From the NCBI GenBank assembly GCA_900314395.1, contig OMVB01000157.1, forward strand, positions 4,433-68,432: a stretch of 64,000 nucleotides of DNA. The letters run 5' to 3'. The position numbers and the translations under genes were made by a program. A model generated the notes under the pieces. It was not told where the DNA came from. It saw only the letters and a list, made by a program, of their open reading frames with translations, and made no database searches. The DNA comes from an uncultured Prevotellaceae bacterium (lineage in GTDB: Bacteria > Bacteroidota > Bacteroidia > Bacteroidales > UBA932). Of this stretch, positions 1-64,000 are shown piece by piece. Numbering within the stretch: position 1 is the stretch's first letter; the number at the start of each line of letters is the position of its first letter.

Positions 1-605
1 TACGGGTACTGGCGGGTTTCCTCGCTCTCTACTATCATTCCTCCCTTGTTTGGGTCTTCGTTGAATAGCGGGAGTTTTTTCAGTTCCAGGAGGAATTCGT
101 GGTCTACGAGACCGCCTATACGCAGGTGGCGTTTGTTGCTTTCCCTTCCGCTGACGATTTCCTTGTAGTAAGCGTCGGCGGATTTATCTTTGTACAGCCT
201 GGCAAGGCCTTCTGACAGTTCGCGGGCCTTGTCTTTCCACTCTTGCTCCTTCTGGTCGCCTTTTTCCCTGCGTTTGGGATTGTCGCTCTTTTTCATGTCG
301 GCGAATTCTTCCCTTCTTACGGTGCAGTCCATGTAAACGCGGTACATGGGCAGGGACATGGCAAGGAGGCGTCCGTCGCGTGCCAGGATGGAGCCTCGCT
401 CCGGGTAAAGCGGCTGTTTTATGCTTCTGGGTTTGAAGAGACTGGCGATGGCGGGGTCCGGTTCGTATCGGAGCTGGATATCCACTATCCTGAGTATCAG
501 GACGATGCCTGCTACCAGGTAGAACAGATATATCACATAGAGGAATCTCCCTATGCGTTTTCCGTTGTCGCTATTTCCCTTTTTTCCCATATCTCTTTTT
601 GTCAT
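1..605 (-). CDS. ftsI: Penicillin-binding protein (FtsI/PBP3-like), N-terminal part; runs off the window
   Basis: Manual translation from ATG at 605: MTKRDMGKK..., a TM helix (FLYVIYLFYLVAGIVLILRIV), then ERGSILARDGRLLA, a PBP dimerisation-domain motif. Position after mraZ-rsmH-ftsL fits. Absent from the ORF track because its stop is outside the window. Confidence 0.85.
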   Translation of the reverse strand, partial: MTKRDMGKKGNSDNGKRIGRFLYVIYLFYLVAGIVLILRIVDIQLRYEPDPAIASLFKPRSIKQPLYPERGSILARDGRLLAMSLPMYRVYMDCTVRREEFADMKKSDNPKRREKGDQKEQEWKDKARELSEGLARLYKDKSADAYYKEIVSGRESNKRHLRIGGLVDHEFLLELKKLPLFNEDPNKGGMIVESEETRQYP

Positions 606-627
606 TCCGACCGTAGCGGAGGAATCT

Positions 628-960
628 CTATTCTTCTATCCTGTCCGCAGGCTTCTCCGGCAGGGTAATCTCCGACCCTTGCTCCCGGAGCAGTTTCTCC
701 ACGGTCTGCAACCTGCCAAGGCCAACCAGTTTCACGGTCTTCTGTGCGTGGAAGATTTTAAGGTCGTTCACGGCACTGCGGTTGCGTTCTACCGTTGCCA
801 GGGTGTTCTGTACCATCATGCTGTAAAGGATGATGAGCCATACCAGCAGGAAGGTATAGGCAATGTGTATGAAGTACTTGTCAAGCTGCATCCTGAGGAG
901 CAACTCTCCTTTCAGAATCGCCATAACAGTATTCTTTATTGCCACAAATACCTTTTTCAT
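628..960 (-). CDS. ftsL: FtsL-like cell division protein
   Basis: 110 aa, single TM helix followed by a coiled-coil-like segment; located between rsmH and ftsI. Confidence 0.75.
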   Translation of the reverse strand: MKKVFVAIKNTVMAILKGELLLRMQLDKYFIHIAYTFLLVWLIILYSMMVQNTLATVERNRSAVNDLKIFHAQKTVKLVGLGRLQTVEKLLREQGSEITLPEKPADRIEE

Positions 961-985
961 CGCAGTTCTTTTTTGGGTTTACGGT

Positions 986-1032
986 TCTGTTCCAGAGGCC
1001 ATGGACCCTTATTTTTGGGCCTCTGGAACAGA
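986..1032 (-). repeat. Long palindrome family B, copy 1 (intergenic, rsmH-ftsL)
   Basis: 15-bp perfect stem TCTGTTCCAGAGGCC/GGCCTCTGGAACAGA; 17-nt loop reads CAAAAATAAGGGTCCAT on the minus strand. Confidence 0.9.
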
Positions 1033-1042
1033 GACCGCAAAC

Positions 1043-1960
1043 CTATATTCTAACAGCAGTACGAAGCTTGGCGCTCCGTGCGCGGGTGTTACTTTGTATC
1101 TCTTCTTCCGTGGGAAGGACAGGCTTGCGGTCCAGGGCCTCGAACGGAGTAATCATCCTGCCAAAGGTATCCTTTTCCTGCCGGCCTTCCACGTTGCCGG
1201 TCTTAATAAAATTCTTCACCATCCTGTCCTCCAGGGAATGGTAGGTGATAATCGCGAGTCTTCCTCCCGGGGCTGTCACTGCGGGCAGGGCCTTGAGGAA
1301 TTTTTCCAGGGAGCGCATTTCCTGGTTTACTTCTATGCGCAGCGCCTGGTAAACTTTTGCCAGGAACTTGTGCTCCGCCATCTTGGGCAGGGCGGGCTCC
1401 AGTGCTTTGTCAAGGTCTCCCGTGGTGACGATGGCGGCCTTGCTGCGGGCGACTGCTATAAGTGACGCCAGCCTGCCGGGCTTGTCCACCTCTCCGTACA
1501 GGCGGAATATTCTTTCCAGTTCCGATGCCTCGTAGGTATTCACAATATCTGCGGCGCTAACCGGGGCCTGGGTGTTCATCCTCATGTCAAGAGGAGCATC
1601 GTACCTGAAGGAGAAGCCTCTTTCAGGAGTGTCGAACTGATGTGAAGAGACTCCCAGGTCTGCCAGGACGCCGTCTGCCTTTGCCGGCAGCCCGCGTTCC
1701 TTTGACAGGAGCTCCACATAGTTCTGCACAAAGCGGAAGTTGTTGTGTACAAGTATCAGTCGGTCGTCCTGCGGAGCGTTCCGGAGGGCGTCAGTGTCAC
1801 GATCGAAGGCGATGACCTTGCCACTGCCATTTAAGCGTGAAAGTATCCCGGCGGTGTGACCACCGCCTCCGAAAGTGGCATCGATATAAAGTCCTGATGG
1901 ATTTGTAACCAGCGCGCTTACGCTTGCGTCAAGCAAAACGGGAGTATGATATTCGCTCAT
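1043..1960 (-). CDS. rsmH: 16S rRNA m4C1402 methyltransferase RsmH (MraW)
   Basis: HTPVLL, DATFGGGGH, DLGVSSHQFD, PLDMRM, YHSLEDR and RARSAKLR motifs. Confidence 0.97.
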   Translation of the reverse strand: MSEYHTPVLLDASVSALVTNPSGLYIDATFGGGGHTAGILSRLNGSGKVIAFDRDTDALRNAPQDDRLILVHNNFRFVQNYVELLSKERGLPAKADGVLADLGVSSHQFDTPERGFSFRYDAPLDMRMNTQAPVSAADIVNTYEASELERIFRLYGEVDKPGRLASLIAVARSKAAIVTTGDLDKALEPALPKMAEHKFLAKVYQALRIEVNQEMRSLEKFLKALPAVTAPGGRLAIITYHSLEDRMVKNFIKTGNVEGRQEKDTFGRMITPFEALDRKPVLPTEEEIQSNTRARSAKLRTAVRI

Positions 1961-1971
1961 TCCTTGCCCTC

Positions 1972-2430
1972 CTATCTCTGCTGAGACAATTCTTGGGCAA
2001 GTGCTTGGTAATCAGTGTTGGACATCTCCTTCTCCCTATAGGCGGCAGCGTCCCAGATCTCGATTTTGAAGCCTTTGCCTGCGAATATCACGTCTTTGGT
2101 TAAACCTGACATTTCTTTCAGATTTCCGGGGATGGATATGCGGCCAAGCTTCGGGTCAGGAACGACAATCGCGCTGTCCTGCATATATTTCCTCCAGAAG
2201 TTGGCGTGATTGGGGTTGAAGAAGTTTAGTTTGCTTTTAATAGACTCTGCCTGCTGCTGCCATTCCTCAAATGTGTACATCTCAAGGCAGTTTTGGTAGA
2301 TGTCTTTGTGCAGGACGAACTTCATTTCACACTCAGGGGCGACAAGGGCCTTGAGGCCGGCAGGGAATACTACTCTTCCCTTGTCGTCCAGCTTGGCTGC
2401 AAAGTCTCCTATGAAGGTGGAACAGTTCAT
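1972..2430 (-). CDS. mraZ: Division/cell-wall cluster repressor MraZ
   Basis: KLDDKGRV and DPKLGRISIP SpoVT-AbrB repeats, IEIWD motif; upstream of rsmH. Confidence 0.92.
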   Translation of the reverse strand: MNCSTFIGDFAAKLDDKGRVVFPAGLKALVAPECEMKFVLHKDIYQNCLEMYTFEEWQQQAESIKSKLNFFNPNHANFWRKYMQDSAIVVPDPKLGRISIPGNLKEMSGLTKDVIFAGKGFKIEIWDAAAYREKEMSNTDYQALAQELSQQR

Positions 2431-2458
2431 TATCTTCGGTTTTCTTTCACGCTGGGGA

Positions 2459-2512
2459 CAAAGATACGAAAAACTTTTCCACTTTCTTCCACTTTTTTAC
2501 AATTTTTTCCAC
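2459..2512 (-). promoter_or_regulatory. dcw promoter with MraZ-box direct repeats
   Basis: -7 TATCTTTG at 2466-2459. GTGGAA repeats at 2477, 2487 and 2507 plus a degenerate copy at 2497, with 10-bp period, resemble MraZ GTGG-type binding repeats. Confidence 0.7.
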
Positions 2513-2615
2513 AATTTTTTTAAAATACCCTTTCCCAACGCTACAGAGCCTGTATGGTTTGGAAACTTACGCTCCAAACCATACAGGCTCTTTCGCAAAA
2601 CAACTTGGCTTACCT

Positions 2616-3119
2616 TTAGCCTTTAACGGCGGCCGGCGTCCAGTGCTTGAAGAAACTCAAGACTTTTTTCTTGCTGTAACCGTCACCTTCCTCAAGGTAG
2701 CTGGAGTCTTGCAGGTGAATCACCTTGCCGCTGCCGTCCAGAACCACGAAGACAGGGTAGCCGAAGCGTCCGAAGTTGTTCAGGCGTTTCTGCAGGGCCT
2801 TGTTCTGCTCCGCCTTGGCGGCATCGGCAGTTTTACCGGGCTTGTAGTTCACATGGATGAATACAAAGTTGTCGTCGATGATTTTGGTAATGTCGGCATC
2901 GGCCTTGACGAAGGCGGCGAACTTAAGGCACCAGGGGCACCAGTTGCCACCGACCTGGCAGATGACGAATTTTCCCTCTGCGGAGGCTTTCACAACGGCG
3001 GCCTCAATCTGTTCAAGGGGGTTAACGGTCTCGTCGTAGACGGGTTCTAATTTTTTGTTCTGGGCGTTTGCCAGAAAGGGAAGTGCCAGCGCAAGGGCTG
3101 TAAGGAGTATTTTTTTCAT
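2616..3119 (-). CDS. Exported thioredoxin-family protein
   Basis: WCPWC CxxC motif; signal peptide MKKILLTALALALPFLANA. Start placed at 3119 because the upstream extension is a translated repeat. Confidence 0.85.
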   Translation of the reverse strand: MKKILLTALALALPFLANAQNKKLEPVYDETVNPLEQIEAAVVKASAEGKFVICQVGGNWCPWCLKFAAFVKADADITKIIDDNFVFIHVNYKPGKTADAAKAEQNKALQKRLNNFGRFGYPVFVVLDGSGKVIHLQDSSYLEEGDGYSKKKVLSFFKHWTPAAVKG

Positions 3120-3125
3120 AGAATA

Positions 3126-3153
3126 AGATTTTTCGACTTCGCTCAAAATGACA
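3126..3153 (-). repeat. REP-like hairpin family A, copy 1 (intergenic)
   Basis: Minus strand TGTC-ATTTT-GAGCGAAGTCGA-AAAAT-CT. Confidence 0.85.
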
Positions 3154-3156
3154 AAA

Positions 3157-4407
3157 CTATTCTGTCCAAACAAGGTAGGCGGAAACCAGCCAGAAGTTCA
3201 TCTCGTTTTTCTCGTGGGACAGCGGCTGGGCTGTAGGAATGCTTATGGTAAGGCGGTGGGCGCCGGCGGCAAGGTCCTCAAGGGGAACCACTACCGGATT
3301 AACCTGCGACCCGGGACACCAGTTGGAGCGGGAGTAGTCAGAAGAGGCGATAATCTCGTCAATCTCTTTTTCCACCCTGCGGGGGCCGGACGGGGTCCAG
3401 GCTACGTAAGCGGCGGTACGCCTTTCCGTCCAGACGCCGGAAGTGGGGTTGAAGCGGCGGAAAGATGCGCAGTCCGTGCGCCATGGAGTGTAATCGATAA
3501 CGGCCTCTCCGTCCATCGAAACTATGTTTCTCTGCTTTGTGAACTCATCGCCCTCACTGTGGCCGCCGTGGCCTGTGGTAATGTAAGCAAGGCGTGCGGA
3601 AGAAGGCACCTGGGGCAGTTCAAAGTCTACGCTCAGGTCTTTGCGCGCAAAGATGTCAGGGTACTCCTGGCCAACGTAATAGACAGTGTTAACCAGAGGC
3701 ATTACATGGCGTTTGGGCAGGGGAGTGTACTCGTTTCCGGTCTCCTCTACATCGATATCAACGCTGGCAATATAGCCCTCCTTTGTCCAGGTGTCAATGA
3801 AAACGCCAACGTAGGCATCGTCCTGCAAAAGAGGGAAAAGATCGGTGATATCGGCCTCCCAGTAAGTCTCAGGGGCCCATCCGTCCACGTAGACAGGGCG
3901 CGTTTTGCTAACCTTGGCGGTGTCCAGGCGGCTGTAGAAACCAACGCCGAAGGGCGTCATGAAGCGGAGCAGCTCTGCTGCGGGGGCATATCCGTCGGCC
4001 GCGGCAACGCCAACCAGTTTTTCATATACCAGGGAGTCGACGGCAGGATAGGCGGCTTCTCCGGCGGCTACAGTCATCATGTTTACTGCCTGCGAGCCGG
4101 GGATAACGAATACGGAGCCGCTCTTGTCCCAGCGGTCACCGGCGGATTCTACGCGGACGGTGATGGTGGCTTTGACATCGCGCTCGTATGCGGGCAGTTC
4201 AATCTTTTTAAGTATGATGCGGCCGTTTCCCAGGCGGATGATTCCGTTTTCATCGGCAGCGTTAAAGGCCCCCAGCGAATCCGGAATCCAGCGCAAAGGC
4301 TCCTTCTGGAAAACGCTCAAGCGGGTGTCTCCCACGCTCTTGTAAGTCTTGGTGCAGGCCGATGCAAGGGTTGCGAGCGCACAGGCCAGGATGAGGAATT
4401 TTCTCAT
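3157..4407 (-). CDS. Peptide-N-glycosidase F family lipoprotein
   Basis: DRWDKSGS, ELLRFMTPFG, TTGHGG..GDEF and SRSNWCPG motifs typical of the PNGase F family; lipobox LASAC. Confidence 0.8.
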   Translation of the reverse strand: MRKFLILACALATLASACTKTYKSVGDTRLSVFQKEPLRWIPDSLGAFNAADENGIIRLGNGRIILKKIELPAYERDVKATITVRVESAGDRWDKSGSVFVIPGSQAVNMMTVAAGEAAYPAVDSLVYEKLVGVAAADGYAPAAELLRFMTPFGVGFYSRLDTAKVSKTRPVYVDGWAPETYWEADITDLFPLLQDDAYVGVFIDTWTKEGYIASVDIDVEETGNEYTPLPKRHVMPLVNTVYYVGQEYPDIFARKDLSVDFELPQVPSSARLAYITTGHGGHSEGDEFTKQRNIVSMDGEAVIDYTPWRTDCASFRRFNPTSGVWTERRTAAYVAWTPSGPRRVEKEIDEIIASSDYSRSNWCPGSQVNPVVVPLEDLAAGAHRLTISIPTAQPLSHEKNEMNFWLVSAYLVWTE

Positions 4408-4410
4408 ATT

Positions 4411-5772
4411 TTATTCGTTCATTGTTATAACTTGACCGGAGCCGCGGTACAGGCTTACCGGGCCGTCCGTTTCTATCGCGATAACTGTAATGGCGCTGTC
4501 CAGGGCATCGTCGGGGACCGTAATCTCCAGAAGGCCGGGTACTTCGGACCATGAAAGCTTGTTGAAAATCTTCCACTGCGGAGCGATGTCGCTGCCAACT
4601 ATGCGGACTTTTTTGATGTTGTCCACCAGTCCTTTTACTTCTACCGGGCCGATGGGTTTGTATGGCAGATAGATGTAGAGGACATCGCCGGCGGTGCTTA
4701 CGCTGGTGTATGCCTTTACGTGGTCTCCGGGGATGCCTGCGCGGGTGTTATATACGGCCTCTGAGTGTTTGGAGGTCCATCTTCCCAGTTCTTTAAGTAC
4801 GGCGACTTCTTCCTCCGGGATGCTTCCGTCTTCCCTGGGGCCGATGTCCAGTAGCAGGTTCCCTCCGTTGGAGATGCAGTCTACCAGTGTTTTGAGCACC
4901 ATCTGGGGGCTCTTGAAGTTGAGGTCCTTGTGCTGGAAGCCCCAGGAGTCGTTGATTGTGTAGCAGAGCTCCCAGTAGCGGTCTGCGGGACGCACTACGG
5001 GAACACCTATTTCTGGCGTGCCGTAATCTCCGTAACCCTGTATGCGTGAATTGATTATGCATGCTGGATTGTCGCTGCGGAGCTTGTCTGTGAGCTCTTT
5101 TGCCTTCCAGGTTTCCGCGCTCTGCTCCCAGTCGCCGTCAAACCACCAGAGATCCGGTTTGTACTGAGCCGTGAGCTCGTCCAGCTGTGCCGTGATGAAG
5201 TCCAGGAACTTCTGCCAGCGCTCCGGCTCCGCGGCTATGTCATACTTGGCGGGGCCGTTGCGGTAAATATTGGGATAATCCGGGTGGGACCAGTCAATCA
5301 GTGAATAATACAGTCCCAGCTTCACTCCTCCGCGGCGGCGGACAGCATCGACAAAAGGAGTAAGGACATCCCTGGCGGCGGGGGACATTTTCACAAGGCT
5401 TTTGTCATCGGCCTTGGTGTCCCAAAGGGCAACGCCGTCATGGTGCTTGGACGTGATGACGGTGTATTTGGCTCCGGAGCCGGCAATCAGGTCCGCCCAG
5501 GCTTCAGGGTCGTATGAAGACGCCGTAAACCTCTTGGCCTGGGCCATATAGTCTTCGTGGGAAATGTAACCGTTGTGGAAGGACCAGCTTTCGCTTACTC
5601 CGTCCACGGCGTAGATGCCCCAGTGGATGAAAATGCCCAGTTTGGCATTGTCGAACCATTGCATTTTTGCAGTGTCCACTGGCATGTTCTCTTGAACGGA
5701 ACCGGCCCCCTGTGAACAGGAGGTCAGTACCGGAATTATTGCCAGAAGGCAGTATGTCAGAAATTTTCTCAT
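4411..5772 (-). CDS. Alpha-L-fucosidase (GH29), lipoprotein
   Basis: WFDNAKLGIFIHWG, TSKHHDG, LWWFDGDW and NGGNLLLDIGP motifs; lipobox LTSC. Confidence 0.92.
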   Translation of the reverse strand: MRKFLTYCLLAIIPVLTSCSQGAGSVQENMPVDTAKMQWFDNAKLGIFIHWGIYAVDGVSESWSFHNGYISHEDYMAQAKRFTASSYDPEAWADLIAGSGAKYTVITSKHHDGVALWDTKADDKSLVKMSPAARDVLTPFVDAVRRRGGVKLGLYYSLIDWSHPDYPNIYRNGPAKYDIAAEPERWQKFLDFITAQLDELTAQYKPDLWWFDGDWEQSAETWKAKELTDKLRSDNPACIINSRIQGYGDYGTPEIGVPVVRPADRYWELCYTINDSWGFQHKDLNFKSPQMVLKTLVDCISNGGNLLLDIGPREDGSIPEEEVAVLKELGRWTSKHSEAVYNTRAGIPGDHVKAYTSVSTAGDVLYIYLPYKPIGPVEVKGLVDNIKKVRIVGSDIAPQWKIFNKLSWSEVPGLLEITVPDDALDSAITVIAIETDGPVSLYRGSGQVITMNE

Positions 5773-7049
5773 AGTCTTTCGATGGTGGCCTCGCGGTCAG
5801 GGCCAAGGGAGATTATGCTTATTCGTGTGCCCAGATAGCCTTCTATGAACTTAAGGTAGTCCATAAAGGATTTCGGCAGGTCTTCTTCCTTGCGGATATC
5901 GGCCAGGGATGTCTTCCAGCCGGGGAAATCTGTGTAAACAGGGGTGATCCTGCCGTCTGAGATGTCATAAGGGAAGCGGTCTGTCTGCCTGCCGTCCACC
6001 AGATAAGAGGTGCAGGCGCGGATGGTTTCAAAGCCGTCCAGGCAGTCCGACTTCATCATTATAAGGTCTGTGACTCCGCTAAGGGTTACTGCGTATTTGA
6101 GGGCTACAAGGTCTATCCAGCCGCAGCGGCGGGGACGTCCGGTTACTGCTCCGTATTCATGGCCGATGCGCCTTAGTTCCTCTCCTGTGGCATCGAACAG
6201 CTCGGTAGGGAAGGGGCCGCTTCCCACCCTGGTGCAGTATGCCTTGAAGATTCCGTATACTTTGCCGATGCGGCTGGGGGCTGCTCCCAATCCGGTGCAG
6301 ACGCCGCCGGCGGTGGTGTTGGAGGAGGTTACGAAGGGATATGAGCCGTAGTCTACGTCCAGCATCGACCCTTGTGCGCCTTCCGCCAGGATTGGCTGCT
6401 CTTTCAAAACATCATCGACAAAGAATTCGCAGTCTACGAATTTGTATTTTTTCATTCTGTCGATGGCGCCGAAGAACTTATCTTCTTCAAGGTCCTTTTC
6501 CTCATAGCTGAAGCCCAGATTCTTGAGTTGCTCTTTATGTTTTGCGGTGAGTTTCAGGTATTTGTCCTTGAAGTCCGGGAGTTCGATGTCTCCTACCCTC
6601 AGGCCGTTACGGCCTGTTTTGTCGCTGTAGCACGGGCCGATGCCTTTAAGTGTGGAGCCGATTTTGCCTTTGCCTGCGGCGGTTTCACGGGCTGCGTCCA
6701 GAAGGCGGTGTGTGGGAAGGATGAGATGGGCTTTGCGGCCTATCACAAGTTTCTTTTCCGGTTCTATGCCGGTGGCTTCCCTGATGCTGTCGCATTCTGA
6801 TATGAAGGCGATAGGGTCAAGGACTACTCCGTTGCCGACGATGTTGGTGGAGCCTTCCCTGAAGATGCCGGAGGGGATGCTCCTGACTACGAAGGATTTG
6901 CCGTCGAAGTGCAGGGAGTGGCCGGCATTGGGGCCGCCCTGGAAACGTGCTACCACGCCGTAGCGGCCGGCAAGTACGTCAACTATTTTTCCTTTGCCCT
7001 CGTCACCCCACTGGAGTCCGAGGACTACGTCTACTTTATGCATTGCCAA
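5769..7049 (-). CDS. purA: Adenylosuccinate synthetase
   Basis: GLQWGDEGKGK, GGPNAGH, EGAQG and TGRPRRCGW motifs. Confidence 0.98.
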   Translation of the reverse strand: MAMHKVDVVLGLQWGDEGKGKIVDVLAGRYGVVARFQGGPNAGHSLHFDGKSFVVRSIPSGIFREGSTNIVGNGVVLDPIAFISECDSIREATGIEPEKKLVIGRKAHLILPTHRLLDAARETAAGKGKIGSTLKGIGPCYSDKTGRNGLRVGDIELPDFKDKYLKLTAKHKEQLKNLGFSYEEKDLEEDKFFGAIDRMKKYKFVDCEFFVDDVLKEQPILAEGAQGSMLDVDYGSYPFVTSSNTTAGGVCTGLGAAPSRIGKVYGIFKAYCTRVGSGPFPTELFDATGEELRRIGHEYGAVTGRPRRCGWIDLVALKYAVTLSGVTDLIMMKSDCLDGFETIRACTSYLVDGRQTDRFPYDISDGRITPVYTDFPGWKTSLADIRKEEDLPKSFMDYLKFIEGYLGTRISIISLGPDREATIERL

Positions 7050-7055
7050 AACTGT

Positions 7056-7493
7056 TTAGAACGGAAGATCATCGCCCTCCTGTGCAAGGGGTGCTGCAGG
7101 GGCTGCGCCTTGTGCCGTGAAGCCTGCGGGAGCGTCTTCACGGTCGTTCCTTCTTGTGAGGAGTTGGAGATTGTCTGCGACGATTTCTGTGATATAGCGT
7201 TTCTGGCCGGCCTGGTCTGTCCAGGAGCGGGAGCGGAGGTGACCCTCTATGTAGAGCTGGCTGCCTTTCTTGACGAAGCGCTCCACTGTGTCTGCTAGAC
7301 CTCTCCAGGCTACGATGTTGTGCCATTCCGTGTTTTCCTGAAGATTGCCGGAGCGGTCGCGGTAGCGCTCTGTTGTTGCCAGAGTGAAGGTTGCTACTTT
7401 GGCGTTTGTGCCGTTTGCTGTGTTTCCATCAAGGTAACGTACTGTAGGATCCTGGCCCACGTTACCGATAAGCATTGCTTTGTTTAGTGACAT
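7056..7493 (-). CDS. ssb: Single-stranded DNA-binding protein
   Basis: LNKAMLIGNVG, TEWHNIV and C-terminal DDLPF. Confidence 0.97.
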   Translation of the reverse strand: MSLNKAMLIGNVGQDPTVRYLDGNTANGTNAKVATFTLATTERYRDRSGNLQENTEWHNIVAWRGLADTVERFVKKGSQLYIEGHLRSRSWTDQAGQKRYITEIVADNLQLLTRRNDREDAPAGFTAQGAAPAAPLAQEGDDLPF

Positions 7494-7518
7494 ATCTATA
7501 GTAGTATTTAAGTTGTTT

Positions 7519-7559
7519 CAAAGATAAGTAAAAGACTTGACAATATAAAAATATTGTCA
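7519..7559 (-). promoter_or_regulatory. ssb promoter (-7 TATCTTTG) with adjacent palindrome
   Basis: CAAAGATA at 7519-7526; TGACAATAT-AAAA-ATATTGTCA at 7538-7559. Confidence 0.55.
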
Positions 7560-7608
7560 GTAATTTTTCCGAACTTTTTACATACCTCTTGCCGGCTGAC
7601 TTAAGTTT

Positions 7609-8514
7609 CTATTTTGCGATGTTGGTGAGGAGGGGGAAACCGGCGAGGGCCTGGAGGCGGAGCCAGTCCTGGCCGGAGACATGGATGGCGCCGGCGCGGA
7701 GCGCGCTCAGAAGCAGTCCATCCTTGAATGCAGGATTCTTGTAGTTAGCCTCCACGACTATTTTCGGGTGGTGCGATCCGATTTTCCCAAAGTCCCCGAC
7801 TTCCAGCTCATTTAAGCCTTCTGCCGCGGCCGACGCCGCGTAAATAATTACGTCACAGCTCCTTACGGCCGCTTTTAGATCTTGAAGGCCGCAAACGGCA
7901 AAGCCGTATTCAGGAGCACTCATGGCAAAATCTGCGGCCTTTGACTGGGTGCGGTTGCAAAGGATTACATCGTAACCCAGCTCTGCTGCGGCAACCGCGG
8001 CCGCACGGCCGGCTCCGCCGCAGCCGGCGACCAGCGCCTGGCCACCGCCGGGATACAGGACACTGAACTGCTGCTTGAAAAACTGGTGGACCCGCTTTAC
8101 AAAGTCCGCCCCGAACTCCCCGTGGAATTCGCTCACAATTTCCGGGAAACAAGCCTCTGCAAGGCCGAGAATCACTGCAGAAAAATCCGTATTGTCCCCG
8201 TATATAATCCCGCTGGAACCTGGCCCGGAACCGGGCTGTTTGACGGCCAGGTTAATGGCTCCGGCCTTGAACGCCGGGCCGGAGAGGGCTCCCAGGCCGT
8301 CGGCGGTAAGCGCGGCTACCTGCGCAAATGCTTTCTCCTTGAAAGGCGCAGTTATATTCACTCCGTCGTAGTCACTGAGGAATCGTTTCCAAAGTACCTG
8401 GAAATCAGAGCCTTCTATAAGGTCGTAAGGCCACTTTCCGCCGTAGGCGGCACGGAACAGTTCCGGGCTGCCGGAATGGGCGATGTCGCTGCCTATGAGT
8501 CCGAATCTTTTCAT
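7609..8514 (-). CDS. aroE: Shikimate dehydrogenase
   Basis: FGLIG..IAHSGSP, GVNITAPFKE, GAIN, DNTD, GCGGAGRA and NRTQSKA motifs. Confidence 0.85.
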   Translation of the reverse strand: MKRFGLIGSDIAHSGSPELFRAAYGGKWPYDLIEGSDFQVLWKRFLSDYDGVNITAPFKEKAFAQVAALTADGLGALSGPAFKAGAINLAVKQPGSGPGSSGIIYGDNTDFSAVILGLAEACFPEIVSEFHGEFGADFVKRVHQFFKQQFSVLYPGGGQALVAGCGGAGRAAAVAAAELGYDVILCNRTQSKAADFAMSAPEYGFAVCGLQDLKAAVRSCDVIIYAASAAAEGLNELEVGDFGKIGSHHPKIVVEANYKNPAFKDGLLLSALRAGAIHVSGQDWLRLQALAGFPLLTNIAK

Positions 8515-9344
8515 GGATTCTTCGCTTTGCTCAGAATGACAGGGGACTGTCTTTGGCGGACGGCTTCGAAGAGGAGGATGGCGGCGGAGACGGAAACGTT
8601 CAAGGAATCCAGACGGCCCAGCATCGGTATGCGTATATGCTCATCGGCGGCAAGACGCCAGGCGTCGGACAGCCCCGTTGCCTCCGTTCCCATCACGATG
8701 GCAACCCCGCGGCGCATATCGGAATCGTAGTAAAGAACTGAGTCCTGGAGCTGCGCTGTAAGGATGCGTATCCCATTGTCTTTCAGGTATTTGATTGCAT
8801 CGGCCGATGTCGCAGTGACAACTGGTACGGAAAAAATTGCGCCGATGGATGCCCGAATAAGATTGGGGTTGAAGAGGTCTGTCAGAGGGTCGCAGACGAT
8901 GACGGCATCGGCCCCGGCGGCATCGGCGCTGCGAAGCACCGCGCCAAGATTCCCCGGCTTCTCTACGGATTCCAGAACCATTACCAGCGGGTTCCCCGGA
9001 AGAGAGATGCTGCCAAGGCTTCGCCCGGGCGTAACCATTTCTGCTATAATGCCTTCCGTTCCTTCACGGTATGCGATTTTGCCGTATACGACAGGGGAGA
9101 CTTCAAAGAGATTCTTCGCTTCGCTCAGAACCTTGCAAAGCAAGGGGGTTTCTTCGGTCAGTTCAAGGATCTCCGGGCAAACAAACAGCGTATCTATCCG
9201 GAAACCAGCCTCAAGTGCATGCTCCAGTTCCCGCCGGCCCTCCAGGACAAACAGCCCCTTCTCCCGCCGCAGTTTAGATTTTTCCTGCAACGCCAGAAGC
9301 TCCTTTATCTTCGGATTCTGCGCAGAAGTAATTCTCTCTGCCAT
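8511..9344 (-). CDS. TrmH/SpoU family RNA methyltransferase
   Basis: ITSAQNPKIK, KPGNLGAVLRSADAAG, MGTEATGL and SLNVSVSAAILL motifs. Confidence 0.93.
   Translation of the reverse strand: MAERITSAQNPKIKELLALQEKSKLRREKGLFVLEGRRELEHALEAGFRIDTLFVCPEILELTEETPLLCKVLSEAKNLFEVSPVVYGKIAYREGTEGIIAEMVTPGRSLGSISLPGNPLVMVLESVEKPGNLGAVLRSADAAGADAVIVCDPLTDLFNPNLIRASIGAIFSVPVVTATSADAIKYLKDNGIRILTAQLQDSVLYYDSDMRRGVAIVMGTEATGLSDAWRLAADEHIRIPMLGRLDSLNVSVSAAILLFEAVRQRQSPVILSKAKNP
8515..8546 (-). repeat. REP-like family A, copy 2 (in-frame, C-terminus of TrmH)
   Basis: TCCCCTGTC-ATTCT-GAGCAAAGCGA-AGAAT-CC encodes SPVILSKAKNP. Confidence 0.85.
9108..9131 (-). repeat. REP-like family A, copy 3 (partial, in-frame inside TrmH)
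   Basis: GTTCTGAGCGAAGCGAAGAATCTC encodes VLSEAKNL. Confidence 0.75.
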
Positions 9345-9349
9345 ACGTG

Positions 9350-10867
9350 TTATAAAGACTTCTCCGGCCTCATCTGAGGGAAGAACAGAACATCCTGGAT
9401 GGTAGTCTGGCCCGTCATGAACATCGTCAGGCGGTCAATACCCATGCCAAGACCGGAAGTCGGAGGCATACCGTACTCAAGAGCACGCACAAAGTCGTAG
9501 TCAATAAACATAGCCTCATCGTCACCGCCGGCCTTAAGCTTAGCCTGATCCTCGAAGCGCTCAAGCTGGTCTACAGGGTCGTTAAGTTCTGAGTAAGCGT
9601 TAGCCAGCTCCTTGCCGCAAACAAAGAGCTCGAAGCGCTCCGTAAGGGCAGGATTGGTACGATGCCTCTTTGTAAGAGGAGACATCTCCACCGGATAATC
9701 GATAACAAAGGTAGGCTGAACGAAGTTCTTCTCACAGTACTCTCCAAAGATAGCGTCAATCAGCTTGCCAACACCCATCGAAGGAGTAATCTCCACATTC
9801 AGCTTCTTGCAAACATCGCGGAGCTCGTCAACGCCCATACCGGCAACATCGACCCCGGCATATTCCTTAATTGCATCAAGAATGCCGATGCGGCGGTAAG
9901 GAGCCTTGAAGTCCACCTCATTGCCGTTTATGGTAACTTTTGTTGTGCCGTTTACGGCGGTAGAAACCTTCTCCAGCATCTTCTCTACGAACTCCATCAT
10001 CCAGATGTAGTCCTTGTAGGCAACGTAAATCTCCATGCAGGTAAACTCAGGGTTGTGAGTCTTGTCCATGCCCTCGTTGCGGAAGTCCTTCGCGAACTCG
10101 TAAACGCCGGAGAAACCGCCCACAATCAGCCTCTTGAGATAAAGCTCATTGGCGATTCTCATGTACAGAGGAATATCCAGGGCGTTATGGTGAGTGATGA
10201 AAGGACGAGCCGTTGCACCACCCGGAATCGCCTGAAGGATAGGAGTTTCCACCTCAAGGCAGCCGGCTGCGTTGAAGTACTCGCGCATGGTGGCGATAAT
10301 CTTGGCCCTCTTAACGAAGACATCCTTGACCTGAGGGTTCACAATAAGGTCTACATATCTCTGGCGGTAGCGGAGTTCCGGATCCGTGAAGGCGTCGTGC
10401 ACCTTGCCGTCGGCCTCCTTTACGATAGGGAGAACCCTGAGCGACTTGCTAAGCACAGTGAGCTCCTTTGCATGCACGGAAAGCTGTCCGGTCTGGGTGA
10501 TGAATGCAAAACCCTTTATGCCGACGATATCTCCGATGTCCAGGAGTTTCTTGAAGACAGTGTTATACATGGTTTTGTCCTCTCCGGGGCAAATCTCGTC
10601 GCGTTTTACATATACCTGGATGCGGCCGGATTCGTCCTGAAGTTCCATAAACGAGGCCGCTCCCATGATTCTGCGGGACATAATACGGCCTGCTATGCAC
10701 AAATCCTGAAGATTGTTCTCTTCCGGTTTATACTCTGCGGCGATTTTAGCTGCGGTGGAGTTTACGGGGTAGAGAGGGGCGGGGTAGGGATCGATGCCCA
10801 GCTCGCGAAGTTTGTTCATCGATTCACGTCTCAGGATTTCCTGTTCACTTAGCTGTTGTGTTGCCAT
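9350..10867 (-). CDS. lysS: Lysyl-tRNA synthetase
   Basis: [33 protein letters not shown] and GLGMGIDRL motifs. Confidence 0.98.
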
Positions 10868-10894
10868 TTTCCTTTTTTATTATTTATCGAGTGG

Positions 10895-10922
10895 CAAATA
10901 TAGAAAAAATTGGCTATATTTG
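10895..10922. promoter_or_regulatory. Divergent lysS/recJ promoters
   Basis: TATATTTG on the minus strand at 10902-10895 and on the plus strand at 10915-10922. Confidence 0.6.
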
Positions 10923-10948
10923 GAAATTCTTTGGAATATGCCGCTTAT

Positions 10949-12688
10949 ATGGAGAATGCAGTTGAAAGAAAATGGATCATAAAAGAGGCTTCCAACCCGG
11001 AGGCTGTGAGCCGTTTGTCCGCAGAACTGGGAATTGACCCGGTCCTGTCGGGACTGCTTGTCCAGCGCGGTGTGGAAACCTTTGAACAGGCCCGCGCATT
11101 CTTCCGCCCGGACCTTGACTCGCTTCACGATCCCTTCCTGATGAAGGATATGGACAAAGCTGTGGAGCGGCTCCGCAAGGCTGTCATTTCCGGGGAAAAG
11201 ATTCTGGTCTACGGAGATTACGATGTAGACGGAACCACCGCCGTGGCCCTGGTTTATTCTTTCCTGCGCCGCTTTACTTCCCGGGTTGATTTTTATATTC
11301 CTGACCGATACGACGAGGGTTACGGAGTCTCCCGCAAGGGCATTGAGTGGGCGGCGGAGAACGGTTTCAAGCTCATTATCACCCTGGACTGCGGAATAAA
11401 GGCCATAGAGAAGGTGGAATACGCCGCTTCCAAGGGTATCGATGTGGTGATATGCGACCATCATCTTCCGGAGGAAGGCCTTCCGGCAGCTGTGGCCGTA
11501 CTGGACCCCAAGAGGGAGGATTGCCACTATCCATTCGACGACCTTTGCGGCTGCGGTGTAGGCTTCAAACTTGTTCAGGCTTATTCCCAGATAGAAGGCA
11601 TTCCGTTCGAGGAATTGATTCCTCTTCTGGACCTGCTGGTTGTCAGCATCGCATCGGACCTGGTATCGGTCCGCGGGGAAAACAGGGTGCTGGCTCACTT
11701 CGGCTTAAAAAGGCTTAATGAGCAGCCTCGCAAAGGTCTCCAGGCCATCATCAACCTTTCCAATTTGGAAAGCAGCCACGTGACCATTGACGATATCGTC
11801 TTTAAAATCGGCCCCCGAATCAATGCCGCCGGCCGTATAGAGAGCGGCCGCCTGGCAGTAGAACTCCTTACGGCGCAGGATGACGCCGAGGCCGCCCGCA
11901 TCGCATCGCAGATCAACGACAACAACAACGAGCGTAAGAGCATAGACCGCGAGATAACCCGTGAGGCCATAGAAATGGTAATGACGGGCAACTGCATATC
12001 TTCGGAGAATGCCACCATAGTTTACAACCCGTCGTGGAACAAAGGTGTTGTGGGCATCGTGGCTTCACGCCTTGTAGAGGCCTTCTACAAGCCTACATTT
12101 GTGCTTACCAAGTCCAACGGCTTCGTTACCGGTTCCGCCCGCAGCGTTCGTGGCTTTGATTTGTACGATTCAATTGAGTCCCAGGCAGACCTTCTGGAGA
12201 ACTTCGGCGGCCATATCTACGCGGCCGGCCTTACCATGAAGGAAGAAAACCTGCCGGAGTTCGCCCGCCGCATAGACGAGTACGTGGCTTCCCACCTGAG
12301 CAAGGAGATGTCTACGCCTGTTGTTGAGGTAGATTCCGTGCTGGATTTCTCGCACATTACTCCCAAGTTTTTCAGGATCCTGAAGCAGTTCCAGCCTTTT
12401 GGCCCCGGCAACAACGCACCGGTCTTCCTTACGGAAAACGTGTACGACGACGGTAACGGCCGCAAGGTTGGCCCGGCAGCCCAGCATCTTAAACTGGAAC
12501 TTATCCAGGAAAGCCAGCCGTACCACCAGATTGGGGCAATCGGCTTCAATATGTCGGAGTACTTCGACCATATCAAGGCCGGCAACCCCTTCGATATCTG
12601 CTATTCTATCGTGGAGAATTACTACCGCGGAAATTCCACCATCCAGCTGCGCATCAAGGACATCCGCGAGCGGGAGGATGTTATCTGA
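10949..12688 (+). CDS. recJ: ssDNA exonuclease RecJ
   Basis: YGDYDVDG, ITLDCG, DHH, PRINAAGR and GGHIYAAG DHH/DHHA1 motifs; start moved to the Met downstream of the -7 element. Confidence 0.96.
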   Translation: MENAVERKWIIKEASNPEAVSRLSAELGIDPVLSGLLVQRGVETFEQARAFFRPDLDSLHDPFLMKDMDKAVERLRKAVISGEKILVYGDYDVDGTTAVALVYSFLRRFTSRVDFYIPDRYDEGYGVSRKGIEWAAENGFKLIITLDCGIKAIEKVEYAASKGIDVVICDHHLPEEGLPAAVAVLDPKREDCHYPFDDLCGCGVGFKLVQAYSQIEGIPFEELIPLLDLLVVSIASDLVSVRGENRVLAHFGLKRLNEQPRKGLQAIINLSNLESSHVTIDDIVFKIGPRINAAGRIESGRLAVELLTAQDDAEAARIASQINDNNNERKSIDREITREAIEMVMTGNCISSENATIVYNPSWNKGVVGIVASRLVEAFYKPTFVLTKSNGFVTGSARSVRGFDLYDSIESQADLLENFGGHIYAAGLTMKEENLPEFARRIDEYVASHLSKEMSTPVVEVDSVLDFSHITPKFFRILKQFQPFGPGNNAPVFLTENVYDDGNGRKVGPAAQHLKLELIQESQPYHQIGAIGFNMSEYFDHIKAGNPFDICYSIVENYYRGNSTIQLRIKDIREREDVI

Positions 12689-13166
12689 TCTCTTTTGCTG
12701 CGGCTTTGTAGTTGGCTTTGCGGGTGTTGTAGAGGTTTTGAAGGAGCTCAAGGAGCTCTTTTTTTGTTTTTGCCGATGCCAGCAGTGGTCTTTTGCCGAT
12801 GTTCCCCTGGGCCCAGAGGCGGTCTGCGATTGTTTCCAGCGGGGTGTCCAGCCAGATGCAGTGGCTGTATTTCTTCACCAGCTCCAGATTCTCCTTATCC
12901 TCCAATGTGCCACCTCCAAGAGCAAGGATTGAAATGTCTCCTTCCAGAATATCCTGAAGGGTGGCTTTTTCCAGGGAGCGGAAGGCGGGCTCACCGCCTT
13001 CGGCGAAGATACGGGCAAGGCTCTTGCCGGCGCGGCGCTCGACTTCTGCATCAAGGTCTATCCAGCGGGCTGGATGACCGGATGCAGAAAGCTGCGCCGC
13101 GAGCTCCTTCGCAGCACAACTCTTCCCGCTTCCGGGCATTCCTGCTATTGAAATAATCTGGTCCAT
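12681..13166 (-). CDS. aroK: Shikimate kinase
   Basis: GMPGSGKS P-loop, DLD, GEPAFR, ALGGG and KRPLL motifs. Confidence 0.9.
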   Translation of the reverse strand: MDQIISIAGMPGSGKSCAAKELAAQLSASGHPARWIDLDAEVERRAGKSLARIFAEGGEPAFRSLEKATLQDILEGDISILALGGGTLEDKENLELVKKYSHCIWLDTPLETIADRLWAQGNIGKRPLLASAKTKKELLELLQNLYNTRKANYKAAAKEIR

Positions 13167-13178
13167 ATTTTTTATAGT

Positions 13179-13238
13179 ATGTCACCCTGTTCCAAAGACC
13201 ATGGACCCTTATTTCCGGTCTTTGGAACAGGGTGACAT
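13179..13238 (-). repeat. Long palindrome family B, copy 2 (intergenic, parC-aroK)
   Basis: 22-bp perfect stem ATGTCACCCTGTTCCAAAGACC/GGTCTTTGGAACAGGGTGACAT; loop GGAAATAAGGGTCCAT on the minus strand. Confidence 0.9.
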
Positions 13239-13247
13239 GCTTGCATG

Positions 13248-15992
13248 TTAAATATTGAAGAGGTTAGGCTCTTCCTCGTCACCGAATGAGAGGTCGTCTA
13301 TGCCAAGGTCAATGACGTCGCCTGCTACTGCGTCCCGCTTTTTGGGAGATTCTTCGCTTTCGCTCAGAATGACAGGGGAGTCGCTCTGGGTGACAGGGGA
13401 GTCTTCTGGAACCGGCAGGGGCTCTCCGAAGGCGACGGCCTTGAGGTCGAACGGCGAGCACTTCTTGCCCTTGGCCGTGAAGCCCTTCTTGCCGATAAAC
13501 TCCTCTGCATCAATTGTTTCCGGCTGCCTGTGTGCGAACTTGCCACCGAAGGTAAGCTCTATAACCGGACGCTCGTCGGAAGAAACAGCAACCAGGTAAC
13601 TGCCCTTGGCATCGGCAATAAAACCAAGAGGAGTGTTGTCGCTTACAGGGAAACTGAACCTCTTCACATAGAAGGCCTTGGCCGCACCGTCCCAGTAAAG
13701 GGCCGTATAGGTCTTGGAAGTATCCAGCTTTTCTATCTGGAGCACATCGCCCTGATAGCGGTTGCTAAGGTCGAACGAAGTGGTATAGAAGGTTCCGTTC
13801 TTGAAAACCGCCAGGATCTTGTCCTCTGCGCCAAACTGTCCAAGGTGGATTCCGCGGCCGTCCTCATTCAGCCTCTGGACATCGGCATCGTACCAGATAT
13901 CCTTGCCGCTGATAGTGGAAACACCCTTGTTCTTGAGGGTTATCCTCTGGATGGCGTTCTTTGTCACAAGATTGCCCCTTGAACCGCGTGCCTTGATTGC
14001 CAGGGCAGAGAAATCGTATTCGATAGAACTCTTCTTGAGCATCGGCTTGGGCCTGAAGGTGACTCGCACGCTCTCTGCCTCTCCGTTGTGGTTGGCCGTC
14101 ATCCACATAATCTGGCTGCCCGGCTTGCCCTGGGTGATATCGTACTCCTTGTCGCGGGTTATAGAGGTGATATTGAAGCGCTTAGCGTAATATATGGAGG
14201 ACTTTCCGTCGCGGTAGATTACGTTGTAGATTGTACGGTCGTCGCCTCGGTTGAAGACATTCGCATAAATCAGGTCCTTTGCGATGAACGCCTTGTCCGT
14301 AACCTTTGTCACCCTGTATGTTCCATCCTTGCCGATGGTGATGATTTCACTCAGGTCAGAGCAGTCGCAGATATACTCTCCGCCATCGTCTTTCTTAAGG
14401 CCGATGCCGACGAAGCCCTCTGCCAGGTTGGCATAAAGCTTGGCGTTGTTGTTGACAACCTTGGTGGCTGCGATGGTCTCGAAGTTGGTGATTTCCGTCT
14501 GGCGGGGGAAGAGGTCCCCGTATTTTTTCTTAAGGGACTTGAACCAGTCGATGGTGTACCTGGTAAGATGCTCCAGCTTGTCCCTGAGGTCTGCAATCTG
14601 CTCCTCTATGCCGCGGATTCTCTCTTCCACGGCCTTGACGTCGAACTTGGAAATCTTGCGCACCGGCTTCTCCACAAGCTTAAGGATATCGTCCATTATA
14701 ATCTCGCGGTTAACCTGGCCCTGGAACTGCTTCATGGCCTCGAATACCTCCTGAAGCTGAATCTCCCAAGTCTTCTGGTCCTGCTCCAGGACTTTGTAAA
14801 TGCGGTTCTCGAAGAAGATTCTTTCAAGGGAGTTGTAATGCCAGTCGTCCTCCAGCTCGTTCAGGCGAATCTGAAGCTGGCGGCCAAGGAGCTCCTTGGT
14901 GTGGTTGGTGCTGTATTCCAGCACGTCGTTTACGCTCAGGAACTGCGGCTTGTTGTCTACGATAACGCAGGCGTTGGGCGCGATTGTAGTCTCGCAGTCC
15001 GTGAAGGCGTAAAGTGCATCAATCGTCTTGTCCGGGGATACATCGTTGGGAAGGTGAATCACAATCTCTACCTTCTCCGTAGTCATATCCTCTATTTTCT
15101 TAATCTTGATTTTGCCCTTGTCCTTTGCCTTCAGGATGGTGTCTATCACCTGCTGGGTGGTCTTTCCGTAAGGAATCTCCGTTATGGCGATGGTATTCTT
15201 GTCAATCTTCTCAATGCGCGCGCGTACCTTTACAATACCGCCGCGCTTGCCGGCCATGTATTTGGAGCACTCCGCGAAGCCGCCGGTAGGGAAGTCCGGG
15301 AAAATCTGGTAGGGCTCTCCCTTAAGGATGGCGATGGATGCATCCAGAAGTTCGTTGAAGTTATGCGGGAGAATCTTGGAAGCCATACCCACGGCAATGC
15401 CCTCAGTTCCTTGCGCCAGAAGCAGCGGGAAACGTACCGGGAGCTCCGTAGGCTCCTGGTTGCGGCCGTCATAGGACGTCATCCAGTTGGTAATCTTAGG
15501 GTCGAATACAACTTCCTTTGCGAACTTGCTCAGGCGGGCCTCTATGTATCGGGGGGCCGCATTGCTGTCACCGGTGAGGATGTTACCCCAGTTACCCTGG
15601 CAGTCTACGGTAAAGCCCTTCTGGCCCAGCTGGACCAGGGCTCCAAGGATGGATGCATCACCGTGAGGGTGATACTGCATGGCCTGTCCTACGATGTTCG
15701 CAACCTTTGTAAAGCGGCCGTCGTCCATCTTGTACATGGCGTGGAGCACACGCCTCTGTACGGGCTTCAGTCCGTCCACGATGTGCGGGACGGCCCTGGC
15801 CAGGATTACATAGGATGAATAGTCAAGGAACCAGTCCTTGAACATTCCGGAAAGCTTGAACTTTGTGCTGTCTTCACCCAGCAGGCGGTCGTATCGTCCG
15901 CTGGGAGTGGCCGAATCGTCCAAAGGCTCGCCGGCTTCATCGTCATCGAATTGACTGTCAACGTTTTTGATATCGTCCCAATCTTCGCTCAT
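13248..15992 (-). CDS. parC: DNA topoisomerase IV subunit A (GyrA/ParC family, Bacteroidetes type)
   Basis: DGLKPVQRR, YHPHGDASI and APRYIEARL catalytic Tyr; ParC rather than GyrA is inferred. Confidence 0.85.
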   Translation of the reverse strand: MSEDWDDIKNVDSQFDDDEAGEPLDDSATPSGRYDRLLGEDSTKFKLSGMFKDWFLDYSSYVILARAVPHIVDGLKPVQRRVLHAMYKMDDGRFTKVANIVGQAMQYHPHGDASILGALVQLGQKGFTVDCQGNWGNILTGDSNAAPRYIEARLSKFAKEVVFDPKITNWMTSYDGRNQEPTELPVRFPLLLAQGTEGIAVGMASKILPHNFNELLDASIAILKGEPYQIFPDFPTGGFAECSKYMAGKRGGIVKVRARIEKIDKNTIAITEIPYGKTTQQVIDTILKAKDKGKIKIKKIEDMTTEKVEIVIHLPNDVSPDKTIDALYAFTDCETTIAPNACVIVDNKPQFLSVNDVLEYSTNHTKELLGRQLQIRLNELEDDWHYNSLERIFFENRIYKVLEQDQKTWEIQLQEVFEAMKQFQGQVNREIIMDDILKLVEKPVRKISKFDVKAVEERIRGIEEQIADLRDKLEHLTRYTIDWFKSLKKKYGDLFPRQTEITNFETIAATKVVNNNAKLYANLAEGFVGIGLKKDDGGEYICDCSDLSEIITIGKDGTYRVTKVTDKAFIAKDLIYANVFNRGDDRTIYNVIYRDGKSSIYYAKRFNITSITRDKEYDITQGKPGSQIMWMTANHNGEAESVRVTFRPKPMLKKSSIEYDFSALAIKARGSRGNLVTKNAIQRITLKNKGVSTISGKDIWYDADVQRLNEDGRGIHLGQFGAEDKILAVFKNGTFYTTSFDLSNRYQGDVLQIEKLDTSKTYTALYWDGAAKAFYVKRFSFPVSDNTPLGFIADAKGSYLVAVSSDERPVIELTFGGKFAHRQPETIDAEEFIGKKGFTAKGKKCSPFDLKAVAFGEPLPVPEDSPVTQSDSPVILSESEESPKKRDAVAGDVIDLGIDDLSFGDEEEPNLFNI
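13346..13403 (-). repeat. REP-like family A, copy 4 plus a partial tandem copy (in-frame in the ParC tail)
   Basis: Encodes DSPVTQSDSPVILSESEESP; ATTCT/AGAAT stem. Confidence 0.85.
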
Positions 15993-16004
15993 TATCTTCT
16001 CCTT

Positions 16005-16901
16005 TTATTCTTCGTATCCGAATCTTCTCAATTCCTTGCGGCTGGTGCGCCAGTCGCTGTCTACCTTTACAAACAAACTCAGGAACACCTTCTTCTGGAA
16101 GAAGTCTTCCATTTCTATGCGGGCTGCGGTGCCAAGGCGCTTCATGGCCTCGCCTTTCCTGCCTATCAGTATGCCCTTCTGGGAATCCCTCATCACGTAA
16201 ATCACCGCGCTGATGTCGTATTTCTCCTGTCCCTCAAGGAACTGCTCCACAACAACTTCGCAGCTGTACGGAATCTCCTTGTCGTAAAGCAGAAGAATCT
16301 TCTCGCGGATAATCTCAGAGGCGAAGAACCGCAGGTTTTTGTCAGTAAAAGTATCTTTGTCATACCAGGGCGGGCTCACCGGGAGCTTTTCCACTATGGT
16401 ATTGAACACGTTCTCCAGGTTGAATTTTTCCTTTGCCGACACAGGGAAGATTACAGCCTTCGGAAGCTGCTCCTGCCACCACTGCATCAGCGATGTAACT
16501 GTCTTCTGGTCGCTTATGTCAATTTTGTTTATTACCAGGATGACCGGGCACTCCAGGCGCTTCAGCTTCTCAATATATTCGGCATTCTTGTCGGCCTTCT
16601 CTACCACATCGGTAACATACAGGATAAGGTCTGCATCGCCGATTGCGGTATCAACGAAGTTCATCATATTCTGCTGGAGACGGTAGTTGGGTCGCAGGAT
16701 ACCAGGGGTATCGGAGTATACGATCTGGTAATCATCGGTATTGACGATACCCATGATACGGTGCCTGGTGGTCTGCGCCTTCGCTGTGACGATGGACAGT
16801 TTTTCACCCACCAGGGCATTCATAAGGGTGGATTTGCCAACATTCGGGTTGCCGATGATGTTGACAAAGCCGGCCCTGTGTTTATTGTCCCTGCCTTCCA
16901 T
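16005..16901 (-). CDS. era: GTPase Era
   Basis: GNPNVGKSTL, QTTR, DTPG, NKID and KH-domain GILIGRKG. Confidence 0.97.
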   Translation of the reverse strand: MEGRDNKHRAGFVNIIGNPNVGKSTLMNALVGEKLSIVTAKAQTTRHRIMGIVNTDDYQIVYSDTPGILRPNYRLQQNMMNFVDTAIGDADLILYVTDVVEKADKNAEYIEKLKRLECPVILVINKIDISDQKTVTSLMQWWQEQLPKAVIFPVSAKEKFNLENVFNTIVEKLPVSPPWYDKDTFTDKNLRFFASEIIREKILLLYDKEIPYSCEVVVEQFLEGQEKYDISAVIYVMRDSQKGILIGRKGEAMKRLGTAARIEMEDFFQKKVFLSLFVKVDSDWRTSRKELRRFGYEE

Positions 16902-18091
16902 TAAATGTAGGCTCCCATTTTAAGGATGTTGGCCTCATTCTCTGTGAGGTATCTCCATTCTCCGCGCTTGAGGCCCTTCTTTGTGAGTCCTGCAAAGTAA
17001 ACGCGGTCAAGGCCTTTGACATCGTAGCCTAGATGCTCGAATATCCTGCGGACGATGCGGTTCTTGCCGGAATGAATCTCAATTCCAAGCTTCTTATGGT
17101 TGCCTTCGTCTACGTATTCAAGGTCGTCTGCGGCGATGACGCCGTCTGCGAGCTCTACGCCGGCCATGATCTGGTCGAAGTCTTCACGGCTAAGGTCGCG
17201 GTCCAGGGTTACCTGGTAAATCTTCTTTTTGTCGTATGATGGATGAGCCAGCTTCTCTGCTACGTCGCCGTCGTTGGTGAACATGAGCACACCTGTGGTG
17301 GCTTTGTCCAGGCGGCCTACGGGGAATACCCTTGCGGTGCAGTTCTTAAGGAGGTCCATCACGGTCTTGTCTGCGTGGGGGTCGCTTGCGGTGGTAACAT
17401 AGCCCTTGGGCTTGTTCATCACAATGTAAACCTTGCTTTCCCCGCGGAGGAGTTCGCCGTTGAAGCGAACCTCGTCGTTGAAAATATTGACCTTTGTTCC
17501 AAGTTCTGTCACTACTACTCCGTTTACGGAAACCACACCTGCCTGAATCATGGTGTCGGCCTCGCGACGGGAGCAAACGCCGGAATTGGCGATGAATTTG
17601 TTAAGGCGAACCTCGTCTTTTGCAAGTACGGGTGCAACCTCTTCGGGAGCCTGCATCCTGGATACCTGGGGCTTGCGGCTTATCATTCTGTCTATGCCGT
17701 TTTCTTTCTTGCGTGCGGGGCCGAATGGCTTGCGTCCACCGCCAAATGATGGCTTGCGTCCACCGCCAAATGAAGGCTTGCGTCCGCCGCCGAATGAGGG
17801 TTTGCGGTCTCCGAAGGCCGATTTACGGTCTCCGAATGAACTCTTGTGCTCTCCAAAGCTTCTGCGCTCTTCTCCGTCTTCACGGCTTCTAAAAGGTCTG
17901 CGGCCGCCGTCTTCTGTGCTGCGGCTACGGAATGTCCTGTGTTCTCCAGTGTTATTGTCACTGTGGCTGCGGAACGGTTTGCGGCCTCCGAATGAAGGCT
18001 TGCGGTCTCCGCTAAATGTTCTTTTTTTCTTGAAATCTTCCATTTTGTTAAAGACCCTCTCGGGCGTTTTAATTGTTATGAACCCCTTCAC
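16901..18091 (-). CDS. RluB/RluF-like rRNA pseudouridine synthase with a long low-complexity N-terminus (start may be 18043)
   Basis: S4 domain RLNKFIANSGVCSRREAD; NKPKG and GRLD catalytic motifs. Confidence 0.9.
   Translation of the reverse strand: MKGFITIKTPERVFNKMEDFKKKRTFSGDRKPSFGGRKPFRSHSDNNTGEHRTFRSRSTEDGGRRPFRSREDGEERRSFGEHKSSFGDRKSAFGDRKPSFGGGRKPSFGGGRKPSFGGGRKPFGPARKKENGIDRMISRKPQVSRMQAPEEVAPVLAKDEVRLNKFIANSGVCSRREADTMIQAGVVSVNGVVVTELGTKVNIFNDEVRFNGELLRGESKVYIVMNKPKGYVTTASDPHADKTVMDLLKNCTARVFPVGRLDKATTGVLMFTNDGDVAEKLAHPSYDKKKIYQVTLDRDLSREDFDQIMAGVELADGVIAADDLEYVDEGNHKKLGIEIHSGKNRIVRRIFEHLGYDVKGLDRVYFAGLTKKGLKRGEWRYLTENEANILKMGAYI
17727..17840 (-). repeat. 24-nt coding tandem repeat (KPSFGGGR x3 plus degenerate units)
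   Basis: GGCTTGCGTCCACCGCCAAATGA units at 17727, 17751 and 17775. Confidence 0.85.
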
Positions 18092-18101
18092 AGGGGTGTT
18101 T

Positions 18102-18884
18102 TTACTTCAAATTGAATTTATAAGTTATTGTTCCATCTTGCAGCACCGGAGCGTCGGCAGCCTGGTTGAAGACTGTCTTCATCGCGGCCTTCCTTGCCTC
18201 TGCCCAGAGCGTGCTGTTGGAAGTGGTGGTGCCGGGTGCGCCAGGCTTGGCCTCTACAACCTTGCCGTACTGGTTCACCTTCACGGCTACGACTACCACG
18301 CCGGATTCCTGGACCGGATAGTTCGGAACAGGAATATTGCCGTTGACTACTGAACGGCCTTTTACTCCGTTGGGTTCTCCGTCCACCTTGCCGTAAGTTG
18401 TATTCCCCTTTGGGTGGCCGGCCTTTAGTTTGTCACTGACCGATGACGCAGTCTGCGGGGCCAGGGTGTCCTTTTCCGCCTTGTTGTTGGCTGCGCTGAA
18501 GAGCGCCCTCTTGTCGATGGGCTTTTCACGCGGAGGCTCTTTGACCTCTACGTCTCCCTTGTCACCCACAGTAGCTTCCGGGGCCTTGTTGGCCTTCTTG
18601 CCAACGTGCTGCGCTTCCGAACGCTGCACCAGCTGGTGGTCGCGGGAAGGATCCGGTTCCTCTGCCTGCGGCTGCTGGGAGGTAACCCTCTGCTCCATCG
18701 GCTCCTGCTCAATCACCTGGGTGAAATCGATCAAAAAACTCTCTTCAGGCGGCGGAGGGTCAAGGTACGTCAGGCCGGAGCCAAGTAGCGTGAGCGCAAG
18801 GCCTGCGTGAAGCGCCACTGCAAGCACGATGCCCGCCACGGTGCTCTGACGGTTGTTCTTATCCCTTAACTTCCTGTAGTTCAT
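18102..18884 (-). CDS. tonB: TonB family energy transducer
   Basis: N-terminal TM helix with His, Pro-rich linker, C-terminal PVPNYP...VVVAVKVNQYGKV...GTITYKF; follows exbB-exbD. Confidence 0.8.
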   Translation of the reverse strand: MNYRKLRDKNNRQSTVAGIVLAVALHAGLALTLLGSGLTYLDPPPPEESFLIDFTQVIEQEPMEQRVTSQQPQAEEPDPSRDHQLVQRSEAQHVGKKANKAPEATVGDKGDVEVKEPPREKPIDKRALFSAANNKAEKDTLAPQTASSVSDKLKAGHPKGNTTYGKVDGEPNGVKGRSVVNGNIPVPNYPVQESGVVVVAVKVNQYGKVVEAKPGAPGTTTSNSTLWAEARKAAMKTVFNQAADAPVLQDGTITYKFNLK

Positions 18885-18885
18885 T

Positions 18886-19299
18886 TTATTCCGGTGACGT
18901 TGCAAGAATTACCTTGTAATGATTTCGTTTCGCTATGTTCATCAGGGCTACCACTTCCTTGACGGGAACGGTTTCGTCGGAGTAGATAGAGAAAGTGGGG
19001 TCTTCCTCTGCCTGCAACAGGTCAATAAGCCTGTCCTCCACCTCTGCGAAGGGCAGCGGTGTTTCATCGCCGTTGATATGGTAGGTGAACAAGTCGTCCT
19101 GGTGCCAATCCTTCACTGATACGCTTACGCTGGCTTTGTCCGATACCTGGCCCGTGCTCTTGGGAAGCAGAAGCTTGAGCGCGTTTGGATTCACGAGCGT
19201 CGATGTCAGAAGGAAGAAGATCAGCAGCAGGAAAACCAGGTCTGTCATTGAAGACATTCCGGTTTCCGACAGGACCTTGGTGGTTCTTTTGAGTGCCAT
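18886..19299 (-). CDS. exbD: Biopolymer transporter ExbD
   Basis: SMTDLVFLLLIFFLL TM helix with conserved Asp. Confidence 0.92.
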   Translation of the reverse strand: MALKRTTKVLSETGMSSMTDLVFLLLIFFLLTSTLVNPNALKLLLPKSTGQVSDKASVSVSVKDWHQDDLFTYHINGDETPLPFAEVEDRLIDLLQAEEDPTFSIYSDETVPVKEVVALMNIAKRNHYKVILATSPE

Positions 19300-19302
19300 G
19301 TC

Positions 19303-20031
19303 TTATTCCTCCGATGCGGGTTCGTGCAGAACGTCCATGAACTCGATGGTTGCGTTCTCCATCTTGAATACCAGGTTGGAAATGTTGGATGTAAGATAGT
19401 TGTAGCCGAAGTAAGCGATAATACCTACGACAAGACCGCCTACGGTTGTAATCATTGCGGTGAAGATACCTCCGGAGAGGGTGGCGATATCTACGTTGCT
19501 GCCTGCAGTGTACATGTTGAAGAAGGCCTGTACCATGCCGATTACGGTTCCAAGGAATCCGATCATCGGGGCGCCTCCGGCGATGGTGGCAAGCATCGGC
19601 AGGCCTTTTTCAAGGCGTGCGACTTCTGCGTTGCCGGTATTCTCTACGGATGCCTGGATGTCGCTGAGCGGACGGCCGATTCTCTCTACGCCCTTCTGGA
19701 CAAGGCGGGCAATGGGGGAGTCGTAGTGCTCGCAGAGGTCAATTGCGGACTTGATTTTCCCGTCGTGGATATAGTCGCGGATGTCCTTCATGAAGTTCTT
19801 GTCAATCTTGCCGGCCTTGTGAATCATCCACCACTTTTGGCCGAAGATGTAAATTGCTATTACAGAAAGGATTGCAAGGACAATCATAAGGAAACCGCCC
19901 TTTGCTGCCATGCTAAGCAGGTCGAAGCTCTGCTCTGTCACTGCGGGTGCGGCTGCACTTGCTCCCTGCGCTGCTTCGTTAATCACTTCTGCGACACTGT
20001 CGCTCTGAATGAACAAAAGATTTGAAATCAT
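19303..20031 (-). CDS. exbB: ExbB/TolQ/MotA proton channel
   Basis: LATIAGGAPMIGFLGTVIGM and AMITTVGGL motifs. Confidence 0.92.
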   Translation of the reverse strand: MISNLLFIQSDSVAEVINEAAQGASAAAPAVTEQSFDLLSMAAKGGFLMIVLAILSVIAIYIFGQKWWMIHKAGKIDKNFMKDIRDYIHDGKIKSAIDLCEHYDSPIARLVQKGVERIGRPLSDIQASVENTGNAEVARLEKGLPMLATIAGGAPMIGFLGTVIGMVQAFFNMYTAGSNVDIATLSGGIFTAMITTVGGLVVGIIAYFGYNYLTSNISNLVFKMENATIEFMDVLHEPASEE

Positions 20032-20120
20032 ATTTTTGCAAAAATTTTAATTTTCAATTTTCCGAAAATCTCCAATCTGCAAAAATAGTGAAAATCTTAT
20101 AGATTTTAAAATAAATCTTT

Positions 20121-21782
20121 CTATGCAAACGCAATCAGGATGATAATCTCGGCGGCAAGGATGCGCAGGAACATCGCCATCGGATAAACTGTGGCGTAGC
20201 ACTCCGCCGTCTTGTCATTCTTGTAGTTGGCCATAACTGTAGACAGCGCCGGAGCGTTTGTGGTGGCACCTGTCAGCAGGCCGCAAATCTCCACGAAGCT
20301 CATTTTGAAGGAATACCTTGCCAGCAGGCCTGTCAACACAGCCGGAACAAGGGCTATGGCAGCACCGTAAAGCAGCCATGTGGCACCATCGGCGCAGAAC
20401 AGACGGCCAAAATCCTTACCTGCACCAAGGCCGATGGCTCCGAGCATCAGGCAAAGGCCAAGCTCGCGCATCATTTTGTTCGCGCTGCTGGTTGTATAAG
20501 TGGTTATCCTGAACCTTGGTCCATAGTAGCCAAGAAGTATGGAAACCACGATGCAGCCCGCTGCAAGGCCGAATCTTATGGTATTGCCCAGGAAGGTCAG
20601 CGGAATCGCTCCCACGATAAGGCCAAGTCCGATGCCTATGAAAACAGGTACAAGATTGGGCTTTTCAAGGTCTGTGCTGCTGTTTCCGACGATGTCGGAA
20701 GCCTTCTTAATCTGCTCTTCACTGCCGATGACAGACAGCGTGTCGCCCATCTGGAGCATGAGGTCCGGCCGTCCTATGAGGGACACTCCGGCGCGGTTAA
20801 CCTTTGTAACCGTAACGCCGTATTTTGAAGCCAGTTCCAAGGAACCGAGTTTCCTTCCGGTGAGTCCGGTTTTGGTTACCAGCAGCTTCCTTTTTACAAG
20901 CTCTCCGGTGATTGCGGGAGTCTTGTCCGATGCAGATTCGATGCGGCCGAAGACGACCTCGATGTCGGTAATATATTTAGCCGGAACGTCGATGGTCAGA
21001 AGGTCTCCCTGCTCAATTGCCGGGTCCTGTGCAACGGGGATGTTTACGCCCTTCCTGACAAGGCTTGAAACAACGTAATTAGTCTTGAATTTTTCTCCTA
21101 TTCCGGATAAATTAAGTCCAAAAACTCCAGGGTTAACTACTTGTACTGTAATCGTTTCTATAAAATCGGACGTGCTGCGGTCTGCATTTTCACTTGTGCC
21201 TGGCCTGAAGGCTTTCCTGAAGATGAAAAGCACCAGCAGGAGGCAGAGGATACCCACCGGATAAACGACTGTAAAAGCGCTGGCAATTTCCGATGCCACC
21301 TCCGGGTTCTGGACCTCTGCCAGGAAGGAACCGTTGGCTACGTCATAGTAGCTCTGCTGGGCGGTACCCATGGCCGGAGTGTTGGTAACTGCTCCGGACA
21401 GTACGCCAAGCATACTTGGAACGTCCTTTCCGCTAAAAGACAGCAGGACCCCGAAGCAAATAACGGAAAGTGCTATCATTATCAGGGATAATAAATTGAG
21501 TTTCAGGCCTTTGCCCCGGAAGGAACTGAAGAATCCCGGCCCCATTTGCATGCCTATGTTGAATACGAATAAAACAAGGCCGAACTCCTTTATGAAGTGC
21601 AGGAACAGAGGGTCTGTCTTGATGCCCGCCGCGCTAATGGCGATACCAGTGAAAAGAATCCATACCGGACCAAGTGTAATGTTCTTGATTTTCAGTTTAT
21701 TAAGCAGTAATCCAATGCCGATTACCATTACAAGAACCATAAGTGAGTGGCCGGTTCCGGAGCCAAAGAAAAACTCTTGCAT
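20121..21782 (-). CDS. YidE/YbjL (AspT-like) transporter with two TrkA-C domains
   Basis: GAVTNTPAMG and GATTNAPAL duplicated motifs; many TM helices; central RCK_C-like repeats. Confidence 0.88.
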   Translation of the reverse strand: MQEFFFGSGTGHSLMVLVMVIGIGLLLNKLKIKNITLGPVWILFTGIAISAAGIKTDPLFLHFIKEFGLVLFVFNIGMQMGPGFFSSFRGKGLKLNLLSLIMIALSVICFGVLLSFSGKDVPSMLGVLSGAVTNTPAMGTAQQSYYDVANGSFLAEVQNPEVASEIASAFTVVYPVGILCLLLVLFIFRKAFRPGTSENADRSTSDFIETITVQVVNPGVFGLNLSGIGEKFKTNYVVSSLVRKGVNIPVAQDPAIEQGDLLTIDVPAKYITDIEVVFGRIESASDKTPAITGELVKRKLLVTKTGLTGRKLGSLELASKYGVTVTKVNRAGVSLIGRPDLMLQMGDTLSVIGSEEQIKKASDIVGNSSTDLEKPNLVPVFIGIGLGLIVGAIPLTFLGNTIRFGLAAGCIVVSILLGYYGPRFRITTYTTSSANKMMRELGLCLMLGAIGLGAGKDFGRLFCADGATWLLYGAAIALVPAVLTGLLARYSFKMSFVEICGLLTGATTNAPALSTVMANYKNDKTAECYATVYPMAMFLRILAAEIIILIAFA

Positions 21783-21795
21783 ATCTTTTATGTGG

Positions 21796-22587
21796 TTAAT
21801 AATCTACTTTGGAAAGGAAGAGGGCGTTGCCGGGGACGGATTCGCCGGCGGCGCAGCGGTCCCCGCTGGCCAGGACTTCCTCTATGTGGGATACCGGATA
21901 GCGGCCGCGGCCGATGTCCAGCAGGGTGCCTACGACGGCCCGGACCATGTTCCGGAGGAAGCGGTCTGCGGAGATGGTGAAGACCAGGTACCGGGACCCT
22001 TCGGCTTCGCTCAGGGTGACAGGGGATGCCGGATAACCCATCAGGGCGACGTGGGTGGGGGTGTATGGTTTCCAGGAGGCCTCGAAGACTGTGCAGACGG
22101 AGGTCTTGTTGTTGCCGCCAGTCTTTTCAAAGCAGCTGAAGTCATGTGTTCCCAGCAAAAATTCGCAAGCCTTGTTCATGGCATCTACGTCCAGCGGATA
22201 GGTGTAAAGGTAGGAGTAGGAAGTCATGAAAGGGTCCTTCTTTCTGTGTATGAAATAGTTATACCGGCGGAGCCGGGCATCGAAGCGTGCGTGGAAGCCG
22301 TCGGCCGCAACTTTCACTTCGTGAATAGTTACGGAAGAAGGCAAAATGGCATTTAATTTGCAGGCAATTTCTTCTTCGCGGAAGGGCTGTGAAACATCGA
22401 AGTGAGCCACATAGCCGATGGCATTCACCCCGGCGTCAGTCCTGCCCGCACCGGTAACGGAAACAGTCTCCCGGAGGGCGAGTGAAAGAGCCCTTTCCAG
22501 GACCTCCTGGACGGACTGGGCGTTGGGCTGGATTTGCCAGCCGCTGAACCCTGAACCGTCGTAAGACAACGTGACTGAATAGCGCAT
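21796..22587 (-). CDS. truA: tRNA pseudouridine(38-40) synthase
   Basis: YDGSGFSGWQ, GAGRTDAGV, THDFSCF and FLRNMVR motifs. Confidence 0.96.
   Translation of the reverse strand: MRYSVTLSYDGSGFSGWQIQPNAQSVQEVLERALSLALRETVSVTGAGRTDAGVNAIGYVAHFDVSQPFREEEIACKLNAILPSSVTIHEVKVAADGFHARFDARLRRYNYFIHRKKDPFMTSYSYLYTYPLDVDAMNKACEFLLGTHDFSCFEKTGGNNKTSVCTVFEASWKPYTPTHVALMGYPASPVTLSEAEGSRYLVFTISADRFLRNMVRAVVGTLLDIGRGRYPVSHIEEVLASGDRCAAGESVPGNALFLSKVDY
21993..22026 (-). repeat. REP-like family A, copy 5 (in-frame in TruA)
   Basis: TCCCCTGTC-ACCCT-GAGCGAAGCCGA-AGGGT-CCC encodes SPVTLSEAEGS. Confidence 0.85.
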
Positions 22588-22625
22588 ATCGGTATTTTTT
22601 GCAAAGATAGAAAAAACAATATAAA

Positions 22626-23615
22626 ATGGACGTAAACATCAAAGAATTGAACGAGCGAATCCAGCAGGAAAGTCAGTTTGTGGACATGCTTTCGCTCGAA
22701 ATGGGCAAGGTAATCGTGGGCCAGAAAGGCCTTGTGGAGAATCTTCTTATCGGCCTGCTGGCCGGCGGCCACATCCTCCTTGAAGGTGTTCCCGGTCTGG
22801 CAAAGACCCTGGCTATCAACACACTGGCCCAGGCTGTGGATGCAAAATTCAGCCGTATCCAGTTCACCCCGGACCTTCTGCCGGCAGACCTCATCGGAAC
22901 GATGATATACTCCCAGAAGAACGAATCGTTCGAGGTCCACAAAGGTCCCGTCTTCGCAAACTTCGTTCTCGCGGACGAGATTAACCGAAGCCCTGCAAAA
23001 GTCCAGAGTGCGCTTCTGGAGGCGATGCAGGAAAAACAGGTCACCATCGGCGACAAAACCTTCCCGCTGCCGCAGCCTTTCCTTGTAATGGCAACCCAGA
23101 ACCCTATCGAACAGGAAGGAACGTATCCCCTGCCGGAGGCCCAGGTGGACCGATTCATGCTTAAAGTGATTGTGGGCTATCCCAAGAAAGAGGAAGAGCG
23201 CCAGATTATCCGCATGAACAACAGCGGGGAATTCCCTCACGCAAACCCTGTAGTAAAGCCGGAAGACATCATCCGCGCCCGTGAGGTTGTCCGTGACGTA
23301 TACATGGACGAAAAGATTGAAAAATACATTGTGGACATCGTTTACGCCACCCGTACCCCTGAAGACTACAATCTTGCAAATATCAAGAACCTCATTTCTT
23401 ACGGAGCATCCCCCCGTGCCAGCATATCCCTTTCACTGGCCGCAAAGGCTTACGCTTTCATAAAGAGAAGAGGCTATGTAATCCCGGAGGATGTACGTGC
23501 CGTATCGGCGGAAGTGCTCCGTCACAGGATAGGCCTTACTTATGAGGCAGAGGCAGAGAATGTAACCACGGAGAACATTATTTCCGAGGTCCTGAACGCT
23601 GTAATGGTTCCGTAA
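22626..23615 (+). CDS. moxR: MoxR family AAA+ ATPase
   Basis: GVPGLAKT, RIQFTPDLLP, DEINR and LPEAQVDRF motifs. Confidence 0.95.
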   Translation: MDVNIKELNERIQQESQFVDMLSLEMGKVIVGQKGLVENLLIGLLAGGHILLEGVPGLAKTLAINTLAQAVDAKFSRIQFTPDLLPADLIGTMIYSQKNESFEVHKGPVFANFVLADEINRSPAKVQSALLEAMQEKQVTIGDKTFPLPQPFLVMATQNPIEQEGTYPLPEAQVDRFMLKVIVGYPKKEEERQIIRMNNSGEFPHANPVVKPEDIIRAREVVRDVYMDEKIEKYIVDIVYATRTPEDYNLANIKNLISYGASPRASISLSLAAKAYAFIKRRGYVIPEDVRAVSAEVLRHRIGLTYEAEAENVTTENIISEVLNAVMVP

Positions 23616-23621
23616 CGGAAA

Positions 23622-24512
23622 ATGGAGAAAACAACTACAACAGAATTGCTTAAGAAGGTCCGGAAACTGGAAATCCGGACCAAGGCCCTGTCGCACCAGA
23701 TCTTCGCGGGAGAGTACCATTCCGCCTTCAAAGGCAAGGGTATGGCCTTCAGCGAGGTCCGCGAGTACCAGTGGGGAGACGACGTCCGCAGCATGGACTG
23801 GAACGTCACCGCGCGCATGCACGCCCCCTATGTAAAGGTATTCGAGGAAGAGAGGGAACTTACTGTGATGCTGCTTGTGGACATCAGCCGCTCCGGCCTT
23901 TTTGGAACGACGGTACGCACCAAGCGTGACCTCACCGCGGAAATCGCCGCAGTGCTGGCCTTTTCCGCCATCATCAACAACGACAAGGTGGGGGCGCTGC
24001 TCTTCAGCGACAAAGTAGAAAAGTTCATTCCCCCGGCAAAAGGACGCAGCCACCTGCTCCACATCATCCGCGAAGTGCTTGAGTGGCAGCCGCAAAGTGA
24101 CGGAACAGACGTCAGCGAGGCCCTCCGGTACATGACCGGCGCGCTTAAGAAACGCTGCACCGCCTTCGTCCTGTCCGATATGATTGATTTCGGGGCCGAT
24201 GGTTCTCCGCGCTACGATGACGCCCTCAAGATTGCAGCCGGCCGCCACGACCTTTCCGTCATCCGCATATACGACCCCAGGGAGAAGACCCTCCCCTCAG
24301 TGGGCCTTGTCCATGCGAAGGACGCAGAGACCGGGGAGACGGCAATAATCAACACCTCCAGCCGCAAGGCAAGGAGGGAGTATGCCGCATGGTGGACATC
24401 GGCATGGCAGCAGGCAGAAAACATAATGCGCCGCAGCAGCGTGGACTCCGTAGACATCGCAACGGACCAGGACTATGTCAAGGCGCTGATTTCATTATTC
24501 AGAAGCAGGTAA
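23622..24512 (+). CDS. DUF58 domain (VWA-like) protein
   Basis: FSEVREYQWGDDVRSMDWNVTAR motif; follows moxR. Confidence 0.93.
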   Translation: MEKTTTTELLKKVRKLEIRTKALSHQIFAGEYHSAFKGKGMAFSEVREYQWGDDVRSMDWNVTARMHAPYVKVFEEERELTVMLLVDISRSGLFGTTVRTKRDLTAEIAAVLAFSAIINNDKVGALLFSDKVEKFIPPAKGRSHLLHIIREVLEWQPQSDGTDVSEALRYMTGALKKRCTAFVLSDMIDFGADGSPRYDDALKIAAGRHDLSVIRIYDPREKTLPSVGLVHAKDAETGETAIINTSSRKARREYAAWWTSAWQQAENIMRRSSVDSVDIATDQDYVKALISLFRSR

Positions 24513-24513
24513 T

Positions 24514-25461
24514 ATGATTAAAAAGATATTGACGGCAACTGTTTTGCTCCTTGCCCTGCTGCCCGTTAAGGGACAGGACAGGGAAGCCTTCCTGAGGCAG
24601 CTCCAGAAGAGGGATTCCGTCCTTATAGCGGACCAGCTTTCCTATGGGGCGGCCCTTGAGGGGCTAAAGGAGGGAACCGTGCTGCAGCTGCCGGAATATG
24701 ACAAAAACCAGCTCACGGAAGGCGTGGAGGTCGTTAAGCCCTGGGCCCTCGACACCCTTAAGAAGCGTAAGGACAATGTGGACGTTGAGGCTTCCCTTAC
24801 CATAACCTCTTTTGATGAGGGCGAATATACCCTGCCGGACATCAGGATTGCCAGAACCCTGCCGGACGGCAGCACGGATACCCTGGTTTTCAAGGGCAAG
24901 TCCCTCACAGTCACCACAATACCGGTGGACACCGCCAATTTCACGGTACATGACATTCGCGGCCAGATAGGCTATCCGCTCACCTTCGCAGAGGTCGTGC
25001 CTTATATCGGTGCAGTCCTTGGCGCAATCCTTCTTGCTGCGATTATCTTCTTTGTAATCAGGTACATACGCGGCAAACGGAAGGCGGCTGCGGCTCCGCC
25101 GGAGCCCGCCCACATCGTGGCGCTGCGGAAGCTGGATTCCCTGCGGGGAAACAAGTACTGGGCCCCGGAGAAGCAGAAGCTCTACTACTCCGGCATTACG
25201 GATGCGCTGCGTGAGTACATAGCCGCCAGGTACGGCTTCGGTGCAATGGAGATGACAACGGCAGAGATTTTCAAGGCCGTCAAGGGCACTGAGTTCCCGG
25301 ACAGCTACAAGGAGCCCTTGAAGGACCTCTTTGAGACTTCGGACTTTGTTAAATTTGCTAAAATGACCGTTGACGATGACTACAATGCCAAGGCCCTCCC
25401 CCTGGCAGTAAGGTTTGTCACGGAGACATATCAGGAAGAGATAGAGAAAGATGTTCTTTGA
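24514..25461 (+). CDS. Bat-operon membrane protein (BatD-like domain)
   Basis: Signal peptide, TM helix, YYSGITDALREYI and EMTTAEI; usual position before batA. Confidence 0.75.
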   Translation: MIKKILTATVLLLALLPVKGQDREAFLRQLQKRDSVLIADQLSYGAALEGLKEGTVLQLPEYDKNQLTEGVEVVKPWALDTLKKRKDNVDVEASLTITSFDEGEYTLPDIRIARTLPDGSTDTLVFKGKSLTVTTIPVDTANFTVHDIRGQIGYPLTFAEVVPYIGAVLGAILLAAIIFFVIRYIRGKRKAAAAPPEPAHIVALRKLDSLRGNKYWAPEKQKLYYSGITDALREYIAARYGFGAMEMTTAEIFKAVKGTEFPDSYKEPLKDLFETSDFVKFAKMTVDDDYNAKALPLAVRFVTETYQEEIEKDVL

Positions 25462-26434
25462 TTATCCATATTTGCTCTGGTTGCTGGCTGTTCCGGTTTT
25501 GCTGGCCGCCCTGTACGTTTACAGGCAGGTCCGCCGCCGGGAGCCGCACCTTCGCGTTTCAAACATAACTCCCTGGAAGAAAGGTACTTCCGTATTCTGG
25601 AGCGTGCTTGTGCACCTGCCTGCGGTACTGCGGTTCGGAGCCATGTGCCTTATCGTTGTCTGTCTTGCAAGGCCAAAGTCATCGTCGGAAATGGAAAGGG
25701 TGGACACGGAAGGTATAGATATCGTCTTTGCGATGGATGTATCTACCAGTATGCTGGCGCGTGACTTCACCCCGGACCGTATCAGCGCAGCCAAGGATAT
25801 TGCCATAGAGTTCATCAGCCAGAGGCCGTCGGACAGGATGGGACTCGTCGTTTTTGCTGGCGAGAGCTACACCCAGTGCCCGCTTACCACGGACCGCGCC
25901 ACCCTCATCAACCTTATGAAAGAGGTCCAGACCGGTCTTATCGATGACGGAACGGCCATCGGCAACGGTCTTGCAACGGCGGTGGCAAGGATGAAGGATT
26001 CCGACGCCCCCAGCCGCGTTGTCATATTGCTGACCGACGGTGTCAACAATATGGGAGAAGTTGCCCCGGAGACCGCGGCAGAGATTGCAAAGACTTATGG
26101 TATAAGGGTTTATACCATCGGCGTAGGAGACAACGGAACGGCTCCTTATCCGGTCATGACTCCTTTTGGCGTCCAGGTACAGCAGGTGCAGGTAGAGATT
26201 GACGAGCCGCTTCTGCGGAGCATCGCCTCTGCTACCGGCGGACGCTACTTCCGCGCTACTGACAATACCAAGCTGGCGGAAATCTTCGGGGAAATCAATA
26301 AGATGGAAAAGGCCAGGACCACTGTGGACAGCTTCCCGGTTTATAAGGAACTGTTCCCCAGGTTCGCAATAATAGCGCTCCTGCTGCTTTTGGCGGAGCT
26401 TGTCGTTAAACTGTTCATAAGGAGGCTGCCATGA
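25451..26434 (+). CDS. batA: BatA, VWA domain protein
   Basis: MIDAS motif DVSTSM, GTAIGNGL, LLTDG and N-terminal BatA TM domain. Confidence 0.92.
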   Translation: MFFDYPYLLWLLAVPVLLAALYVYRQVRRREPHLRVSNITPWKKGTSVFWSVLVHLPAVLRFGAMCLIVVCLARPKSSSEMERVDTEGIDIVFAMDVSTSMLARDFTPDRISAAKDIAIEFISQRPSDRMGLVVFAGESYTQCPLTTDRATLINLMKEVQTGLIDDGTAIGNGLATAVARMKDSDAPSRVVILLTDGVNNMGEVAPETAAEIAKTYGIRVYTIGVGDNGTAPYPVMTPFGVQVQQVQVEIDEPLLRSIASATGGRYFRATDNTKLAEIFGEINKMEKARTTVDSFPVYKELFPRFAIIALLLLLAELVVKLFIRRLP

Positions 26435-27435
26435 TTTACTATCTTGCATCTCCACAGTATCTGTGGCTGTTGATACTTGTCCCGCTGCTTCCTGTCATCT
26501 TTATTATAGGGCGCAGGCTTAGGCGCGCGCGTATACGCCGCCTGGGAGACGAGTCCCTTGTGAACGACCTTATGCCTTCTGTTTCAAAGGCCAAGGACTG
26601 GGCCAGGATAGTCCTTTTCACGCTAGGCTTCCTGTTCTTTGTGGTTGGCCTGTGCCGCCCCCAGATAGGTGCCAAGCTCAGTGAGCACAAAACCCGCGGC
26701 GCAGAGGTCATGATTGCCCTGGACGTTTCCAACTCGATGCTGGCGGAGGACTATTCTCCAAACCGCCTGGAGCGCGCTAAACTGGCGATTTCCAGGATTA
26801 CGGACCGCTTGAGCCAGGACCGCATCGGCCTTATTATCTTTGCCGGAACATCATTCGTCCAGCTACCCATAACGGCCGACTATATATCGGCAAAAATGTT
26901 CCTTGGTACCATATCCACCGGCTCCGTTCCGGTGCAGGGAACGGCCATCGGCGACGCTATATCTACCGCTATCCGCAGCTTCAGCCTGGAGAGCGAGAAG
27001 AGCCGTGCAATCATCGTCATTTCCGACGGAGAGAACCATGAGGACGATGCCGTCGCTGCAGCAACCAATGCGCACGAGTCCGGAATTACGGTTTATACCA
27101 TCGGCGTTGGCTCCCCGGAGGGCCAGCCGATTCCTATGGATGGCGGGCTGCTCAAGGACAAGGACGGGCAGATCGTGGTGACCAAACTCAACGAGTCTGC
27201 CTTGCAGGAGATTGCCACCGCGGGCGGCGGCGCTTATGTCCGCGCCGGCAACGATGAGTTCGGACTTAACCCTGTAATTGACGATATCAAGGCTATGGAG
27301 GCGGAGGAGTTCAATTCTATAGTGTTCGAGGAATACAACGAGCAGTACATGTACTTTTTTGCGATAGCGTTCGTGCTGTTTGCAATAGAGATGCTGCTTG
27401 GCCGTAGACGTTCTAAAAGAAAGTTGTTTGTATGA
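26431..27435 (+). CDS. batB: BatB, VWA domain protein
   Basis: DVSNSM, GTAIGDAI and ISDGENH motifs. Confidence 0.9.
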   Translation: MIYYLASPQYLWLLILVPLLPVIFIIGRRLRRARIRRLGDESLVNDLMPSVSKAKDWARIVLFTLGFLFFVVGLCRPQIGAKLSEHKTRGAEVMIALDVSNSMLAEDYSPNRLERAKLAISRITDRLSQDRIGLIIFAGTSFVQLPITADYISAKMFLGTISTGSVPVQGTAIGDAISTAIRSFSLESEKSRAIIVISDGENHEDDAVAAATNAHESGITVYTIGVGSPEGQPIPMDGGLLKDKDGQIVVTKLNESALQEIATAGGGAYVRAGNDEFGLNPVIDDIKAMEAEEFNSIVFEEYNEQYMYFFAIAFVLFAIEMLLGRRRSKRKLFV

Positions 27436-28154
27436 GAGGTAAGATATTGATAATCTGCTGTTTGATGCTTTCTGCGCTGACTGCTGCCGCCCAGGTGGAC
27501 CGTAGCGAGGTGCGCTCCGGGAACCGTCGCTTCAAGAAGGGCGACTTCCGGGCTGCGGCGGTTGAATACATGAGGGCGCTGGACAAGGATTCCACTTCTT
27601 TTGCCGGCAACTACAATCTTGCCAGCGTGCACTATCGGCTTGGCTCTTATGATTCTGCCGCAGAATCGCTTGGCAAGCTGAAGGAAGTTGCCGGGGAAAG
27701 CCGGTACGGGGCCGATTATTACTATAATCTTGGCGACGTGGCTATCGCCAAAAAGGACTGGCAGGGGGCTGTGGACGCCTTCAAACAGTGTTTGATACTG
27801 GACCCGGGCAGCATAGAGGCCAAGGAGAATTATATCTACGCCAAGAAGCACCTGGAAAACAACAACGGCGGCGGCCAGAATGACCAGAACCAGAACAAGG
27901 ACCAGAACAAGGACCAGAACCAGGACCAGGATCAGAATCAGGACCATAACAAAGATCAGGACAAAGACCAGAACAAGGATAACAAGGACCAGCAGGGACA
28001 GCAGCCCCAGCCGCAACCTCAGCCGGTGAAGGTATCGCCCCAGCAGGCCCAGCAGATGCTCCAGGCAATACAGGCCAAGGAAAAGAACACCCAGGAGAAG
28101 GTAGAAAAGGCCAAGGCAGCCGTCGGAGTCAGGAAGAATGAAAAGAATTGGTAG
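27432..28154 (+). CDS. batC: BatC, TPR protein with N/Q/D/K low-complexity linker
   Basis: TPR motifs YNLASVHY and YYNLGDV; QNKDQ repeats at about 27880-28010. Confidence 0.88.
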   Translation: MRGKILIICCLMLSALTAAAQVDRSEVRSGNRRFKKGDFRAAAVEYMRALDKDSTSFAGNYNLASVHYRLGSYDSAAESLGKLKEVAGESRYGADYYYNLGDVAIAKKDWQGAVDAFKQCLILDPGSIEAKENYIYAKKHLENNNGGGQNDQNQNKDQNKDQNQDQDQNQDHNKDQDKDQNKDNKDQQGQQPQPQPQPVKVSPQQAQQMLQAIQAKEKNTQEKVEKAKAAVGVRKNEKNW

Positions 28155-30774
28155 GATGAAAAAGAAACTTGCATTGCTTATACTTGCGCTGCTGCCGGTG
28201 GTCGCCCGGGGGCAGAGCTCTATCAAAGTGCAGGGGCAGAATATTGTGGCCCTGGACGAGCAGTTTTCCCTTACTTTCGTGATTGAAGCCCCTCAGGACA
28301 AGAGGCCTACGGACTTCAGGTGGTCTCCCGGGGATGACTTCCAGGTTGTCTGGGGGCCGCAGACGGGAACTTCCACGTCCATCGTAACAAGGAACGGAAG
28401 CACCACTACAACCTCCCAGTTCACTTACTCATACATCCTGCTGGCACGCAAGGAAGGTAAATTCCAGCTGCCGGCAGCTACCGCTTCTGTCGGTGGCAAC
28501 CAGATTAGTTCCAATCCCTATTCCGTAGAGGTTGTAAAGGGCGGCTCTTCCGGCGCAGGTTCTGCCGCAAGCAGCTCATCTTCAAGAGGTTCCGCTTCTT
28601 CCAGAAGTGCCGATATTTCTTCCGGCGACCTTTTCATGAGGCTTACGCTCAGCAGGAAAAGCGCCGTGATTGGGGAACCGGTGACTGCGGTCCTGAAGAT
28701 TTACCAGAAGGTGGATATCGCCGGCTTTGAGGACGTGCGTTTCCCTTCCTTCAACGGTTTCTGGAGCCAGGTTCTGGAGCAGCCTACCAATATCAACTTC
28801 CAGAGAGAGGTTCTTGGAGACAAGATTTACAATACCGCTTTGCTGCGCAGCTGGGTGCTTGTGCCTCAGCAGGCCGGGGAACTGACCATTGACTCGTCGG
28901 AGTTGACCTGCCTTGTGAATATTACCGTTCCGGGGCGCAGCAGCTCCATTTTTGACAGTTTCTTTGACGATAACGTACGCACCATCCGCAAGAGGGTGAC
29001 CGCTTCGGCTGTGAAACTGCCGGTAAGCAAGCTGCCTGCGGGAGCGCCGGAGAGCTTCGGCGGCGGTGTGGGCCAGTACAGCATGACTGCTTCACTGAGC
29101 CGCGATTCGCTGGCCGCACACGAGGCCGCATCGCTCACCATTACCATCACAGGTACCGGCAATGTAAGCCTTCTGGAGGCTCCGAAGGTGAATTTCCCTC
29201 CTGATTTTGAGGCTTATGACGTGAAGACCACGGACAAGACTACCCGCGGCGGAACGTCCGGCAGCAAGACCTTCGAGTTCCCGTTCATACCGCGCAGCCG
29301 CGGAAACTTCACCCTTGAACCCGTAGAGTGGAGCTATTACGACAGCAACACACATAAGTATGTGACTCTTACCACCGAGCCGATGTCCATTCCTGTTTCT
29401 GGGGATGCGGCCGCGCCGGCATCGGCGTCGCAGGGTGGCGGAATCCGCATCCCGGAGCGTTCCGGCGTGCGCAACCTGTCAGAGGATATCCGCTACATCC
29501 GCACCGGGAAACCGTCGCTGGGTAAAGGTACGCCCATGCTGGTTTCCAGGGCGGTTTATCCTGTTTTGCTGGCGTTAATGCTGCTTGGAACAGCCGGTTA
29601 CATTCTGCTTCGCAAGCGCTCGGAAAGGCGCAAGGCAGACGTTGCCGGAACGCGCAACCGCCGGGCCACCAAGATGGCCCTCGGCCGCCTGTCGGCATCC
29701 AAGGCCTATCTGGAAAAGAACCTGGATTCCGCCTTCTACGAGGAGCTGCACAAAGCTCTCATCGGCTATATTTCAGACAAGTTCAACATGCCTCAGGAGG
29801 AACTGGACAAGGATAATATCGCGACCAGGCTCCGTGAAAGGGGAGTGTCTGATGAACTTGCGTCAGAGTATACCGGACTTCTGGATACATGTGAGTTCGC
29901 TCGTTATTCTCCTGCTTCCGGCGACGGTGCCCTAAAGGCTCATTACGATGCCGCCGTGAAGGTTATTTCTTCTGTAGATTCAACTATGAAAAACAAAGGA
30001 TTCGCTGCAAAAGGTGCCGTTACTGTTGCAGTAATGCTGCTGGCCCTTGCTCCGTCGGCCATGGCGGAAGGCCATTACGCCGATTCCCTGTGGACAGAGG
30101 GCTCGGAGGCTTATGCGGACGGCTTGTGGCAGGAGGCTGCCCACAGCTGGCAGGCTCTGGAGGACGACGGTTATATTTCTTCCGTCCTGAGTTACAACCT
30201 TGGTAACGCTTACTTCAAGTCCGGAGAGAATGCCAAGGCTATACTCCATTACGAGAGGGCTCTCCGCGCCGATCCTTCCTTTGCCGATGCCCGCAACAAC
30301 CTTGAGTATGCCAATTCGCTGGTTCAGGACCGTATAGACGTGGTTCCGGAGTTTATTCTTGAGGCCTGGGGCCGGAGCGCCTGCTACAGTCTTAAGTCCG
30401 ATGTCTGGGCGGTTCTGTCGCTGATATTCTTTGCGGCTGCCTGCGTCCTGGCAGTGGGCTTCTTCCTGTCTTCCGGCAAGAAACGCCGCCGCTGCTTCTT
30501 CTTTGGCCTGGCTACGCTGCTGCTCTTCCTGCTGTGCCTTGACTTTGCCAACTGGCAGAGACAGGAGTTCGGCAAGAAGGATGCCGCTATTGTGATGGCG
30601 CCTGTATCCGCCGTCAAGAATTCTCCTGCGGGAGGTTCTGCTGTGAAGGACTTGTTCGTACTCCACGAGGGCGTGAAAGTCAAGATTCTTGACAGCGTGG
30701 GACAGTTTACCAACATAGAGCTTTCCGACGGCCGCCAGGGCTGGATTTCCACCACCGACATAGAAATCATTTAA
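28138..30774 (+). CDS. batD: BatD-BatE fusion (BatD repeats, TM, TPR, SH3b)
   Basis: N-terminal ~610 aa is BatD-like. The part from Met 29986 is BatE-like (YNLGNAYFK, AILHYERAL, LHEGVKV, GRQGWI). No stop between them. Confidence 0.85.
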   Translation: MKRIGRMKKKLALLILALLPVVARGQSSIKVQGQNIVALDEQFSLTFVIEAPQDKRPTDFRWSPGDDFQVVWGPQTGTSTSIVTRNGSTTTTSQFTYSYILLARKEGKFQLPAATASVGGNQISSNPYSVEVVKGGSSGAGSAASSSSSRGSASSRSADISSGDLFMRLTLSRKSAVIGEPVTAVLKIYQKVDIAGFEDVRFPSFNGFWSQVLEQPTNINFQREVLGDKIYNTALLRSWVLVPQQAGELTIDSSELTCLVNITVPGRSSSIFDSFFDDNVRTIRKRVTASAVKLPVSKLPAGAPESFGGGVGQYSMTASLSRDSLAAHEAASLTITITGTGNVSLLEAPKVNFPPDFEAYDVKTTDKTTRGGTSGSKTFEFPFIPRSRGNFTLEPVEWSYYDSNTHKYVTLTTEPMSIPVSGDAAAPASASQGGGIRIPERSGVRNLSEDIRYIRTGKPSLGKGTPMLVSRAVYPVLLALMLLGTAGYILLRKRSERRKADVAGTRNRRATKMALGRLSASKAYLEKNLDSAFYEELHKALIGYISDKFNMPQEELDKDNIATRLRERGVSDELASEYTGLLDTCEFARYSPASGDGALKAHYDAAVKVISSVDSTMKNKGFAAKGAVTVAVMLLALAPSAMAEGHYADSLWTEGSEAYADGLWQEAAHSWQALEDDGYISSVLSYNLGNAYFKSGENAKAILHYERALRADPSFADARNNLEYANSLVQDRIDVVPEFILEAWGRSACYSLKSDVWAVLSLIFFAAACVLAVGFFLSSGKKRRRCFFFGLATLLLFLLCLDFANWQRQEFGKKDAAIVMAPVSAVKNSPAGGSAVKDLFVLHEGVKVKILDSVGQFTNIELSDGRQGWISTTDIEII

Positions 30775-30797
30775 TCTTTACAATATGAACCTTTTCC

Positions 30798-33700
30798 TTA
30801 AAACCTTTCCGGGAGGCCAAGGTCCTTAAAGGTCCTGGGCGCGGGAACGCCGGGCAGGGGCTTGCGGTCCTTGAGCTGCTCAAGGGCAACCTGAACGGCC
30901 TTTTCCAGCTGCTGGTCCTCGCCCGCGGCCTCGCGGATGGGATCGTTGTCCAGAAGGATGTCAGGGTCTACGCCGTGGTTCTCTACAATCCACTTGCCGG
31001 TTGCAGCGTCGTAGTTGGTGAAGAACGGAACGCGCACATCCGTACCGTCAACGTACGGGAGCGGTCCGCTGATACCAACGATGCCTCCCCAGGTACGTGT
31101 GCCTATTACAGTTCCAAGCTTGTTGGCCTTGAAGCTCCAGGGGAAGAGGTCGCCGTCGGAAGCGGAGTACTTGTTGATTAACAGTACCTTAGGTCCGTAG
31201 TGGGTGCCCTCGGGAATCTTTCCGACCCTCTCTGAACCGCGGCGCATTTTAAGGCGGTAAGGCTTGCGCTGCAGGCGCTCTATAATCATCGGGGAAATGT
31301 TTCCGCCGCCGTTTGCGCGGTCGTCAATGATAAGAGCTTCCTTGTCCAGCTGGGGATAATAGTAACGCGCCCATTCGTTAAGTCCCTCGGGGCCCATGTC
31401 AGGTATATAAATGTAGCCTACGCGGCCTCCGGAGAGCTTTTCTACGGTACGGATATTCTTCATTACCCATGCGTAGTGGTAAAGAGGGTCTTCATCGGCA
31501 ATGGGTTTAACCACAACCTTCTTTCCGTCGATGGTGAGTTCCGTGAGGACATCGGCCTTGCCGACAAGGAGCTTGTAGATATTGTCCACATCCTCCAGTG
31601 ATACACCGTCGATGGCTGTGATGACATCGCCCTCCTTTACGCCAAGGCCGGGTTCTGTAAGAGGAGAACGGAGCTCCGGACGGTAGGTAGCGCCCTCCAG
31701 GATCCTGTCGATCTTGAAGCCGCCCTTAACCTTGGAGAATTCCGCTCCGAGAAGTCCCATCTTGATACGCTCCGGCTTGGGATATTCGCCGGGAGTTACG
31801 TAGCAGTGACCAGAGGCTACTTCGCCAATCATTTCACCAAGCAAGTAATTGACATCCAGGCGGGTACGTGCGAACGGAAGCATAACCTCATATTTTTTCT
31901 TGATGGCTTTCCAGTCGCGTCCGTGCATGTTTTCAAGGTAGTAGCCGTCGCGGAAGGCGCGCCAAACCTCGTCGAAGAGCTGGGCCCATTCCTGGCTGAA
32001 GTCTATGGTGGTTACCAGATTGTCGAAGTCAACCGGTTCCTTGGCTGCCATCTTGGGGCCGATGTTGGCTGTATACAGCTTGCCGCCCTTGCGAAGCAGT
32101 GCAACCTTTGAGCCGGGAGTTACGTCGATGGAGGCATCGCAGCAGGACTCGTCCTTGCCGTCTTTGAATGTAAAGATACGGGTGCCGCCGCGGCCGATGT
32201 ACCAGATGCTCTTGCCGTCGCAGTAGAACCTGCGTCCGCTGATAGGAAGTTTAACTATACGCTCGCTGATTCCGTCAGGATCCACCTTCGTACTGGTCTC
32301 TGTCTTGGCGGTCTTGTCCTCCGGCTTTCTGCCTTCCGGCTTCCTGGCCTCATCGGCCTTGACCTCAGGGTCGGTAGCGATGAGGGGTGAAGGAGTGTCG
32401 GCGGAGAGCATCGCCATATAGACACCGCTCATATCGCCGTAGGCGTAATTCCACTCGATGCGGCTGTACTGCGGATGCATGTCGCGGTCGCTGGTGAAGA
32501 TGAGGTATTTGCCATCGGTAGAGAAAACGGGGCTGCCGCTGTTGTACCATCTGTCTGTGACGGGATATTCCTTACCATCGGCAAGATTGCGTAAGTAAAT
32601 GACATTCATCTCATTGGAGTCCGACAGCGTATAGGAAATCCACTTGCCGTCAGGAGAGATGCTCACGCCGCGGAATTCGCCGTTAGGGTTCTGCATAATG
32701 GTGCGTTTGCTGCCGCTTGCAGCGTCTACCTGAACGAAGCGGTTCTTGCGGTCCGTGTAATAAATGTACTTGCTGTCAGGTGCCCACTGGAGGCCTCTGA
32801 TGTAGGTGTCTGCGCCCTTTGTAAGCTGTTTTACAGCACCGGCTTTGACATCGTAAAGATAGACCTCTGTCTCTCCTGTGGAGTCGCCTATCCAGGCGAT
32901 GTGTTTGCCGTCCGGGCTCCATGCGGCGCCGCGGTCGTTGGAGTTGGAAGAGCGGGTAAGGTTGCGGGTAACGCCCTTTCCTACAGGGAGGTCAAAGACT
33001 TCTCCGCGGGCGGTAACTACAACGCGGGAACCGTCGGGGGCAAGGCTTGCAGCGGTGACGTTGTCCTTGACATTGCGGCGCTCTGCGCGGCCGTAAACGG
33101 CGTCCGAGCCAAGTGTAACGGTGATTTTCTTGCACTCGCGGGTGGCAGGGTCAAGTTTGTAAATCCATCCTGCGTTCTCAAATACTATAGTGTGGCCGTC
33201 GGTGGAGGGGAACTTGACGTCGTATTCCTTGAAGTTGGTTACCTTCTGCGTCTGGCCGGTCTTGGTATTGTAAACGAAGATGTTCATTATCATGTCGCGG
33301 TCCGATGCAAAGAAAATCTCGTCCCCGATCCACATCGGGAAGATATCCTGGGCGTCATTATTGGTGACGTTGGTCACCTTCTGTGCCTTGGGATCATAAA
33401 TCCAGATGTCATCGGCCATGCCGCCGCGATAGTACTTCCAGGTACGGAATTCGCGCATGACACGGTTGTATGCCAGTTTGCTTCCGTCCGGGGAATAGCA
33501 GCAGAAGCCGCCCTCCGGCAGCGGGATGAGCTCCGGCATGCCTCCGTCCTTCGATATGGTCCAGAGCTTGCCGTCGAAGCTTTCGCTGATCCTGTTTCGA
33601 TAGACGATTTTCTTGCCGTCCGGACTCCAGGCCATTACCATGTTGTTGGGGCCCATGCGGTCTCCCAGATTGTCCCTGGCATTGGTTGCGGTGTAAGTCA

Positions 33701-34016
33701 GGCGTACAGGTTCGCCGCCTTTTGCGGGGATGCTGTAAACCTCGCGATTGCCGTCGTACTCTCCGGTAAAGGCGATGGTTTTGCCGTCCGGGCTGAACTT
33801 GGCGAACATTTCATAGCCGATGTGGGAAGTAAGCCTGCTGGCCTGTCCGCCCTGGATGGGCACCGTCCAGAGGTCTCCGGCGTAAGAGAAGACTACGTCT
33901 TTTCCGTTAGTCGCAGGAAAGCGCAGGAGCCTGGCTTCCTGCCCGTCTGCCTGGGCAGCCTGTGCTGCGGTTGAGGCGCCAACCGCCAGCATAATCAATG
34001 TGAGGAATTTTTTCAT
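30798..34016 (-). CDS. Tricorn-like S41 family peptidase
   Basis: PD40/WD40-like repeats, PDZ-like segment, IIDDRANGGG, ASDGD catalytic Ser and RTWGG. Confidence 0.93.
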   Translation of the reverse strand: MKKFLTLIMLAVGASTAAQAAQADGQEARLLRFPATNGKDVVFSYAGDLWTVPIQGGQASRLTSHIGYEMFAKFSPDGKTIAFTGEYDGNREVYSIPAKGGEPVRLTYTATNARDNLGDRMGPNNMVMAWSPDGKKIVYRNRISESFDGKLWTISKDGGMPELIPLPEGGFCCYSPDGSKLAYNRVMREFRTWKYYRGGMADDIWIYDPKAQKVTNVTNNDAQDIFPMWIGDEIFFASDRDMIMNIFVYNTKTGQTQKVTNFKEYDVKFPSTDGHTIVFENAGWIYKLDPATRECKKITVTLGSDAVYGRAERRNVKDNVTAASLAPDGSRVVVTARGEVFDLPVGKGVTRNLTRSSNSNDRGAAWSPDGKHIAWIGDSTGETEVYLYDVKAGAVKQLTKGADTYIRGLQWAPDSKYIYYTDRKNRFVQVDAASGSKRTIMQNPNGEFRGVSISPDGKWISYTLSDSNEMNVIYLRNLADGKEYPVTDRWYNSGSPVFSTDGKYLIFTSDRDMHPQYSRIEWNYAYGDMSGVYMAMLSADTPSPLIATDPEVKADEARKPEGRKPEDKTAKTETSTKVDPDGISERIVKLPISGRRFYCDGKSIWYIGRGGTRIFTFKDGKDESCCDASIDVTPGSKVALLRKGGKLYTANIGPKMAAKEPVDFDNLVTTIDFSQEWAQLFDEVWRAFRDGYYLENMHGRDWKAIKKKYEVMLPFARTRLDVNYLLGEMIGEVASGHCYVTPGEYPKPERIKMGLLGAEFSKVKGGFKIDRILEGATYRPELRSPLTEPGLGVKEGDVITAIDGVSLEDVDNIYKLLVGKADVLTELTIDGKKVVVKPIADEDPLYHYAWVMKNIRTVEKLSGGRVGYIYIPDMGPEGLNEWARYYYPQLDKEALIIDDRANGGGNISPMIIERLQRKPYRLKMRRGSERVGKIPEGTHYGPKVLLINKYSASDGDLFPWSFKANKLGTVIGTRTWGGIVGISGPLPYVDGTDVRVPFFTNYDAATGKWIVENHGVDPDILLDNDPIREAAGEDQQLEKAVQVALEQLKDRKPLPGVPAPRTFKDLGLPERF

Positions 34017-34034
34017 ATATATTAGAATAATATG

Positions 34035-34571
34035 TTACAGATTGTTTGCGCTGTGCAGGTGCCAGAGGATGATGCCGATGGAGACGGAGACGTTGAAGGA
34101 GTGCTTGGTGCCGTACTGGGGAATCTCCAGGGAGAAATCAGAAGCGTCTACGGCCTCCTGGGAGACGCCGTCCACCTCGTTGCCGAAGACAACGGCGTAC
34201 TTTCGGCCGGCCTCAGGCACGAAGGCGTCCAGCTTCACGGACTCCGTAGTCTGCTCTGCGCTGACTATGGTGTACCCCTGGGCCTTGAGCGCGCGCAGAG
34301 CCGCCAGGGTGTCCTGCGCGTACTCCCACGGCACGCTGTCCTCTGCGCCAAGGGCGGATTTGTGAATCTCCGCCGACGGGGGAGTGGCGCAAATTCCGCA
34401 CAGCACAACCTTGTCTGCCTTGAAGCAGTCCGCCGTCCTGAAGGCGGACCCCACGTTGTGCGCGCTGCGTATGTTATCCAGCACCAGGACGATGCCGCAT
34501 CCCGGCCGGCTGCGGTAATCGTCGGCGCTGATGCGACCCATTTCTATGCTGAGGAGTTTTCTGTTGCTCAT
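34035..34571 (-). CDS. TrmH/SpoU family RNA methyltransferase
   Basis: [26 protein letters not shown] and HSFNVSVS motifs. Confidence 0.92.
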
Positions 34572-34578
34572 GGTTTTG

Positions 34579-34606
34579 CAAAGATAGGATTATTTTCTTA
34601 TCTTTG
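34579..34606. promoter_or_regulatory. Divergent trmH/glyA promoters
   Basis: TATCTTTG on the minus strand at 34586-34579 and on the plus strand at 34599-34606. Confidence 0.6.
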
Positions 34607-34655
34607 TCCGATTATTTGCTTTAGCAAAAATAAAAAACTACATAATTCAAATTTT

Positions 34656-36002
34656 ATGAAACAAGACCTACAGGTATTTGACCTCATCAAGAAGGAAAAG
34701 GAAAGACAGTCTTCCGGTCTGGAGCTTATTGCTTCGGAGAATTACGTAACCGACCAGGTGCTGGAAGCCATGGGCTCCGTATGCACCAACAAATACGCAG
34801 AGGGCTACCCCGGAAAGCGTTATTATGGCGGCTGCGAGGTCGTTGACCAGATAGAACAGCTGGCTATCGACCGTCTTTGCAAACTTTTTGATGCAGAGTA
34901 TGCAAACGTACAGCCTCATTCAGGCGCCCAGGCAAACATGGCAGTTATCATGGCCTGCCTTAAGCCGGGAGATACATTCATGGGCCTGGACCTTAGCATG
35001 GGCGGCCACCTTACACACGGCTCACCCGTCAATGCCTCCGGTATTCTCTATCACCCCGTAGCATATGGTCTTAACGAGGCCACCGGCCGCGTAGACTACG
35101 ACGAGCTGGAGCGCAAGGCGCTGGAGTGCAAACCAAAGCTCATCATCGGAGGAGCATCGGCTTATTCCCGCGAATGGGACTATGAGCGCATGCGCGCCGT
35201 AGCAGACAAGGTGGGAGCACTGCTCTGGATAGACATGGCACATACCGCCGGCCTCATCGCCGCAGGCCTTCTCAAGAACCCTGTAAAATACGCTCATATC
35301 GTAACATCCACCACCCACAAGACACTTCGCGGACCACGCGGCGGTATTATCCTCATGGGCAAGGACTTCGACAATCCCTGGGGCCTTACCACCCCGAAGG
35401 GAGAGATCAAGAAGATGAGCGCAATACTGAACGCAAGCGTATTCCCCGGCATCCAGGGCGGTCCTCTGGAGCACGTAATCGCATCCAAGGCAGTCGCTTT
35501 CTTTGAGGCGATGCAGCCGGAATACAAAGAGTATCAGCTTCAGGTGATGTCCAACGCCCGCACCATGTGCGACGAGTTCATCGCCCGCGGCTATAAGATC
35601 ATCTCCGGCGGAACAGACAACCACCTCATGCTCATCGACCTCCGAACCAAATTCCCCGGTCTTAGCGGAAAGGTTGCAGAGAAAGAGCTGGTTGCAGCCG
35701 ATATCACTGTAAACAAGAACATGGTTCCATTCGACAGCCGCAGCGCCTTCCAGACCTCCGGCCTTCGTGTGGGAACACCTGCTATTACCTCCCGCGGCTT
35801 CGTAGAGAAGGACATGGCGGACATCGTCCAGCTTGTTGACACCGTCCTTGCCAGCGCAGCTAACGCAGTGGAGGCGCTCACCGCCAAGGGAGAGCTCACC
35901 GCAGAGCAGCAGAAAGCCCTCGACGCCCACAGGGCAGTCCAGGACGAGGTTCGCCGCAAGGTTCACATGATGACCTCCGGCCGCCCGCTTAACAGATTTT
36001 AA
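34656..36002 (+). CDS. glyA: Serine hydroxymethyltransferase
   Basis: [28 protein letters not shown] and [14 protein letters not shown]; real start MKQDL at 34656, the ORF-track extension is spurious. Confidence 0.97.
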
Positions 36003-36020
36003 TGTACTAAACCTTATATT

Positions 36021-36890
36021 ATGAGTTTGAAAATCGTTGTCCTGGCCAAGCAAGTGCCGGACACCAGGAATGTAGGGAAAGATGCAATGACCCCGGAAGG
36101 CACCGTTAACCGTGCCGCCCTTCCGGCCATCTTTAACCCGGATGACCTGAACGCCCTTGAGCAGGCGCTCAGACTGAAAGAACAGAATCCCGGCTCTACC
36201 GTAGGCGTACTCACCATGGGTCCGCCCCGCGCCGGAGAAATAATCCGTCAGGGCCTTTATCGTGGCGCTGACACAGGCTGGCTCCTTACGGACCGCCTCT
36301 TCGCAGGTGCAGACACCCTTGCAACTTCTTATGCACTGGCAACTGCAATCAAGAAAATCGGCAAAGTGGACGTTGTACTCGGAGGCCGTCAGGCCATCGA
36401 CGGCGACACTGCCCAGGTAGGTCCCCAGGTAGCCCAGAAACTAGGGCTCAACCAGGTTACCTACGCAGAGGAAATCCTTGGCATCAAGGACGGAGTCGCT
36501 ACAATCCGCCGCCGCATTGACGGTGGCCAGGAGACCGTACAGGTGCCTCTTCCCGTGCTTATCACCGTTAACGGAACAGCAGCTCCCTGCCGCCCGCAGA
36601 ACGTCAAGCTGGTCATGAAGTACAAGTACGCCACCTGCCCCATGGAGCGCCCGGAGGATGACCCCCGTGCCAACCTTTACGAGGAGCGTCCTTACCTTAC
36701 CCTTAACCAGTGGAGTGTTGCCGATGTTGGCGGAGATCCCGCACAGTGCGGCCTGGCAGGTTCACCTACCAAGGTTAAGACTGTCCAGAACATCGTCTTC
36801 CAGGCAAAGGAGAGCAAGACTCTCACCGCATCGGACGCAGACATCGACGGTATCGTGAAAGAATTGTTATCAGAAAAAATTATCGGTTAG
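36021..36890 (+). CDS. etfB: Electron transfer flavoprotein beta subunit
   Basis: KQVPDT, NPDDLNALE and GRQAIDGDTAQVGP motifs. Confidence 0.95.
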   Translation: MSLKIVVLAKQVPDTRNVGKDAMTPEGTVNRAALPAIFNPDDLNALEQALRLKEQNPGSTVGVLTMGPPRAGEIIRQGLYRGADTGWLLTDRLFAGADTLATSYALATAIKKIGKVDVVLGGRQAIDGDTAQVGPQVAQKLGLNQVTYAEEILGIKDGVATIRRRIDGGQETVQVPLPVLITVNGTAAPCRPQNVKLVMKYKYATCPMERPEDDPRANLYEERPYLTLNQWSVADVGGDPAQCGLAGSPTKVKTVQNIVFQAKESKTLTASDADIDGIVKELLSEKIIG

Positions 36891-36893
36891 GCT

Positions 36894-37916
36894 ATGAACA
36901 ATGTATTTGTATATTGCGAGATAGAAGGCACAACTGTAGCCGAGGTCTCACAGGAACTTCTCACCAAGGGTCGCAAGCTTGCGAACCGTCTTGGAGTTGA
37001 ACTCCACGCTGTGGTAGCCGGTACCGGTATCAAAGGAAAGGTAGAGGAGCAGATCCTTCCTTACGGAGTGGACAAACTCTTCGTCTTTGACGGAAAAGAC
37101 CTCTTCCCGTACACATCGGCCCCGCATACCGATATCCTGGTAAACCTCTTCAAGGAAGAAAAACCGCAGATCTGCCTCATGGGCGCAACCGTTATCGGCC
37201 GCGACCTTGGCCCCCGCGTCTCTTCATCCCTGACCAGCGGACTTACCGCAGACTGCACAGAGCTTGAGATCGGCCCTTATGACGATGTCAAGACAAAGGA
37301 GCATTATGACGACCTTCTTTACCAGATCCGTCCTGCATTCGGCGGCAACATCGTCGCTACCATCGTCAACCCTGAGCATCGTCCCCAGATGGCAACAGTA
37401 CGTTCCGGTGTGATGCAGAAGGCTCTTTACGAAGGAAAGGCAAAAGGAGAGGTTGTTTACGCCGATGTTGCCAAGTATGTTTCCCCGGAGGCTTATGTTG
37501 TCAAGGTTCTTGACCACCACGTAGAGGCTGCAAAGCACAACCTCAAGGGCGCATCAATCGTCGTTTCCGGCGGTTACGGAATGGGCAGCAAGGAAGGCTT
37601 CGACATGCTCTTCGACCTTGCAAAGGTTCTCCACGCAGAGGTTGGCGCATCCCGCGCTGCCGTTGACGCAGGCTTCTGCGACAATGACCGCCAGGTTGGC
37701 CAGACCGGTGTTACCGTTCACCCGAAGGTTTACATCGCCTGCGGAATCAGCGGCCAGATCCAGCATATCGCAGGTATGCAGGACAGCAAGATTATCATAA
37801 GCATCAACAGTGACCCCGACGCACCTATCAACAAGATTGCAGACTATGTAATCGTCGGTACAGTAGAGGAGGTCATCCCCAAGCTTATCAAGTATTATAA
37901 GCAGAACAGCAAATAG
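36894..37916 (+). CDS. etfA: Electron transfer flavoprotein alpha subunit
   Basis: GLTADCT, RPAFGGN, GASRAAVD, QVGQTG and GISGQIQH motifs. Confidence 0.95.
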   Translation: MNNVFVYCEIEGTTVAEVSQELLTKGRKLANRLGVELHAVVAGTGIKGKVEEQILPYGVDKLFVFDGKDLFPYTSAPHTDILVNLFKEEKPQICLMGATVIGRDLGPRVSSSLTSGLTADCTELEIGPYDDVKTKEHYDDLLYQIRPAFGGNIVATIVNPEHRPQMATVRSGVMQKALYEGKAKGEVVYADVAKYVSPEAYVVKVLDHHVEAAKHNLKGASIVVSGGYGMGSKEGFDMLFDLAKVLHAEVGASRAAVDAGFCDNDRQVGQTGVTVHPKVYIACGISGQIQHIAGMQDSKIIISINSDPDAPINKIADYVIVGTVEEVIPKLIKYYKQNSK

Positions 37917-37928
37917 GAGGCAAGAACC

Positions 37929-39653
37929 ATGGCAAATTACTATACAGACCATCCCGAAATCAAGTTCCACCTTGGCAAACCCCTCATGAAGAGGATTGCA
38001 GAGCTCAAGGAACGCGGATACACCCAGAAGGATCTTTATCCGGAGGCACCTGTAGATTTTGAGGATTGCATAGAGAACTATAACCGTCTGCTTGAGATTG
38101 TAGGCGACGTTGCCGCAAATGTTATCGAGCCCAACTCAGAGAGTGTAGACCTTGAAGGACCGCACCTTGAGAACGGCCGCATGATTTACGCATCCAAGAC
38201 CGTAGAGAACATGGAGGCAGCCACCAAGGCCGGTCTCTGGGGCCTCACAATGCCCCGTCGCTACGACGGACTCAACTGCCCGGAGGTCGTTTTCAGCATG
38301 GCAAGCGAGCTTATTTCCGCCGCCGATGCTTCTTTCCAGAACATCTGGAGCCTTCAGAGCTGTGCAGAGACTCTTTACGAGTTCGGTAACGACGACCAGC
38401 GCCAGCGTTTCATCCCCCGCGTATGCGCAGGTGAGACCATGTCCATGGACCTTACAGAGCCCGATGCCGGTTCTGACCTCCAGAGGGTTATGCTCAAGGC
38501 TACCTGGTCAGAGAAAGACAATTGCTGGCTCCTTAACGGCGTTAAGCGTTTCATCACCAACGGTGACTCAAACATCCACCTTGTACTTGCCCGCTCAGAG
38601 GAAGGAACAAAGGACGGCCGCGGCCTTTCAATGTTCATCTATGACAAGCGTCAGGGAGGCGTTAACGTACGTCACATAGAGCACAAGCTGGGTATCCACG
38701 GCAGCCCTACCTGCGAGCTTACTTACAAGAACGCAAAAGCAGAGCTCTGCGGAAGCCCCCGTCTTGGCCTTATCAAGTACGTGATGTCCCTTATGAACGG
38801 CGCACGTCTGGGAATCGGCGCGCAGAGCACCGGTCTTAGCCAGGAGGCTTACAACCAGGCAGTTGCATATGCAAACGAGCGCGAGCAGTTCGGTCAGAAG
38901 ATCAAGAACTTCCCGGCAGTTTACGATATGCTCAGCCGTATGAAGGCAAAACTTGATGCAAGTCGCACAATGCTTTATCAGACAGCTGCTTACGTAGATG
39001 TTTACAAGGCTCTTGAGGACATCCAGCGCGAGCGTCCTCTTACCCCGGAAGAGAAGGCGGAACTCAAGAAGTACAGCCGTATGGCAGACGCTTTCACTCC
39101 TCTTTGCAAGGGTATGACTTCAGAGTATGCAAACCAGAACGCCTATGACGCAGTTTCCGTACACGGCGGTTCCGGTTTCATCATGGAGTACAAGTGCCAG
39201 CGCCTCATGCGTGACGCACGTATCTTCTCTATCTACGAGGGTACCACCCAGCTCCAGGTAGTTGCATCCATCCGTTACATTACCAACGGTACTTACCTTG
39301 GAATTATCGACGAGATGCTTCAGAACGAGGTTTCAGAGGCTATGAAGCCGCTGAGGGCCCGCGTAGAGAAGATGCTCGACGCCTACAAGGACGCTATCGA
39401 GAAGGTTAAGGCTTCAGGGAACCAGGAGGTTCAGGACTTCCTTGCACGCCGTCTCTATGAGATGACCGCAGGCATCGTTTACTCCCTGCTTCTCATCGAT
39501 GACGCTTCCAAGGCTCCTGAGATGTTCGAGCGCAGTGCAAACGTTTACGTTCGCATGGTAGAGGCAGAGGCCGCTGCCCACAAGCAGTACATTGACAATT
39601 TTGTTGCCGATGCCGCCGCAGCCGACACTCTGGCTGCCTTCCGTGCAGAATAA
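37929..39653 (+). CDS. Acyl-CoA dehydrogenase
   Basis: DLTEPDAGSDL, NGVKRFIT, KLGIHGSPT, VHGGSG and IYEGTTQLQ motifs. Confidence 0.95.
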   Translation: MANYYTDHPEIKFHLGKPLMKRIAELKERGYTQKDLYPEAPVDFEDCIENYNRLLEIVGDVAANVIEPNSESVDLEGPHLENGRMIYASKTVENMEAATKAGLWGLTMPRRYDGLNCPEVVFSMASELISAADASFQNIWSLQSCAETLYEFGNDDQRQRFIPRVCAGETMSMDLTEPDAGSDLQRVMLKATWSEKDNCWLLNGVKRFITNGDSNIHLVLARSEEGTKDGRGLSMFIYDKRQGGVNVRHIEHKLGIHGSPTCELTYKNAKAELCGSPRLGLIKYVMSLMNGARLGIGAQSTGLSQEAYNQAVAYANEREQFGQKIKNFPAVYDMLSRMKAKLDASRTMLYQTAAYVDVYKALEDIQRERPLTPEEKAELKKYSRMADAFTPLCKGMTSEYANQNAYDAVSVHGGSGFIMEYKCQRLMRDARIFSIYEGTTQLQVVASIRYITNGTYLGIIDEMLQNEVSEAMKPLRARVEKMLDAYKDAIEKVKASGNQEVQDFLARRLYEMTAGIVYSLLLIDDASKAPEMFERSANVYVRMVEAEAAAHKQYIDNFVADAAAADTLAAFRAE

Positions 39654-39660
39654 ACGACGG

Positions 39661-39745
39661 ATTAATACAAAATATATATCCCAAAGGCCAAAATAAAAGG
39701 GTCCATGGCCTTTGGGATATATATTTTTATTAATAATGCTATTCC
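39661..39745 (+). repeat. Long palindrome family B, copy 3 (left boundary of the polymerase cassette)
   Basis: 21-bp stem 39669-39689/39707-39727; loop AAAATAAAAGGGTCCAT. Confidence 0.9.
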
Positions 39746-39921
39746 CGGTCCTTTGCGGATTGCTCTGCAGTGGCGGCGATGATATCCTCGTAGCCGGTGA
39801 GGGCGGCGAAAGGCGCGAACTGGGCGGCACGGTCCCGGCGCGGCATGCGGGGGTGCCGGATAGACGGTTCCGGATGGGGGAGGTTTATGATATCGTCGTA
39901 GATATGATCAAAGTCACTCAT
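39739..39921 (-). CDS. Short YolD/YqjX-like polymerase accessory protein, probably C-terminally truncated
   Basis: YDDIINLPHP...RAAQFAPFAALTGY motif typical of genes following UvrX/YqjW-type polymerases; only 60 aa; overlaps the polymerase stop (ATGA). Confidence 0.7.
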   Translation of the reverse strand: MSDFDHIYDDIINLPHPEPSIRHPRMPRRDRAAQFAPFAALTGYEDIIAATAEQSAKDRE

Positions 39922-41327
39922 TGCCTGTGTCCTCCTACCTGTTTGTTGCGTTCTATTGCTGTTGCACCCTCGTCAAAATTGGTCCCCTTGAGTATGGCGT
40001 TTTTGCCGTACTTCCGGCGGATAGCCAGGATGGCCTCCTGACGGCGGCGCTCGCGGTCTTCATCGGCCGGTGAATTGTCCTGGAACAGAAACAGTTGCTC
40101 GCCCTCCACCTTGTCTTCCGGAACGGTGTTCCCGAAGCCTATGTAAATGCGCCTTACAAGAAGACCCGGGTCTGCAATCCTGTCGAATATCTCTACCATT
40201 TCCTTGCGTATCAGCGCCGTGGACGAGCTGTGCCGCCCAAGCTGGGAAGAGCCGTGGGACGGTTTGGGCATAGCCCTGCCATAGAAGTCTGTGGTTACCG
40301 TACCCTTGAACTTTCCGGGCTCTTCAAGGCTGGCCGTATCATATACTATATCAAGGGTAATGTGGTCCGTAAGCAGTTTTTTAGCCACCAGTTCCATTAC
40401 CAGGGATTCCGTCATTTCCTTGGTTATAACCTTGGCCTCTGCGCAAGTGTAAGGCCGGGAAAGAACCTGGCCGCGGCTAAGGCTGTTGGTGGAAGGCCGA
40501 TATGCTTTTATATCTTCCATTGTGCATGGCTCCCAGCCCCAGGCATGGTCTATAAGCAGCTCTGCGTTCACTCCTAAGAGTTTGTACAGGAAATCCTCCG
40601 AATAGCGTCCGTAGCCCCGTCCAAGGGAGCACCGGGCGACATCGCCAAGGGTGAACAGGCCGGCGGTCTCAAGGCGGGCCGCAATGCCTCGCCCGATCCT
40701 CCAGAAATCGGTCAACGGCCGGTGATTCCAATACTTACGACGGTAGCTGAGCTCGTCCAGTTCTGCGATCCGGACGCCGTCGGCATCGGCTTCCTGATGC
40801 TTGGCCTCTATGTCCATTGCAATCTTTGCAAGATAAAGATTAGGGCCGATGCCGGCCGTAGCTGTGATTCCGGTTGTGGCCAGTACGTCGCGAATCATGC
40901 GCATCGCAAACTCATGGGCGCTAAGCTTGTAAAGCCTCAGGTAATCGGTAGCGTCTATGAAGACCTCGTCTACGGAGTAGGGGTGAATATCTTCCGGGGC
41001 TACATATTTAAGGTACACATTGAAGACCTGCCCACTCACCTGCATGTAGTAACCCATACGCGGCGGTGCGGCTATGAAGGTGACTTGCTGCGACTTAGGG
41101 CGCTTTGCGTTGACTTCCCTAAGCCGCTGCTTCACCTCAAACAGCCGCGCCCTGCCGGGAATGCCGAAGGCTTTTAAAGATGGCGTCACAGCCAGGCATA
41201 TAGTCTTGTCCGTACGGCTTTCATCGGCAACGACAAGATTGGTCGTAAGCGGGTCCAGCCCCCTTGCGACACATTCCGCCGAAGCGTAGAAAGACTTCAG
41301 GTCAATGGCTATATATGTTTTCTGCAT
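39918..41327 (-). CDS. Y-family translesion DNA polymerase (UmuC/UvrX/YqjW-like)
   Basis: IAIDLKSFYASAEC, YSVDEVFID, TATAGIGPNLYLAK and AILAIRRKYGKNAILKG motifs. Confidence 0.93.
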   Translation of the reverse strand: MQKTYIAIDLKSFYASAECVARGLDPLTTNLVVADESRTDKTICLAVTPSLKAFGIPGRARLFEVKQRLREVNAKRPKSQQVTFIAAPPRMGYYMQVSGQVFNVYLKYVAPEDIHPYSVDEVFIDATDYLRLYKLSAHEFAMRMIRDVLATTGITATAGIGPNLYLAKIAMDIEAKHQEADADGVRIAELDELSYRRKYWNHRPLTDFWRIGRGIAARLETAGLFTLGDVARCSLGRGYGRYSEDFLYKLLGVNAELLIDHAWGWEPCTMEDIKAYRPSTNSLSRGQVLSRPYTCAEAKVITKEMTESLVMELVAKKLLTDHITLDIVYDTASLEEPGKFKGTVTTDFYGRAMPKPSHGSSQLGRHSSSTALIRKEMVEIFDRIADPGLLVRRIYIGFGNTVPEDKVEGEQLFLFQDNSPADEDRERRRQEAILAIRRKYGKNAILKGTNFDEGATAIERNKQVGGHRQ

Positions 41328-41331
41328 ACAG

Positions 41332-41362
41332 CGAAGTTAGCTATTTTCCCGGAAAGAACAAA
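41332..41362 (-). promoter_or_regulatory. Cassette-internal promoter for the polymerase
   Basis: TTTG (41362-41359), 19-nt spacer, then TAACTTCG (41339-41332), a one-mismatch -7 element just upstream of the ATG. Confidence 0.5.
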
Positions 41363-41366
41363 CCGC

Positions 41367-41447
41367 GGAATAGCATTAATAAAAATATATATCCCAAAAG
41401 CCGGAAAATAAGAATCCATGGCCTTTGGGATATATATTTTGTATAAT
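41367..41447 (+). repeat. Long palindrome family B, copy 4 (right boundary of the polymerase cassette)
   Basis: Stem 41382-41402/41420-41440 with one mismatch; loop GGAAAATAAGAATCCAT. Confidence 0.9.
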
Positions 41448-41456
41448 CTGTCTGTC

Positions 41457-41900
41457 TTAGAACCTGAAGTTGATTCCGGCGCCAAGGACAAACTGGTCGT
41501 ATTTGCTGATTACGTATTTAACATCAGCAGCGAAGATAAGTACATCGGTAAGAGGGAACTCAATACCTGCACCTACGTTGATACCGGGCTTGGTAGAAGC
41601 GTGCTTGATGCTTGTAAGGTTAAGTCCTGCAAAAGGATAGAAAGTTACTGACTCGTTGCCAAGGAGGTACTGAGCGTTAGCGTTTACCTCAAATACGTTA
41701 GCATTGTCGTCCGGGTAGAAGTTGAATCCGAGTTCACCGCGGATGTCATTCTCAAAACCGTACTGACCAAGAATGCCGATACCGATTTTCTCGATTTCGC
41801 TACCATAAAGGAAACGAGCGCCAACGGACTTTTCGCCCTTCTGTGCGAATGCTGCAACGCTGATGAGAGCGGCTGCAATTACAAGTGCTAATTTTTTCAT
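41457..41900 (-). CDS. Small outer-membrane beta-barrel protein (OmpA-TM/PorT-like)
   Basis: Signal peptide, alternating amphipathic strands, C-terminal GINFRF. Confidence 0.8.
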   Translation of the reverse strand: MKKLALVIAAALISVAAFAQKGEKSVGARFLYGSEIEKIGIGILGQYGFENDIRGELGFNFYPDDNANVFEVNANAQYLLGNESVTFYPFAGLNLTSIKHASTKPGINVGAGIEFPLTDVLIFAADVKYVISKYDQFVLGAGINFRF

Positions 41901-41936
41901 AATACTATTGGTTTAAGTGTACTTAAATAATCTTTG

Positions 41937-44663
41937 TTACTTGCTCTGCTCGATCTGGGCCTGTGCCGCAGCAAGGCGGGCGATAGGCACGCGGAAAGGT
42001 GAGCAGGATACGTAGTCGATGCCGATGCGGTTGAAGAACTTGATTGAATCAGGGTCTCCGCCATGCTCACCGCAAACACCGCACTTAAGCTCAGGACGGC
42101 GGCTGCGGCCGGAATTGATACCGTACTCTACGAGCTTGCCGACACCCTTCTGGTCGATTGTCTGGAAAGGATCGAAGTCTAGGAGCTTGTTGCCAAGGTA
42201 CTCACCCATGAAGGTGCCGATGTCGTCGCGGCTGAAGCCGAAGGTCATCTGGGTAAGGTCGTTGGTACCGAAGCTGAAGAACTCTGCGGCGCGGGCCATG
42301 CGGTCTCCGGTAAGGGCGGCGCGGGGGATTTCAATCATGGTACCGAACTGGTACTTGATGTTCTCCATCAGGCGGCCTTCTACCTCTGCCTTGATACGGT
42401 CGCAGATAGCTTTCTGGAAGCTGAGCTCACGTGCGGAAATGGTTACAGGAATCATAATCTCCGGCATGGGGTGCTTGCCTTCCTTCTGGAGCTCTGCGGT
42501 AGCCTCGAAGATTGCGCGGTACTCTGTCTCCGCAATCAGAGGGAAGCTGACGTGCAGACGTACTCCGCGGTGACCCATCATAGGGTTCATCTCATGCAGG
42601 GACTCGCTGCGCTTCTCTACTTCTTCTACAGTGATACCCAGCTCTTTGGCGATTTCTTTCTTCTTTTCTTCTGTCTGGGGAACGAACTCGTGCAGAGGCG
42701 GGTCAAGGAGACGGAATACAACCGGCTTGCCGTCCATGATTGCGAGGGTGCTCTTTACAGCAGCCTTGATGTAAGGCTCAAGGTCTGCAAGGGCGCGGCG
42801 GCGCTCCTCGTCGCTGTCGCAGAGAATCATCTTGCGCATCTTTGCAAGAGGGAGTTCAGAGTTCTTGCCGTAGAACATGTGCTCTATACGGAAGAGGCCG
42901 ATGCCTTCTGCTCCGAACTTCATTGCGCGTGCTGCATCCTCCGGAGTATCTGCGTTGGTACGGATACCGAGCTTGCGGAATTTGTCCACGATATTCATGA
43001 ATTTGGCGAACAGAGGGTTCTCTGTTGCGTCCATGGTGTCGATGCGCTCTGTATAAACAAGGCCCTTGGCGCCGTTGAGGCTAACCCAGTCGCCTTCTTT
43101 GAACTTCTTGGGGTTGTCGCCGAAGGTGACATACCCTTCCTCGAAGTTGATCTTCATGGTGTCGCAACCTACGATGCAGCATTTACCCCAACCACGTGCT
43201 ACAAGAGCAGCGTGGGAGGTCATACCGCCGCGCATGGTAAGGATACCTGAACTTGCGCGCATACCCTCGATGTCCTCAGGGGAGGTCTCTTCACGGATGA
43301 GGATGGTCTTGCGGCCTTCTTTCTGGGCCTGCATTGCTGCCTCTGAGGTGAATACGATGGTACCTACTGCTCCGCCGGGAGAAGCGGGAAGTCCTGCTGC
43401 GGCAACCTTTGCCTTCTTCTCTGATGCGGGGTCAAGGATAGGGTGGAGAACCTCGTCAAGCTGGTTGGGCGCTACGCGCATAACAGCGGTCTTTTCGTCG
43501 ATGAGGCCTTCGTCAAGCATATCCATGGCCATCTGGAGGGCTGCAAGGCCGGTGCGTTTTCCGTTACGGCACTGGAGCATCCAGAGTTTGCCTTCCTGGA
43601 TAGTGAACTCGATGTCCTGCATATCGTGGAAGTGGTTTTCAAGGTGCAGACGGATCTCGTCCAGCTCTTTGTAAACCTCCGGCATTGCTTTTTCAAGGGA
43701 AGCGAGGTTCTTGTTTTTGTCGCTCTTTGTGGCCTCGTTAAGAGGGTTAGGTGTGCGGATACCTGCAACTACGTCCTCTCCCTGTGCGTTGATAAGCCAT
43801 TCTCCGTAGAATTTGTTGTCTCCGTTGGCAGGGTTACGGGAGAATGCAACACCTGTTGCAGAGGTTTCTCCCATGTTGCCGAATACCATTGACTGTACGT
43901 TTACTGCTGTGCCCCAGTCATCCGGAATTTTTTCGATTCTGCGATATGCGATTGCGCGTTTTCCGTTCCAGCTCTTGAATACGCCGCCGATGGAGCCCCA
44001 AAGCTGGGCGTTTGCATCGTCCGGGAATTCAACGCCAAGAACTTCCTTTACGCGTACCTTGAAGGCTTCTGCGAGGTCACGGAGTTCTTCTGCGGTGATA
44101 TCGGTATCTGAAGCGTAACCTTTTGCGTCCTTAAGTTCCTGCATCATGCGGTCCAGTTGCTGGCGGATGCCCTGGCCGTCTGCGGGCTCGATGCCTTCTG
44201 CTTTCTCCATTACGACATCGGAGTACATCATAATGAGACGGCGGTATGCATCGTAAACGAAGCGGGGGTTGCCGGTCTTCTTGATCATTCCGGGAATGGT
44301 AGCGGAGCAAAGGCCGATGTTAAGGATTGTATCCATCATTCCGGGCATTGACTGTCTTGCGCCGCTTCGGCAGCTTACAAGGAGCGGGTCGTTCGGGTCG
44401 CCGAACTTTTTGCCCATGATATCTTCTGTGGCTTTAAGAGCCTGTGCGACGTCTTTCTTGAGGTCGTTGCTGTAGCCGCCGCCAAGTGCGTAGTATTCTG
44501 CGCAGCATTCTGTTGTAATGGTGAATCCTGCGGGTACAGGCATACCGAGCAGACTCATCTCGGCAAGATTGGCTCCTTTACCACCAAGGAGTTCTCTCAT
44601 CTTTCCGTTTCCTTCTGCGGTTTTTCCGCCAAAACGATAAACTCTTTTCTTGTCTTCGAACAT
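41937..44663 (-). CDS. ppdK: Pyruvate, phosphate dikinase
   Basis: LLGGKGANLAEM, GMMDTILN, GGMTSHAA phospho-His, FSFGTNDLTQ and GVCGEHGG. Confidence 0.98.
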   Translation of the reverse strand: MFEDKKRVYRFGGKTAEGNGKMRELLGGKGANLAEMSLLGMPVPAGFTITTECCAEYYALGGGYSNDLKKDVAQALKATEDIMGKKFGDPNDPLLVSCRSGARQSMPGMMDTILNIGLCSATIPGMIKKTGNPRFVYDAYRRLIMMYSDVVMEKAEGIEPADGQGIRQQLDRMMQELKDAKGYASDTDITAEELRDLAEAFKVRVKEVLGVEFPDDANAQLWGSIGGVFKSWNGKRAIAYRRIEKIPDDWGTAVNVQSMVFGNMGETSATGVAFSRNPANGDNKFYGEWLINAQGEDVVAGIRTPNPLNEATKSDKNKNLASLEKAMPEVYKELDEIRLHLENHFHDMQDIEFTIQEGKLWMLQCRNGKRTGLAALQMAMDMLDEGLIDEKTAVMRVAPNQLDEVLHPILDPASEKKAKVAAAGLPASPGGAVGTIVFTSEAAMQAQKEGRKTILIREETSPEDIEGMRASSGILTMRGGMTSHAALVARGWGKCCIVGCDTMKINFEEGYVTFGDNPKKFKEGDWVSLNGAKGLVYTERIDTMDATENPLFAKFMNIVDKFRKLGIRTNADTPEDAARAMKFGAEGIGLFRIEHMFYGKNSELPLAKMRKMILCDSDEERRRALADLEPYIKAAVKSTLAIMDGKPVVFRLLDPPLHEFVPQTEEKKKEIAKELGITVEEVEKRSESLHEMNPMMGHRGVRLHVSFPLIAETEYRAIFEATAELQKEGKHPMPEIMIPVTISARELSFQKAICDRIKAEVEGRLMENIKYQFGTMIEIPRAALTGDRMARAAEFFSFGTNDLTQMTFGFSRDDIGTFMGEYLGNKLLDFDPFQTIDQKGVGKLVEYGINSGRSRRPELKCGVCGEHGGDPDSIKFFNRIGIDYVSCSPFRVPIARLAAAQAQIEQSK

Positions 44664-44748
44664 AGTTTGTCTTTATTATTAATTATTGTTTACTTATTTC
44701 TTTTTCAATAACTCGCAAATATACATAAATTTATTTTAATTATCGTAC

Positions 44749-44808
44749 AGTGCTGACTTCAAAGTCCAAAAATTAAGGGTCCATGGACTTTGAGGTCAAC
44801 ACAGCACT
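44749..44808 (+). repeat. Long palindrome family B, copy 5 (downstream of phoH)
   Basis: TGACTTCAAAGTCC, loop AAAAATTAAGGGTCCAT, GGACTTTGAGGTCA; compensatory GTCC/GGAC. Confidence 0.85.
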
Positions 44809-44812
44809 ATCT

Positions 44813-46147
44813 TTATAGCAACTTTGCGGCGAGTTCTGAAAGCTCGCTGCGCTCTCCTTTGCGCAGGAAGACATGCTGGAAGAGCTTCTGGCCGGCCATC
44901 TTCTCTCCCAGATGGGTGAGGCCGTTGCTCCACTGGTCCAGGTAGGGCTGGTCGATCTGGAAGATGTCGCCCGTGAAAACCATCTTGGTGCCTTCTCCGG
45001 CGCGGGTTATGATGGTCTTGATCTCATGAGGGGTGAGGTTCTGGGCCTCATCGATAATGAAATAAACGTTCCCGAGGCTGCGTCCGCGGATGTATGCCAG
45101 CGGGGTGATGAGCAGTTTTTCGTCCTTCAGGAAGCTGTCGATTCTCTGGGCTTCCTTGCTGGAGGGACGGTACTGCGCCTTGATTACGTTAAGGTTGTCC
45201 ATGAGGGGCTGCAGGAAGGGAGCCATTTTGGTCTTCTCGTCTCCCGGGAGGAAGCCAATCTCCTGATTACCAAGTATTACCGTGGGCCTGGTGAGGATTA
45301 TCTGGTCATATTTTCCCATCTGCTCCAATGCCGATGCCAGCGCTATCAGGGTCTTTCCCGTGCCGGCGCCTCCGGTGAGGGAAACCAGCTTTATGTCCGG
45401 GTTAAGACAGGCGTCGATGGCAAAGCGTTGCTCGTCGTTGCGGGGCTTGATGCCGTAGACTTCTTTTTTGCGGACCAGGCCGATGACATCCCGGTCTGCG
45501 TCATAGCGGGCGCAGATAAAGTCGCCGCCGTCGTCCTTGCGGAGCTTGAACAGCTGGTTGGGGCTGGGCTTCTTGGCCACGAGTTCCTTCCACGGCACTG
45601 AGTTGTCCTGCCCAAAGGCTATTTTTGCAACAGCCTCTGCGGGGGCCTTGTCCATTACAACGACCTCTTTCTGGGTGAATTCCACACGCTCGTCCTCTAC
45701 TTTGTCGGTCAAGTAATCCTGGGCCTCCATATCTGCCGCCTTGGCCTTCAGGCGAAGGTTTATGTCCTTGGTTACCAGGGCGGTGAAGCGTCCCGGGTGG
45801 TTGTCGCGCACCCAGATTGCGGTGGCCAGGATGCGGTGGTCCTGGATGTCGTCCTTGAAGAGGTCCTGCATATTGGCGGGGAAGGGATGGTTGGGCTCGA
45901 TTTTTATGCGTCCCAGGTTCTTGCCGATGGGAACTCCGTCAACGCCGAACCGCTTCCCGTTGGTGAGTTTGTTGATTTCGCGCATGAAGCCGCGGGCGTT
46001 GTAGCTGAGGGCGTCGTTGCCTTTCTTGAATTTGTCCAACTCTTCTATTACGGCCATCGGTATTACGATGTCGTTATCCTGGAACTTCCTGATTGAGCGG
46101 TAGTCGTGCAGGATGATATTGGTGTCGAGAACGAATATTTTTGCCAT
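44813..46147 (-). CDS. PIN-PhoH (PhoH2/YlaK-like) protein
   Basis: N-terminal PIN (FVLDTNIIL, VIEELD, QDHRIL, TKDINLR); C-terminal GGAGTGKT, YIRGRSL and DEAQN. Confidence 0.92.
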   Translation of the reverse strand: MAKIFVLDTNIILHDYRSIRKFQDNDIVIPMAVIEELDKFKKGNDALSYNARGFMREINKLTNGKRFGVDGVPIGKNLGRIKIEPNHPFPANMQDLFKDDIQDHRILATAIWVRDNHPGRFTALVTKDINLRLKAKAADMEAQDYLTDKVEDERVEFTQKEVVVMDKAPAEAVAKIAFGQDNSVPWKELVAKKPSPNQLFKLRKDDGGDFICARYDADRDVIGLVRKKEVYGIKPRNDEQRFAIDACLNPDIKLVSLTGGAGTGKTLIALASALEQMGKYDQIILTRPTVILGNQEIGFLPGDEKTKMAPFLQPLMDNLNVIKAQYRPSSKEAQRIDSFLKDEKLLITPLAYIRGRSLGNVYFIIDEAQNLTPHEIKTIITRAGEGTKMVFTGDIFQIDQPYLDQWSNGLTHLGEKMAGQKLFQHVFLRKGERSELSELAAKLL

Positions 46148-46172
46148 TTTTATGTGATTTTTGCCGATGATT

Positions 46173-47291
46173 TCAGTCTTCTCCTTCCGATGCGTTGTCC
46201 ATTAACGATATGAGGATGCCTTTGAGCGCGCTGCCCGATGTGTCCAGCGTCAGGGCGCCGTCGGCGCCGGATAACTGTCCCAGGGGGTAGTATGCGACGT
46301 CCTGCAGCAGCAGTTCCGCGTCTATGTAGTCGAAGTCGTAATCTTTGATCTGGATTAGTACGCCGGGGATTTCCCCGAAGAGCAGTTTGGTGATGTCTTC
46401 TTCCTCTGCGGCGCGGGCCACACTGGCGATGTCGGCGGTGAAAGCTTTGTTACCGATGAATTTGTACAGGGCTGTATACAGGCCGCCATCGGCAACGGGA
46501 GTGCCTGCAACGGCAACGCCGTCTTCTACCAGTTCGCGGACGACTTCATAACAGTCTATGAAGTAGTCTGCGTCTGTGACGTCCGGGGATTTGCCGCCTT
46601 CTTTCCCGGTGGCCTGGGCCAGCAGGGAGCCGCCAAGGCGGTAGCGGCAGGTGTCGAATGGTATGTAGATTATCCAGTCGCCCTTTGACGGAATGGCCAG
46701 GGGGCTGGTTTTAAGGGCTTTTCCTATGTGTGCGTCCGGGGTTATGAAGGGGCTTTCTTCAAAAAGGGTGTCTTCTCCCGGGAGGCTGGCTACGGTGTCG
46801 CATCTGATTTGCAGGGAGTTGGCGGCTCCGGGGGCAAGGCTGTAGCCGCCCAGTTTTACGCCCAGGTTGTCCATGTATTCGCAGGCCCAGGATACGGATT
46901 CGTAGAATGCGGCCATGCTGCCGATGGGGGCTTCGTTCCAGATCCAGTCTGCCTGCGGTCTAAGGTCTCCCAGTTTGAAGTGGCCTTCTTTGAAAAGGGC
47001 TTCCAGCAGGCCTCTGGCTACTGCCAGGCGGCTTAGGGAGCCGCTGTAGCATAGCGGGAAGCTTTCTCTTTTGGTGCTGGCGACGGCTTTTGCGTAGGAT
47101 TTCGCCAGGGTTGGTTCAAAGTAGCCGTTGCCCGGCTGGGGGTCTGCGGCTTCGTCTATGATATCTTCCTGGCCGGGCTCCGGGGAGGTGTTTCCTGCGG
47201 GCTGGTCCTGACAGAGTGCGGAAAGGATTTCGCGTGGCGTAGCGTCCATTTCGCGTCCGTCGATGATGTAATGTGAGTCTAATGCTTTCAT
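46173..47291 (-). CDS. Divergent stand-alone PurM/PurL-like (AIR synthase-related) domain protein
   Basis: RLGGSLLAQ, DVTDADYFIDCYEVVRELVEDG, DGGLYTAL and LFGEIPGVLIQ resemble the second PurM-like domain of large PurL. Confidence 0.6.
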   Translation of the reverse strand: MKALDSHYIIDGREMDATPREILSALCQDQPAGNTSPEPGQEDIIDEAADPQPGNGYFEPTLAKSYAKAVASTKRESFPLCYSGSLSRLAVARGLLEALFKEGHFKLGDLRPQADWIWNEAPIGSMAAFYESVSWACEYMDNLGVKLGGYSLAPGAANSLQIRCDTVASLPGEDTLFEESPFITPDAHIGKALKTSPLAIPSKGDWIIYIPFDTCRYRLGGSLLAQATGKEGGKSPDVTDADYFIDCYEVVRELVEDGVAVAGTPVADGGLYTALYKFIGNKAFTADIASVARAAEEEDITKLLFGEIPGVLIQIKDYDFDYIDAELLLQDVAYYPLGQLSGADGALTLDTSGSALKGILISLMDNASEGED

Positions 47292-47336
47292 TTGTCCTCA
47301 AAAATAAGTATTTTTGAAGTGAAATCAAAATGTAAG

Positions 47337-48851
47337 ATGAACGAATTGGAATATAAGGAATTATTGGACGGGATTTTCCGGAGGTTCCCAAGTGTGCAGA
47401 GTGCGGGATTTTCGGGGGATGCGTATAAGCCTGGTTTGGATAATATGGTGCGTTTCCTGGAGGTTTTGGGGAATCCTCATAAGGAGTTCCGGTGTGTTCA
47501 TGTGGCGGGGACTAACGGAAAGGGGTCTGTGTGTAATATGCTTGCGTCGGCTTTTGCTGCAACTGGCTGTAAGACAGGTCTTTATACTTCCCCTCATATT
47601 CTTGATTTCCGGGAGCGGATGCGGATAGTCGATGAAGTCCGTGGGGACAACCCAAAGGCCGAAAATAAGGGTCCATGGCCTTTGGGTTGTCCCACGGACC
47701 CTACGGCTTTCGGGAGCAATACCCCAAAGGCCGAAAATAAGGGTCTATGGCCTTCGGGGTATTCTCCCGACAAGCCTATATGGTATTTGGTACCAAAGGA
47801 GTATGTTTTCCAGTTCCTGAAGCAGTGGGCGGGGACTTTCGACCGGCTGCGGCTGTCGTTTTTTGAGATTACGACGGGGATGGCTTTCAAGTGGTTTGCG
47901 GATGAGGGGGTGGATGTGGCTGTGATTGAGGTTGGATTGGGTGGCCGTCTGGACAGTACGAATGTTATTACTCCGGAGCTTAGCATTATTACTTCTATTG
48001 GCTTGGATCACTGTGATTTGCTGGGGGATTCGCTGGAGAAGATTGCATATGAGAAGGCGGGGATTATTAAGCCTGGGGTGCCGGTTGTGATTGGGGAGTA
48101 TCGCCCGGAGACTGCTCCGGTGTTCCGCCAGGTGGCGTCTGAGCGCAAATCTCCGATTTTCTTTGCCGAGGAATCAGGTCTTCGGACAGTATATCCGAAG
48201 GCCGAGACATCCCAAATCCGGCTGGATTTGCAAGGGGAGTACCAGAGGGCGAACCTTCGGACGGTGCTGACGGCGCTTGGCGTCCTTGGGATGCCCGGTC
48301 GGGCCGGGCATGACGAAGGTCCGTCATTGCCGGCCGCGACCGGCAATCTGACCGCTGCGGTTAGGGAGGCGATAGCGCATACGGCGGCGCGGACGGGCTT
48401 CGGGGGCCGCTGGGAGCATCTGAGCGAGGACCCGCTGGTTATCTGCGACATCGGCCATAATGCGCATGCGTTGAGCCATAACTTCCCGCAGTTGGAGGGG
48501 ATGATGGAGAGCGGCGTATATGATTGTTTGATAATTGTTTACGCTGTGATGGCGGATAAGGATCTGGACGCTATTCTGCCGCTTATGCCGCGTTGCGCGC
48601 ATTATATTTTCACTACCCCCAAAGGCAAGCGCGCCCTGCCGGCCGCTAAGATTCAGGAAAAATACGATGATTACGGTCTTCGGACAGTGTATCCGAAGGC
48701 CGCTGTCGCCATTGACGATGTGCAGGAAGCGGTGAGGGAAGCGCTTAAGACAGCATCGGCGTATAAAAAACCAATAATATATATCGGTGGCAGTACTTTT
48801 GCAGTAGCAGAGGCTAAACCAATTTTCCAGAAGGAAGCAAACCAAAAATAA
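47337..48851 (+). CDS. folC: Folylpolyglutamate synthase/dihydrofolate synthase with repeat-derived insertions
   Basis: HVAGTNGKGS, YTSPH, SFFE, EVGLGGRLDSTN and DIGHN motifs; start placed downstream of -7 TATTTTTG (47309-47316). Confidence 0.93.
   Translation: MNELEYKELLDGIFRRFPSVQSAGFSGDAYKPGLDNMVRFLEVLGNPHKEFRCVHVAGTNGKGSVCNMLASAFAATGCKTGLYTSPHILDFRERMRIVDEVRGDNPKAENKGPWPLGCPTDPTAFGSNTPKAENKGLWPSGYSPDKPIWYLVPKEYVFQFLKQWAGTFDRLRLSFFEITTGMAFKWFADEGVDVAVIEVGLGGRLDSTNVITPELSIITSIGLDHCDLLGDSLEKIAYEKAGIIKPGVPVVIGEYRPETAPVFRQVASERKSPIFFAEESGLRTVYPKAETSQIRLDLQGEYQRANLRTVLTALGVLGMPGRAGHDEGPSLPAATGNLTAAVREAIAHTAARTGFGGRWEHLSEDPLVICDIGHNAHALSHNFPQLEGMMESGVYDCLIIVYAVMADKDLDAILPLMPRCAHYIFTTPKGKRALPAAKIQEKYDDYGLRTVYPKAAVAIDDVQEAVREALKTASAYKKPIIYIGGSTFAVAEAKPIFQKEANQK
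47641..47770 (+). repeat. Long palindrome family B, copies 6 and 7 (tandem, in-frame in folC)
   Basis: CCCAAAGGCC-GAAAATAAGGGTC(C/T)AT-GGCCTT(T/C)GGG twice with different outer arms; encodes PKAENKGPWPLG and PKAENKGLWPSG. Confidence 0.9.
48177..48203 (+). repeat. Hairpin family C, copy 1 (in-frame in folC)
   Basis: GGTCTTCGGA-CAGTATA-TCCGAAGGCC encodes GLRTVYPKA. Confidence 0.85.
48287..48350. repeat. Inverted pair of CGTC-tagged REP-like hairpins (in-frame in folC)
   Basis: Minus strand CGTC-ATGCCCGG-CCCGA-CCGGGCAT and plus strand CGTC-ATTGCCGG-CCGCGA-CCGGCAAT, back to back; boundaries approximate. Confidence 0.8.
48675..48701 (+). repeat. Hairpin family C, copy 2 (in-frame in folC)
   Basis: GGTCTTCGGA-CAGTGTA-TCCGAAGGCC, 26/27 identical to copy 1, again encoding GLRTVYPKA. 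Confidence 0.85.
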
Positions 48852-48858
48852 ACCGGAT

Positions 48859-51800
48859 ATGAAACGGACAACCGCAATCATTGCCGGAGCCGCCCTTGCA
48901 GTGGCAGCCCTGGCCGGACTTAATCTATTCGCTAAAACCATGACCAGCCAGCAATCAAAAGATAAAGAAGGCCATGTCCTTACCGCTCTTTGGAAGGAAT
49001 ACAAGGCCGCGGAAAACGCAGACCGTCCGCTGTTGCAGACGGAAATCCTTGAACGCATAAAAACGCAGGCCAAGGAGCGCCAGCTGCCCTGGGATTTCTG
49101 GGACGCCGCCACAAGCTCCGTCCAGGTTCAAGGCAGCCGCAATTGGAAGCTTCGGGATTCCCTGAACAAGGCCCTGAAAGAAGAGTCCATGGCTTTCCCG
49201 GACCCTGTTGTGGGCTTCACCTATTTATATCACTACAAGTCTTTGTCAGAGATGCTCAAGTTTGCCCGGGAGAACATAGGCAAACTTAAGGGAAACCGCA
49301 ATGAGGCCTTCTACAAGAACGATTCGCGCGTTGGGCAGCAACTGAGCAAAAAGCTTCCGGATTATATTAAAAATGACTACGAGTACGCTCTGTGGAATAT
49401 CGCCTTAGGTTCCAGTTACAATGAGCGGAATGCTGCAACGGATTCACTCCGGAGCATCCTTGACGGCCGTTATCCTGCAGCTCCCTACTTGGAATACAAG
49501 GTGGCGGAGCGCCTGACCAGCGGCTCCGGCGCCTGGAAGAAGGGAATGCAGAAGGTGGTGGACAATTACCCCGGAAAGGCTATCACCCTGTATCCGCTTG
49601 CGGCTGTAACCTACCAGCGCCTGTGGGATTTGCAAAGGGACAAAAAATCTGTCCAGCAGGATTACAAGGCTATCCGCGTGGATATCGCCGCTTTTGAGAC
49701 CCAGCGCAAGAATTATACCGGCTCCGAGGCCGCCCTGGTGGCGGAGCTTAAGTCGTTCAAACACATGCTGGAGGAGCTGGATTCAAAGAACCTGACGCTG
49801 GAGGTGACGCCGGAAAAGGCAACAGTCGGCTTCCGCAACATAAAGTCCGGCTGGCTCACGATGGTAAACGAAGACAAACCGGACAAAGTGCTCTTCCGCC
49901 AGCAGCTCAAAAACACATCGGGCCGATACTATATATATGATACTCTGGTAGTTACGCTTCCGGACCTGGGGGACGGAGTATATAAAGTCAGCATCGGCAG
50001 CAATGAATTGAAGGAAGAGGAAATCGTTACCGGAAAGTTCCAAAGGTATTCGTATGCATTGTCGGTTCGCAGGAGCGCGGACGGCTTTGGCTTTTTTGCT
50101 ACCAATGCTGCAACGGGAATGCCCCTGGAGAAGGTGGAACTGGTTGCAAAGGACGACGATGACAAAGAGCGCAGTGTTACAGTCAGGCAGGGGAGCGCCG
50201 CTTATACCCCGGTGCCCAAGATAAAGGGGATTGAGGATTTGGAGGACTGTGAAGAATTCTTCGTTCGCTGGAAGGATGCTTCCGGCTTTGTGAGGATGAG
50301 CCCTTCTACGGACCTTATGATCCTTGACCTGGACAGGGGATATGACAGCTATAACGGGCGCATTTACCTTAATGTTGCGGCCTTCCATCCCGGAGAGGTT
50401 GTTAAGTTTAAAGGCTTGATTTTCAAGACTTTGGCCGATAGCTCCCTGTCTCTTGGCAAACCCGGTTCTGCGGCTGAGGTTACTATTAGCGACCCGTCCG
50501 GGAAAGAGTATTTCAAAGAGAAGTTCGATGTCTCTGAAATGGGTTCGCTGGCCGGTGAATTCACCCTGCCGCAGGAGGCCAAGACCGGTTATTGGGAGAT
50601 AGACATACGTTATGCGGGAAGGCATGTGGCAAGCAGGATCTTCTATTACGGGGACTTTGTGCCGCCAAGTTTTACCTGCACTTTTGAGCCTTTTGAGAAT
50701 GCGTATTTCCCCGGTGATACCGTGCATGTTCGCGGCCGGCTGGAGAGTTTTTCCGGTCATAAGCTGTCAGAGGCCAGGGTGGAATATATTGTAAAAAAGT
50801 ATAATAGGGTTGTCGCTACCGATGTCATAAAGCCGGAGGCTGACGGCAGCTTTGATTTTGCTTTTGTTTCTGAGCGTGAATATTATGACATCCTTTTGAC
50901 GGTGGCCGATGCCACCGGTGAGACTCTTGACTTTGAGACTTACCTACATGTGTATGATTATATGCGGATCGATGGCTCGCTTAAGAACGGTGCCGGCGAT
51001 TACAAGGCTTCTTTGCCTGTTGTTACGGACTCCAAGGCAAGGTTTATGGTTGGCGTTACCAATGAGTCCCTGCCTGTTGCGGGAGCGCGGTTCAAATATG
51101 AGTTGCACGGCCCTTACGATGCGGTAGTGCTTGAGGGTGAGAAACTTGCGGGGTCAGAATTTGAGTTGGATTTGGCCGGCCTGCCGGATGGCTGCTATAA
51201 GCTGGAGTTCCAGAGTTTGCTTAAGAACCCTAACGGGAGGGCTCCTGAAGACGATGTCTCCTTTATTAAATATACTCCGGGTGCCGTTATTCCGGGCGAT
51301 GTAAAAGAGTTGTTCTGGCACGGGCCCGGGAAGGTTGCGGAAGGGGAGGATATCGAGTTCTGTCTAGGCAGCGGTACGCATCCTGTCTGGGCGGCAGTAG
51401 AGCTTTATTCTCCTACGCGAAAGGTGCTTTGGGCAAAGACTGTGTTCATCGCCAAGGGCAGCTTTGACAAGGTTGCTGTTCCTTATAATAAGGACTTTGC
51501 GGACGATGTTTGCGTTGGCCTTGTGTTCTTCAATGATTATGAGGGCTTTGGGTACGATGCCCATTATTATTTTGTGCGTGCGGATTCTTCGCTGCCGCTT
51601 GTTGTGAAGTCGTTCCAGGATGAGGCACGGCCGGGCACGGAGGTGACTGTGGAGCTGGAGACGCGTCCGGGTGCAGAGGCTGTGGCTTCTGTATGGGACA
51701 AGGCGTCGGATGCTATTTACAGGAACCGGTGGGATAAGGTTTATGTGAGGGAGGTCCTGGCTGATTTTGCGCCGCATCTTAATGCGGTAAAGCGCCCCGG

Positions 51801-54084
51801 CAGGGAGTATGATTTCATTGCTTACGGCCGGATGGATGCAGGTGATATGCTCGAGGCTGCGGCTCCGGCTCCTGTAATGGAAAAGTCGTCAGATTCGCTG
51901 GAGGAGGTTGTTCTTATGCGGAATAGTGTGTCGGAGGGGGTACGGAGCGATTTTTCCGGTGCCCTGGCTTTTGAGCCCTTCCTTAAGGCCGATGCTGACG
52001 GAATTCTGCGCTTTAGTTTTATGACGTCGGATAAGCTTTCTACTTTCAGGATGGCGGTGTTCGCCCATGACAGCAAGGTACGTAACAATTTGGTAGAGAA
52101 GGAGTTCAAGGTTACTGTTCCTGTTAAGGTGGATGTCCTTAAGCCGGAGTATCTGGTGGAGGGGGACAGTTTTACGCTTACTGCTACTGTTTCTTCCAAT
52201 GTTGATAAGGAGATGCGGGGTAAGTTGGTTGTTTACCGGTACGATGGTGATGATTACAAAGCTTTGAAGCCTGTGGCTGTGCTTTCTGCGGATGTTTCCG
52301 TGCCGGCCTCCGGCGTTGCAACCCACCAGTTTGACCTTTCCCCTGTCATGTTGAGCGAAGTCGAAACATCTCCTTCCCTGCAGCCGGTAGGCCTGCTGGT
52401 AAGCTTCCAGGCCGACGACGGAACGTCAGACGCCATGTTCTTCGCGGTTCCCGTTCTGGAACGTGCTCAGACGCTTACGGAGGCACATTCTGCCGTGCTT
52501 CTTGCGGGGGCGGACAAGGATGCGCTCATGAAGGACCTGGAGGGGCGTTTCACGGGTACCAGCCATTATGGCGCGGTTGCCAGCGAGATTACGGTTCTGG
52601 ATATGGTCAAGGAGGTTCTGGAGAGCAAGCTGGAGGAGCCGGGCAATGATGTCCTCTCCCTCACCGAAGCACTCTACGTCCGCTCCGTCCTTAATTCTTT
52701 AGTCGGCAGGGGCAAGCCCCTTTCCCCTGTCACTGCTTCGGCATCGTCAGGCTCTTCCCCTGTCATGTTGAGCGAAGCCGAAACATCTCTCCTTCAGAGG
52801 ATCCTGGCCCTGCAGAACGCCGACGGAGGCTTCGCGTGGTTCAAGGGTTTCGGCTCGTCGCCGATGCTTACGGCCGTAGTGCTGGAGAGGTTCTGCAAAA
52901 TGACCGCAGCTGTCACCCTGAGCGAAGTCGAAGGGTCTCTCTCCAAAGCAGTCAAGTACCTGGACAGCAACCACTTCGCTGCGGATGTTCCTTACTGGAG
53001 AGGCGGGATTTCTGACGCTCAGTACATGTATATCCGTGCGCTTTACGCAGATGTAGCCTTTGATGTTCCTAAGGAAAAGACGGCTGCAAAGAAGTTTGCG
53101 GACTTTAAGAAGGATGCCGAGGAGTATCTGGTTCCGGAGAAGGTGCGCGGGCTCAATGCCAACATTATGGGCAAGGCTCGCAGGCTCAATACGCTCCGGG
53201 TGCTGCTTTCTTCCGATGCCGGCAAGGGGCTGGCTGCCCTGTGGGGCATAAAGACATCGGCAAAGATGGAGAGTTCGATGGCGGCGGATGTGACGTCGCT
53301 GCTGGAGTATGCGGTGCGCCACAAGGATGGGGGCTGGTATTATCCGAATGCCGTTATGCCTTGGCGCGGCCTTCTTGAGACTGAGGCCTACGCCCACGTC
53401 CAGCTGGCCAACCTGCTTTCCCCTGTCAACCTGCTTTCCACTGTCATGTTGAGCGCAGACGAAACATCTCCTTCCCCGGCGGCGGTGGCAGACGGCATTC
53501 GTCTGTGGCTGATGCTCCAGAAGGAGACCCAGCACTGGGACTTGACGCCTCACTTTGTGGATGCGGTGGCCTGTATCCTTGAGGGCAGTAGGGAAGTGCT
53601 TGATACTAAGGTGCTTACACTTGCCAAGACATATCGCAAGCCTTTGGAGGAGATTGTTGCCGCAGGGAATGGCTTTACTATTAAGCGGGAGTTCTTCCGT
53701 GAGGTTGTCAAGACGGGTGGCAAGACGGATGTGGAGCCAATTTGGCCTGGAGATTCCGTGCAGAAGGGCGACAAGATTATCGCTGTTTACTACGTGTATA
53801 ACGCAGAGAACCGCAGCTTTGTACGCCTGCGGGCGCCTCGCGAGGCCACGCTGCGGCCGGTGGACCAGCTTTCCGGTTACAATTGGCGTTATTACAAGGA
53901 GGTGCGTACTTCCTGGACGGATTACTACTTTGATTCCATGCCGGAGGAGCGCTCAGAGATTCACGAGGAGTTCTTTGTAACCCAGACTGGTACCTTTGCC
54001 TGCGGGGTTCCGGTAATTGAGTCGCTGTACGCCAACCATTACCGCGCCAACGACGCCTTCCGCGGCCCTCTCCATGCCAAGTAG
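48859..54084 (+). CDS. Bacterial alpha-2-macroglobulin-like protein (MG domains)
   Basis: Signal peptide; MG2-like FHPGEVVKFKGL...GSLAGEFTLP; A2M-like FMTSDKLSTFRMAVFAH; LQNADGGFAWF in the TED-like region; 1741 aa. Confidence 0.85.
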   Translation: MKRTTAIIAGAALAVAALAGLNLFAKTMTSQQSKDKEGHVLTALWKEYKAAENADRPLLQTEILERIKTQAKERQLPWDFWDAATSSVQVQGSRNWKLRDSLNKALKEESMAFPDPVVGFTYLYHYKSLSEMLKFARENIGKLKGNRNEAFYKNDSRVGQQLSKKLPDYIKNDYEYALWNIALGSSYNERNAATDSLRSILDGRYPAAPYLEYKVAERLTSGSGAWKKGMQKVVDNYPGKAITLYPLAAVTYQRLWDLQRDKKSVQQDYKAIRVDIAAFETQRKNYTGSEAALVAELKSFKHMLEELDSKNLTLEVTPEKATVGFRNIKSGWLTMVNEDKPDKVLFRQQLKNTSGRYYIYDTLVVTLPDLGDGVYKVSIGSNELKEEEIVTGKFQRYSYALSVRRSADGFGFFATNAATGMPLEKVELVAKDDDDKERSVTVRQGSAAYTPVPKIKGIEDLEDCEEFFVRWKDASGFVRMSPSTDLMILDLDRGYDSYNGRIYLNVAAFHPGEVVKFKGLIFKTLADSSLSLGKPGSAAEVTISDPSGKEYFKEKFDVSEMGSLAGEFTLPQEAKTGYWEIDIRYAGRHVASRIFYYGDFVPPSFTCTFEPFENAYFPGDTVHVRGRLESFSGHKLSEARVEYIVKKYNRVVATDVIKPEADGSFDFAFVSEREYYDILLTVADATGETLDFETYLHVYDYMRIDGSLKNGAGDYKASLPVVTDSKARFMVGVTNESLPVAGARFKYELHGPYDAVVLEGEKLAGSEFELDLAGLPDGCYKLEFQSLLKNPNGRAPEDDVSFIKYTPGAVIPGDVKELFWHGPGKVAEGEDIEFCLGSGTHPVWAAVELYSPTRKVLWAKTVFIAKGSFDKVAVPYNKDFADDVCVGLVFFNDYEGFGYDAHYYFVRADSSLPLVVKSFQDEARPGTEVTVELETRPGAEAVASVWDKASDAIYRNRWDKVYVREVLADFAPHLNAVKRPGREYDFIAYGRMDAGDMLEAAAPAPVMEKSSDSLEEVVLMRNSVSEGVRSDFSGALAFEPFLKADADGILRFSFMTSDKLSTFRMAVFAHDSKVRNNLVEKEFKVTVPVKVDVLKPEYLVEGDSFTLTATVSSNVDKEMRGKLVVYRYDGDDYKALKPVAVLSADVSVPASGVATHQFDLSPVMLSEVETSPSLQPVGLLVSFQADDGTSDAMFFAVPVLERAQTLTEAHSAVLLAGADKDALMKDLEGRFTGTSHYGAVASEITVLDMVKEVLESKLEEPGNDVLSLTEALYVRSVLNSLVGRGKPLSPVTASASSGSSPVMLSEAETSLLQRILALQNADGGFAWFKGFGSSPMLTAVVLERFCKMTAAVTLSEVEGSLSKAVKYLDSNHFAADVPYWRGGISDAQYMYIRALYADVAFDVPKEKTAAKKFADFKKDAEEYLVPEKVRGLNANIMGKARRLNTLRVLLSSDAGKGLAALWGIKTSAKMESSMAADVTSLLEYAVRHKDGGWYYPNAVMPWRGLLETEAYAHVQLANLLSPVNLLSTVMLSADETSPSPAAVADGIRLWLMLQKETQHWDLTPHFVDAVACILEGSREVLDTKVLTLAKTYRKPLEEIVAAGNGFTIKREFFREVVKTGGKTDVEPIWPGDSVQKGDKIIAVYYVYNAENRSFVRLRAPREATLRPVDQLSGYNWRYYKEVRTSWTDYYFDSMPEERSEIHEEFFVTQTGTFACGVPVIESLYANHYRANDAFRGPLHAK
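52339..52372 (+). repeat. REP-like family A, copy 6 (in-frame in A2M)
   Basis: TCCCCTGTC-ATGTT-GAGCGAAGTCGA-AACAT-CTC encodes SPVMLSEVETS. Confidence 0.88.
52756..52789 (+). repeat. REP-like family A, copy 7 (in-frame in A2M; partial TCCCCTGTCAC at 52723)
   Basis: Encodes SPVMLSEAETS; ATGTT/AACAT stem. Confidence 0.88.
52910..52939 (+). repeat. REP-like family A, copy 8 (in-frame in A2M)
   Basis: CTGTC-ACCCT-GAGCGAAGTCGA-AGGGT-CTC encodes VTLSEVEGS. Confidence 0.88.
53419..53470 (+). repeat. REP-like family A, copy 9 with a local tandem duplication (in-frame in A2M)
   Basis: Encodes SPVNLLSTVMLSADETS; ATGTT/AACAT stem. Confidence 0.82.
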
Positions 54085-54112
54085 CCCGCCACGGGCCACA
54101 CCTGCTCACACG

Positions 54113-54149
54113 AAAAAAAGATTCTCAGAACATTCTGAGAATCTTTTTT
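54113..54149. terminator. Bidirectional intrinsic terminator
   Basis: AAAAAAGATTCTCAGA-ACAT-TCTGAGAATCTTTTTT between the A2M stop and the convergent tRNA fragment. Confidence 0.85.
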
Positions 54150-54153
54150 GTTG

Positions 54154-54196
54154 TGGGAGCAGAGGGAGTCGAACCCCCGACCCTCTGCTTGTAAGG
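54154..54196 (-). pseudogene. 3' half of tRNA-Val(TAC), probable att-site duplication
   Basis: Minus strand C-CTTACAA-GCAGA-GGGTC-GGGGG-TTCGACT-CCCTC-TGCTCCC-A contains the anticodon loop, T arm and 3' acceptor strand. The D arm and 5' acceptor strand are absent and replaced by AT-rich DNA. Confidence 0.88.
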
Positions 54197-54362
54197 AATA
54201 TTTTTCGTTCATTTTGAAAAATGGAAAACTATTCTATACAATAAAAATGGTCGATTTTAAATAAATATAACAAAAAATACAACAAACTTTTCAGTTTATC
54301 TTTTTTTAGTGTTGTATAGTTTTTGTTAAACTTTATATAGAAAAATTGGATTTTTTAAAATC

Positions 54363-54875
54363 TTATTTTTCAAGAGGTGTGATGATGTATTCTAATTCTA
54401 TATTATATGCCTCTTTGATTTTGTATAAGTAGGAAATAGAGATATTGTCGTTTTTGAACCAGTTAAAAACTGCACCGGGGGATACTTGTATGTCTCGGGC
54501 CAATTCGGTTTTACCGATATTGTTCTTTATCATGAACTCTTCAAGAAAAGCTATGTTTTTGTTTTTCAGTTCTGTACTTTTTGATTTGGTATTATCTTCT
54601 TTTCTTGTAAATGACATGGTGTAGTTTTTAATTTCTTCCTCTTTTTTGGTCAGTTTTATTTCCAGATTGTATCCAAGATTTTTGAGTATTGTGTAAGCCC
54701 TGGTTACTTTCATGTCGTCTCGTGTGAGGTTTTGACGGAGTTGAACGGCTTCACTGTGGGGATTGCTAGTGTATTCCCCGTAAGTTTCTGGAGTAAGTTT
54801 CAGCTCACTCAAGACTTCTGTTAAGAACCGCAAGTTCTTGCAGGTCTTAATTTTTGATTTGTTTTTCGGTTCCAT
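54363..54875 (-). CDS. XRE/Cro-type HTH regulator with two internal repeats
   Basis: C-terminal half IGKTELARDIQVSPGAVFNWFK is a clear HTH; N-terminal half (KNLRFLTEVL vs KNIAFLEEFM) is a degenerate repeat. Confidence 0.7.
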   Translation of the reverse strand: MEPKNKSKIKTCKNLRFLTEVLSELKLTPETYGEYTSNPHSEAVQLRQNLTRDDMKVTRAYTILKNLGYNLEIKLTKKEEEIKNYTMSFTRKEDNTKSKSTELKNKNIAFLEEFMIKNNIGKTELARDIQVSPGAVFNWFKNDNISISYLYKIKEAYNIELEYIITPLEK

Positions 54876-54970
54876 ATCTTTTTTGTGTTTCGTTCTTTCC
54901 TGTTTACAGATACTCCTGTGCCTTGTTCATATTAAAATTACAATTTTTTTCAAAAAAAACAGTTAAAACT

Positions 54971-55001
54971 ATTGTATTTTGTATTTAATTCGTTATATTT
55001 G
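54971..55001 (+). promoter_or_regulatory. Rightward promoter of the element operon
   Basis: -7 TATATTTG at 54994-55001 with ATTG 19 nt upstream. Confidence 0.45.
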
Positions 55002-55221
55002 CCATTGAAATTATTGCTGCTCGCGCAAGTTATTCTTCATGGTAAGTATAGTTTGTTGCAAATGTAGCAAAAAAAATTGAAAACAATACGGGTTCCGTTC
55101 ATAGTAGTTCAACGGTTTCCTGACACAATGTTTGTAAAAGTTTTTCGTTAACTGGGCCAACTGTTGCCCGAGGACTCAAAACATAACTTAGCCGAATGAG
55201 GCTACGCCATAAGTAAGAAGT

Positions 55222-56265
55222 ATGACGAGTAACATTACATATCGCTCTATGCGGTTATTCACCATTCCGGTGGCCGACATCCTTTCCTGGTTCGGGAAGC
55301 GTGTTGACCACCGTGGTTATATGTACTACTCTCCTTTCCGTGAGGAGTCCGAGCCGTCGATGCGTGTGTCTGTAAACAGTGCAGACGGGACGTGGCTTTG
55401 GGCTGATTATGGTGGCTCTCCGAAGTCCGGTAAGAAAGTTGACGGCGGGGGCTGTCTTGACATGGTCTGTCGTCTGGGGAATTTCTCGTCTTATAAGGAT
55501 GCATTGAAGGAGCTTGAGCGTATAGCGGAGAGCCGTGGGATGGCTGTTATTGAGGAGGAGTCCAGGGTTGAGCGTAAGCGTGCGCAGAAGCCCACAGGAA
55601 TCGTTCTTGACAGTAGCGGCGCCCTGTTTACCCGTAGGGCACTTGTGCGTTATGCCAAGGAGGTGCGCGGAATCCCCGAGGATATTCTTTCCCGGTATTG
55701 CTGTCAGGTAACATATCATCCTCGTTCAAAAGAGGGTAGTCAGTTCACGGTTATCGGTTTCCCTAACAATGAGGGAGGCTATGCGCTGCGTGGTACCGGC
55801 GCTGCATCCAAGAGTAAGTTCAAGAGTAAGTTCAGCACCGCTTCCGGTATTACTACCATTAAGGCCGACGGCTCTTTCAGTCCGAAGGGCGGCGTCTCCT
55901 CTGACAAGTGTCTTCTCTTTGAGGGATTCATGGATTTCATGTCTTATCTTGTTTGGAAGGGTGTCGTTGTTCCCGGCGATGCCGATGTCTGTGTGCTTAA
56001 TTCCACATCGATGGTTTCTTATTCTAGGTCATGGGTTGAATCCCATTCCAAGGTGCGTACTTTCTTTGACAATGACAAGGCCGGCAGCAAGGCTACGGAG
56101 GAGGTGCAGTCCTGGTGCACTGGAAAGGGACTTGATTTCAAGGATGGCCGTTCGGCATATAAAGGGTATAAGGATCTTAATGAGGCGTGGACTGCGGAGC
56201 TTGAGCGGAGGCGGCAGGTAAGAGAACGGAAGGCTGCGAAGTCAACAGGAAAGAAAATAAAGTAA
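55222..56265 (+). CDS. Toprim-domain DNA primase-like protein
   Basis: YYSPFREESEPSMRV (zinc-finger-like N-terminus lacking Cys), FEGFMDFMS and FFDNDKAG Toprim motifs. Confidence 0.85.
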   Translation: MTSNITYRSMRLFTIPVADILSWFGKRVDHRGYMYYSPFREESEPSMRVSVNSADGTWLWADYGGSPKSGKKVDGGGCLDMVCRLGNFSSYKDALKELERIAESRGMAVIEEESRVERKRAQKPTGIVLDSSGALFTRRALVRYAKEVRGIPEDILSRYCCQVTYHPRSKEGSQFTVIGFPNNEGGYALRGTGAASKSKFKSKFSTASGITTIKADGSFSPKGGVSSDKCLLFEGFMDFMSYLVWKGVVVPGDADVCVLNSTSMVSYSRSWVESHSKVRTFFDNDKAGSKATEEVQSWCTGKGLDFKDGRSAYKGYKDLNEAWTAELERRRQVRERKAAKSTGKKIK

Positions 56266-56306
56266 TCAAATATAAATCATTATTAACCTTCTAAAATTTT
56301 AGTATT

Positions 56307-57230
56307 ATGGCTGAAACAAAAAAAACTTTGGATCCTAGTGTAAAGGAGCGTCTTGACCTCATTGATTGGGATGGTCTTAAGAATTCCTTTGGTGTTACAC
56401 GTGAAGCAATCGAGAAGAACCCCAAGGTTGCATCACAGCTTGTTTACGGTGCTATGACTGATCTTGTTCAGTTCAACACCGGTGATATCTCTGGTGAGGT
56501 TTCTCTTCGTGCGTTCCCCACTCCTGCCGAGTCAAAAGACCTCTGGAAGGTGAAGGGTTATACAAAGCAGGAGGAGAAGTCCGAAGACCAGAAGCTCTTC
56601 TTCTACGGTGAGGAGATTTATTCCAAGGCCGCCAAGAAGGCCCTCTTTGAGAAGACTTCTTGGATGGGTACCGATAAAGACGGCAAGCAGGTGCGTAAGT
56701 ATGGCAATGCCAATGCGAGCACCGGTATTCCTGTAGCTTTCGCTTTTAAGAAGCGTGACGAGAACGGAAATGTCATCATGGGTCCCGACGGCAAGCCCGA
56801 GCGTGAGCCCAAGCGTTCATTCATTCTTTCTATCCACCAGCCAACCAATCAGATTGTTGGTATCGCTGTTGATAAGCTCAAGGAGCGTCTTCAGAACTCC
56901 AAGAACGGAGTTTCCATGTATGGTGTGAAGCTCACTGATGAACAGATCAACCAGGTGGCCAACGGTGGAGCCGTTATCCTTAAGGATTGCAAGAACAAGA
57001 AGGGTGAGTCTTTCAATGCCGCTGTTCAGTTCGATGTCTCTCAGATGACTCTCGTTCCGGTTCATCCTACTGCTCTCAAACAGGCTGAGCGTATGGGTGC
57101 CGACCTTGGTATCGGTAAGAATTCTCCTTCTGAGACTTCTCAGAAAGTCGAGAATAAACCTGCCAAGAAGTCTGAGAAGAAAGCTGCTCCTGCAGTAGAC
57201 AGGAAGCCCAAGACCAGACTTCAGAGATAG
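56307..57230 (+). CDS. DUF4099/DUF3945-like conjugative-element protein
   Basis: N-terminal IDWDGLKNSFGVTREAIEK and C-terminal GVKLTDEQINQVANGGAVILKDCKNKKGESFNAAVQFD, recalled as similar to these families. Confidence 0.65.
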   Translation: MAETKKTLDPSVKERLDLIDWDGLKNSFGVTREAIEKNPKVASQLVYGAMTDLVQFNTGDISGEVSLRAFPTPAESKDLWKVKGYTKQEEKSEDQKLFFYGEEIYSKAAKKALFEKTSWMGTDKDGKQVRKYGNANASTGIPVAFAFKKRDENGNVIMGPDGKPEREPKRSFILSIHQPTNQIVGIAVDKLKERLQNSKNGVSMYGVKLTDEQINQVANGGAVILKDCKNKKGESFNAAVQFDVSQMTLVPVHPTALKQAERMGADLGIGKNSPSETSQKVENKPAKKSEKKAAPAVDRKPKTRLQR

Positions 57231-57264
57231 TACCTTTCTCTCTTTTATTCTTTTTTGTGTTCAC

Positions 57265-57307
57265 GGTGGGGGCGCGGCATCATATTGCCCCCGTCCCCAC
57301 CATTTTT
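57265..57307 (+). terminator. GC-rich hairpin followed by a U-tract
   Basis: GGTGGGG...GGCA-TCATAT-TGCC...CCCCACC-ATTTTT. Confidence 0.55.
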
Positions 57308-57327
57308 AATTAATATTATTTGTCGTT

Positions 57328-58449
57328 ATGCCTACTCCATCTGAGAAGATCGCGCAGCGTTATGCTGATATTTTTGTTTCTGCGTTTGACAGGATTGTCG
57401 GGGACCCTGCGTCACCGCTTCTTGTTGGTTGTGCTGTTCCGAATGCCGGTGCCAACGGTGTTCCTTTCCGTGGGTGTAACGCACTTCTTACATCAATCAT
57501 TTCCGCCGACAGGGGGTTTAATATTCCCGTGTGGCTTACACGTTCAAGGCTGTCGGAGCTGGGACTTCTTATCCGTAAGGGTGAGAAGAATACACCTATC
57601 GTTCATTATGATGTGTTTTATGAGGATGTGAATACCAAGAAACGTGACCCGCAGATGAATGATGCTCTTTATAGGGCTCTTTCGGATGAAGATAAGAAAC
57701 AGTGGGTCAAACGTTGTTATATGACGGCTTATCCGGAGTTTAATGTAGCGCAGACGAATTTCAGTGAGGTCTATCCCGAACAGTGGGAGGAGCTTGTTTC
57801 GACGTTCGGCACTCCGGAGCGAATTGCTGCCAGTTGCGGAGACATTGACCGTGCCGTTGGTTGTCCGCAGGGGGAGGACGGAGCCTGGCTCTGTCCGATT
57901 AAGATTGACAATGAGCGTAAGAGTCCTGTTTACAGGGAGGCTTACGATGATATACTTGTACCGCCGAAGGAGTCGTATGCCGACCAGCAGCAGTGGTACG
58001 CTGATATTGTGCATGAGATGGCACATTCTACTGGAAGTGAGGCGCGTGCCGACAGGAATCTGTCGTCAGGTGTTCTCGAAGAGAGGGCTCACGAGGAGAT
58101 GGTCGCCGAACTTGCAGGAGCGACCGTATGTACTATGTTAGGAGTGCAGACGGGCATCCAGGAGCATAATCTTGGATTTTTGAAGGCCTGGTCGTCTGTT
58201 ATTAAGAACGACCCTATGGTCATCTATAAGGCCGTCAATGAGGCTTCGAAGGCGGCGGAGATGATTAGCGGTACGCTTGGACTGGAGATGCGTCGTGGGT
58301 TTAATCTGGATAAGATTATGGAGGGCGTTGAGAAGGCACAGGAGACGCGTGAGAAGGTGCAGCAGCAAAGGGCCCAGAGACAGTCCCGGGGAGGAAAGAA
58401 GGCACGTAGGCCGTTGAAGGTTGCTAAGGCTAAGGGACGTCACGTTTAA
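57328..58449 (+). CDS. ardC: ArdC-like antirestriction protein (ssDNA-binding N-domain plus zincin/MPTase domain)
   Basis: GVPFRGCNAL..., VWLT...IRKGEK, EFNVAQT, HEMAHSTG (HExxH) and EEMVAELAG motifs. Confidence 0.85.
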   Translation: MPTPSEKIAQRYADIFVSAFDRIVGDPASPLLVGCAVPNAGANGVPFRGCNALLTSIISADRGFNIPVWLTRSRLSELGLLIRKGEKNTPIVHYDVFYEDVNTKKRDPQMNDALYRALSDEDKKQWVKRCYMTAYPEFNVAQTNFSEVYPEQWEELVSTFGTPERIAASCGDIDRAVGCPQGEDGAWLCPIKIDNERKSPVYREAYDDILVPPKESYADQQQWYADIVHEMAHSTGSEARADRNLSSGVLEERAHEEMVAELAGATVCTMLGVQTGIQEHNLGFLKAWSSVIKNDPMVIYKAVNEASKAAEMISGTLGLEMRRGFNLDKIMEGVEKAQETREKVQQQRAQRQSRGGKKARRPLKVAKAKGRHV

Positions 58450-58493
58450 GATAGAATAATACTACTTGATAATAAATTTAATTCTTTACCATT

Positions 58494-59633
58494 ATGGAAG
58501 AGATTGTAAATAATAATGAGGTTAGACCTATCGACAGGCTTTTTAAGGATAGTCCTGATGTACAGGTATATGGCTTTTCCTTTGATAAGGCTGCCGAGTA
58601 TCTGCGTGATGTCCAGATGAAGATGTCCCGTGCCATCGGGTGGAAGGATCCTACCCAGCCGTTTGATTTCGACAGGTTCTCAGGATTCTATCCGGAGGTT
58701 TATTCCGACCATGCAGATATCTGTCATGGGAACTATGTCGTAGCCCGTTTCTCTGCCGCTACGGACGGCTCGCTTGCGTTTAAGCCCATGGCGGATGAAT
58801 TTGGGATGTATCCTGATGATATCAAGCCCTGGTACCCCCTTGGGGATATCATGGATGGTAAGTTCTGTCTGGAGAAGGAAAACATCGATGCGGCAAGACG
58901 TGAGTGCAACGAGGGAATGGTCATCATCTATGGTCTTCGTTATGGCGAAGATATTGCTTTTGGCTATAATTCTGATGATATGCGTGTCAAGAGAGCTCTT
59001 GTCGCCGAGAACCCTAACATTCGTCTTGTCGGAGAGGAAACGTTACTGAATGCCGTTGGTAATTGGATTAACTATGACTGTGTTCCGGGTATGGAGCACG
59101 CGCAGCGTCCGGAGATAGTTCGTTTCGCCTGGGACGGAGAAACTCTTCGTTCGGAGAAAGAAGTTTGCCTTTTCCTTGCACAGAAGAATGGTGTCGATGA
59201 AGATCTGCAATTGCAACGTCTTGAGCATGACTGGGATATCATTAAGCATCTGAGGGCCGAGGGGGAGAAGGTGCGTCGGGAGTTGGAGAAGGCCGTTGGG
59301 ATTCCTGAAGGTTCTCATTTCAATTTCACAAATGCTGTTTATCCGTCATATGGACTACGTGATGATGCGTTGTTCCTTACGGACAAGTGTGGAAGGCATA
59401 TAACGAATTTCATCACTTCTGCGGGTGGACAGATAACGTATAATAGGGAATATGATGCTGACAGGATGTTGTCTGCTCCGGAGAAGTCCTTCTCCTCTGT
59501 GAAGGAAGCTATGGATACCGTTCGTAAGGCCGTTCTTAATCCTAAGAACATAGAAGCTGCCAAGATGGATTATCAGCGTTATGTACAGTCGCAGAAGCAG
59601 ACTGATAAGGTCTCTTCTGGAATCAAGAGATAA
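58494..59633 (+). CDS. Hypothetical protein
   Basis: 379-aa ORF, co-directional, codon usage like its neighbours; no family recognised. Confidence 0.75.
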   Translation: MEEIVNNNEVRPIDRLFKDSPDVQVYGFSFDKAAEYLRDVQMKMSRAIGWKDPTQPFDFDRFSGFYPEVYSDHADICHGNYVVARFSAATDGSLAFKPMADEFGMYPDDIKPWYPLGDIMDGKFCLEKENIDAARRECNEGMVIIYGLRYGEDIAFGYNSDDMRVKRALVAENPNIRLVGEETLLNAVGNWINYDCVPGMEHAQRPEIVRFAWDGETLRSEKEVCLFLAQKNGVDEDLQLQRLEHDWDIIKHLRAEGEKVRRELEKAVGIPEGSHFNFTNAVYPSYGLRDDALFLTDKCGRHITNFITSAGGQITYNREYDADRMLSAPEKSFSSVKEAMDTVRKAVLNPKNIEAAKMDYQRYVQSQKQTDKVSSGIKR

Positions 59634-59660
59634 ATTTTACAAACTATATAAGTAACTGTT

Positions 59661-62138
59661 ATGATTGGAACGATGGCCGGAGATATTATTGCATCTCCAT
59701 ATGTAAATAATCCGAGGGAGAAGACATCAGATATTTTCTTTCCTCTCTTCACCGCTTCTGAGAAGGTGACTGTAAACGGAAGGACAGTTCGTAGTCGTAC
59801 TTATCAGCCGCAGGACGGAGTTTGTTCTGCTCTTGCTAAGGCGGCTACGGAGTGGTATGTCTCCGGCGATCATTCTCTCGAAGCATGGAATGCAAGTAAA
59901 GAGAAGTTCCTTGAGGGACGTCATCCTTCCGGAACGGAAGTGCTTGCCGTCTGTGGCCCTATTGTCCGTATGGCGGACAATCTAGATGAAGCGCTTCGTA
60001 TGTCCGCACTTGCGGTTTCTGATTTGAAACCAAGAGGAGAGGTAGTATCCGCTTCTGCGGATTTCACTGTGCTTCTCTGGGCGATGCGCTCTCCTGCAAG
60101 AGAGGAGGAGATAGCAAGGGCAAGACGCAGGCTTGAAGACTCCGGATATGACCTTCACCGTAATTCTTCTGAGATTCGTCCTTTCCTTGACGGAACTGTT
60201 ATTGAGGCGGAAGCCGGCAAGTTAACCATGGGTGACGGTAAGGTCCATTCAGAGCCGAAGGATGTCATTCCGGGAGTGTGGGCTGTACTTTCTGAAAGCC
60301 GTTCGTTTGAGGAGGCTGTACGCAGGGCTGTTGCCCTTGGCGGCAATCCGGTGGTTAACGCTACGCTTGTAGGTGCCGCCGCCGAGCAGCGCTGGGATAT
60401 CCCCGAAGAGATTCGAAAAAACACAGAGAAGTTCCTTTCTGCGCAAGATCGCACCCTGCTTAATAAATATGACAGGTTCCTTAAGGCAAAGGCTGAGGGG
60501 GAGTCTTTTAAGCAGAGCCGTGCGGAGGCGAACGGGACGAAGTTTTCTGTGATTCGTCTCGAAGGCCTTGGTTCCATCTATGTCATTCCTGAAGGCAGGA
60601 AGGATATAGAGGACGCCGTAAAGAAGGCGAATAAGGCGGCCGGCAAGAGTGAGAAGGCGGGAGATTATGTCATTATTCGTCCGGAGGAACTGGAGTCCGT
60701 AGTTACCCGTCTTTCGGAGCAGAAGGACGAATCTGGTAAGTTACTTGATGGCACCTATATCGAGCATCCTCGTCCGGAGGTTAAGTCCCTTTGGATGCAA
60801 AACGGTGAAATCCGCACGTCCACTACCCGTTCCGGAGAGGGTGTTGGTGGAGCGAAGCTTCCAAGTGTAGAGACCAGGAAGAATATCTTGAATGACTGGA
60901 GCGAGCTGAAGGAGTATGCCAGTAAAGTAAGGTCTGATTTGGAAAATTTTATTGGTTTTAAATCAAAAGGTAAGGATCATATTCATTTTGAATCGGCGTT
61001 TTATCCTGTCGTTCTTGACAGGAGCATTGAGATCCGTGAGGGAGATATTCTCCGTGCCCAGGTGGGTATTGATGATAACGGGCGGTTCTCTGTGAATACT
61101 AATGTGTTTACAGGAGGTGTGCATACAGAAGGGATTGACGGTGTCCTTAACACCATGAACCTCCTTCCCAAGTCTGCCGGCATGAAGGAGTTCAAGCAGG
61201 TGCTTGATGAATATTGTTTGGATTATGGCAGGATTGAGGAAGAAGGAGAGCGTAAGGCCCTTAAGGATGGAGATGAATCTGAGGTTCATGCAATCCGTAA
61301 GAAATACAAGTCTAACGTTGACAGGGCGTATGAAGATGCCAGGATTGAGTTAAAGTCCGCTGTCATGCCCGAAGGCCCCCATCTATCGGGGAAAGCGGAG
61401 GCGATCCGGCAGGAGCGCCTGGCGGAGAGCGTGGAGCGCTACGCCGGCATGACCAGGACGGATGTGGTGGATTCACAGCTCCATAAGGGCTCTGTGTTCA
61501 CTATTGGACATAGCAACTTATCCCAGGAGGAGTTTGACAAGCTTTTGAAACGTCATGGCATCGAGGTGCTTGTTGATATTCGTTCAATTCCTAATTCAAG
61601 GTTTGCAAAGCAGTTCAATAAGGATACTCTTGATTCCCATCTTATGGAGAAGGATATAGAGTATTATCATTTCCCTGAGTTCGGAGGAAAGCAGTATGTG
61701 ACTGAGAAGGATGAAAAGGGGAAAAACGTGCAGCGTCAGATGTCTTATGAGGAAATCATGAAGACTGATGAATTCAAGAAAGGGATGAAGAGTCTCCGGG
61801 ATTGCGTAAAGGGCGGTTACCGCGTTGCGCTTATGTGTTCGGAAAATGAGCCTCTTGATTGTCACAGGATGGTAATGATGGGCCGTGCTCTTGCACATCC
61901 TGAGGTGTACGGCAGTAAGTCGAAACCGATTGACGTACAGCATATCACCAGGAGTGGATATACTCTTAGTCAGAGTTTCATGGAGCAGAAGATGTTATCC
62001 AACTATAAGTCGGATAATCTGAATGAAGTGTATAAGCTTCGAGGAGAGCAGCTTGTCAATAAGGCTGAACAGCCAAAGAGGATTTCTCTTAGAAGAAACT
62101 ATGAGAATAAGAAGACTTCTAAAGGAGTAAGGAGGTAA
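59661..62138 (+). CDS. Fusion of a degenerate ADP-ribosylglycohydrolase-like domain, an unknown middle region and DUF488
   Basis: N-terminal MIGTMAGDIIASPY and AVALGGNPVVNATLVGAAAEQRWDIPEEI (ARH fold ends); C-terminal VFTIGHSN, LVDIRSIPNSR and LMCSENEPLDCHR (DUF488). Confidence 0.75.
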   Translation: MIGTMAGDIIASPYVNNPREKTSDIFFPLFTASEKVTVNGRTVRSRTYQPQDGVCSALAKAATEWYVSGDHSLEAWNASKEKFLEGRHPSGTEVLAVCGPIVRMADNLDEALRMSALAVSDLKPRGEVVSASADFTVLLWAMRSPAREEEIARARRRLEDSGYDLHRNSSEIRPFLDGTVIEAEAGKLTMGDGKVHSEPKDVIPGVWAVLSESRSFEEAVRRAVALGGNPVVNATLVGAAAEQRWDIPEEIRKNTEKFLSAQDRTLLNKYDRFLKAKAEGESFKQSRAEANGTKFSVIRLEGLGSIYVIPEGRKDIEDAVKKANKAAGKSEKAGDYVIIRPEELESVVTRLSEQKDESGKLLDGTYIEHPRPEVKSLWMQNGEIRTSTTRSGEGVGGAKLPSVETRKNILNDWSELKEYASKVRSDLENFIGFKSKGKDHIHFESAFYPVVLDRSIEIREGDILRAQVGIDDNGRFSVNTNVFTGGVHTEGIDGVLNTMNLLPKSAGMKEFKQVLDEYCLDYGRIEEEGERKALKDGDESEVHAIRKKYKSNVDRAYEDARIELKSAVMPEGPHLSGKAEAIRQERLAESVERYAGMTRTDVVDSQLHKGSVFTIGHSNLSQEEFDKLLKRHGIEVLVDIRSIPNSRFAKQFNKDTLDSHLMEKDIEYYHFPEFGGKQYVTEKDEKGKNVQRQMSYEEIMKTDEFKKGMKSLRDCVKGGYRVALMCSENEPLDCHRMVMMGRALAHPEVYGSKSKPIDVQHITRSGYTLSQSFMEQKMLSNYKSDNLNEVYKLRGEQLVNKAEQPKRISLRRNYENKKTSKGVRR

Positions 62139-62140
62139 CT

Positions 62141-62326
62141 ATGGATACTATGGATGAAATATTTGGTGTTCCCAGGATTGACTACGAGAAGATAGCGCGT
62201 TCTCGTTCAAAAGATTCTATGTCGCAGCTGAAAGAGCAGGAAGCGGCTTCTGAACAGAGAGCTGAAGAGAGACGGGAAAAGAAAGGTTATCGTAAATTTC
62301 ATAGATTGTTATGTTGTACATTTTAG
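62141..62326 (+). CDS. Small hypothetical protein, possibly the 5' part of a frameshifted gene
   Basis: 61 aa; starts 2 nt after the upstream stop; overlaps the next ORF by 16 nt. Confidence 0.5.
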   Translation: MDTMDEIFGVPRIDYEKIARSRSKDSMSQLKEQEAASEQRAEERREKKGYRKFHRLLCCTF

Positions 62327-63375
62327 CAAATGCAGAATATGATTTTTTCTCCACTTTGGAGCATAATATCGATCTGTATAATATGGGTGTAGGAGACAAG
62401 GCTTTAGAACTTGCTTCCCTGGGGAAGAATATTTTTTATATGCAGTTAAGTTCTGATGGCGTCCACGCCTATGAACTTAAATCCACAAAATCTGACCGGG
62501 TATTATTTTCCCTTAGGAGTGTCGATGAGAATGACACTGGTCTTCTTGTTGATATTGAGGATAATATTGGGTTGTTAGGTTCATTGAACAGATATCCTAA
62601 TACTGTTTTTGAATCCAAATCAGCGGCTGTTTCCGATGCTGGATTAAGGGGCCCATATCCTGTTTTGGATGCTGAAGTTATCGGTGATTATCTGGAGGAG
62701 AGACTTTTTTCTAAAGAGAATCTCCGGCTTTCCGGTAATGAGAAATATCTTTCTTTTGATGCATATTCGTCTTATCTTCGTTATGCTGATGAACCATCAC
62801 ATGTTTCTGTGAAGGATGTCAATAAAGAGTTATCCAGAAGGAATTCGCCGGCTTTAGGCAATTACAGCTATCTTGACATTTTGTCTGTAGCGCATAATCC
62901 AAATATGGAGTTGATGGATTTTACTGGGAAAAGTAATGTTCAGGTTGTATGTGATCTGCTTGAGGTGGAAGTGAAGAAGAGGGGTGAATGCTTATCTAAT
63001 AACAAGTTTATGTTTGTTTCTGACGAGATGAAAGCTAATCATCAGGAAGAACAGATTGTTCTTATTAAGTCGGATATGCTTCGTGGTTTAAATCCGTTTA
63101 GCGGAGGAAAGCTTCTTGGAGAGGCTGATGGATATAAGGTTGTAATTAAGTTTGTTGACCCTGCAAAGGATCCTTTCGGACGAACAAGAAAGGTGGATTA
63201 CCTGAGGAATGGTAGTTCCATCAGTTTCCTTAAGGCATGCAAGATACATCCGGAGATGAAGGATATCATGTTTAAGGCCTTAAGTAAGGCGGAACGCCGT
63301 TCCAAGAACATCGAGAGGTTTGACAGGTTCAAGCAGTCGATTGGTATTTCGCGAAAGAAAGTGTTGGGTGTTTAA
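62311..63375 (+). CDS. Hypothetical protein
   Basis: 354-aa ORF, co-directional; no family recognised. Confidence 0.7.
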   Translation: MLYILANAEYDFFSTLEHNIDLYNMGVGDKALELASLGKNIFYMQLSSDGVHAYELKSTKSDRVLFSLRSVDENDTGLLVDIEDNIGLLGSLNRYPNTVFESKSAAVSDAGLRGPYPVLDAEVIGDYLEERLFSKENLRLSGNEKYLSFDAYSSYLRYADEPSHVSVKDVNKELSRRNSPALGNYSYLDILSVAHNPNMELMDFTGKSNVQVVCDLLEVEVKKRGECLSNNKFMFVSDEMKANHQEEQIVLIKSDMLRGLNPFSGGKLLGEADGYKVVIKFVDPAKDPFGRTRKVDYLRNGSSISFLKACKIHPEMKDIMFKALSKAERRSKNIERFDRFKQSIGISRKKVLGV

Positions 63376-63386
63376 TACTATGGGTT

Positions 63387-64000
63387 ATGATTGAGATAGA
63401 CAAGGGGCAGCACATGGCAATGATCCAACTCTCTCTTATGGGGGTGTCCGTGAATGTCCATATTGATATGAATAATATCAGGAAAGAACATTTGCTGCAG
63501 AACAGCAGGCTGTCGGAGTTGTCTCCGAAACGTCTGGTGTCTCTTCTTGAATTCACGGACCATACATTTAAGGTTGACCCTAAGTCTGTTGTTCCATGGA
63601 GAGACCAGTTTCTGATGAGATTATCGAAGAACTGTGACGAGCTATTGAGCCTGCCAAAGACACTTTCTGTTGCGGAGATGGATTATATCCGTAAGACTGT
63701 AAAGGATTCTAACATGTCTTTGGCAAAGGCGGCAAAGGTTGTTCCGGAGATGGTTCATAAGGCACAGAAGATATCATATCAGTATCATGATGGGTTTAAT
63801 CATCTGACCCGTGATGATGATTTTATTGCGGTTCGTGCCGGAAGACGAATTGTGGGTATGATTCCTCTCCCTGGAAACGATTTCAATGAGCTTAAGAAGT
63901 TCCTTAAGTTAGGTGGCGACAGGGTCCTTGAACCGGAGAATGTGGCTAAGTTTCTTAAAGCGGTCAAGGAAGTAAAGCGCAATGAGGCCATGCAGGTCAT
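63387..64000 (+). CDS. Hypothetical protein, N-terminal part; runs off the window
   Basis: Manual translation MIEIDKGQHMAMIQLSLMG... is open to 64000; not in the ORF track because it lacks a stop. Confidence 0.7.
   Translation, partial: MIEIDKGQHMAMIQLSLMGVSVNVHIDMNNIRKEHLLQNSRLSELSPKRLVSLLEFTDHTFKVDPKSVVPWRDQFLMRLSKNCDELLSLPKTLSVAEMDYIRKTVKDSNMSLAKAAKVVPEMVHKAQKISYQYHDGFNHLTRDDDFIAVRAGRRIVGMIPLPGNDFNELKKFLKLGGDRVLEPENVAKFLKAVKEVKRNEAMQV

Follow-up and report, generated by a model that had tools for sequence, protein, structure and literature searches.

Rickettsia palindromic elements (RPEs) are 100–150 bp long, are conserved in sequence throughout and are found in-frame in essential protein-coding genes. 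In plastid DNA, small hairpin-loop inversions are seen between identical stems in close relatives, and the hairpins concerned are isolated. MITEs (e.g. the Correia elements of Neisseria) are small, non-coding, dispersed and strain-polymorphic and often supply terminators; their terminal inverted repeats are conserved, and direct target-site duplications flank them. The REP/REPIN–RAYT system of Proteobacteria consists of lineage-specific families of short extragenic palindromes, present in tens to hundreds of copies at the 3′ ends of genes, with a conserved stem sequence and with the cognate RAYT gene flanked by its own REPs; one end of the palindrome carries a conserved GTAG or CGTC tag (PMC3733652). 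In template-switch mutation and quasipalindrome correction (Ripley model), a perfect hairpin is made in a single step and the loop of a hairpin can be turned round (PMC10710096). Template-switch hairpins are one-off events and their loops are arbitrary.

The family of long DNA hairpins described here, from an uncultured bacterium of the Prevotellaceae, resembles each of these systems in part. It shares copy number, extragenic position at gene 3′ ends and restriction to a lineage with the REPs, and the genome has RAYT-like Y1 genes, but only the loop and inner stem are conserved, the GTAG or CGTC tag is absent from the position profile of the family and no RAYT-like gene is flanked by its copies. 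Like RPEs, the hairpins lie in-frame in essential protein-coding genes (folC, and an MtaB-like gene) without destroying them, but as ∼37-nt units with locus-specific arms. They are small, non-coding, dispersed and polymorphic between strains as MITEs are, but neither conserved terminal inverted repeats nor direct target-site duplications are seen in them. A loop that flips between identical stems recalls the plastid hairpins, which form no dispersed family. Perfect arms that would be made in one step, loop inversion and pairing by Watson–Crick pairs only are as in template-switch hairpins, but here one core is found at ∼65 loci, so something must also spread or homogenise the centre. Conserved stems or ends are the usual mark of REPs, MITEs and RPEs, a pattern that this family reverses.

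A fixed loop within private stems

The source genome (G000, 2.3 Mb) is that of a rumen-type Bacteroidales; the window is a 64,000-nt stretch of one of its contigs (OMVB01000157.1). About 65 copies, with a common loop and a site-specific stem (median 22 bp), are spread across the whole genome. Their shared core of ∼37 nt is YYCAAAGGCCA-AAAATAAGGGTCCA-TGGCCTTTGRR, in which an asymmetric 15-nt loop (AAAATAAGGGTCCA) is closed by CCA/TGG and flanked by a 10-bp inner stem of the type CCAAAGGCCA/TGGCCTTTGG; the loop and closing stem given in the sequence-only reading are right, and we would define the shared part as this 37-nt core with its 15-nt loop. The loop and its closing pairs are nearly invariant, the stems vary between copies, and at each locus the core is centred in a longer, near-perfect palindrome particular to that locus. 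In the position profile, sequence information is limited to −16 to +20 around the loop while pairing extends outward; similarity peaks at the centre and falls outward, the termini being the least conserved part. Conservation covers ∼10 bp beside the loop only, and the outer 5–20 bp are different at every locus. Most outer arms are unique in the genome, matching elsewhere only their own partner arm. Arm subfamilies nevertheless exist (e.g. AAAATATATATCCC in five copies), which indicates that some copies have spread together with their arms. Relative to the usual bacterial palindromes conservation is inverted, with a fixed loop and private stems.

The 65 copies contain 1344 Watson–Crick pairs, 17 G–T pairs (1.2% of pairs) and 61 mismatches, and the outer stems, though locus-specific, are 94% Watson–Crick paired. 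When 32 copies are aligned without gaps, 86.9% of cells are paired, as compared with 59.0% in shuffled controls (none of 500 reaches the observed value) and 26–47% in slid-partner controls; changes on both sides are found in 21 out of 25 pairs (252 cells versus 88.5 expected). The massive covariation of stems around a fixed loop, noticed earlier in the seven window copies, is thus confirmed in a larger alignment. Folded as DNA, the window copies have a dG of −14.5 to −28 kcal/mol, with z-scores of −4.9 to −9.9. The bare 14-mer with at most three mismatches is not above chance in the window (eight found, five expected), and it is the hairpin context that exceeds chance. An eighth, weak pattern match, at 49177, lacks a stem and does not belong to the family.

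All seven window copies that had been proposed are real and lie where they had been placed; their stems had been given as 14–22 bp, and several are longer (copies 1, 3 and 6). The strand given for each copy is that of the loop consensus. Copy 1 (986–1032, minus strand) has the stem TCTGTTCCAGAGGCC, with pairing that reaches ∼977–1041 (about 23 bp), lies 10 nt past the stop of the ORF at 1043–1960 (minus) and is identical in six other strain contigs. Copy 2 (13179–13238, minus), with a perfect 22-bp stem ATGTCACCCTGTTCCAAAGACC, lies 9 nt past the stop of the ORF at 13248–15992 (minus) and is fixed among strains; in one strain an arm differs by a single change. Copy 3 (39669–39727, plus) has a 22-bp stem AAAATATATATCCCAAAGGCCA, extendable to ∼29 bp, and is found between convergent genes, 15 nt past the stop of an acyl-CoA dehydrogenase gene (37929–39653, plus). 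Copy 4 (41382–41440, plus), which shares its arm subfamily with copy 3, is 16 nt past the stop of an OMP gene (41457–41900, minus), with its loop antisense to that gene; in G000 it has a mismatch in one arm (AAAAGCC versus GGCCTTT) that is paired in other strains. Copy 5 (44750–44802, plus; stem GTGCTGACTTCAAAGTCCA, with mismatches) lies 10 nt past the stop of a PhoH-like gene (44813–46147, minus) and its loop is likewise antisense to the gene. The observation that intergenic copies sit just after stop codons thus holds for all five (9–16 nt). The other two copies are in-frame in folC (folylpolyglutamate/dihydrofolate synthase; 47394–48851, plus; the start is derived from the gene call on strain contig L151, with its coordinates transferred to the window, and the frame is open from 47292), after the motif LYTSPHILDFRERMRIV: copy 6 (47644–47693, plus) encodes GDNPKAENKGPWPLGC, its pairing reaching GTCCGTG/CACGGAC at ∼47637–47700 (about 24 bp), and copy 7 (47718–47763, plus) encodes NTPKAENKGLWPSGYS.

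The family is restricted to one lineage, to which its burst is confined. G000 has 41 occurrences of the exact loop, and none of 400 genomes of the genus has more than two; a generic stem–loop pattern is found 25 times in G000 and at most six times, which is the control level, in 120 genomes; and with a covariance model at least 34 copies are recovered in G000, while 150 genomes from 142 genera give two marginal matches. About six copies are present in the sister species G417, and in the other genomes of the genus and order, over 500 in number, matches are at chance level only. Copies are accordingly not fixed across genera. The family has no match in Rfam: there were no matches on the window at the gathering score, and a search by E-value returned only miRNA-precursor noise (26–34 bits versus cut-offs of 91–105).

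Changes between strains and between sister species

Strain contigs were compared at about 99% identity, and the copies are unstable, being rewritten at the DNA level within the species. At C159:34367 the loop is inverted in place, with identical stems and flanks; at C159:39139 the loop plus one arm has been swapped as a block; and at C147:21611 there are five clustered changes within one arm. Downstream of a gene encoding a Golvesin_C-domain protein on contig C55 there are three alleles: one has the full hairpin, and the other two have half hairpins that differ from each other. One of the half hairpins is a deletion with the direct repeats AAAAA(G/A)TAA at its ends; partial deletions leaving half hairpins thus demonstrably occur. 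The low number of G–T pairs, the loop inversion and the replacement of loop plus arm as a block fit the 'active regeneration' that had been suggested earlier, here at the level of DNA.

Copy 6 is polymorphic, being absent in four out of eight strain contigs. Its two empty alleles mirror each other as exact inversions of a 7-nt centre, and the type 1 empty allele is not derivable from the filled allele by one contiguous deletion. Within strains, copies 6 and 7 co-vary in their core variant (A or G), and some strains have a single recombinant copy built from the two.

At an orthologous site (L138 versus C63) the arms differ in concert between G000 and G417. Five filled/empty comparisons between the two (L143, L131, C147:13468, C147:21611 and window copy 2) are of sites where neither arm can be traced at the empty site; for copy 2, the hairpin is absent from the orthologous G417 site. 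The G417 sites of copies 3–5 hold, respectively, a hairpin of a different family (TTACGCA..TGCGTAA), an ordinary terminator (A-run, stem, T-run) and a TGTCATTTCGA-type repeat. At L132 of G417 versus C56 of G000, a 48-nt difference equals the core plus an inverted copy (13 out of 15 matching) of the adjacent flank, and the long allele of C147:13468 adds ATCCTATGCTATT, in which the short allele's unpaired right flank is copied in inverted form. These two sites and copy 6 suggest inverted copying of a flank, but each case is also explicable by partial deletion. Direct repeats of 2–5 nt (TGGG, ATTTA, TTG(A)CA) stand at the indel ends in every pair whose shorter allele retains one arm; given these repeats and the half-hairpin deletions, the apparent inverted target duplications could be deletions from full hairpins.

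Origin and spread of the hairpins

The family is best read as DNA palindromes, rather than as a structured RNA or a classical REP/RAYT or MITE system. On balance we lean towards a palindromic DNA repeat whose copies are remodelled by template switching at replication and by gene conversion with one another; the two processes probably also spread it. Template switching would occur inside the hairpin at replication, the nascent strand copying the opposite arm, which would keep the arms mutual copies, flip the loop and at times extend the stem into the flank. Gene conversion between copies would homogenise the loop and inner stem and leave the outer arms, which lack homology, unique. For the mode of spread we infer, more tentatively, that new copies might originate at short hairpins already present, the core being copied into or next to one of them and the neighbouring bases in inverted orientation (snap-back synthesis), an origin that would yield an inverted rather than a direct target duplication. 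Template switching alone accounts neither for the core reaching new loci nor for the uniformity of the loop, and no dedicated enzyme was identified. It is also conceivable, though we would not expect it, that the core is a self-propagating DNA hairpin which needs no transposase (snap-back priming), or that an unknown loop-specific nuclease drives the same chemistry. The core, copied at a replication fork or break, would then snap back and prime synthesis along its own strand, building an inverted duplication of the target flank, so that the 'ends' would be made anew from host sequence at each insertion; afterwards the loop would flip and the arms would be continuously re-templated. As for copying of the retroelement type, the reverse transcriptase family PF00078 has no match in G000 (98.7% complete), and it is detected in G417, G023, G050 and three out of 14 control genomes.

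A mobile hairpin driven by an enzyme seems to us rather unlikely. In such a system, the loop of extruded or lagging-strand hairpins would be recognised by a single-strand nuclease or transposase specific for it, which could be an unknown recombinase or a Y1 HUH enzyme of the RAYT/IS200 type; its nick would seed copying or insertion, with template switching secondary. Near-invariant loops and closing pairs on differing stems are what a recognition site would be expected to show, the burst is restricted to one lineage, and a second repeat of ∼75 nt carries the same loop with different, conserved stems, which suggests that the loop is a functional module. G000 also encodes three distant RAYT-like proteins (NF047646, 39.7–43.8 bits; C58:4813–5664, C141:<775 and C83:about 4021–4188), and the two of them that were examined show HUH-like and Y-x-x-N-P-V motifs. 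But these scores are below the family cut-off of 80 bits, the tag is missing, none of the three genes has a family copy adjoining it, the one on C58 has another hairpin (GACTTGCAYATACCC) at its flanks, and genus members without the family have RAYT-like genes just as G000 does. The link to a RAYT/IS200-type transposase, put forward in the sequence-only reading, is therefore not borne out; covariation around a fixed loop, active regeneration (at the DNA level), the lack of a known Rfam family and the lack of fixation across genera are supported. Still less probable is an ordinary MITE or REP family, whose whole hairpins, arms included, would be transposed in trans and whose arms would have diverged fast and been corrected in concert. 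The whole hairpin is missing without arm trace in the five G000–G417 comparisons, and arm subfamilies and the concerted differences at L138 versus C63 agree with it as well, but a centre that is most similar and decays outward is the reverse of a transposon with conserved termini, and most outer arms are unique. Moreover, no filled/empty pair shows a direct target duplication, only microhomologies of 2–9 nt at indel ends, and an autonomous partner with these ends was not found: there was no such IS among the loop-motif matches in an assembly of 187 contigs, with some repeats at contig ends.

It is improbable, though less so than a MITE or REP origin, that the copies are functional intrinsic terminators or stabilisers of mRNA 3′ ends, with the loop selected through an RNA-binding protein or small RNA and the stems covarying under selection on RNA structure. 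Most copies are intergenic at gene 3′ ends, 0–30 nt past stop codons, in 18 convergent, 20 tandem and only three divergent contexts, and in some an A-run and a T-run lie at the outer ends, as in bidirectional terminators. The other hairpins or terminator at the G417 sites of copies 3–5 show that a hairpin is needed or tolerated at these positions. Stem stability is very high; a simple terminator scan flags none of the copies because their loops exceed 8 nt. But a T-run (at least five in six bases) is found at both outer ends of nine copies, at one end of 12 and at neither end of 44; at least four copies are in-frame within genes; G–U pairs are nearly absent (1.2%); and convergence on one 15-nt loop at 65 loci in one species lineage is implausible. 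In tandem contexts the loop is oriented one way relative to the upstream gene in nine cases and the other way in 11. A strand-specific RNA role is thus unlikely, because the loop faces either way and flips between strains, and T-runs accompany only 21 out of 65 copies.

Natural strains catch this family in the middle of change, with loop flipping, arm rewriting, half-deletion and in-frame insertion in essential genes, and, given how many sites vary in public rumen metagenomes, population genomics alone could settle how it spreads. If spread occurs by snap-back synthesis or template switching, it would be a proliferation of repeats without a transposase, one that makes inverted target duplications and new perfect hairpins, and it would in addition give rise to terminators and protein insertions.

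Copies, architecture and covariation of the hairpins

The seven copies claimed for the window by the sequence-only reading were all found: five are intergenic (starting at 986, 13179, 39669, 41382 and 44750) and two, copies 6 and 7, lie within folC (47644 and 47718). An eighth, weak loop match at 49177 has no stem. The source assembly is fragmented (2.30 Mb in 187 contigs, 50.7% G+C; the window is C131:4433-68432). Scanning all of it for the loop and then scoring flanking complementarity gave 65 family hairpins, with a median stem of 22 bp (at least 14 bp in 61 out of 65) and, summed over the 65 stems, 1344 Watson–Crick pairs, 17 G–T pairs and 61 mismatches. According to the position profile, conserved sequence is limited to a core of ∼37 nt, YYCAAAGGCCA-AAAATAAGGGTCCA-TGGCCTTTGRR; outside this core no sequence is shared and pairing goes on. 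The genome has 137 hairpins with stems of at least 12 bp, about 50 of which belong to the family; the others resemble ordinary terminators (A-run, GC-rich stem, T-run and a loop of 4–7 nt).

The proposal that covarying stems surround a fixed loop also held up: in an ungapped alignment of 32 copies, 86.9% of the cells were paired as compared to 59.0% after shuffling (none of 500 shuffles was as high), a slid-partner control gave 26–47%, and both sides have changed in 21 of the 25 stem pairs. DNA-fold z-scores range from −4.9 to −9.9. The hairpin matches zero Rfam families. The family is not an assembly artefact, as copies recur across independent ENA, Logan and NCBI assemblies; the species itself turns up in hundreds of Logan and ENA blocks.

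Two unusual structures were seen. At one end of contig C148 (10074-10218), a family core is enclosed by a perfect palindrome of 65 bp whose sequence also begins contig C53; this probably reflects fold-back by the assembler and not a true 65-bp stem. At C147:21611-21700 there is a partial tandem (left arm and loop, second left arm and loop, single right arm), which is kept in every strain examined; the site in the sister species has 3 nt only.

Occurrence across genomes and genomic contexts

With at most one mismatch, the loop occurs 41 times in the source genome; in 400 sampled species of its genus and 16 genomes representing other families of the order, it stays at chance level (at most twice per genome). 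A generic pattern of inner stem and 12–16 nt loop has 25 matches in the source genome and at most six per genome, the level of the reversed control, in 120 high-quality genomes of the genus. A covariance model made from the 32 aligned copies finds at least 34 copies in the source genome (34 candidates per genome were scored) and two marginal, generic hairpins in 150 genomes from 142 genera of the order; the copies are not fixed across genera. True copies (about six) are also present in one further species, Bacteroidales bacterium RGIG4399 from roe-deer omasum (G417), a close relative with 77–94% nucleotide identity in flanking genes; it surfaced through an exact 15-mer contig scan that was otherwise swamped by chance matches. 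A metagenome scan with a 21-nt pattern gave one true match only, from the same species as the source genome. A third species has a hairpin at the same folC spot, with the same inner stem and a diverged loop (GAAATTATGGCCAA), so the hairpin design predates the burst. Genomes of the same genus (65–75% identity in coding regions) are too divergent as empty-site comparators.

Gene contexts were taken from our own simple gene caller. Family copies are found at the 3′ ends of genes (18 convergent and 20 tandem contexts, divergent only three), usually <30 nt past the stop codon, and abut the stop in at least eight cases. In the tandem contexts, loop orientation relative to the upstream gene is split 9 versus 11, and a T-run at an outer end is found in only 21 of the 65 copies. 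Avoidance of restriction sites (CCATGG or GGWCC) was rejected as a driver, with observed/expected ratios of 0.8–0.9. Copies 3 and 4 (window 39651-41459) share arms, have loops in direct orientation and lie around a Y-family polymerase gene and a 60-aa ORF; their flanks are cross-matched (GATTAATAC..TATTAATAATGCTATTCC versus GGAATAGCATTAATA..GTATAATC), a layout that resembles a cassette with a duplicated hairpin on either side.

Several other repeats were observed. One of ∼75 nt, GGAAAATCTATTTGTACC-ATTCGCTCCG-ATTATAAGGGTCTATG-TCGCTCAGGTACAAATAGATTATTCC, has the family loop between direct TCGCTC repeats and stems that are conserved but different; it has about 20 copies, many of which sit at the ends of contigs (outside the window, on C73, C103, C135, C165, C170, C118, C149, C76, C88, C152 and C115). 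Hybrids with the family core within ATTTGYACC stems also occur. Insertion of a loop unit into an ATTTGYACC palindrome with direct duplication of TCGCTC was considered and rejected, the short-loop 'empty' form being absent from the source genome. A CTGTCATTTCGAGCGAAG..GAGAAATCT repeat, which is probably family A of the sequence-only reading, forms tandem arrays in the flanks of C13, C53, C73, C103, C118 and C149 and at the G417 site orthologous to window 44754; when translated, this repeat corresponds to the CHFDRSGEI inserts in FolC proteins of other species. A further hairpin family, whose 13-nt loop is closed by a conserved stem of 16 bp (TTACGCATTTTAACTY/..TGCGTAA), is found in both the source genome (C30:30760, C139:7633, C153:24822 and C170:44874) and G417 (the site orthologous to window 39669).

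In-frame copies and variation among strains

Copies 6 and 7 are inserted in-frame in folC, after the motif LYTSPHILDFRERMRIV (translation ..PKAENKGPWP..), with copy 7 72 nt from copy 6. The site, which follows RERMRIV (window 47550-47840; homologues P0014-P0021), is a cross-species insertion hotspot where the palindromic repeats inserted in-frame differ from one species to another; in distant FolC proteins the entire ∼50-aa segment is missing. In a gene for an MtaB-like radical-SAM methylthiotransferase (C161:1031-2386, minus strand), the domain linker contains a loop variant (CCAGAAATTAGGGGTCTATGG) twice, in tandem and in-frame; the two copies encode ..SKDQKLGVYGHL.. and ..PKDQKLGVYGRL... The linkers of the G417 orthologues of both genes hold other, unalignable repeats and are unusable as empty sites.

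Contigs of other strains of the species, from other ruminant-type assemblies, were retrieved by exact protein look-up. At C159:34367 the loop is inverted in place: AAATATAAGGGTCCA in one strain is the reverse complement in another, and stems and flanks are identical. Copy 6 is polymorphic, with 42 nt missing in four of eight contigs; the empty alleles, GTCCGTG-GGACAAC-CACGGAC (three contigs) and GTCCGTG-GTTGTCC-CACGGAC (one contig), differ by an exact inversion of the 7-nt centre, and the filled allele has both centre orientations, one on each side of the core. On C55, at a site downstream of a Golvesin_C-domain gene, the full hairpin is present in one strain, whereas the source genome and three others have half of it (left arm and 5′ part of the loop missing). 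Two more strains have lost the stretch between two direct repeats, AAAAA(G/A)TAA, of which the first is at the gene end and the second in the loop. The loop and one arm at C159:39139 differ between strains as a unit, leaving the source genome with an imperfect stem, and at C147:21611 five clustered differences fall in one arm. Copy 6 has alleles CCCAAAGG/CCTTTGGG, CCCGAAGG/CCTTCGGG or CCAAAAGG/CCTTTTGG, its A/G state co-varies with the state of copy 7 within a strain, and some strains have a single copy that is a recombinant of the two. Judged from the alleles, changes that seem compensatory are most readily explained by exchange of whole cores. Window copies 1 and 2 are fixed, being present in each of six other strains.

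Origin of the arms and mechanism

Three comparisons suggest that one arm is older and the other its inverted copy. At G417 locus L132, the 48-nt difference from a 93%-identical site in the source genome consists of the core and CAGGGCAGTCATG, which matches the neighbouring CATGACGGCCATGCA in inverted orientation at 13 of 15 positions. At C147:13468 the stem of the short allele is 11 bp, with its right flank, AATAGCATAGGAT, unpaired; in the long allele, ATCCTATGCTATT is added on the left. For copy 6, no single contiguous deletion turns the filled allele into the type 1 empty allele. Against such an origin, however, all three indels are bounded by direct repeats of 2–5 nt (TTG(A)CA, ATTTA, TGGG), partial deletions certainly occur (the C55 alleles), and in five comparisons with G417 the empty site has no trace of either arm; overlaps of arms with coding ends (at most 5 nt) are too short to tell which arm pre-existed. 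The arms were not transduced from another genomic locus, since the outer arms do not occur elsewhere in the source genome. In G417, the site orthologous to that of copy 3 has a hairpin from a different family, that of copy 4 an ordinary terminator and that of copy 5 a distinct repeat, so these positions turn over between hairpin kinds.

The scarcity of G–T pairs, the independence from orientation and the inversion of loops in place all indicate templating at the level of DNA, not selection on RNA. An established process, template-switch mutation, has the nascent strand copy for a short stretch from the opposite arm or strand; it perfects quasi-palindromes, generates a perfect hairpin in a single step and flips the loops of hairpins (PMC10710096). 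Template switching would give the family its arm identity, loop flips and stem extension, and gene conversion among copies may produce the uniform centre with private arms; a route of the core to new loci is something we infer. RT-based copying is ruled out, as the source genome has no reverse transcriptase. The link to RAYTs (Y1-type HUH transposases associated with REP palindromes) offered by the sequence-only reading was not supported: distant RAYT-like Y1 proteins are encoded in the source genome, but RAYT-like genes are also found in members of the genus that lack the family, and a hairpin of a different kind flanks the one that was examined. That gene (283 aa, HVH and Y-x-x-N-P-V motifs; locus L216, C58:4300-6000) is bracketed on both sides by a ∼110-nt direct repeat ending in the hairpin GACTTGCAYATACCCCC..GGGAAWRTGCAAGT. 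The loop may be a recognition module for some enzyme, given that the same loop sits in the ∼75-nt repeat with conserved, different stems.

In behaviour the family resembles selfish palindromes of the REP/MITE type, and its in-frame insertions are reminiscent, by analogy, of Rickettsia palindromic elements. Unlike REPs, however, it has neither conserved stems or a tag nor a flanked RAYT gene, and unlike MITEs it has neither conserved termini nor a direct target duplication. We file it as dispersed palindromic repeats of a new variant form, set apart by these missing defining features, whose within-species rearrangements make up an unusually well-documented set.

Follow-up and report, generated by a model that had tools for sequence, protein, structure and literature searches.

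A TGTC-tagged palindromic repeat family with in-frame copies in protein genes of an uncultured Prevotellaceae bacterium

Family A copies in the window

The window, i.e. the whole 64-kb stretch of DNA analysed here, contains ten copies of a short palindromic repeat, family A, recovered with both an nhmmer profile and a covariance model. Nine of these lie within 3126–53470, where the original prediction had placed nine copies, all of which prove to be real. Eight of the ten copies are intragenic, with two in SpoU/TrmH, one in ParC-like, one in TruA and four in alpha-2-macroglobulin (A2M) coding sequence, and Pfam domains confirm the identities of the host genes (SpoU_methylase, DNA_topoisoIV, PseudoU_synth_1 and MG2/A2M/bMG10, respectively).

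598–630, plus strand, copy outside the predicted range, at the 5' edge of a minus-strand gene; TGTCATTCC-GACCGTAGCGGA-GGAATCTC
3126–3155, minus strand, intergenic copy; stem ATTTT
8516–8545, minus strand, copy in a SpoU/TrmH-like methylase gene; stem ATTCT, loop GAGCAAAGCGA
9106–9130, minus strand, 5'-truncated copy without TGTCA, inside a SpoU/TrmH-like gene
13345–13378, minus strand, copy in the gene for a ParC-like subunit A; stem ATTCT, loop GAGCGAAAGCGA
21995–22024, minus strand, copy in TruA; stem ACCCT
48859–54084, plus strand, bacterial alpha-2-macroglobulin gene, host of four copies
52340–52374, plus strand, A2M copy 1; stem ATGTT, peptide SPVMLSEVETSPS
52758–52790, plus strand, A2M copy 2; stem ATGTT, peptide SPVMLSEAETS
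52908–52941, plus strand, A2M copy 3; stem ACCCT, peptide AVTLSEVEGS
53438–53473, plus strand, A2M copy 4; stem ATGTT, loop GAGCGCAGACGA, peptide TVMLSADETSPS

The window copies share the layout TGTCA-stem-GAGCGAAG(Y)CGA-stem-TCTC, and the core GAGCGAAGYCGA, with at most one mismatch, is matched six times in the window against 0.72 expected, a number that none of 100 shuffles reaches. One of these six matches, at 27635, is rejected as a family A copy, as it is without a stem. All four compensatory stem variants that had been described (ATTCT/AGAAT, ATGTT/AACAT, ACCCT/AGGGT and ATTTT/AAAAT) are found and are perfectly complementary, while the loop as originally quoted is exact in only five of the ten copies, the others having GAGCAAAGCGA, GAGCGAAGCGA, GAGCGAAAGCGA, GAGCGCAGACGA or GACCGTAGCGGA; the loop of copy 598–630 contains a covarying C3:G10 pair. 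No match to Rfam is obtained at gathering thresholds over the window, nor at E-values up to 5 over 52300–53500, and a literature search with the DNA string and the peptides of all frames returned nothing relevant.

All eight intragenic window copies are in sense orientation and in one frame, with GTC read as Val (the V-x-L-S-E frame, termed S0), as predicted. Copy 8516–8545 is not an internal insert but encodes a 10-residue C-terminal extension (PVILSKAKNP), its CCATGA tail providing the stop codon and overlapping the ATG of the next gene. The intergenic copy 3126–3155 is located in a 37-nt spacer, 1 nt past the stop codon of a PNGase F-like gene (3157–4407) and ahead of a thioredoxin-like gene (start 3119), and is sense to both neighbours.

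Insertions compared with orthologues

Alignment with orthologues, a check proposed with the original prediction, supports the peptides as lineage-specific additions, made by the DNA hairpin repeat, in variable loops or tails. The TruA insert peptide is missing in 11 of 11 genus orthologues and in most of about 20 closer homologues, and the TrmH, ParC and A2M peptides are missing in all orthologues compared. In copy 9106–9130 the encoded peptide VLSEAKNL belongs to the substrate-binding domain and lies in one of its variable loops. The ParC-like locus (13345–13399) carries the full copy plus one 21-nt left-half copy upstream and encodes DSPVTQS-DSPVILSESEES in an acidic, length-variable C-terminal tail. 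Within the A2M gene, copy 1 falls at a gap in seven orthologues, copy 2 at a gap or variable loop, and copy 4 at a gap in most orthologues, while copy 3 substitutes for a variable loop with little net change in length. Fragments consisting of the flank and TGTCA precede copies 2 and 4 by 36 and 18 nt, respectively. As this gene alone accounts for three of the five ATGTT-stem copies in the genome, the A2M insertions are not independent events. At the same A2M loops, two relatives (L017 and L019) contain independent S0 copies.

The insert in TruA adds a net 24 nt, and SPVTLSEA occupies residues 188–195, which the structure model, as had been anticipated, places in a coil (pLDDT <50) between helix 178–182 and strand 200–207. 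A tryptic peptide across the junction would end in MGYPASPVTLSEAEGSR. The 28-nt element differs at one position between TruA orthologues that are 79–84% identical overall (p ~0.01–0.05), a hint that the element is constrained or homogenised and not simply junk; in other lineages (P0004 and P0007) the copy has decayed while the extra residues remain. RecR alleles with and without the element differ in backgrounds of 82–99% nucleotide identity, and the RecR copy is conserved no better than its flanks. No target-site duplication is evident between filled and empty TruA and RecR sites, whose backgrounds are 79–83% identical. The overlap of the 3' arm in TruA with an ancestral E-G codon pair prompted the idea that stems are templated by their targets, which is rejected, as the stems form a few genome-wide subfamilies with conserved flanks.

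Architecture of the hairpin and its half copies

Pairing holds in 98.3% of stem cells, and double changes number 63 against 13.5 in shuffles. The alignment has G3 and T4 invariant and T2 and C5 at least 90% conserved, and the stem begins with A6:T27 (51/51) and T7:A26 (46/51). Five Watson-Crick pairs, a tandem G.A and two inner pairs make up nine stacked positions, and in the loop the third position and position n-2 covary (G:C, C:G or A:T). The apical loop ranges from GAA to GAAGT when the inner pairs are counted, with long-loop variants present as well. The 3' tail is mostly CTC or CTA, with CCA in copy 8516–8545, and one copy of the genome (on C88) is CGTC-tagged. Flanks of the conserved CyTTyCC type border coding and non-coding copies alike, on either side. 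The family A hairpin sequence can be written as TGTCATTTCGAGCGAAGTCGAGAAATCTC.

In unconstrained cross-phylum hits the arms are perfectly matched in 113 of 125 cases, and the mismatches have no preference for G.T. The absence of wobble pairs was discarded as a test of DNA versus RNA, as it is circular for seeds chosen with perfect stems. Nearest-neighbour DNA folding, in a model without terms for sheared G.A and mini-hairpins, predicts energies of only -1 to -3 kcal/mol (z ~0) and does not support stability. The putative hairpin is supported by covariation, not by predicted stability.

Head-to-head pairs are found (on C117 and C118, in RecR and several in congeners), and most copies of the genome are single or accompanied by half-copy arrays. 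Tandem left-half copies stand upstream of 30 of 91 copies and downstream of one (p = 3e-8). Each of the 63 half copies terminates somewhere from the 5' arm to the loop apex, with a retained loop length that scales with loop size (rho 0.53). Periods of intragenic arrays are all 21, 24, 27 or 36 nt, while intergenic arrays also have periods of 19, 20, 22, 23 and 26 nt. Between strains of 99% nucleotide identity, RecR differs by a 36-nt array indel with its breakpoint after GAGC in the loop.

Frames, orientation and distribution

The genome contains about 90–110 family A copies, of which about a third to 45% are intragenic; 41 of 91 are intragenic at a coding density of 89.6% (p ~1e-25). The host genes with inserts number about 25–40 and include topoisomerase IV, RecR, MetRS, TruA, TruB, SOD and RlmN; an amylase locus (C138) bears the element as well. 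The predicted rule of one frame and one orientation fails on this scale, as intragenic copies use each of the open frames and either orientation (RecR, TruB, HutU, SOD, CitG-like and XerD-like), with real genes containing copies in the CHSERSEES frame, the SFR frame and both open antisense frames. SOD alone has copies in two frames, and a CitG/citrate-lyase-ligase-like ORF of 613 aa in three.

What stands of the rule is that S0 is the modal, not the exclusive, frame in this genome. A strict test gives 13 S0, 5 CHSE, 1 SF and 9 antisense copies (S0 13/28, p = 0.011; p = 0.07 with the A2M copies collapsed), and the gene calls of this analysis give 22/41 (p = 8e-5), a share that codon-like open S0 readings may inflate at gene ends under the crude in-house caller used. 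Three copy-rich congeners lack the S0 enrichment, with 4 S0, 5 CHSE, 0 SF and 11 antisense copies (S0 4/20), and a cross-phylum sample has 4 S0, 4 CHSE, 3 SF and 6 antisense. Sense and antisense copies number 30:11 inside genes and 26:12 between genes relative to the upstream gene, as against an unbiased 9:11 in the copy-rich congeners. S0 has the best codon log-odds among the sense frames; the sense excess in the genome exceeds what codon fit alone explains. On a complete Dehalococcoidia chromosome, no clear two-replichore pattern of orientation is seen by eye.

Copy number is patchy: 8 of 18 congeners have no copy and 4 have more than 100, while other Bacteroidales families have 0–11, a pattern consistent with a selfish element that spreads in bursts. 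Occurrences of this hairpin extend to more than 15 phylum-level groups, to candidate-phyla bacteria and to one archaeal MAG, and the same core with a CGTC tag is present in Bradyrhizobium, Novosphingobium, Helicobacter and other taxa. Across phyla the hairpin apex is conserved, while in the cross-phylum sample the flanks are conserved within lineages and are lineage-specific.

Search for a mobilising enzyme

The original prediction had suggested a search for a cognate RAYT gene flanked by the repeat, and none is found in this genome. Five RAYT-like proteins of about 300 aa with HUH motifs are encoded (on C83, C93, C58, C158 and C141), scoring 40–44 bits against the NCBIfam REP_Tyr_transpos cut-off of 80. 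Those on C83, C58 and C141 are flanked by repeats unrelated to family A, either ATGTCCC...GGGACAT hairpins or repeats of about 120 nt. A tblastn search with the RAYT-like proteins across the flanks of 239 cross-phylum loci (1.74 Mb) gave one weak hit and no enrichment. Neither genome nor cross-phylum flank searches yielded a mobilising enzyme. Among 19 congeners the number of RAYT-like genes of this size correlates with element number (rho 0.63, p = 0.004), which is only suggestive because three congeners with 4–5 such genes have no elements.

Proposed mechanism and alternative explanations

Family A is probably a CGTC/TGTC-tagged REP family that has proliferated selfishly and of which harmless in-frame copies persist, the one-frame pattern holding in the window only. 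The element would be a non-autonomous palindromic repeat of ~30–45 nt, comprising a pyrimidine-rich left flank, the TGTC tag and a 5-bp stem started by A/T, followed by the conserved GCGAAGC-like apex (tandem G.A, G:C pair and GAA-type tip), the 3' arm and a CTC tail. It would have multiplied as selfish DNA in certain species of this Bacteroidales genus but not in the rest, perhaps via a single-stranded hairpin intermediate driven by a trans-acting enzyme or a host process. Copies would land everywhere, and only harmless ones would survive in a 90%-coding genome: those between genes, frequently right behind a gene's 3' end, and those inside genes that leave the reading frame open and lie in surface loops, linkers and tails, where they would presumably be translated as 8–12 extra residues. 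The low intragenic share and the restricted periods of the intragenic arrays speak for such a filter. The window pattern may then have three sources, with chance added: stop codons block one antisense frame and, where the stem ends in T, one sense frame; the V-I-L-S-E frame is the most codon-like, hydrophilic sense reading; and the copies lack independence, as four share one gene and three belong to one rare subfamily.

The recurrence of the same peptide in unrelated proteins could instead suggest that (S)PV-x-LSE-x-E is a protein motif or domain under functional selection and the DNA palindrome incidental. This reading has next to no probability and is refuted by the copies themselves, about half of which are intergenic, while four further frames of this DNA are read in other proteins; orthologues lack the peptide, and the conserved unit is a DNA hairpin with covarying arms. 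It is highly unlikely that the hairpins benefit the host, either as an mRNA 3'-end stabiliser or terminator or as a DNA structure in replication or repair, with intragenic copies selected. The TruA copy (1/28 differences against 16–21% divergence in its coding flanks), the sense excess relative to transcription inside and downstream of genes, and the apex conserved across phyla speak for such a role, but 8 of 18 congeners live without any copy, orthologous genes lack copies, real genes carry antisense copies, orientation in the copy-rich congeners is even, conservation of the RecR copy does not exceed that of its flanks, and the TruA copy has decayed in two lineages although its extra residues stay. 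Insertion targeted in sense and in the Val frame, through a codon-phased pyrimidine-rich target or coupling to transcription or replication, would agree with the S0 enrichment in this genome in both counts, the CyTTyCC-type flanks around coding and non-coding copies, and the S0 copies at the same A2M loops in L017 and L019. Such targeting is nevertheless very doubtful, as SOD, the CitG-like ORF and TruB hold two or three frames and both strands, S0 is not favoured in congeners or across phyla, the strict test weakens once the A2M copies are collapsed, and the Dehalococcoidia chromosome has no obvious replichore-linked strand pattern.

Spread without a transposase through host replication or repair, with template switching at the apex making the half arrays, restoring arm complementarity by quasipalindrome correction and seeding copies, is unlikely. 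It is favoured by the polarity of the left-half arrays, the ending of all half copies by the apex, the tracking of loop size, the RecR indel between nearly identical strains and the perfect arms of most unconstrained hits, and no transposase is associated with family A or, in the published description, with CGTC REPs (PMC3733652). Slippage, however, accounts for local arrays and not for dispersal to new loci, conserved flanks that are specific to a lineage imply that a master sequence is copied, and the RAYT-like correlation leaves room for mobilisation in trans. A broader proposal, also improbable, is that a near pan-bacterial hairpin with a GCGAAGC-like apex spreads and is homogenised with no transposase of its own, by template switching at the apex or by loop cleavage in the course of host replication or repair, the arrays being its footprint and hypervariable linker modules; if so, arrays in copy-rich lineages would lengthen the linkers of essential proteins such as RecR in frame.

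On the preferred reading of a selfish REP family, RPE-like "protein decoration" by palindromic repeats would extend beyond obligate intracellular bacteria. The repeats are relevant to annotation, where they lead to spurious ORF extension, to MAG assemblies, which they break at contig ends, and to protein-family alignments, which the inserts affect. They are relevant, too, to the long-standing question of the mobility of CGTC-type REPs in the absence of a transposase, for which the very patchy copy number within one genus, the polar half-copy arrays and the RecR strain polymorphism offer tractable material.

Comparison with known systems

GTAG REPs and REPINs are mobilised by RAYT (Y1 HUH) transposases. 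Family A resembles them as short tagged hairpins with compensatory stem variation, lying mainly past gene 3' ends, but its tag is TGTC rather than GTAG, no RAYT gene is flanked by it and the RAYT-like genes have other repeats at their flanks; membership is thus rejected. MITEs are 70–300 bp long with terminal inverted repeats of 15–30 bp and a target-site duplication, an identity also rejected for family A, which is only ~30–45 nt long and has no duplication evident in the TruA and RecR comparisons.

Rickettsia palindromic elements (RPE; Ogata et al.) lie in frame in functional protein genes and add surface peptide segments. Family A is likewise palindromic, in frame in conserved protein ORFs, missing from orthologues, selfish-looking and without a transposase; its host, in contrast, is a free-living gut or rumen Bacteroidales and not an obligate intracellular alphaproteobacterium. 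RPE-1 measures 100–150 nt, against ~30–45 nt for family A. The likeness to RPEs is one of description, the only link by sequence class being that RPE-4 and RPE-6 are listed as CGTC-4 and CGTC-1, members of the CGTC-tagged REPs (PMC3733652).

Mini-hairpin DNA of the type d(GCGAAGC)/d(GCGAAAGC) is reviewed in PMC13037366. The 11-nt loop of family A reads GA-GCGAAGC-GA and one window copy has GCGAAAGC, while 12-nt loop variants (GCGAAGTC) fit the motif inexactly and standard folding predicts weak hairpins.

The CGTC-tagged REP superfamily was described by Di Nocera, De Gregorio and Rocco (2013, BMC Genomics 14:522; PMC3733652). Its members have a terminal CGTC tag (TGTC or CCTC variants being allowed) directly 5' of the palindrome, stems of 8–9 positions, the first two of them complementary A-T, loops of 4–5 nt of few sequence types (long-loop variants occur in Bradyrhizobium) and a short unpaired 3' tail with consensus CCA. 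They are predominantly head-to-head dimers, flank no transposase gene as far as that description goes, and have copies in known genes including those of tRNA pseudouridine synthases. Judged by this description, family A fits the CGTC/TGTC-tagged superfamily, in keeping with the REP likeness originally proposed, as it shares the tag, the stem length with its A-T start, the lack of a flanked transposase gene and the intragenic copies. Its few loop types, short unpaired tail and occasional head-to-head dimers may correspond as well. It differs from the published members in its tail, mostly CTC or CTA and not CCA, in its mostly single copies, in a far higher intragenic fraction (about 30–45%), in frequent tandem left-half arrays, which do not appear to be part of the published description, and in a phylum range far wider than the five phyla, including Bacteroidetes and Chlorobi, of the 2013 survey.

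Copies and hairpin anatomy of family A

The genome containing the window (G000; 2.30 Mb, 187 contigs, 50.7% GC) is a fragmented MAG, assigned to Bacteroidales by the names that its TruA homologues bear, for which the gene calls are our own. It harbours 91 full copies of family A (tag, both arms and loop) by structure-aware regular expression and about 106 by covariance model (among at most 150 scored candidates per genome), and the assembly is broken by the element, since many copies lie at contig ends. The unit reads, 5' to 3':

Pyrimidine-rich left flank (CyTTyCC-like), then the TGTC tag
5-bp stem, A-T first
GA...GA, possible tandem sheared G.A pairs
Inner pair covarying as G:C, C:G or A:T
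GAA-type tip, with a CTC tail last

The 11-nt loop, GA-GCGAAGC-GA, contains the mini-hairpin motif GCGAAGC (reviewed in PMC13037366). In a set of 51 distinct sequences, pairing holds at 98.3% of stem cells, with 63 double changes vs 13.5 in shuffles. The absence of wobble pairs is uninformative because seeds were picked with perfect stems; when public genomes were scanned with an unconstrained pattern, 113 of 125 matches had perfectly matched arms. Standard DNA folding returned weak energies (z about 0), so the case for a hairpin is made by covariation, not predicted stability.

Within the window, the core GAGCGAAGYCGA has 6 matches with at most one mismatch (0.72 expected by chance), of which that at 27635 has no stem and was ruled out as a copy. 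The profile from genome-wide copies, and later also the covariance model, identified ten copies, with hosts assigned by Pfam in agreement with the original prediction:

598: tenth copy, outside the range originally predicted
3126: intergenic, in a 37-nt spacer, one base past a stop codon
8516 and 9106 (the latter without 5' tag): SpoU/TrmH-family methylase
13345: GyrA/ParC-type subunit A
21995: TruA
52340, 52758, 52908 and 53438: bacterial alpha-2-macroglobulin (A2M)

All four predicted stem variants were found, with perfectly complementary arms, and all eight predicted intragenic copies are in sense orientation with GTC read as Val (frame S0). The loop ascribed to nine copies is exact in five; the others carry related loops.

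Reading frame and orientation

A strict one-frame rule had been proposed from these copies. Frame and orientation were tallied twice in G000, by different tests, and once in congeners (genomes of the same genus); S0 is modal in G000 but neither exclusive nor general. The strict test (ORF with 30 or more stop-free codons to either side of the copy, positive codon log-odds in both flanks) retained 28 intragenic copies in G000: 13 in S0, 5 in the sense frame reading CHSERSEES (CHSE), 1 in the third sense frame (SFR) and 9 antisense. Frames other than S0 occur in clearly real proteins, namely RecR, TruB, HutU, a XerD-like recombinase and an AddB-like nuclease; SOD has two frames within one gene, and a 613-aa CitG/citrate-lyase-ligase-like ORF carries copies in three frames and strands. 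A crude whole-genome gene caller (1907 genes, 89.6% coding density) placed 41 of the 91 copies inside genes, 6 at edges and 44 in intergenic DNA, with a sense:antisense ratio of 30:11 and S0 in 22/41, a count possibly inflated at gene ends because S0 is open and codon-like. Three other copy-rich congeners (106 sampled copies) yielded 20 intragenic copies, as 4 S0, 5 CHSE and 11 antisense.

For the S0 excess in G000 the tests give p = 0.011 to 8e-5, and p = 0.07 once the A2M copies are collapsed; the latter are not independent events, as A2M holds 3 of the 5 ATGTT-stem copies in G000. By codon log-odds S0 is the best sense frame for all four stem variants and CHSE is poor. Codon fit thus gives selection a simple ground to prefer S0 to CHSE, and leaves the sense excess unexplained.

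Peptides as lineage-specific insertions

Orthologue comparison bore out, in every case examined, that the peptides are lineage-specific insertions. The TruA octapeptide SPVTLSEA is missing from 11/11 genus orthologues; it is kept in closer homologues with at least 87% protein identity, degenerate in P0004 (about 83%) and P0007 (about 80%), and missing from P0005 and P0006 (about 81-82%) and the more distant homologues aligned. The TruA insert is predicted to be coil (pLDDT below 50) between helix 178-182 and strand 200-207. Homologues P0008, P0009 and P0012 bear unrelated 30-residue inserts in the same surface loop (alignment columns 215-280), which therefore tolerates several kinds of insertion.

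One SpoU/TrmH copy forms a 10-residue C-terminal extension and the other occupies a variable-loop site. At window positions 8511-8545 the SpoU/TrmH-like gene takes its TGA stop from the CCATGA tail of the element; at an ATGA junction this stop overlaps the start codon (ATG) of the next gene downstream (7609-8514). The ParC-like copy lies in an acidic, length-variable C-terminal tail, and six to seven orthologues show a gap or a variable loop at the site of each of the four A2M copies; two relatives carry copies of their own in these loops or close by.

Half-copy arrays and the RecR hotspot

Directly upstream of 30 of the 91 full copies stand one to three tandem half copies, each repeating the left half of that same copy (flank, TGTCA, 5' arm and a stretch of the loop), vs one case downstream (p = 3e-8). 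All 63 half-copy 3' ends fall between the 5' arm and the loop apex, and the loop length kept rises with loop size. Apex-centred slippage, loop cleavage with repair, or a transposition intermediate could be the mechanism.

A 36-nt array indel, with its breakpoint after GAGC in the loop, separates the RecR alleles of strains with 99.0% nucleotide identity; other alleles (82-87%) have at the same site no insertion, a longer array or a different TGTC-tagged palindrome. Array turnover is therefore fast enough to separate strains, and it alters protein linker length. The Toprim-region linker of RecR is an insertion hotspot among alleles 82-99% identical in nucleotides:

C30:48516-49184 (outside the window): RecR of G000, compared with loci L375-L378
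204 aa: empty allele
222 aa: G000 allele, an antisense copy plus a truncated sense copy
234 and 241 aa: the G000 arrangement plus 1-2 additional 21-nt half copies
One further allele: a different TGTC-tagged 8-bp palindrome, TGTCATGCCCGACCCCGATCGGGCATCTC

In-frame arrays of 21-nt half copies inside G000 enzymes encode Ser-rich SSSVISS or SSSVISD (2-3 units), then VISSEVEKS:

C138:42900-43020: alpha-amylase
C90:40780-40865: N-acylglucosamine 2-epimerase-like
C56: MetRS

Arrays in G000 also repeatedly adjoin a long palindrome, GGAAAATCTATTTGTACC ... GGTACAAATAGATTATTCC, which is probably family B of the original prediction. Array starts often directly follow a Bacteroidetes promoter motif of TAnnTTTG-like sequence, which hints that the repeat unit is composite:

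C103:16480-16860 (-)
C13:18640-18760
C73:150-300 (-)
C170:60-200 (-)

Mobilising enzyme

No cognate RAYT flanked by the repeat, as had been envisaged, was found in G000, where the RAYT-like genes have other repeats beside them. PF01797 gave three weak matches, and a protein search recovered five RAYT-like paralogues of about 300 aa with HUH motifs, scoring 40-44 bits on NCBIfam REP_Tyr_transpos (cut-off 80). These divergent RAYT/TIRYT-like Y1 HUH proteins have a C-terminal helix-turn-helix-like tail:

C83:3379-4311 (-): ATGTCCC(N7)GGGACAT hairpins on both flanks
C58:4813-5664 (+): flanking direct repeats of roughly 120 nt
C141:1-805 (-)
C93:8444-9295 (+)
C158:21007-21852 (+)

Among 31 genomes searched the family is restricted to the genus (most of the 18 congeners, 0/12 other Bacteroidales families). 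Genomes with more of these genes tend to have more elements (rho 0.63, p = 0.004, with no phylogenetic correction); three element-free congeners have 4-5 such genes each. RAYT-like genes were not found in the flanks of cross-phylum copies.

Selfish or functional

Most of the evidence favours a selfish element. Among at most 150 scored candidates per genome, eight of 18 congeners have no copy, six have 2-44, and four genomes of the genus, G000 included, have 104-136; twelve other Bacteroidales families have 0-11. Copies are strongly under-represented in coding DNA (41/91 intragenic vs an 89.6% coding share), and half-copy array periods are all multiples of three inside genes and not so between them. 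Such a pattern is what a proliferating element leaves once selection has screened its copies. The one contrary hint, against pure neutrality, comes from the TruA copy, in which 1 of 28 positions differs between orthologues 79-84% identical overall; the RecR copy is conserved no better than its flanks.

Comparison with CGTC-tagged REPs

The part of Di Nocera et al. (PMC3733652) drawn on here describes CGTC-tagged REPs with an often TGTC tag, stems beginning A-T, few loop types, a short tail, head-to-head dimers and no associated transposase; some copies are intragenic, including in tRNA pseudouridine synthases, and the group takes in Rickettsia RPE-4 and RPE-6 as well as Neisseria dRS3. Judged by that description, family A agrees in tag, stem and lack of an associated transposase; its tandem left-half arrays do not figure there.

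With a CGTC tag, the 5' half and core of family A occur in Bradyrhizobium, Novosphingobium, Helicobacter, candidate-phyla bacteria and one archaeal MAG, and the TGTC form in Verrucomicrobia, Acidobacteria, Dehalococcoidia, Bacteroidota, Clostridia, Gemmatimonadota, Planctomycetes, Nitrospirae and others, with 63-136 copies each in five genomes of other phyla (among at most 150 scored candidates per genome). A Dehalococcoidia chromosome (G032) has two tandem arrays of a longer unit with the hairpin inside, perhaps within a repetitive gene:

1737672-1741244 (+): about ten hairpin copies, spacing about 120 nt
1809083-1809578 (-): three hairpin copies, 233-nt spacing

This range is far wider than the five phyla, Bacteroidetes and Chlorobi included, given in the cited part of the 2013 survey (PMC3733652).

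Follow-up and report, generated by a model that had tools for sequence, protein, structure and literature searches.

ARH2 (ADPRHL1) is a catalytically inactive vertebrate paralogue in the ADP-ribosylglycohydrolase (ARH) family, and the bacterial ARH protein Tri1 has, besides its enzymatic one, a non-enzymatic mode of action by occlusion. Tri1 of Serratia proteamaculans (PDB 6dre/6drh) and Lmo0067 (PDB 8za7) have kept the catalytic metal site and are encoded alongside an ART toxin. A combination of ARH proteins (there called ARG) with phosphatases of the rhodanese-phosphatase superfamily was predicted computationally in the ARG-centric counter-ADP-ribosylation systems (Iyer, Burroughs, Anantharaman & Aravind 2022, PMC9503650 section 3.8), in which the two kinds of domain are predicted to act jointly on ADP-ribose. 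In that section's account the systems are chromosomal, occur in actinobacteria, planctomycetes and proteobacteria, contain a presumably active ARG, and are accompanied by Nudix or WYL regulators and by chaperones. DarT, according to its Pfam description, has ssDNA as its substrate, and phage-borne orphan antitoxin-like enzymes directed against DarTG1 are reported (bioRxiv 10.1101/2024.07.11.602962). In PvCTn of Phocaeicola vulgatus, BVU3362 is annotated as an ARH in an HTH-repressed operon, and a role in T4SS regulation is suggested for it (PMC11005914). Modules of ArdC and polyvalent proteins have been described (Iyer et al. 2017, PMC5512222, which mentions neither ARH nor DUF488), as have anti-defence islands in leading regions (Samuel et al. 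2024, PMC11541004). The PADLOC profiles PDC-M45B, PDC-M45C and PDC-M19A represent short stand-alone DUF488 proteins from candidate defence systems or from plasmids of other phyla.

We analysed a 64,000-nt stretch of DNA (the window) containing a gene at 59661-62138 on the plus strand. The open reading frame, present as the initial annotation described it, encodes 825 aa in three parts: an ARH-like domain (residues 1-280), a middle domain (residues 291-605) and DUF488 (residues 611-800). The product is a conserved three-part protein of conjugative elements of gut and rumen Bacteroidales. The coupling of ARH with a rhodanese-phosphatase domain had already been predicted; its fusion in an apparently dead form with a middle domain, on a conjugative element, is new.

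The locus shares with the ARG-centric systems an ARH-family domain combined with a rhodanese-phosphatase-superfamily domain (here DUF488, in one polypeptide), the lack of a linked ART, a context of biological conflict and, in relatives of the protein, an added NADAR domain. It differs from them in its probably inactive ARH domain, its plain HTH_3 regulator, its Bacteroidales conjugative carrier and the new middle domain between the two parts. At the target and homologous loci we found no match to Nudix, WYL, vWA or SseB; HTH_3 was the only regulator and no chaperone was found. No structural or profile match to the N-terminal domain was better than Tri1 and Lmo0067, but these two contain neither DUF488 nor the middle domain. 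ARH2 likewise kept the ARH fold after its metal-binding residues were lost, but this cardiac protein of eukaryotes works in an unrelated context and has no enzyme domain fused to it. The comparison with DarG macrodomain and NADAR antitoxins and the phage anti-DarTG1 enzymes is that of an ADP-ribose-network protein on a mobile element without a cognate transferase; NADAR occurs in relatives of the window protein, and ssDNA is both the target of DarT and the form in which conjugative DNA enters. Unlike the antitoxins, the window protein has no macro or NADAR domain, nor has its operon, and the residues present suggest that canonical hydrolysis would be impossible for its ARH domain. A genuine DUF488 makes up the C-terminal 200 aa, and it shares its C-terminal extension with PDC-M45B. 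As in the ArdC and leading-region modules, the gene lies at a conjugative element's edge, in one operon with a primase gene and a gene for an ArdC-N and MPTase-PolyVal protein, but a leading-region position is only putative here. BVU3362 is similar by annotation, being an ARH gene on a Bacteroidales conjugative transposon with an HTH repressor.

Distribution and conservation of the protein family

The same architecture was found in at least 55 metagenome homologues, and the degenerate ARH-like domain is carried by about 70 representative DUF488-fused sequences that diverge down to approximately 30% identity. The architecture therefore recurs, and a decaying one-off fusion is ruled out; the degenerate domain is kept in the family without decay, in line with its pLDDT of above 90. 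These proteins constitute a small, unnamed family carried, in Bacteroidales from gut and rumen, by ICEs and conjugative plasmids, and the elements with homologues carry TraN (DUF4138), Rep3, ParA and integrases. Column entropy is 1.51 bits in DUF488 and 1.2-1.9 bits in segments of the middle domain, compared with 2.13 bits in the ARH-like domain, so that both of the former are more conserved than the latter.

Searched against the PDB as a single sequence, the whole protein gave no match; NCBIfam also gave none, and PHROGs yielded a DUF488-type match only. PLSDB plasmids encode stand-alone DUF488 proteins, none with an ARH-like or middle domain, and no full-length relative was found there. A pattern scan of GTDB species genomes, based on the alignment of the middle domain, yielded no locus that was confirmed, and among 400 genomes of the order the sole match was the window's own genome. 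The features of the locus are listed in the table.

Table. Features of the operon and of the element edge in the window
Feature	Coordinates	Strand	Evidence
tRNA 3' half at chromosome/element junction (probable attL)	54150..54195	-	sequence inspection
HTH_3 (Cro/C1-type) regulator, divergent from operon	54363..54875	-	Pfam HTH_3 E=2.9e-6
Toprim_2 primase-like protein, operon gene 1	55222..56265	+	Pfam Toprim_2 E=3.4e-11
DUF4099/DUF3945/Toprim_Crpt protein	56307..57230	+	Pfam
ArdC-type protein: ArdC-N and MPTase-PolyVal metallopeptidase	57328..58449	+	Pfam E=3.1e-24, 1.6e-11
Stand-alone paralogue of middle domain, 379 aa	58494..59633	+	hhalign, BLASTP cross-matches
ARH-fold domain, predicted pseudoenzyme, residues 1-280	59661..60500	+	Foldseek, PDB profile matches, lost catalytic residues
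Family-specific middle domain, residues 291-605	60531..61475	+	AF2 model, absence of Pfam, PDB and BFVD matches, column entropy
DUF488 and conserved C-terminal extension, residues 611-800	61491..62060	+	Pfam, PADLOC, motif residues
Basic C-terminal tail and stop codon	62061..62138	+	net charge +8 over last 20 residues
Two ORFs (61 aa and 354 aa), co-directional, downstream	62141..63375	+	2-nt gap, 16-nt overlap
Next operon ORF, 222 aa in full, cut by window end	63387..64000	+	orthologue in locus L004

The three domains

The Pfam score of the N-terminal domain for ADP_ribosyl_GH (PF03747) was 21.3 bits with the whole protein and 24.6 bits with the domain alone, below the threshold of 26.2; several relatives pass the gathering threshold. 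A family profile searched against the PDB matched the ARH structures 8za7_A (1.2e-8) and 2cwc (8.4e-8). Using the AF2 model (pLDDT 88, and above 90 for the degenerate domain), Foldseek gave a probability of 1.0 to Tri1 6dre, 2yzv, 1t5j, ARH3 and DraG, with target-normalised TM scores of 0.48-0.64 against the all-alpha ARH folds. The profile and Foldseek results confirm that the N-terminus folds as ARH, as had been proposed, and the domain is a true ARH homologue despite its sub-threshold Pfam score.

The catalytic residues are a different matter. In the window protein V15 stands at the position of the catalytic Glu, G53-V54-C55-S56 at that of TDDT and GGNPVV at that of GGDxDT, and there is no TH motif. 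GGNPVV lies at 60339-60356, exactly where the initial annotation had placed it, and aligns to GGDSDT/GGDTDT with the first Asp replaced by Asn. The annotation had also read the usual TDD as PQD. The acidic pair is indeed absent, but alignment to a canonical sister protein places TDDT at G53-V54-C55-S56 and not at P50-Q51-D52; D52, just upstream of the equivalent site, is unique to the sequence of this protein. Loss of catalytic residues is conserved. In the long DUF488-fused forms (n = 70) the Glu, an intact TDDT and the second Asp were each found in 0/70, while the first Asp is still present in 39/70, and the TH motif is likewise missing across the approximately 70 relatives. Judged by their residues, the ARH-like domains of the DUF488-fused family are pseudoenzymes throughout, lacking those of the binuclear metal site as well as the catalytic Glu. 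Two short sister proteins from the same genus (L015 and P0069) retain SPYE, TDDT/TDET, (S/T)H and GGDSDT, and L015 matches Pfam ARH at 5e-40. The middle domain is shared by sister proteins whose ARH site is fully intact, and the ancestral module therefore acted on ADP-ribose. The intact-ARH sisters and the dead-ARH DUF488 fusions together provide a clean natural experiment in pseudoenzyme evolution.

The middle domain, of approximately 310-330 aa, corresponds to a stretch that the initial annotation had left unrecognised, and we too found no match for it in Pfam (including member-by-member scans), the PDB (best E=2.8) or BFVD (best E=0.46). It occurs in only 51 clusters among 1.84 billion representatives. 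The AF2 model (pLDDT 84, pTM 0.78) consists of an alpha/beta unit, a long helix, a small beta-barrel with HF-x2-A-x-YP and a helical bundle, and nowhere in the protein is column entropy lower than in the segment forming the barrel. Weak matches of a beta-meander type were obtained (OspA, E about 3), and the barrel contains a near-invariant Cys519 and no invariant Gln. [quoted passage not shown] The stand-alone paralogue encoded by the preceding gene is the only recognisable relative of the middle domain. Residues 151-292 of the paralogue aligned by hhalign to positions 15-170 of the middle domain with a probability of 93.3% (E=2.7e-7). The paralogue has no Pfam match, and syntenic orthologues of it are found in three other loci (L004, L006 and L008). 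Both this neighbour and the conservation of the middle domain above that of the ARH-like domain had been overlooked in the initial annotation. The middle domain, for which there are no fold relatives, might represent a new kind of enzyme or of binding module.

DUF488 is widespread and, to our knowledge, without an experimentally known function. Burroughs and Aravind reportedly placed it in the rhodanese-phosphatase superfamily in 2023, and are said to have predicted that some members of the RapZ-C/DUF488/DUF4326 clade process DNA ends. In the window protein, Pfam DUF488 (PF04343) covers residues 623-739 (E=2.6e-24, 86.6-88.8 bits with a cut-off of 22.2). Each of its motifs (TIGHS, DIRSIP and MCSENEPLDCHR) is present, and G616, H617, S618, D639, R641, S646, C726, E728, C734, H735 and R736 are intact, in agreement with the earlier description of a complete domain. 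A Cys-based phosphatase mechanism is uncertain because Ser replaces the Cys pair in a minority of relatives. For a fold related to phosphatases and rhodanese, Foldseek gave only weak matches (3ndc, E=0.21; the tyrosine phosphatase 8dhj, E=0.62). Residues 610-815 matched positions 4-196 of the 204 in PADLOC PDC-M45B (PDLC04657) at 5e-40, and PDC-M19A and PDC-M45C also match the DUF488 part. These matches are to candidate defence components and not to anti-defence ones, an observation that speaks against an anti-defence role. In homologues the C-terminal tail is kept as ISL[KR]RN followed by a basic run.

The operon and its genomic setting

The proposed mobile element was borne out by a fall in GC from about 0.54 to 0.42-0.49 at ~54.1 kb and by the tRNA 3' half at the junction. 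A terminator-like hairpin (54113-54150) lies just outside the tRNA 3' half; ARAGORN found no complete tRNA at the junction, and Rfam gave only weak hairpin matches there. The operon is situated immediately within one end of an integrated conjugative element. Its genes are tightly spaced and co-directional, the target gene is the fifth, and further uncharacterised genes follow, of which the 61-aa and 354-aa ORFs had no match in Pfam, NCBIfam, PHROG or PADLOC. The end of the contig is reached 3.6 kb downstream, and no relaxase or oriT was found within reach of the gene on the contig.

The gene had been described as standing beside ArdC. The two do share an operon, but ArdC is two genes upstream and not directly adjacent. 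ArdC is present in closer loci and missing from the distant loci L034 and L038. Synteny of the primase, DUF3945, ArdC and paralogue genes was seen in four divergent loci. The Toprim primase is syntenic in all homologous loci, distant ones included, the DUF3945 gene in every locus examined, and the synteny of these two persists at 29% identity. The tightest genomic link of the target gene is with the primase and the DUF3945 gene and not with ArdC, which the initial annotation had missed. As a primase and a DNA-binding-type protein, these steadiest neighbours would suit DNA processing without ADP-ribose, a point against an ADP-ribose role. An HTH_3 orthologue occupies the same position in L004, L006 and L034.

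ArdC-N with MPTase and the Toprim primase represent anti-restriction/establishment genes in the same operon. The C-terminal tails of the operon proteins are basic (+4 to +9, compared with a chromosomal mean of 0.2, sd 2.7), which would fit delivery during transfer but does not prove it. NADAR, cpYpsA-SLOG and HhH (HHH_5) domains are appended in relatives of the target protein, and another large middle-domain protein carries a DprA-like domain. The NADAR and cpYpsA-SLOG fusions place the family in NAD/ADP-ribose biology. One homologue adjoins a BREX system.

Possible functions

We lean, tentatively, towards an establishment or anti-defence factor that would act on adducts or derivatives of ADP-ribose, the dead ARH domain being the reader and DUF488 the catalyst. 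The operon would then be an establishment/anti-defence module, expressed early on the arrival of the element, in single-stranded form, in a new cell, and its products may be translocated at the element's entry. The dead ARH domain would serve as a reader or clamp for the ADP-ribose moiety of ADP-ribosylated ssDNA or protein, or of a free ADP-ribose-derived signal. DUF488, for which activity on ribose-linked phosphates has been predicted, would work with the middle domain to neutralise the adduct or signal chemically, and the recipient's immunity, whether DarT-type or otherwise NAD-dependent, would thereby be countered. The reader role is a guess, because ADP-ribose is usually bound through the metal site, which this domain lacks. 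That the window protein and its operon have no NADAR or macro domain also speaks against this reading. The joining of DUF488 to an ARH fold, and to NADAR and SLOG in relatives, provides a concrete, testable substrate hypothesis.

The main alternative, which we consider somewhat unlikely, is a helper in DNA- or RNA-end processing for element establishment that has nothing to do with ADP-ribose and in which the pseudo-ARH domain has a scaffolding role and no other. Termini of the incoming strand, such as primer or nick phosphates, would be processed by DUF488 and the middle domain in cooperation with the Toprim primase and the DUF3945 protein. Such a role would agree with the primase and the DUF3945/Toprim_Crpt gene being the only neighbours kept family-wide, even among the most diverged loci, with the HHH_5 insertion in one relative and the DprA-like domain in another protein, with the loss of the ARH catalytic and metal-binding residues, and with the DNA-end processing reportedly predicted for the RapZ-C/DUF488/DUF4326 clade. 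However, the NADAR and cpYpsA-SLOG fusions suggest ADP-ribose or nucleotide ligands over plain DNA ends, and the intact-ARH sisters with a middle domain point to an ancestral module working on ADP-ribose. That the best fold and sequence matches are to the ART-toxin immunity proteins Tri1 (6dre_A) and Lmo0067 (8za7_A) argues for another role, non-enzymatic immunity or a decoy in which the dead ARH domain binds and occludes an ART, like Tri1 on Tre1, the ART being supplied by a T6SS, a toxin-antitoxin pair or the element itself. We regard this as distinctly improbable. Pfam detected no ART domain in the operon at any of six loci, and an ART-immunity pair inside the operon was rejected for that reason; the ART-like genes of the genome lie on other contigs in chromosomal-looking contexts, paired with their own NADAR/macro partners; and mere occlusion would not account for a dead domain that is obligatorily fused to DUF488 and a middle domain, both of them conserved.

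It is very improbable that the gene is DUF488-based phage-defence cargo akin to PADLOC PDC-M45/PDC-M19 that protects the host, even with the strong PDC-M45B match, those to PDC-M19A and PDC-M45C, and the BREX system next to one homologue. The match is confined to the DUF488 part, the gene is always within the primase/ArdC operon and never in variable cargo, and the PDC-M45 partner genes are missing: PADLOC gave no match on four neighbouring proteins (one upstream and three downstream), and a full PDC-M45 defence system was rejected since no other component was present among them. We give very little credence to a donor-side regulator of conjugation working through ADP-ribose signalling, as proposed for BVU3362 of PvCTn. 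The HTH-repressed operon of the PvCTn gene (PMC11005914) has a counterpart here in the HTH_3 gene divergent from the operon, but the ARH site appears dead, nothing functionally ties the operon to tra genes, and any homology of BVU3362 with the family would be putative.

The establishment or anti-defence reading that we favour can be carried further, to a class of conjugation-delivered counter-defence enzymes. The dead ARH domain would read ADP-ribosylated ssDNA, the DarT-type product, the middle domain and DUF488 would remove or disarm the adduct by chemistry unlike that of the two known erasers, macrodomain DarG and NADAR, and the paralogue would be a partner. In this specific form we believe it to be unlikely; if true, it would supply the first function for DUF488 and define a new domain. 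If the operon counters DarT-type or NAD-based immunity, anti-defence biology would reach from phages to conjugation, in a phylum for which little of it is known. The operon would also represent an establishment module that is conserved among the conjugative elements of Bacteroidales, and these elements drive gene flow in the communities of gut and rumen.

The genome that contains the window also carries DarT-macro and ART-NADAR pairs, and DarT was found in 7/81 genomes of the host genus (Candidatus Cryptobacteroides). These observations make an ADP-ribose-directed role ecologically plausible.

Active-site loss in the ARH-like domain

The ORF and its fused architecture were present as the initial annotation had described. 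Pfam placed DUF488 at residues 623-739 (E=2.6e-24, far over the cut-off) and had nothing for the stretch between the ARH-like domain and DUF488. ADP_ribosyl_GH was sub-threshold (cut-off 26.2 bits) for both the whole protein (21.3 bits) and residues 1-290 (24.6 bits). The coordinates assigned earlier to the DUF488 start (near residue 611, at 61491) and to GGNPVV (residues 227-232, at 60339-60356) were exact.

A profile of 46 family members matched the ARH structures Lmo0067 (8za7_A, 1.2e-8) and Thermus ARH (2cwc, 8.4e-8), with GGDSs in the family consensus aligned to GGDTDT of ARH structures. Foldseek with the AlphaFold2 model of the target (mean pLDDT 88.1; N-terminal domain mostly >90) retrieved ARH structures at probability 1.0, the fold suspected for the N-terminal segment. 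The best match was Tri1 (6dre_A, 4.9e-6), an ARH immunity protein against the Tre1 toxin; Thermus and Methanocaldococcus ARHs, ARH3 and DraG ranked below it.

As canonical reference for motif alignment we used L015, a 561-aa protein from the same genus (Candidatus Cryptobacteroides) found by a Pfam-model search of related genomes. It has the N-terminal MLGAVAGDIIGSPY and the middle domain in common with the target, matches the Pfam ARH model at 5e-40, and its ARH motifs are all canonical (SPYE, TDDT, SH, GGDSDT). In the window protein the catalytic Glu position is occupied by V15 and the two Asp of GGDxDT by N229 and V231, and the (S/T)H motif is missing; D52 was found in the window protein sequence alone. 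The reported degeneration of GGDxDT to GGNPVV therefore stands, while that of TDD to PQD was off by a few residues, since TDDT of L015 aligns with G53-V54-C55-S56. By sequence and model, the N-terminal domain is a genuine homologue of ARH enzymes whose active site appears dead.

The loss of catalytic residues is conserved in homologues, a point that the initial annotation had left to be checked for the Asp residues. None of 70 representative long proteins (≥800 aa, DUF488-fused) had the catalytic Glu or the second Asp of GGDxDT. TDDT was never intact, and [G/S/T]-hydrophobic-hydrophobic-[S/T] stands in its place; the first Asp of GGDxDT was kept in 39. These losses argue that an ARH pseudoenzyme domain is common to the whole DUF488-fused family. 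Conservation within the protein is lowest in the ARH-like domain (column entropy averages 2.13 bits there, versus 1.51 for DUF488 and 1.2-1.9 for middle segments), yet this domain is never missing and folds with confidence. Its near-invariant positions are G3, S12-P13, F30, G191/G193, E217 and R221-R222.

The middle domain and DUF488

Most invariant columns of the family fall within residues ~291-605. When 1.84 billion cluster representatives were scanned in full with HMMER, the middle domain turned up in just 51 clusters, in nearly all of which it forms residues ~280-600 of 800-1200-aa proteins. Modelled separately (pLDDT 84.3, pTM 0.78), the domain is made up of an alpha/beta unit, a long helix, a small barrel of five strands that bears HF-x2-A-x-YP, and a helical bundle. 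Foldseek found no relative of this model in PDB (best E=2.8) or BFVD (best E=0.46), and by these searches the domain appears to be new. The product of the gene preceding the target is its paralogue (profile-profile comparison: 93.3% probability, E=2.7e-7, ~135 columns). BLASTP located the helix-plus-barrel (FYP-barrel) module twice in this protein, at residues ~35-100 and 245-330, which points to a probable internal duplication.

All near-invariant DUF488 residues are kept in the target (G616, H617, S618, D639, R641, S646, C726, E728, C734-H735-R736, H746, H761). DUF488 has reportedly been placed in the rhodanese-phosphatase superfamily by Burroughs and Aravind in 2023. In the C-x-E...C-H-R motif, the Cys pair at residues 726 and 734 (61836-61838, 61860-61862) co-varies: ~40 sequences have both, and ~12 have neither, with S/G/D ... 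S, mostly Ser, in their place. Such joint replacement argues against a strictly Cys-dependent mechanism, and suggests that the pair may be structural rather than an essential nucleophile. Among PADLOC models, residues 610-815 match PDC-M45B along its full length (5e-40); they have further matches to PDC-M19A and PDC-M45C. The target was ruled out as part of a PDC-M45 system because a scan of four neighbouring proteins gave no match to any PADLOC model.

The operon, its element and relatives

Coordinates of features in the window and of ADP-ribosyltransferase pairs in the same genome (G000)
Feature	Location	Strand	Remarks
Terminator-like hairpin	54113-54150		perfect; directly before tRNA half
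tRNA gene, 3' half	54150-54195	-	right at GC break
Paralogue of middle domain	58494-59633	+	379 aa, no Pfam
Target ORF	59661..62138	+	825-aa product
61-aa ORF	62141-62326	+	2 nt past target stop codon; 16-nt overlap with next gene
DarT + macrodomain pair	G000:C106 (L055 504-2199)		looks DarTG2-like
ART-PolyVal/DUF3990-like + NADAR pair	G000:C65 (L056 2773-3962)		looks DarTG1-like

GC content changes from ~0.54 to 0.42-0.49 at ~54.1 kb of the window. The tRNA 3' half at this break, with no complete tRNA called by ARAGORN in the window, fits an element integrated into a tRNA gene or replacing part of one. Next come a divergent HTH_3 gene and then the plus-strand operon, comprising Toprim_2 primase-like, DUF4099/DUF3945, ArdC (ArdC-N + MPTase-PolyVal), paralogue, target and further unknown ORFs. 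Spacing is tight, from a 16-nt overlap up to a 97-nt gap. Gene calling in three other assemblies also gave the 61-aa ORF, which had no match across the libraries scanned. Contig C131 of G000 ends ~3.58 kb downstream of the target, and this assembly and three metagenome assemblies (L001, L002, L003) all break within ~20 bp there; four independent breaks at nearly one place suggest a repeat or strain-variable junction within the element.

The last 20 residues of the operon proteins (55222-63375) carry net charges of +8, +6, +9, +4, +8 and +4, compared with an average of 0.2 (sd 2.7) across 37 chromosomal ORFs from the window. T4SS substrates bear C-terminal signals that such basic tails resemble, a hint that the tails could be a shared translocation signal.

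The operon order recurs in independent metagenome contigs, with orthologues at 23-55% identity; the architecture recurs in other elements, and the fusion is old and conserved rather than the decaying one-off that had been considered. Neighbours there include TraN (DUF4138), Rep3, ParA, integrases and, once, BREX, and the operon lies at the element edge in every such contig examined. The family is rare: a sample of 401 genomes of the order had it only in the genome from which the window comes, and it was absent from PLSDB plasmids and from named database entries. Full-length or partial relatives also occur on contigs binned as Methanomethylophilaceae archaeon, Bulleidia and Anaerotignum (L036, L038, L048). 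The Bulleidia-binned contig is likely a mis-binned plasmid, because its Rep3/ParA/primase context is typically Bacteroidota-type; cross-phylum transfer of the family is possible.

A short sister family (~560 aa) has a canonical ARH site and the middle domain without DUF488 (L018 9749-11434, on G008:C38; L020-L031). Its hosts are several Cryptobacteroides and Muribaculaceae MAGs, and its gene lies on another mobile element, after integrase, ATPase, primase-Toprim and DUF4313 genes.

Candidate functions

Our preferred reading, held tentatively, is that the target serves as an establishment/anti-defence factor in which recognition of an ADP-ribose moiety would fall to the dead ARH domain, and the chemistry to DUF488 acting with the new middle domain. 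Domains appended in relatives (NADAR, circularly permuted YpsA SLOG, DUF7831, or an HHH_5 insertion) put the family in the NAD/ADP-ribose network; two very large multi-domain proteins contain the middle domain as well. ARH domains coupled to rhodanese-phosphatase-superfamily phosphatases have been predicted to reverse ADP-ribosylation, in systems that often also contain Macro or NADAR (Iyer et al. 2022, PMC9503650). A polyvalent-protein survey of conjugative elements (PMC5512222) makes no mention of ARH or DUF488.

The main rival, which we consider unlikely, would have the target process DNA or RNA ends in aid of the co-encoded primase; genes for full-length relatives at ~29% identity still come after those for primase and DUF3945/Toprim_Crpt, with ArdC and the paralogue absent. 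Roles in cargo phage defence or donor-side regulation are less likely. So is occlusive immunity against ART toxins, since a search found no ART in the operon and the ART-like genes of the host, on C106 and C65, each have their own antidote; their neighbours look chromosomal. As to the anti-defence role that we prefer, conjugative DNA enters the cell as ssDNA. The substrate of DarT is also ssDNA (Pfam description), and by this analogy a counter-DarT role for the target is plausible. DarT was found in 7 of 81 genomes of the genus.
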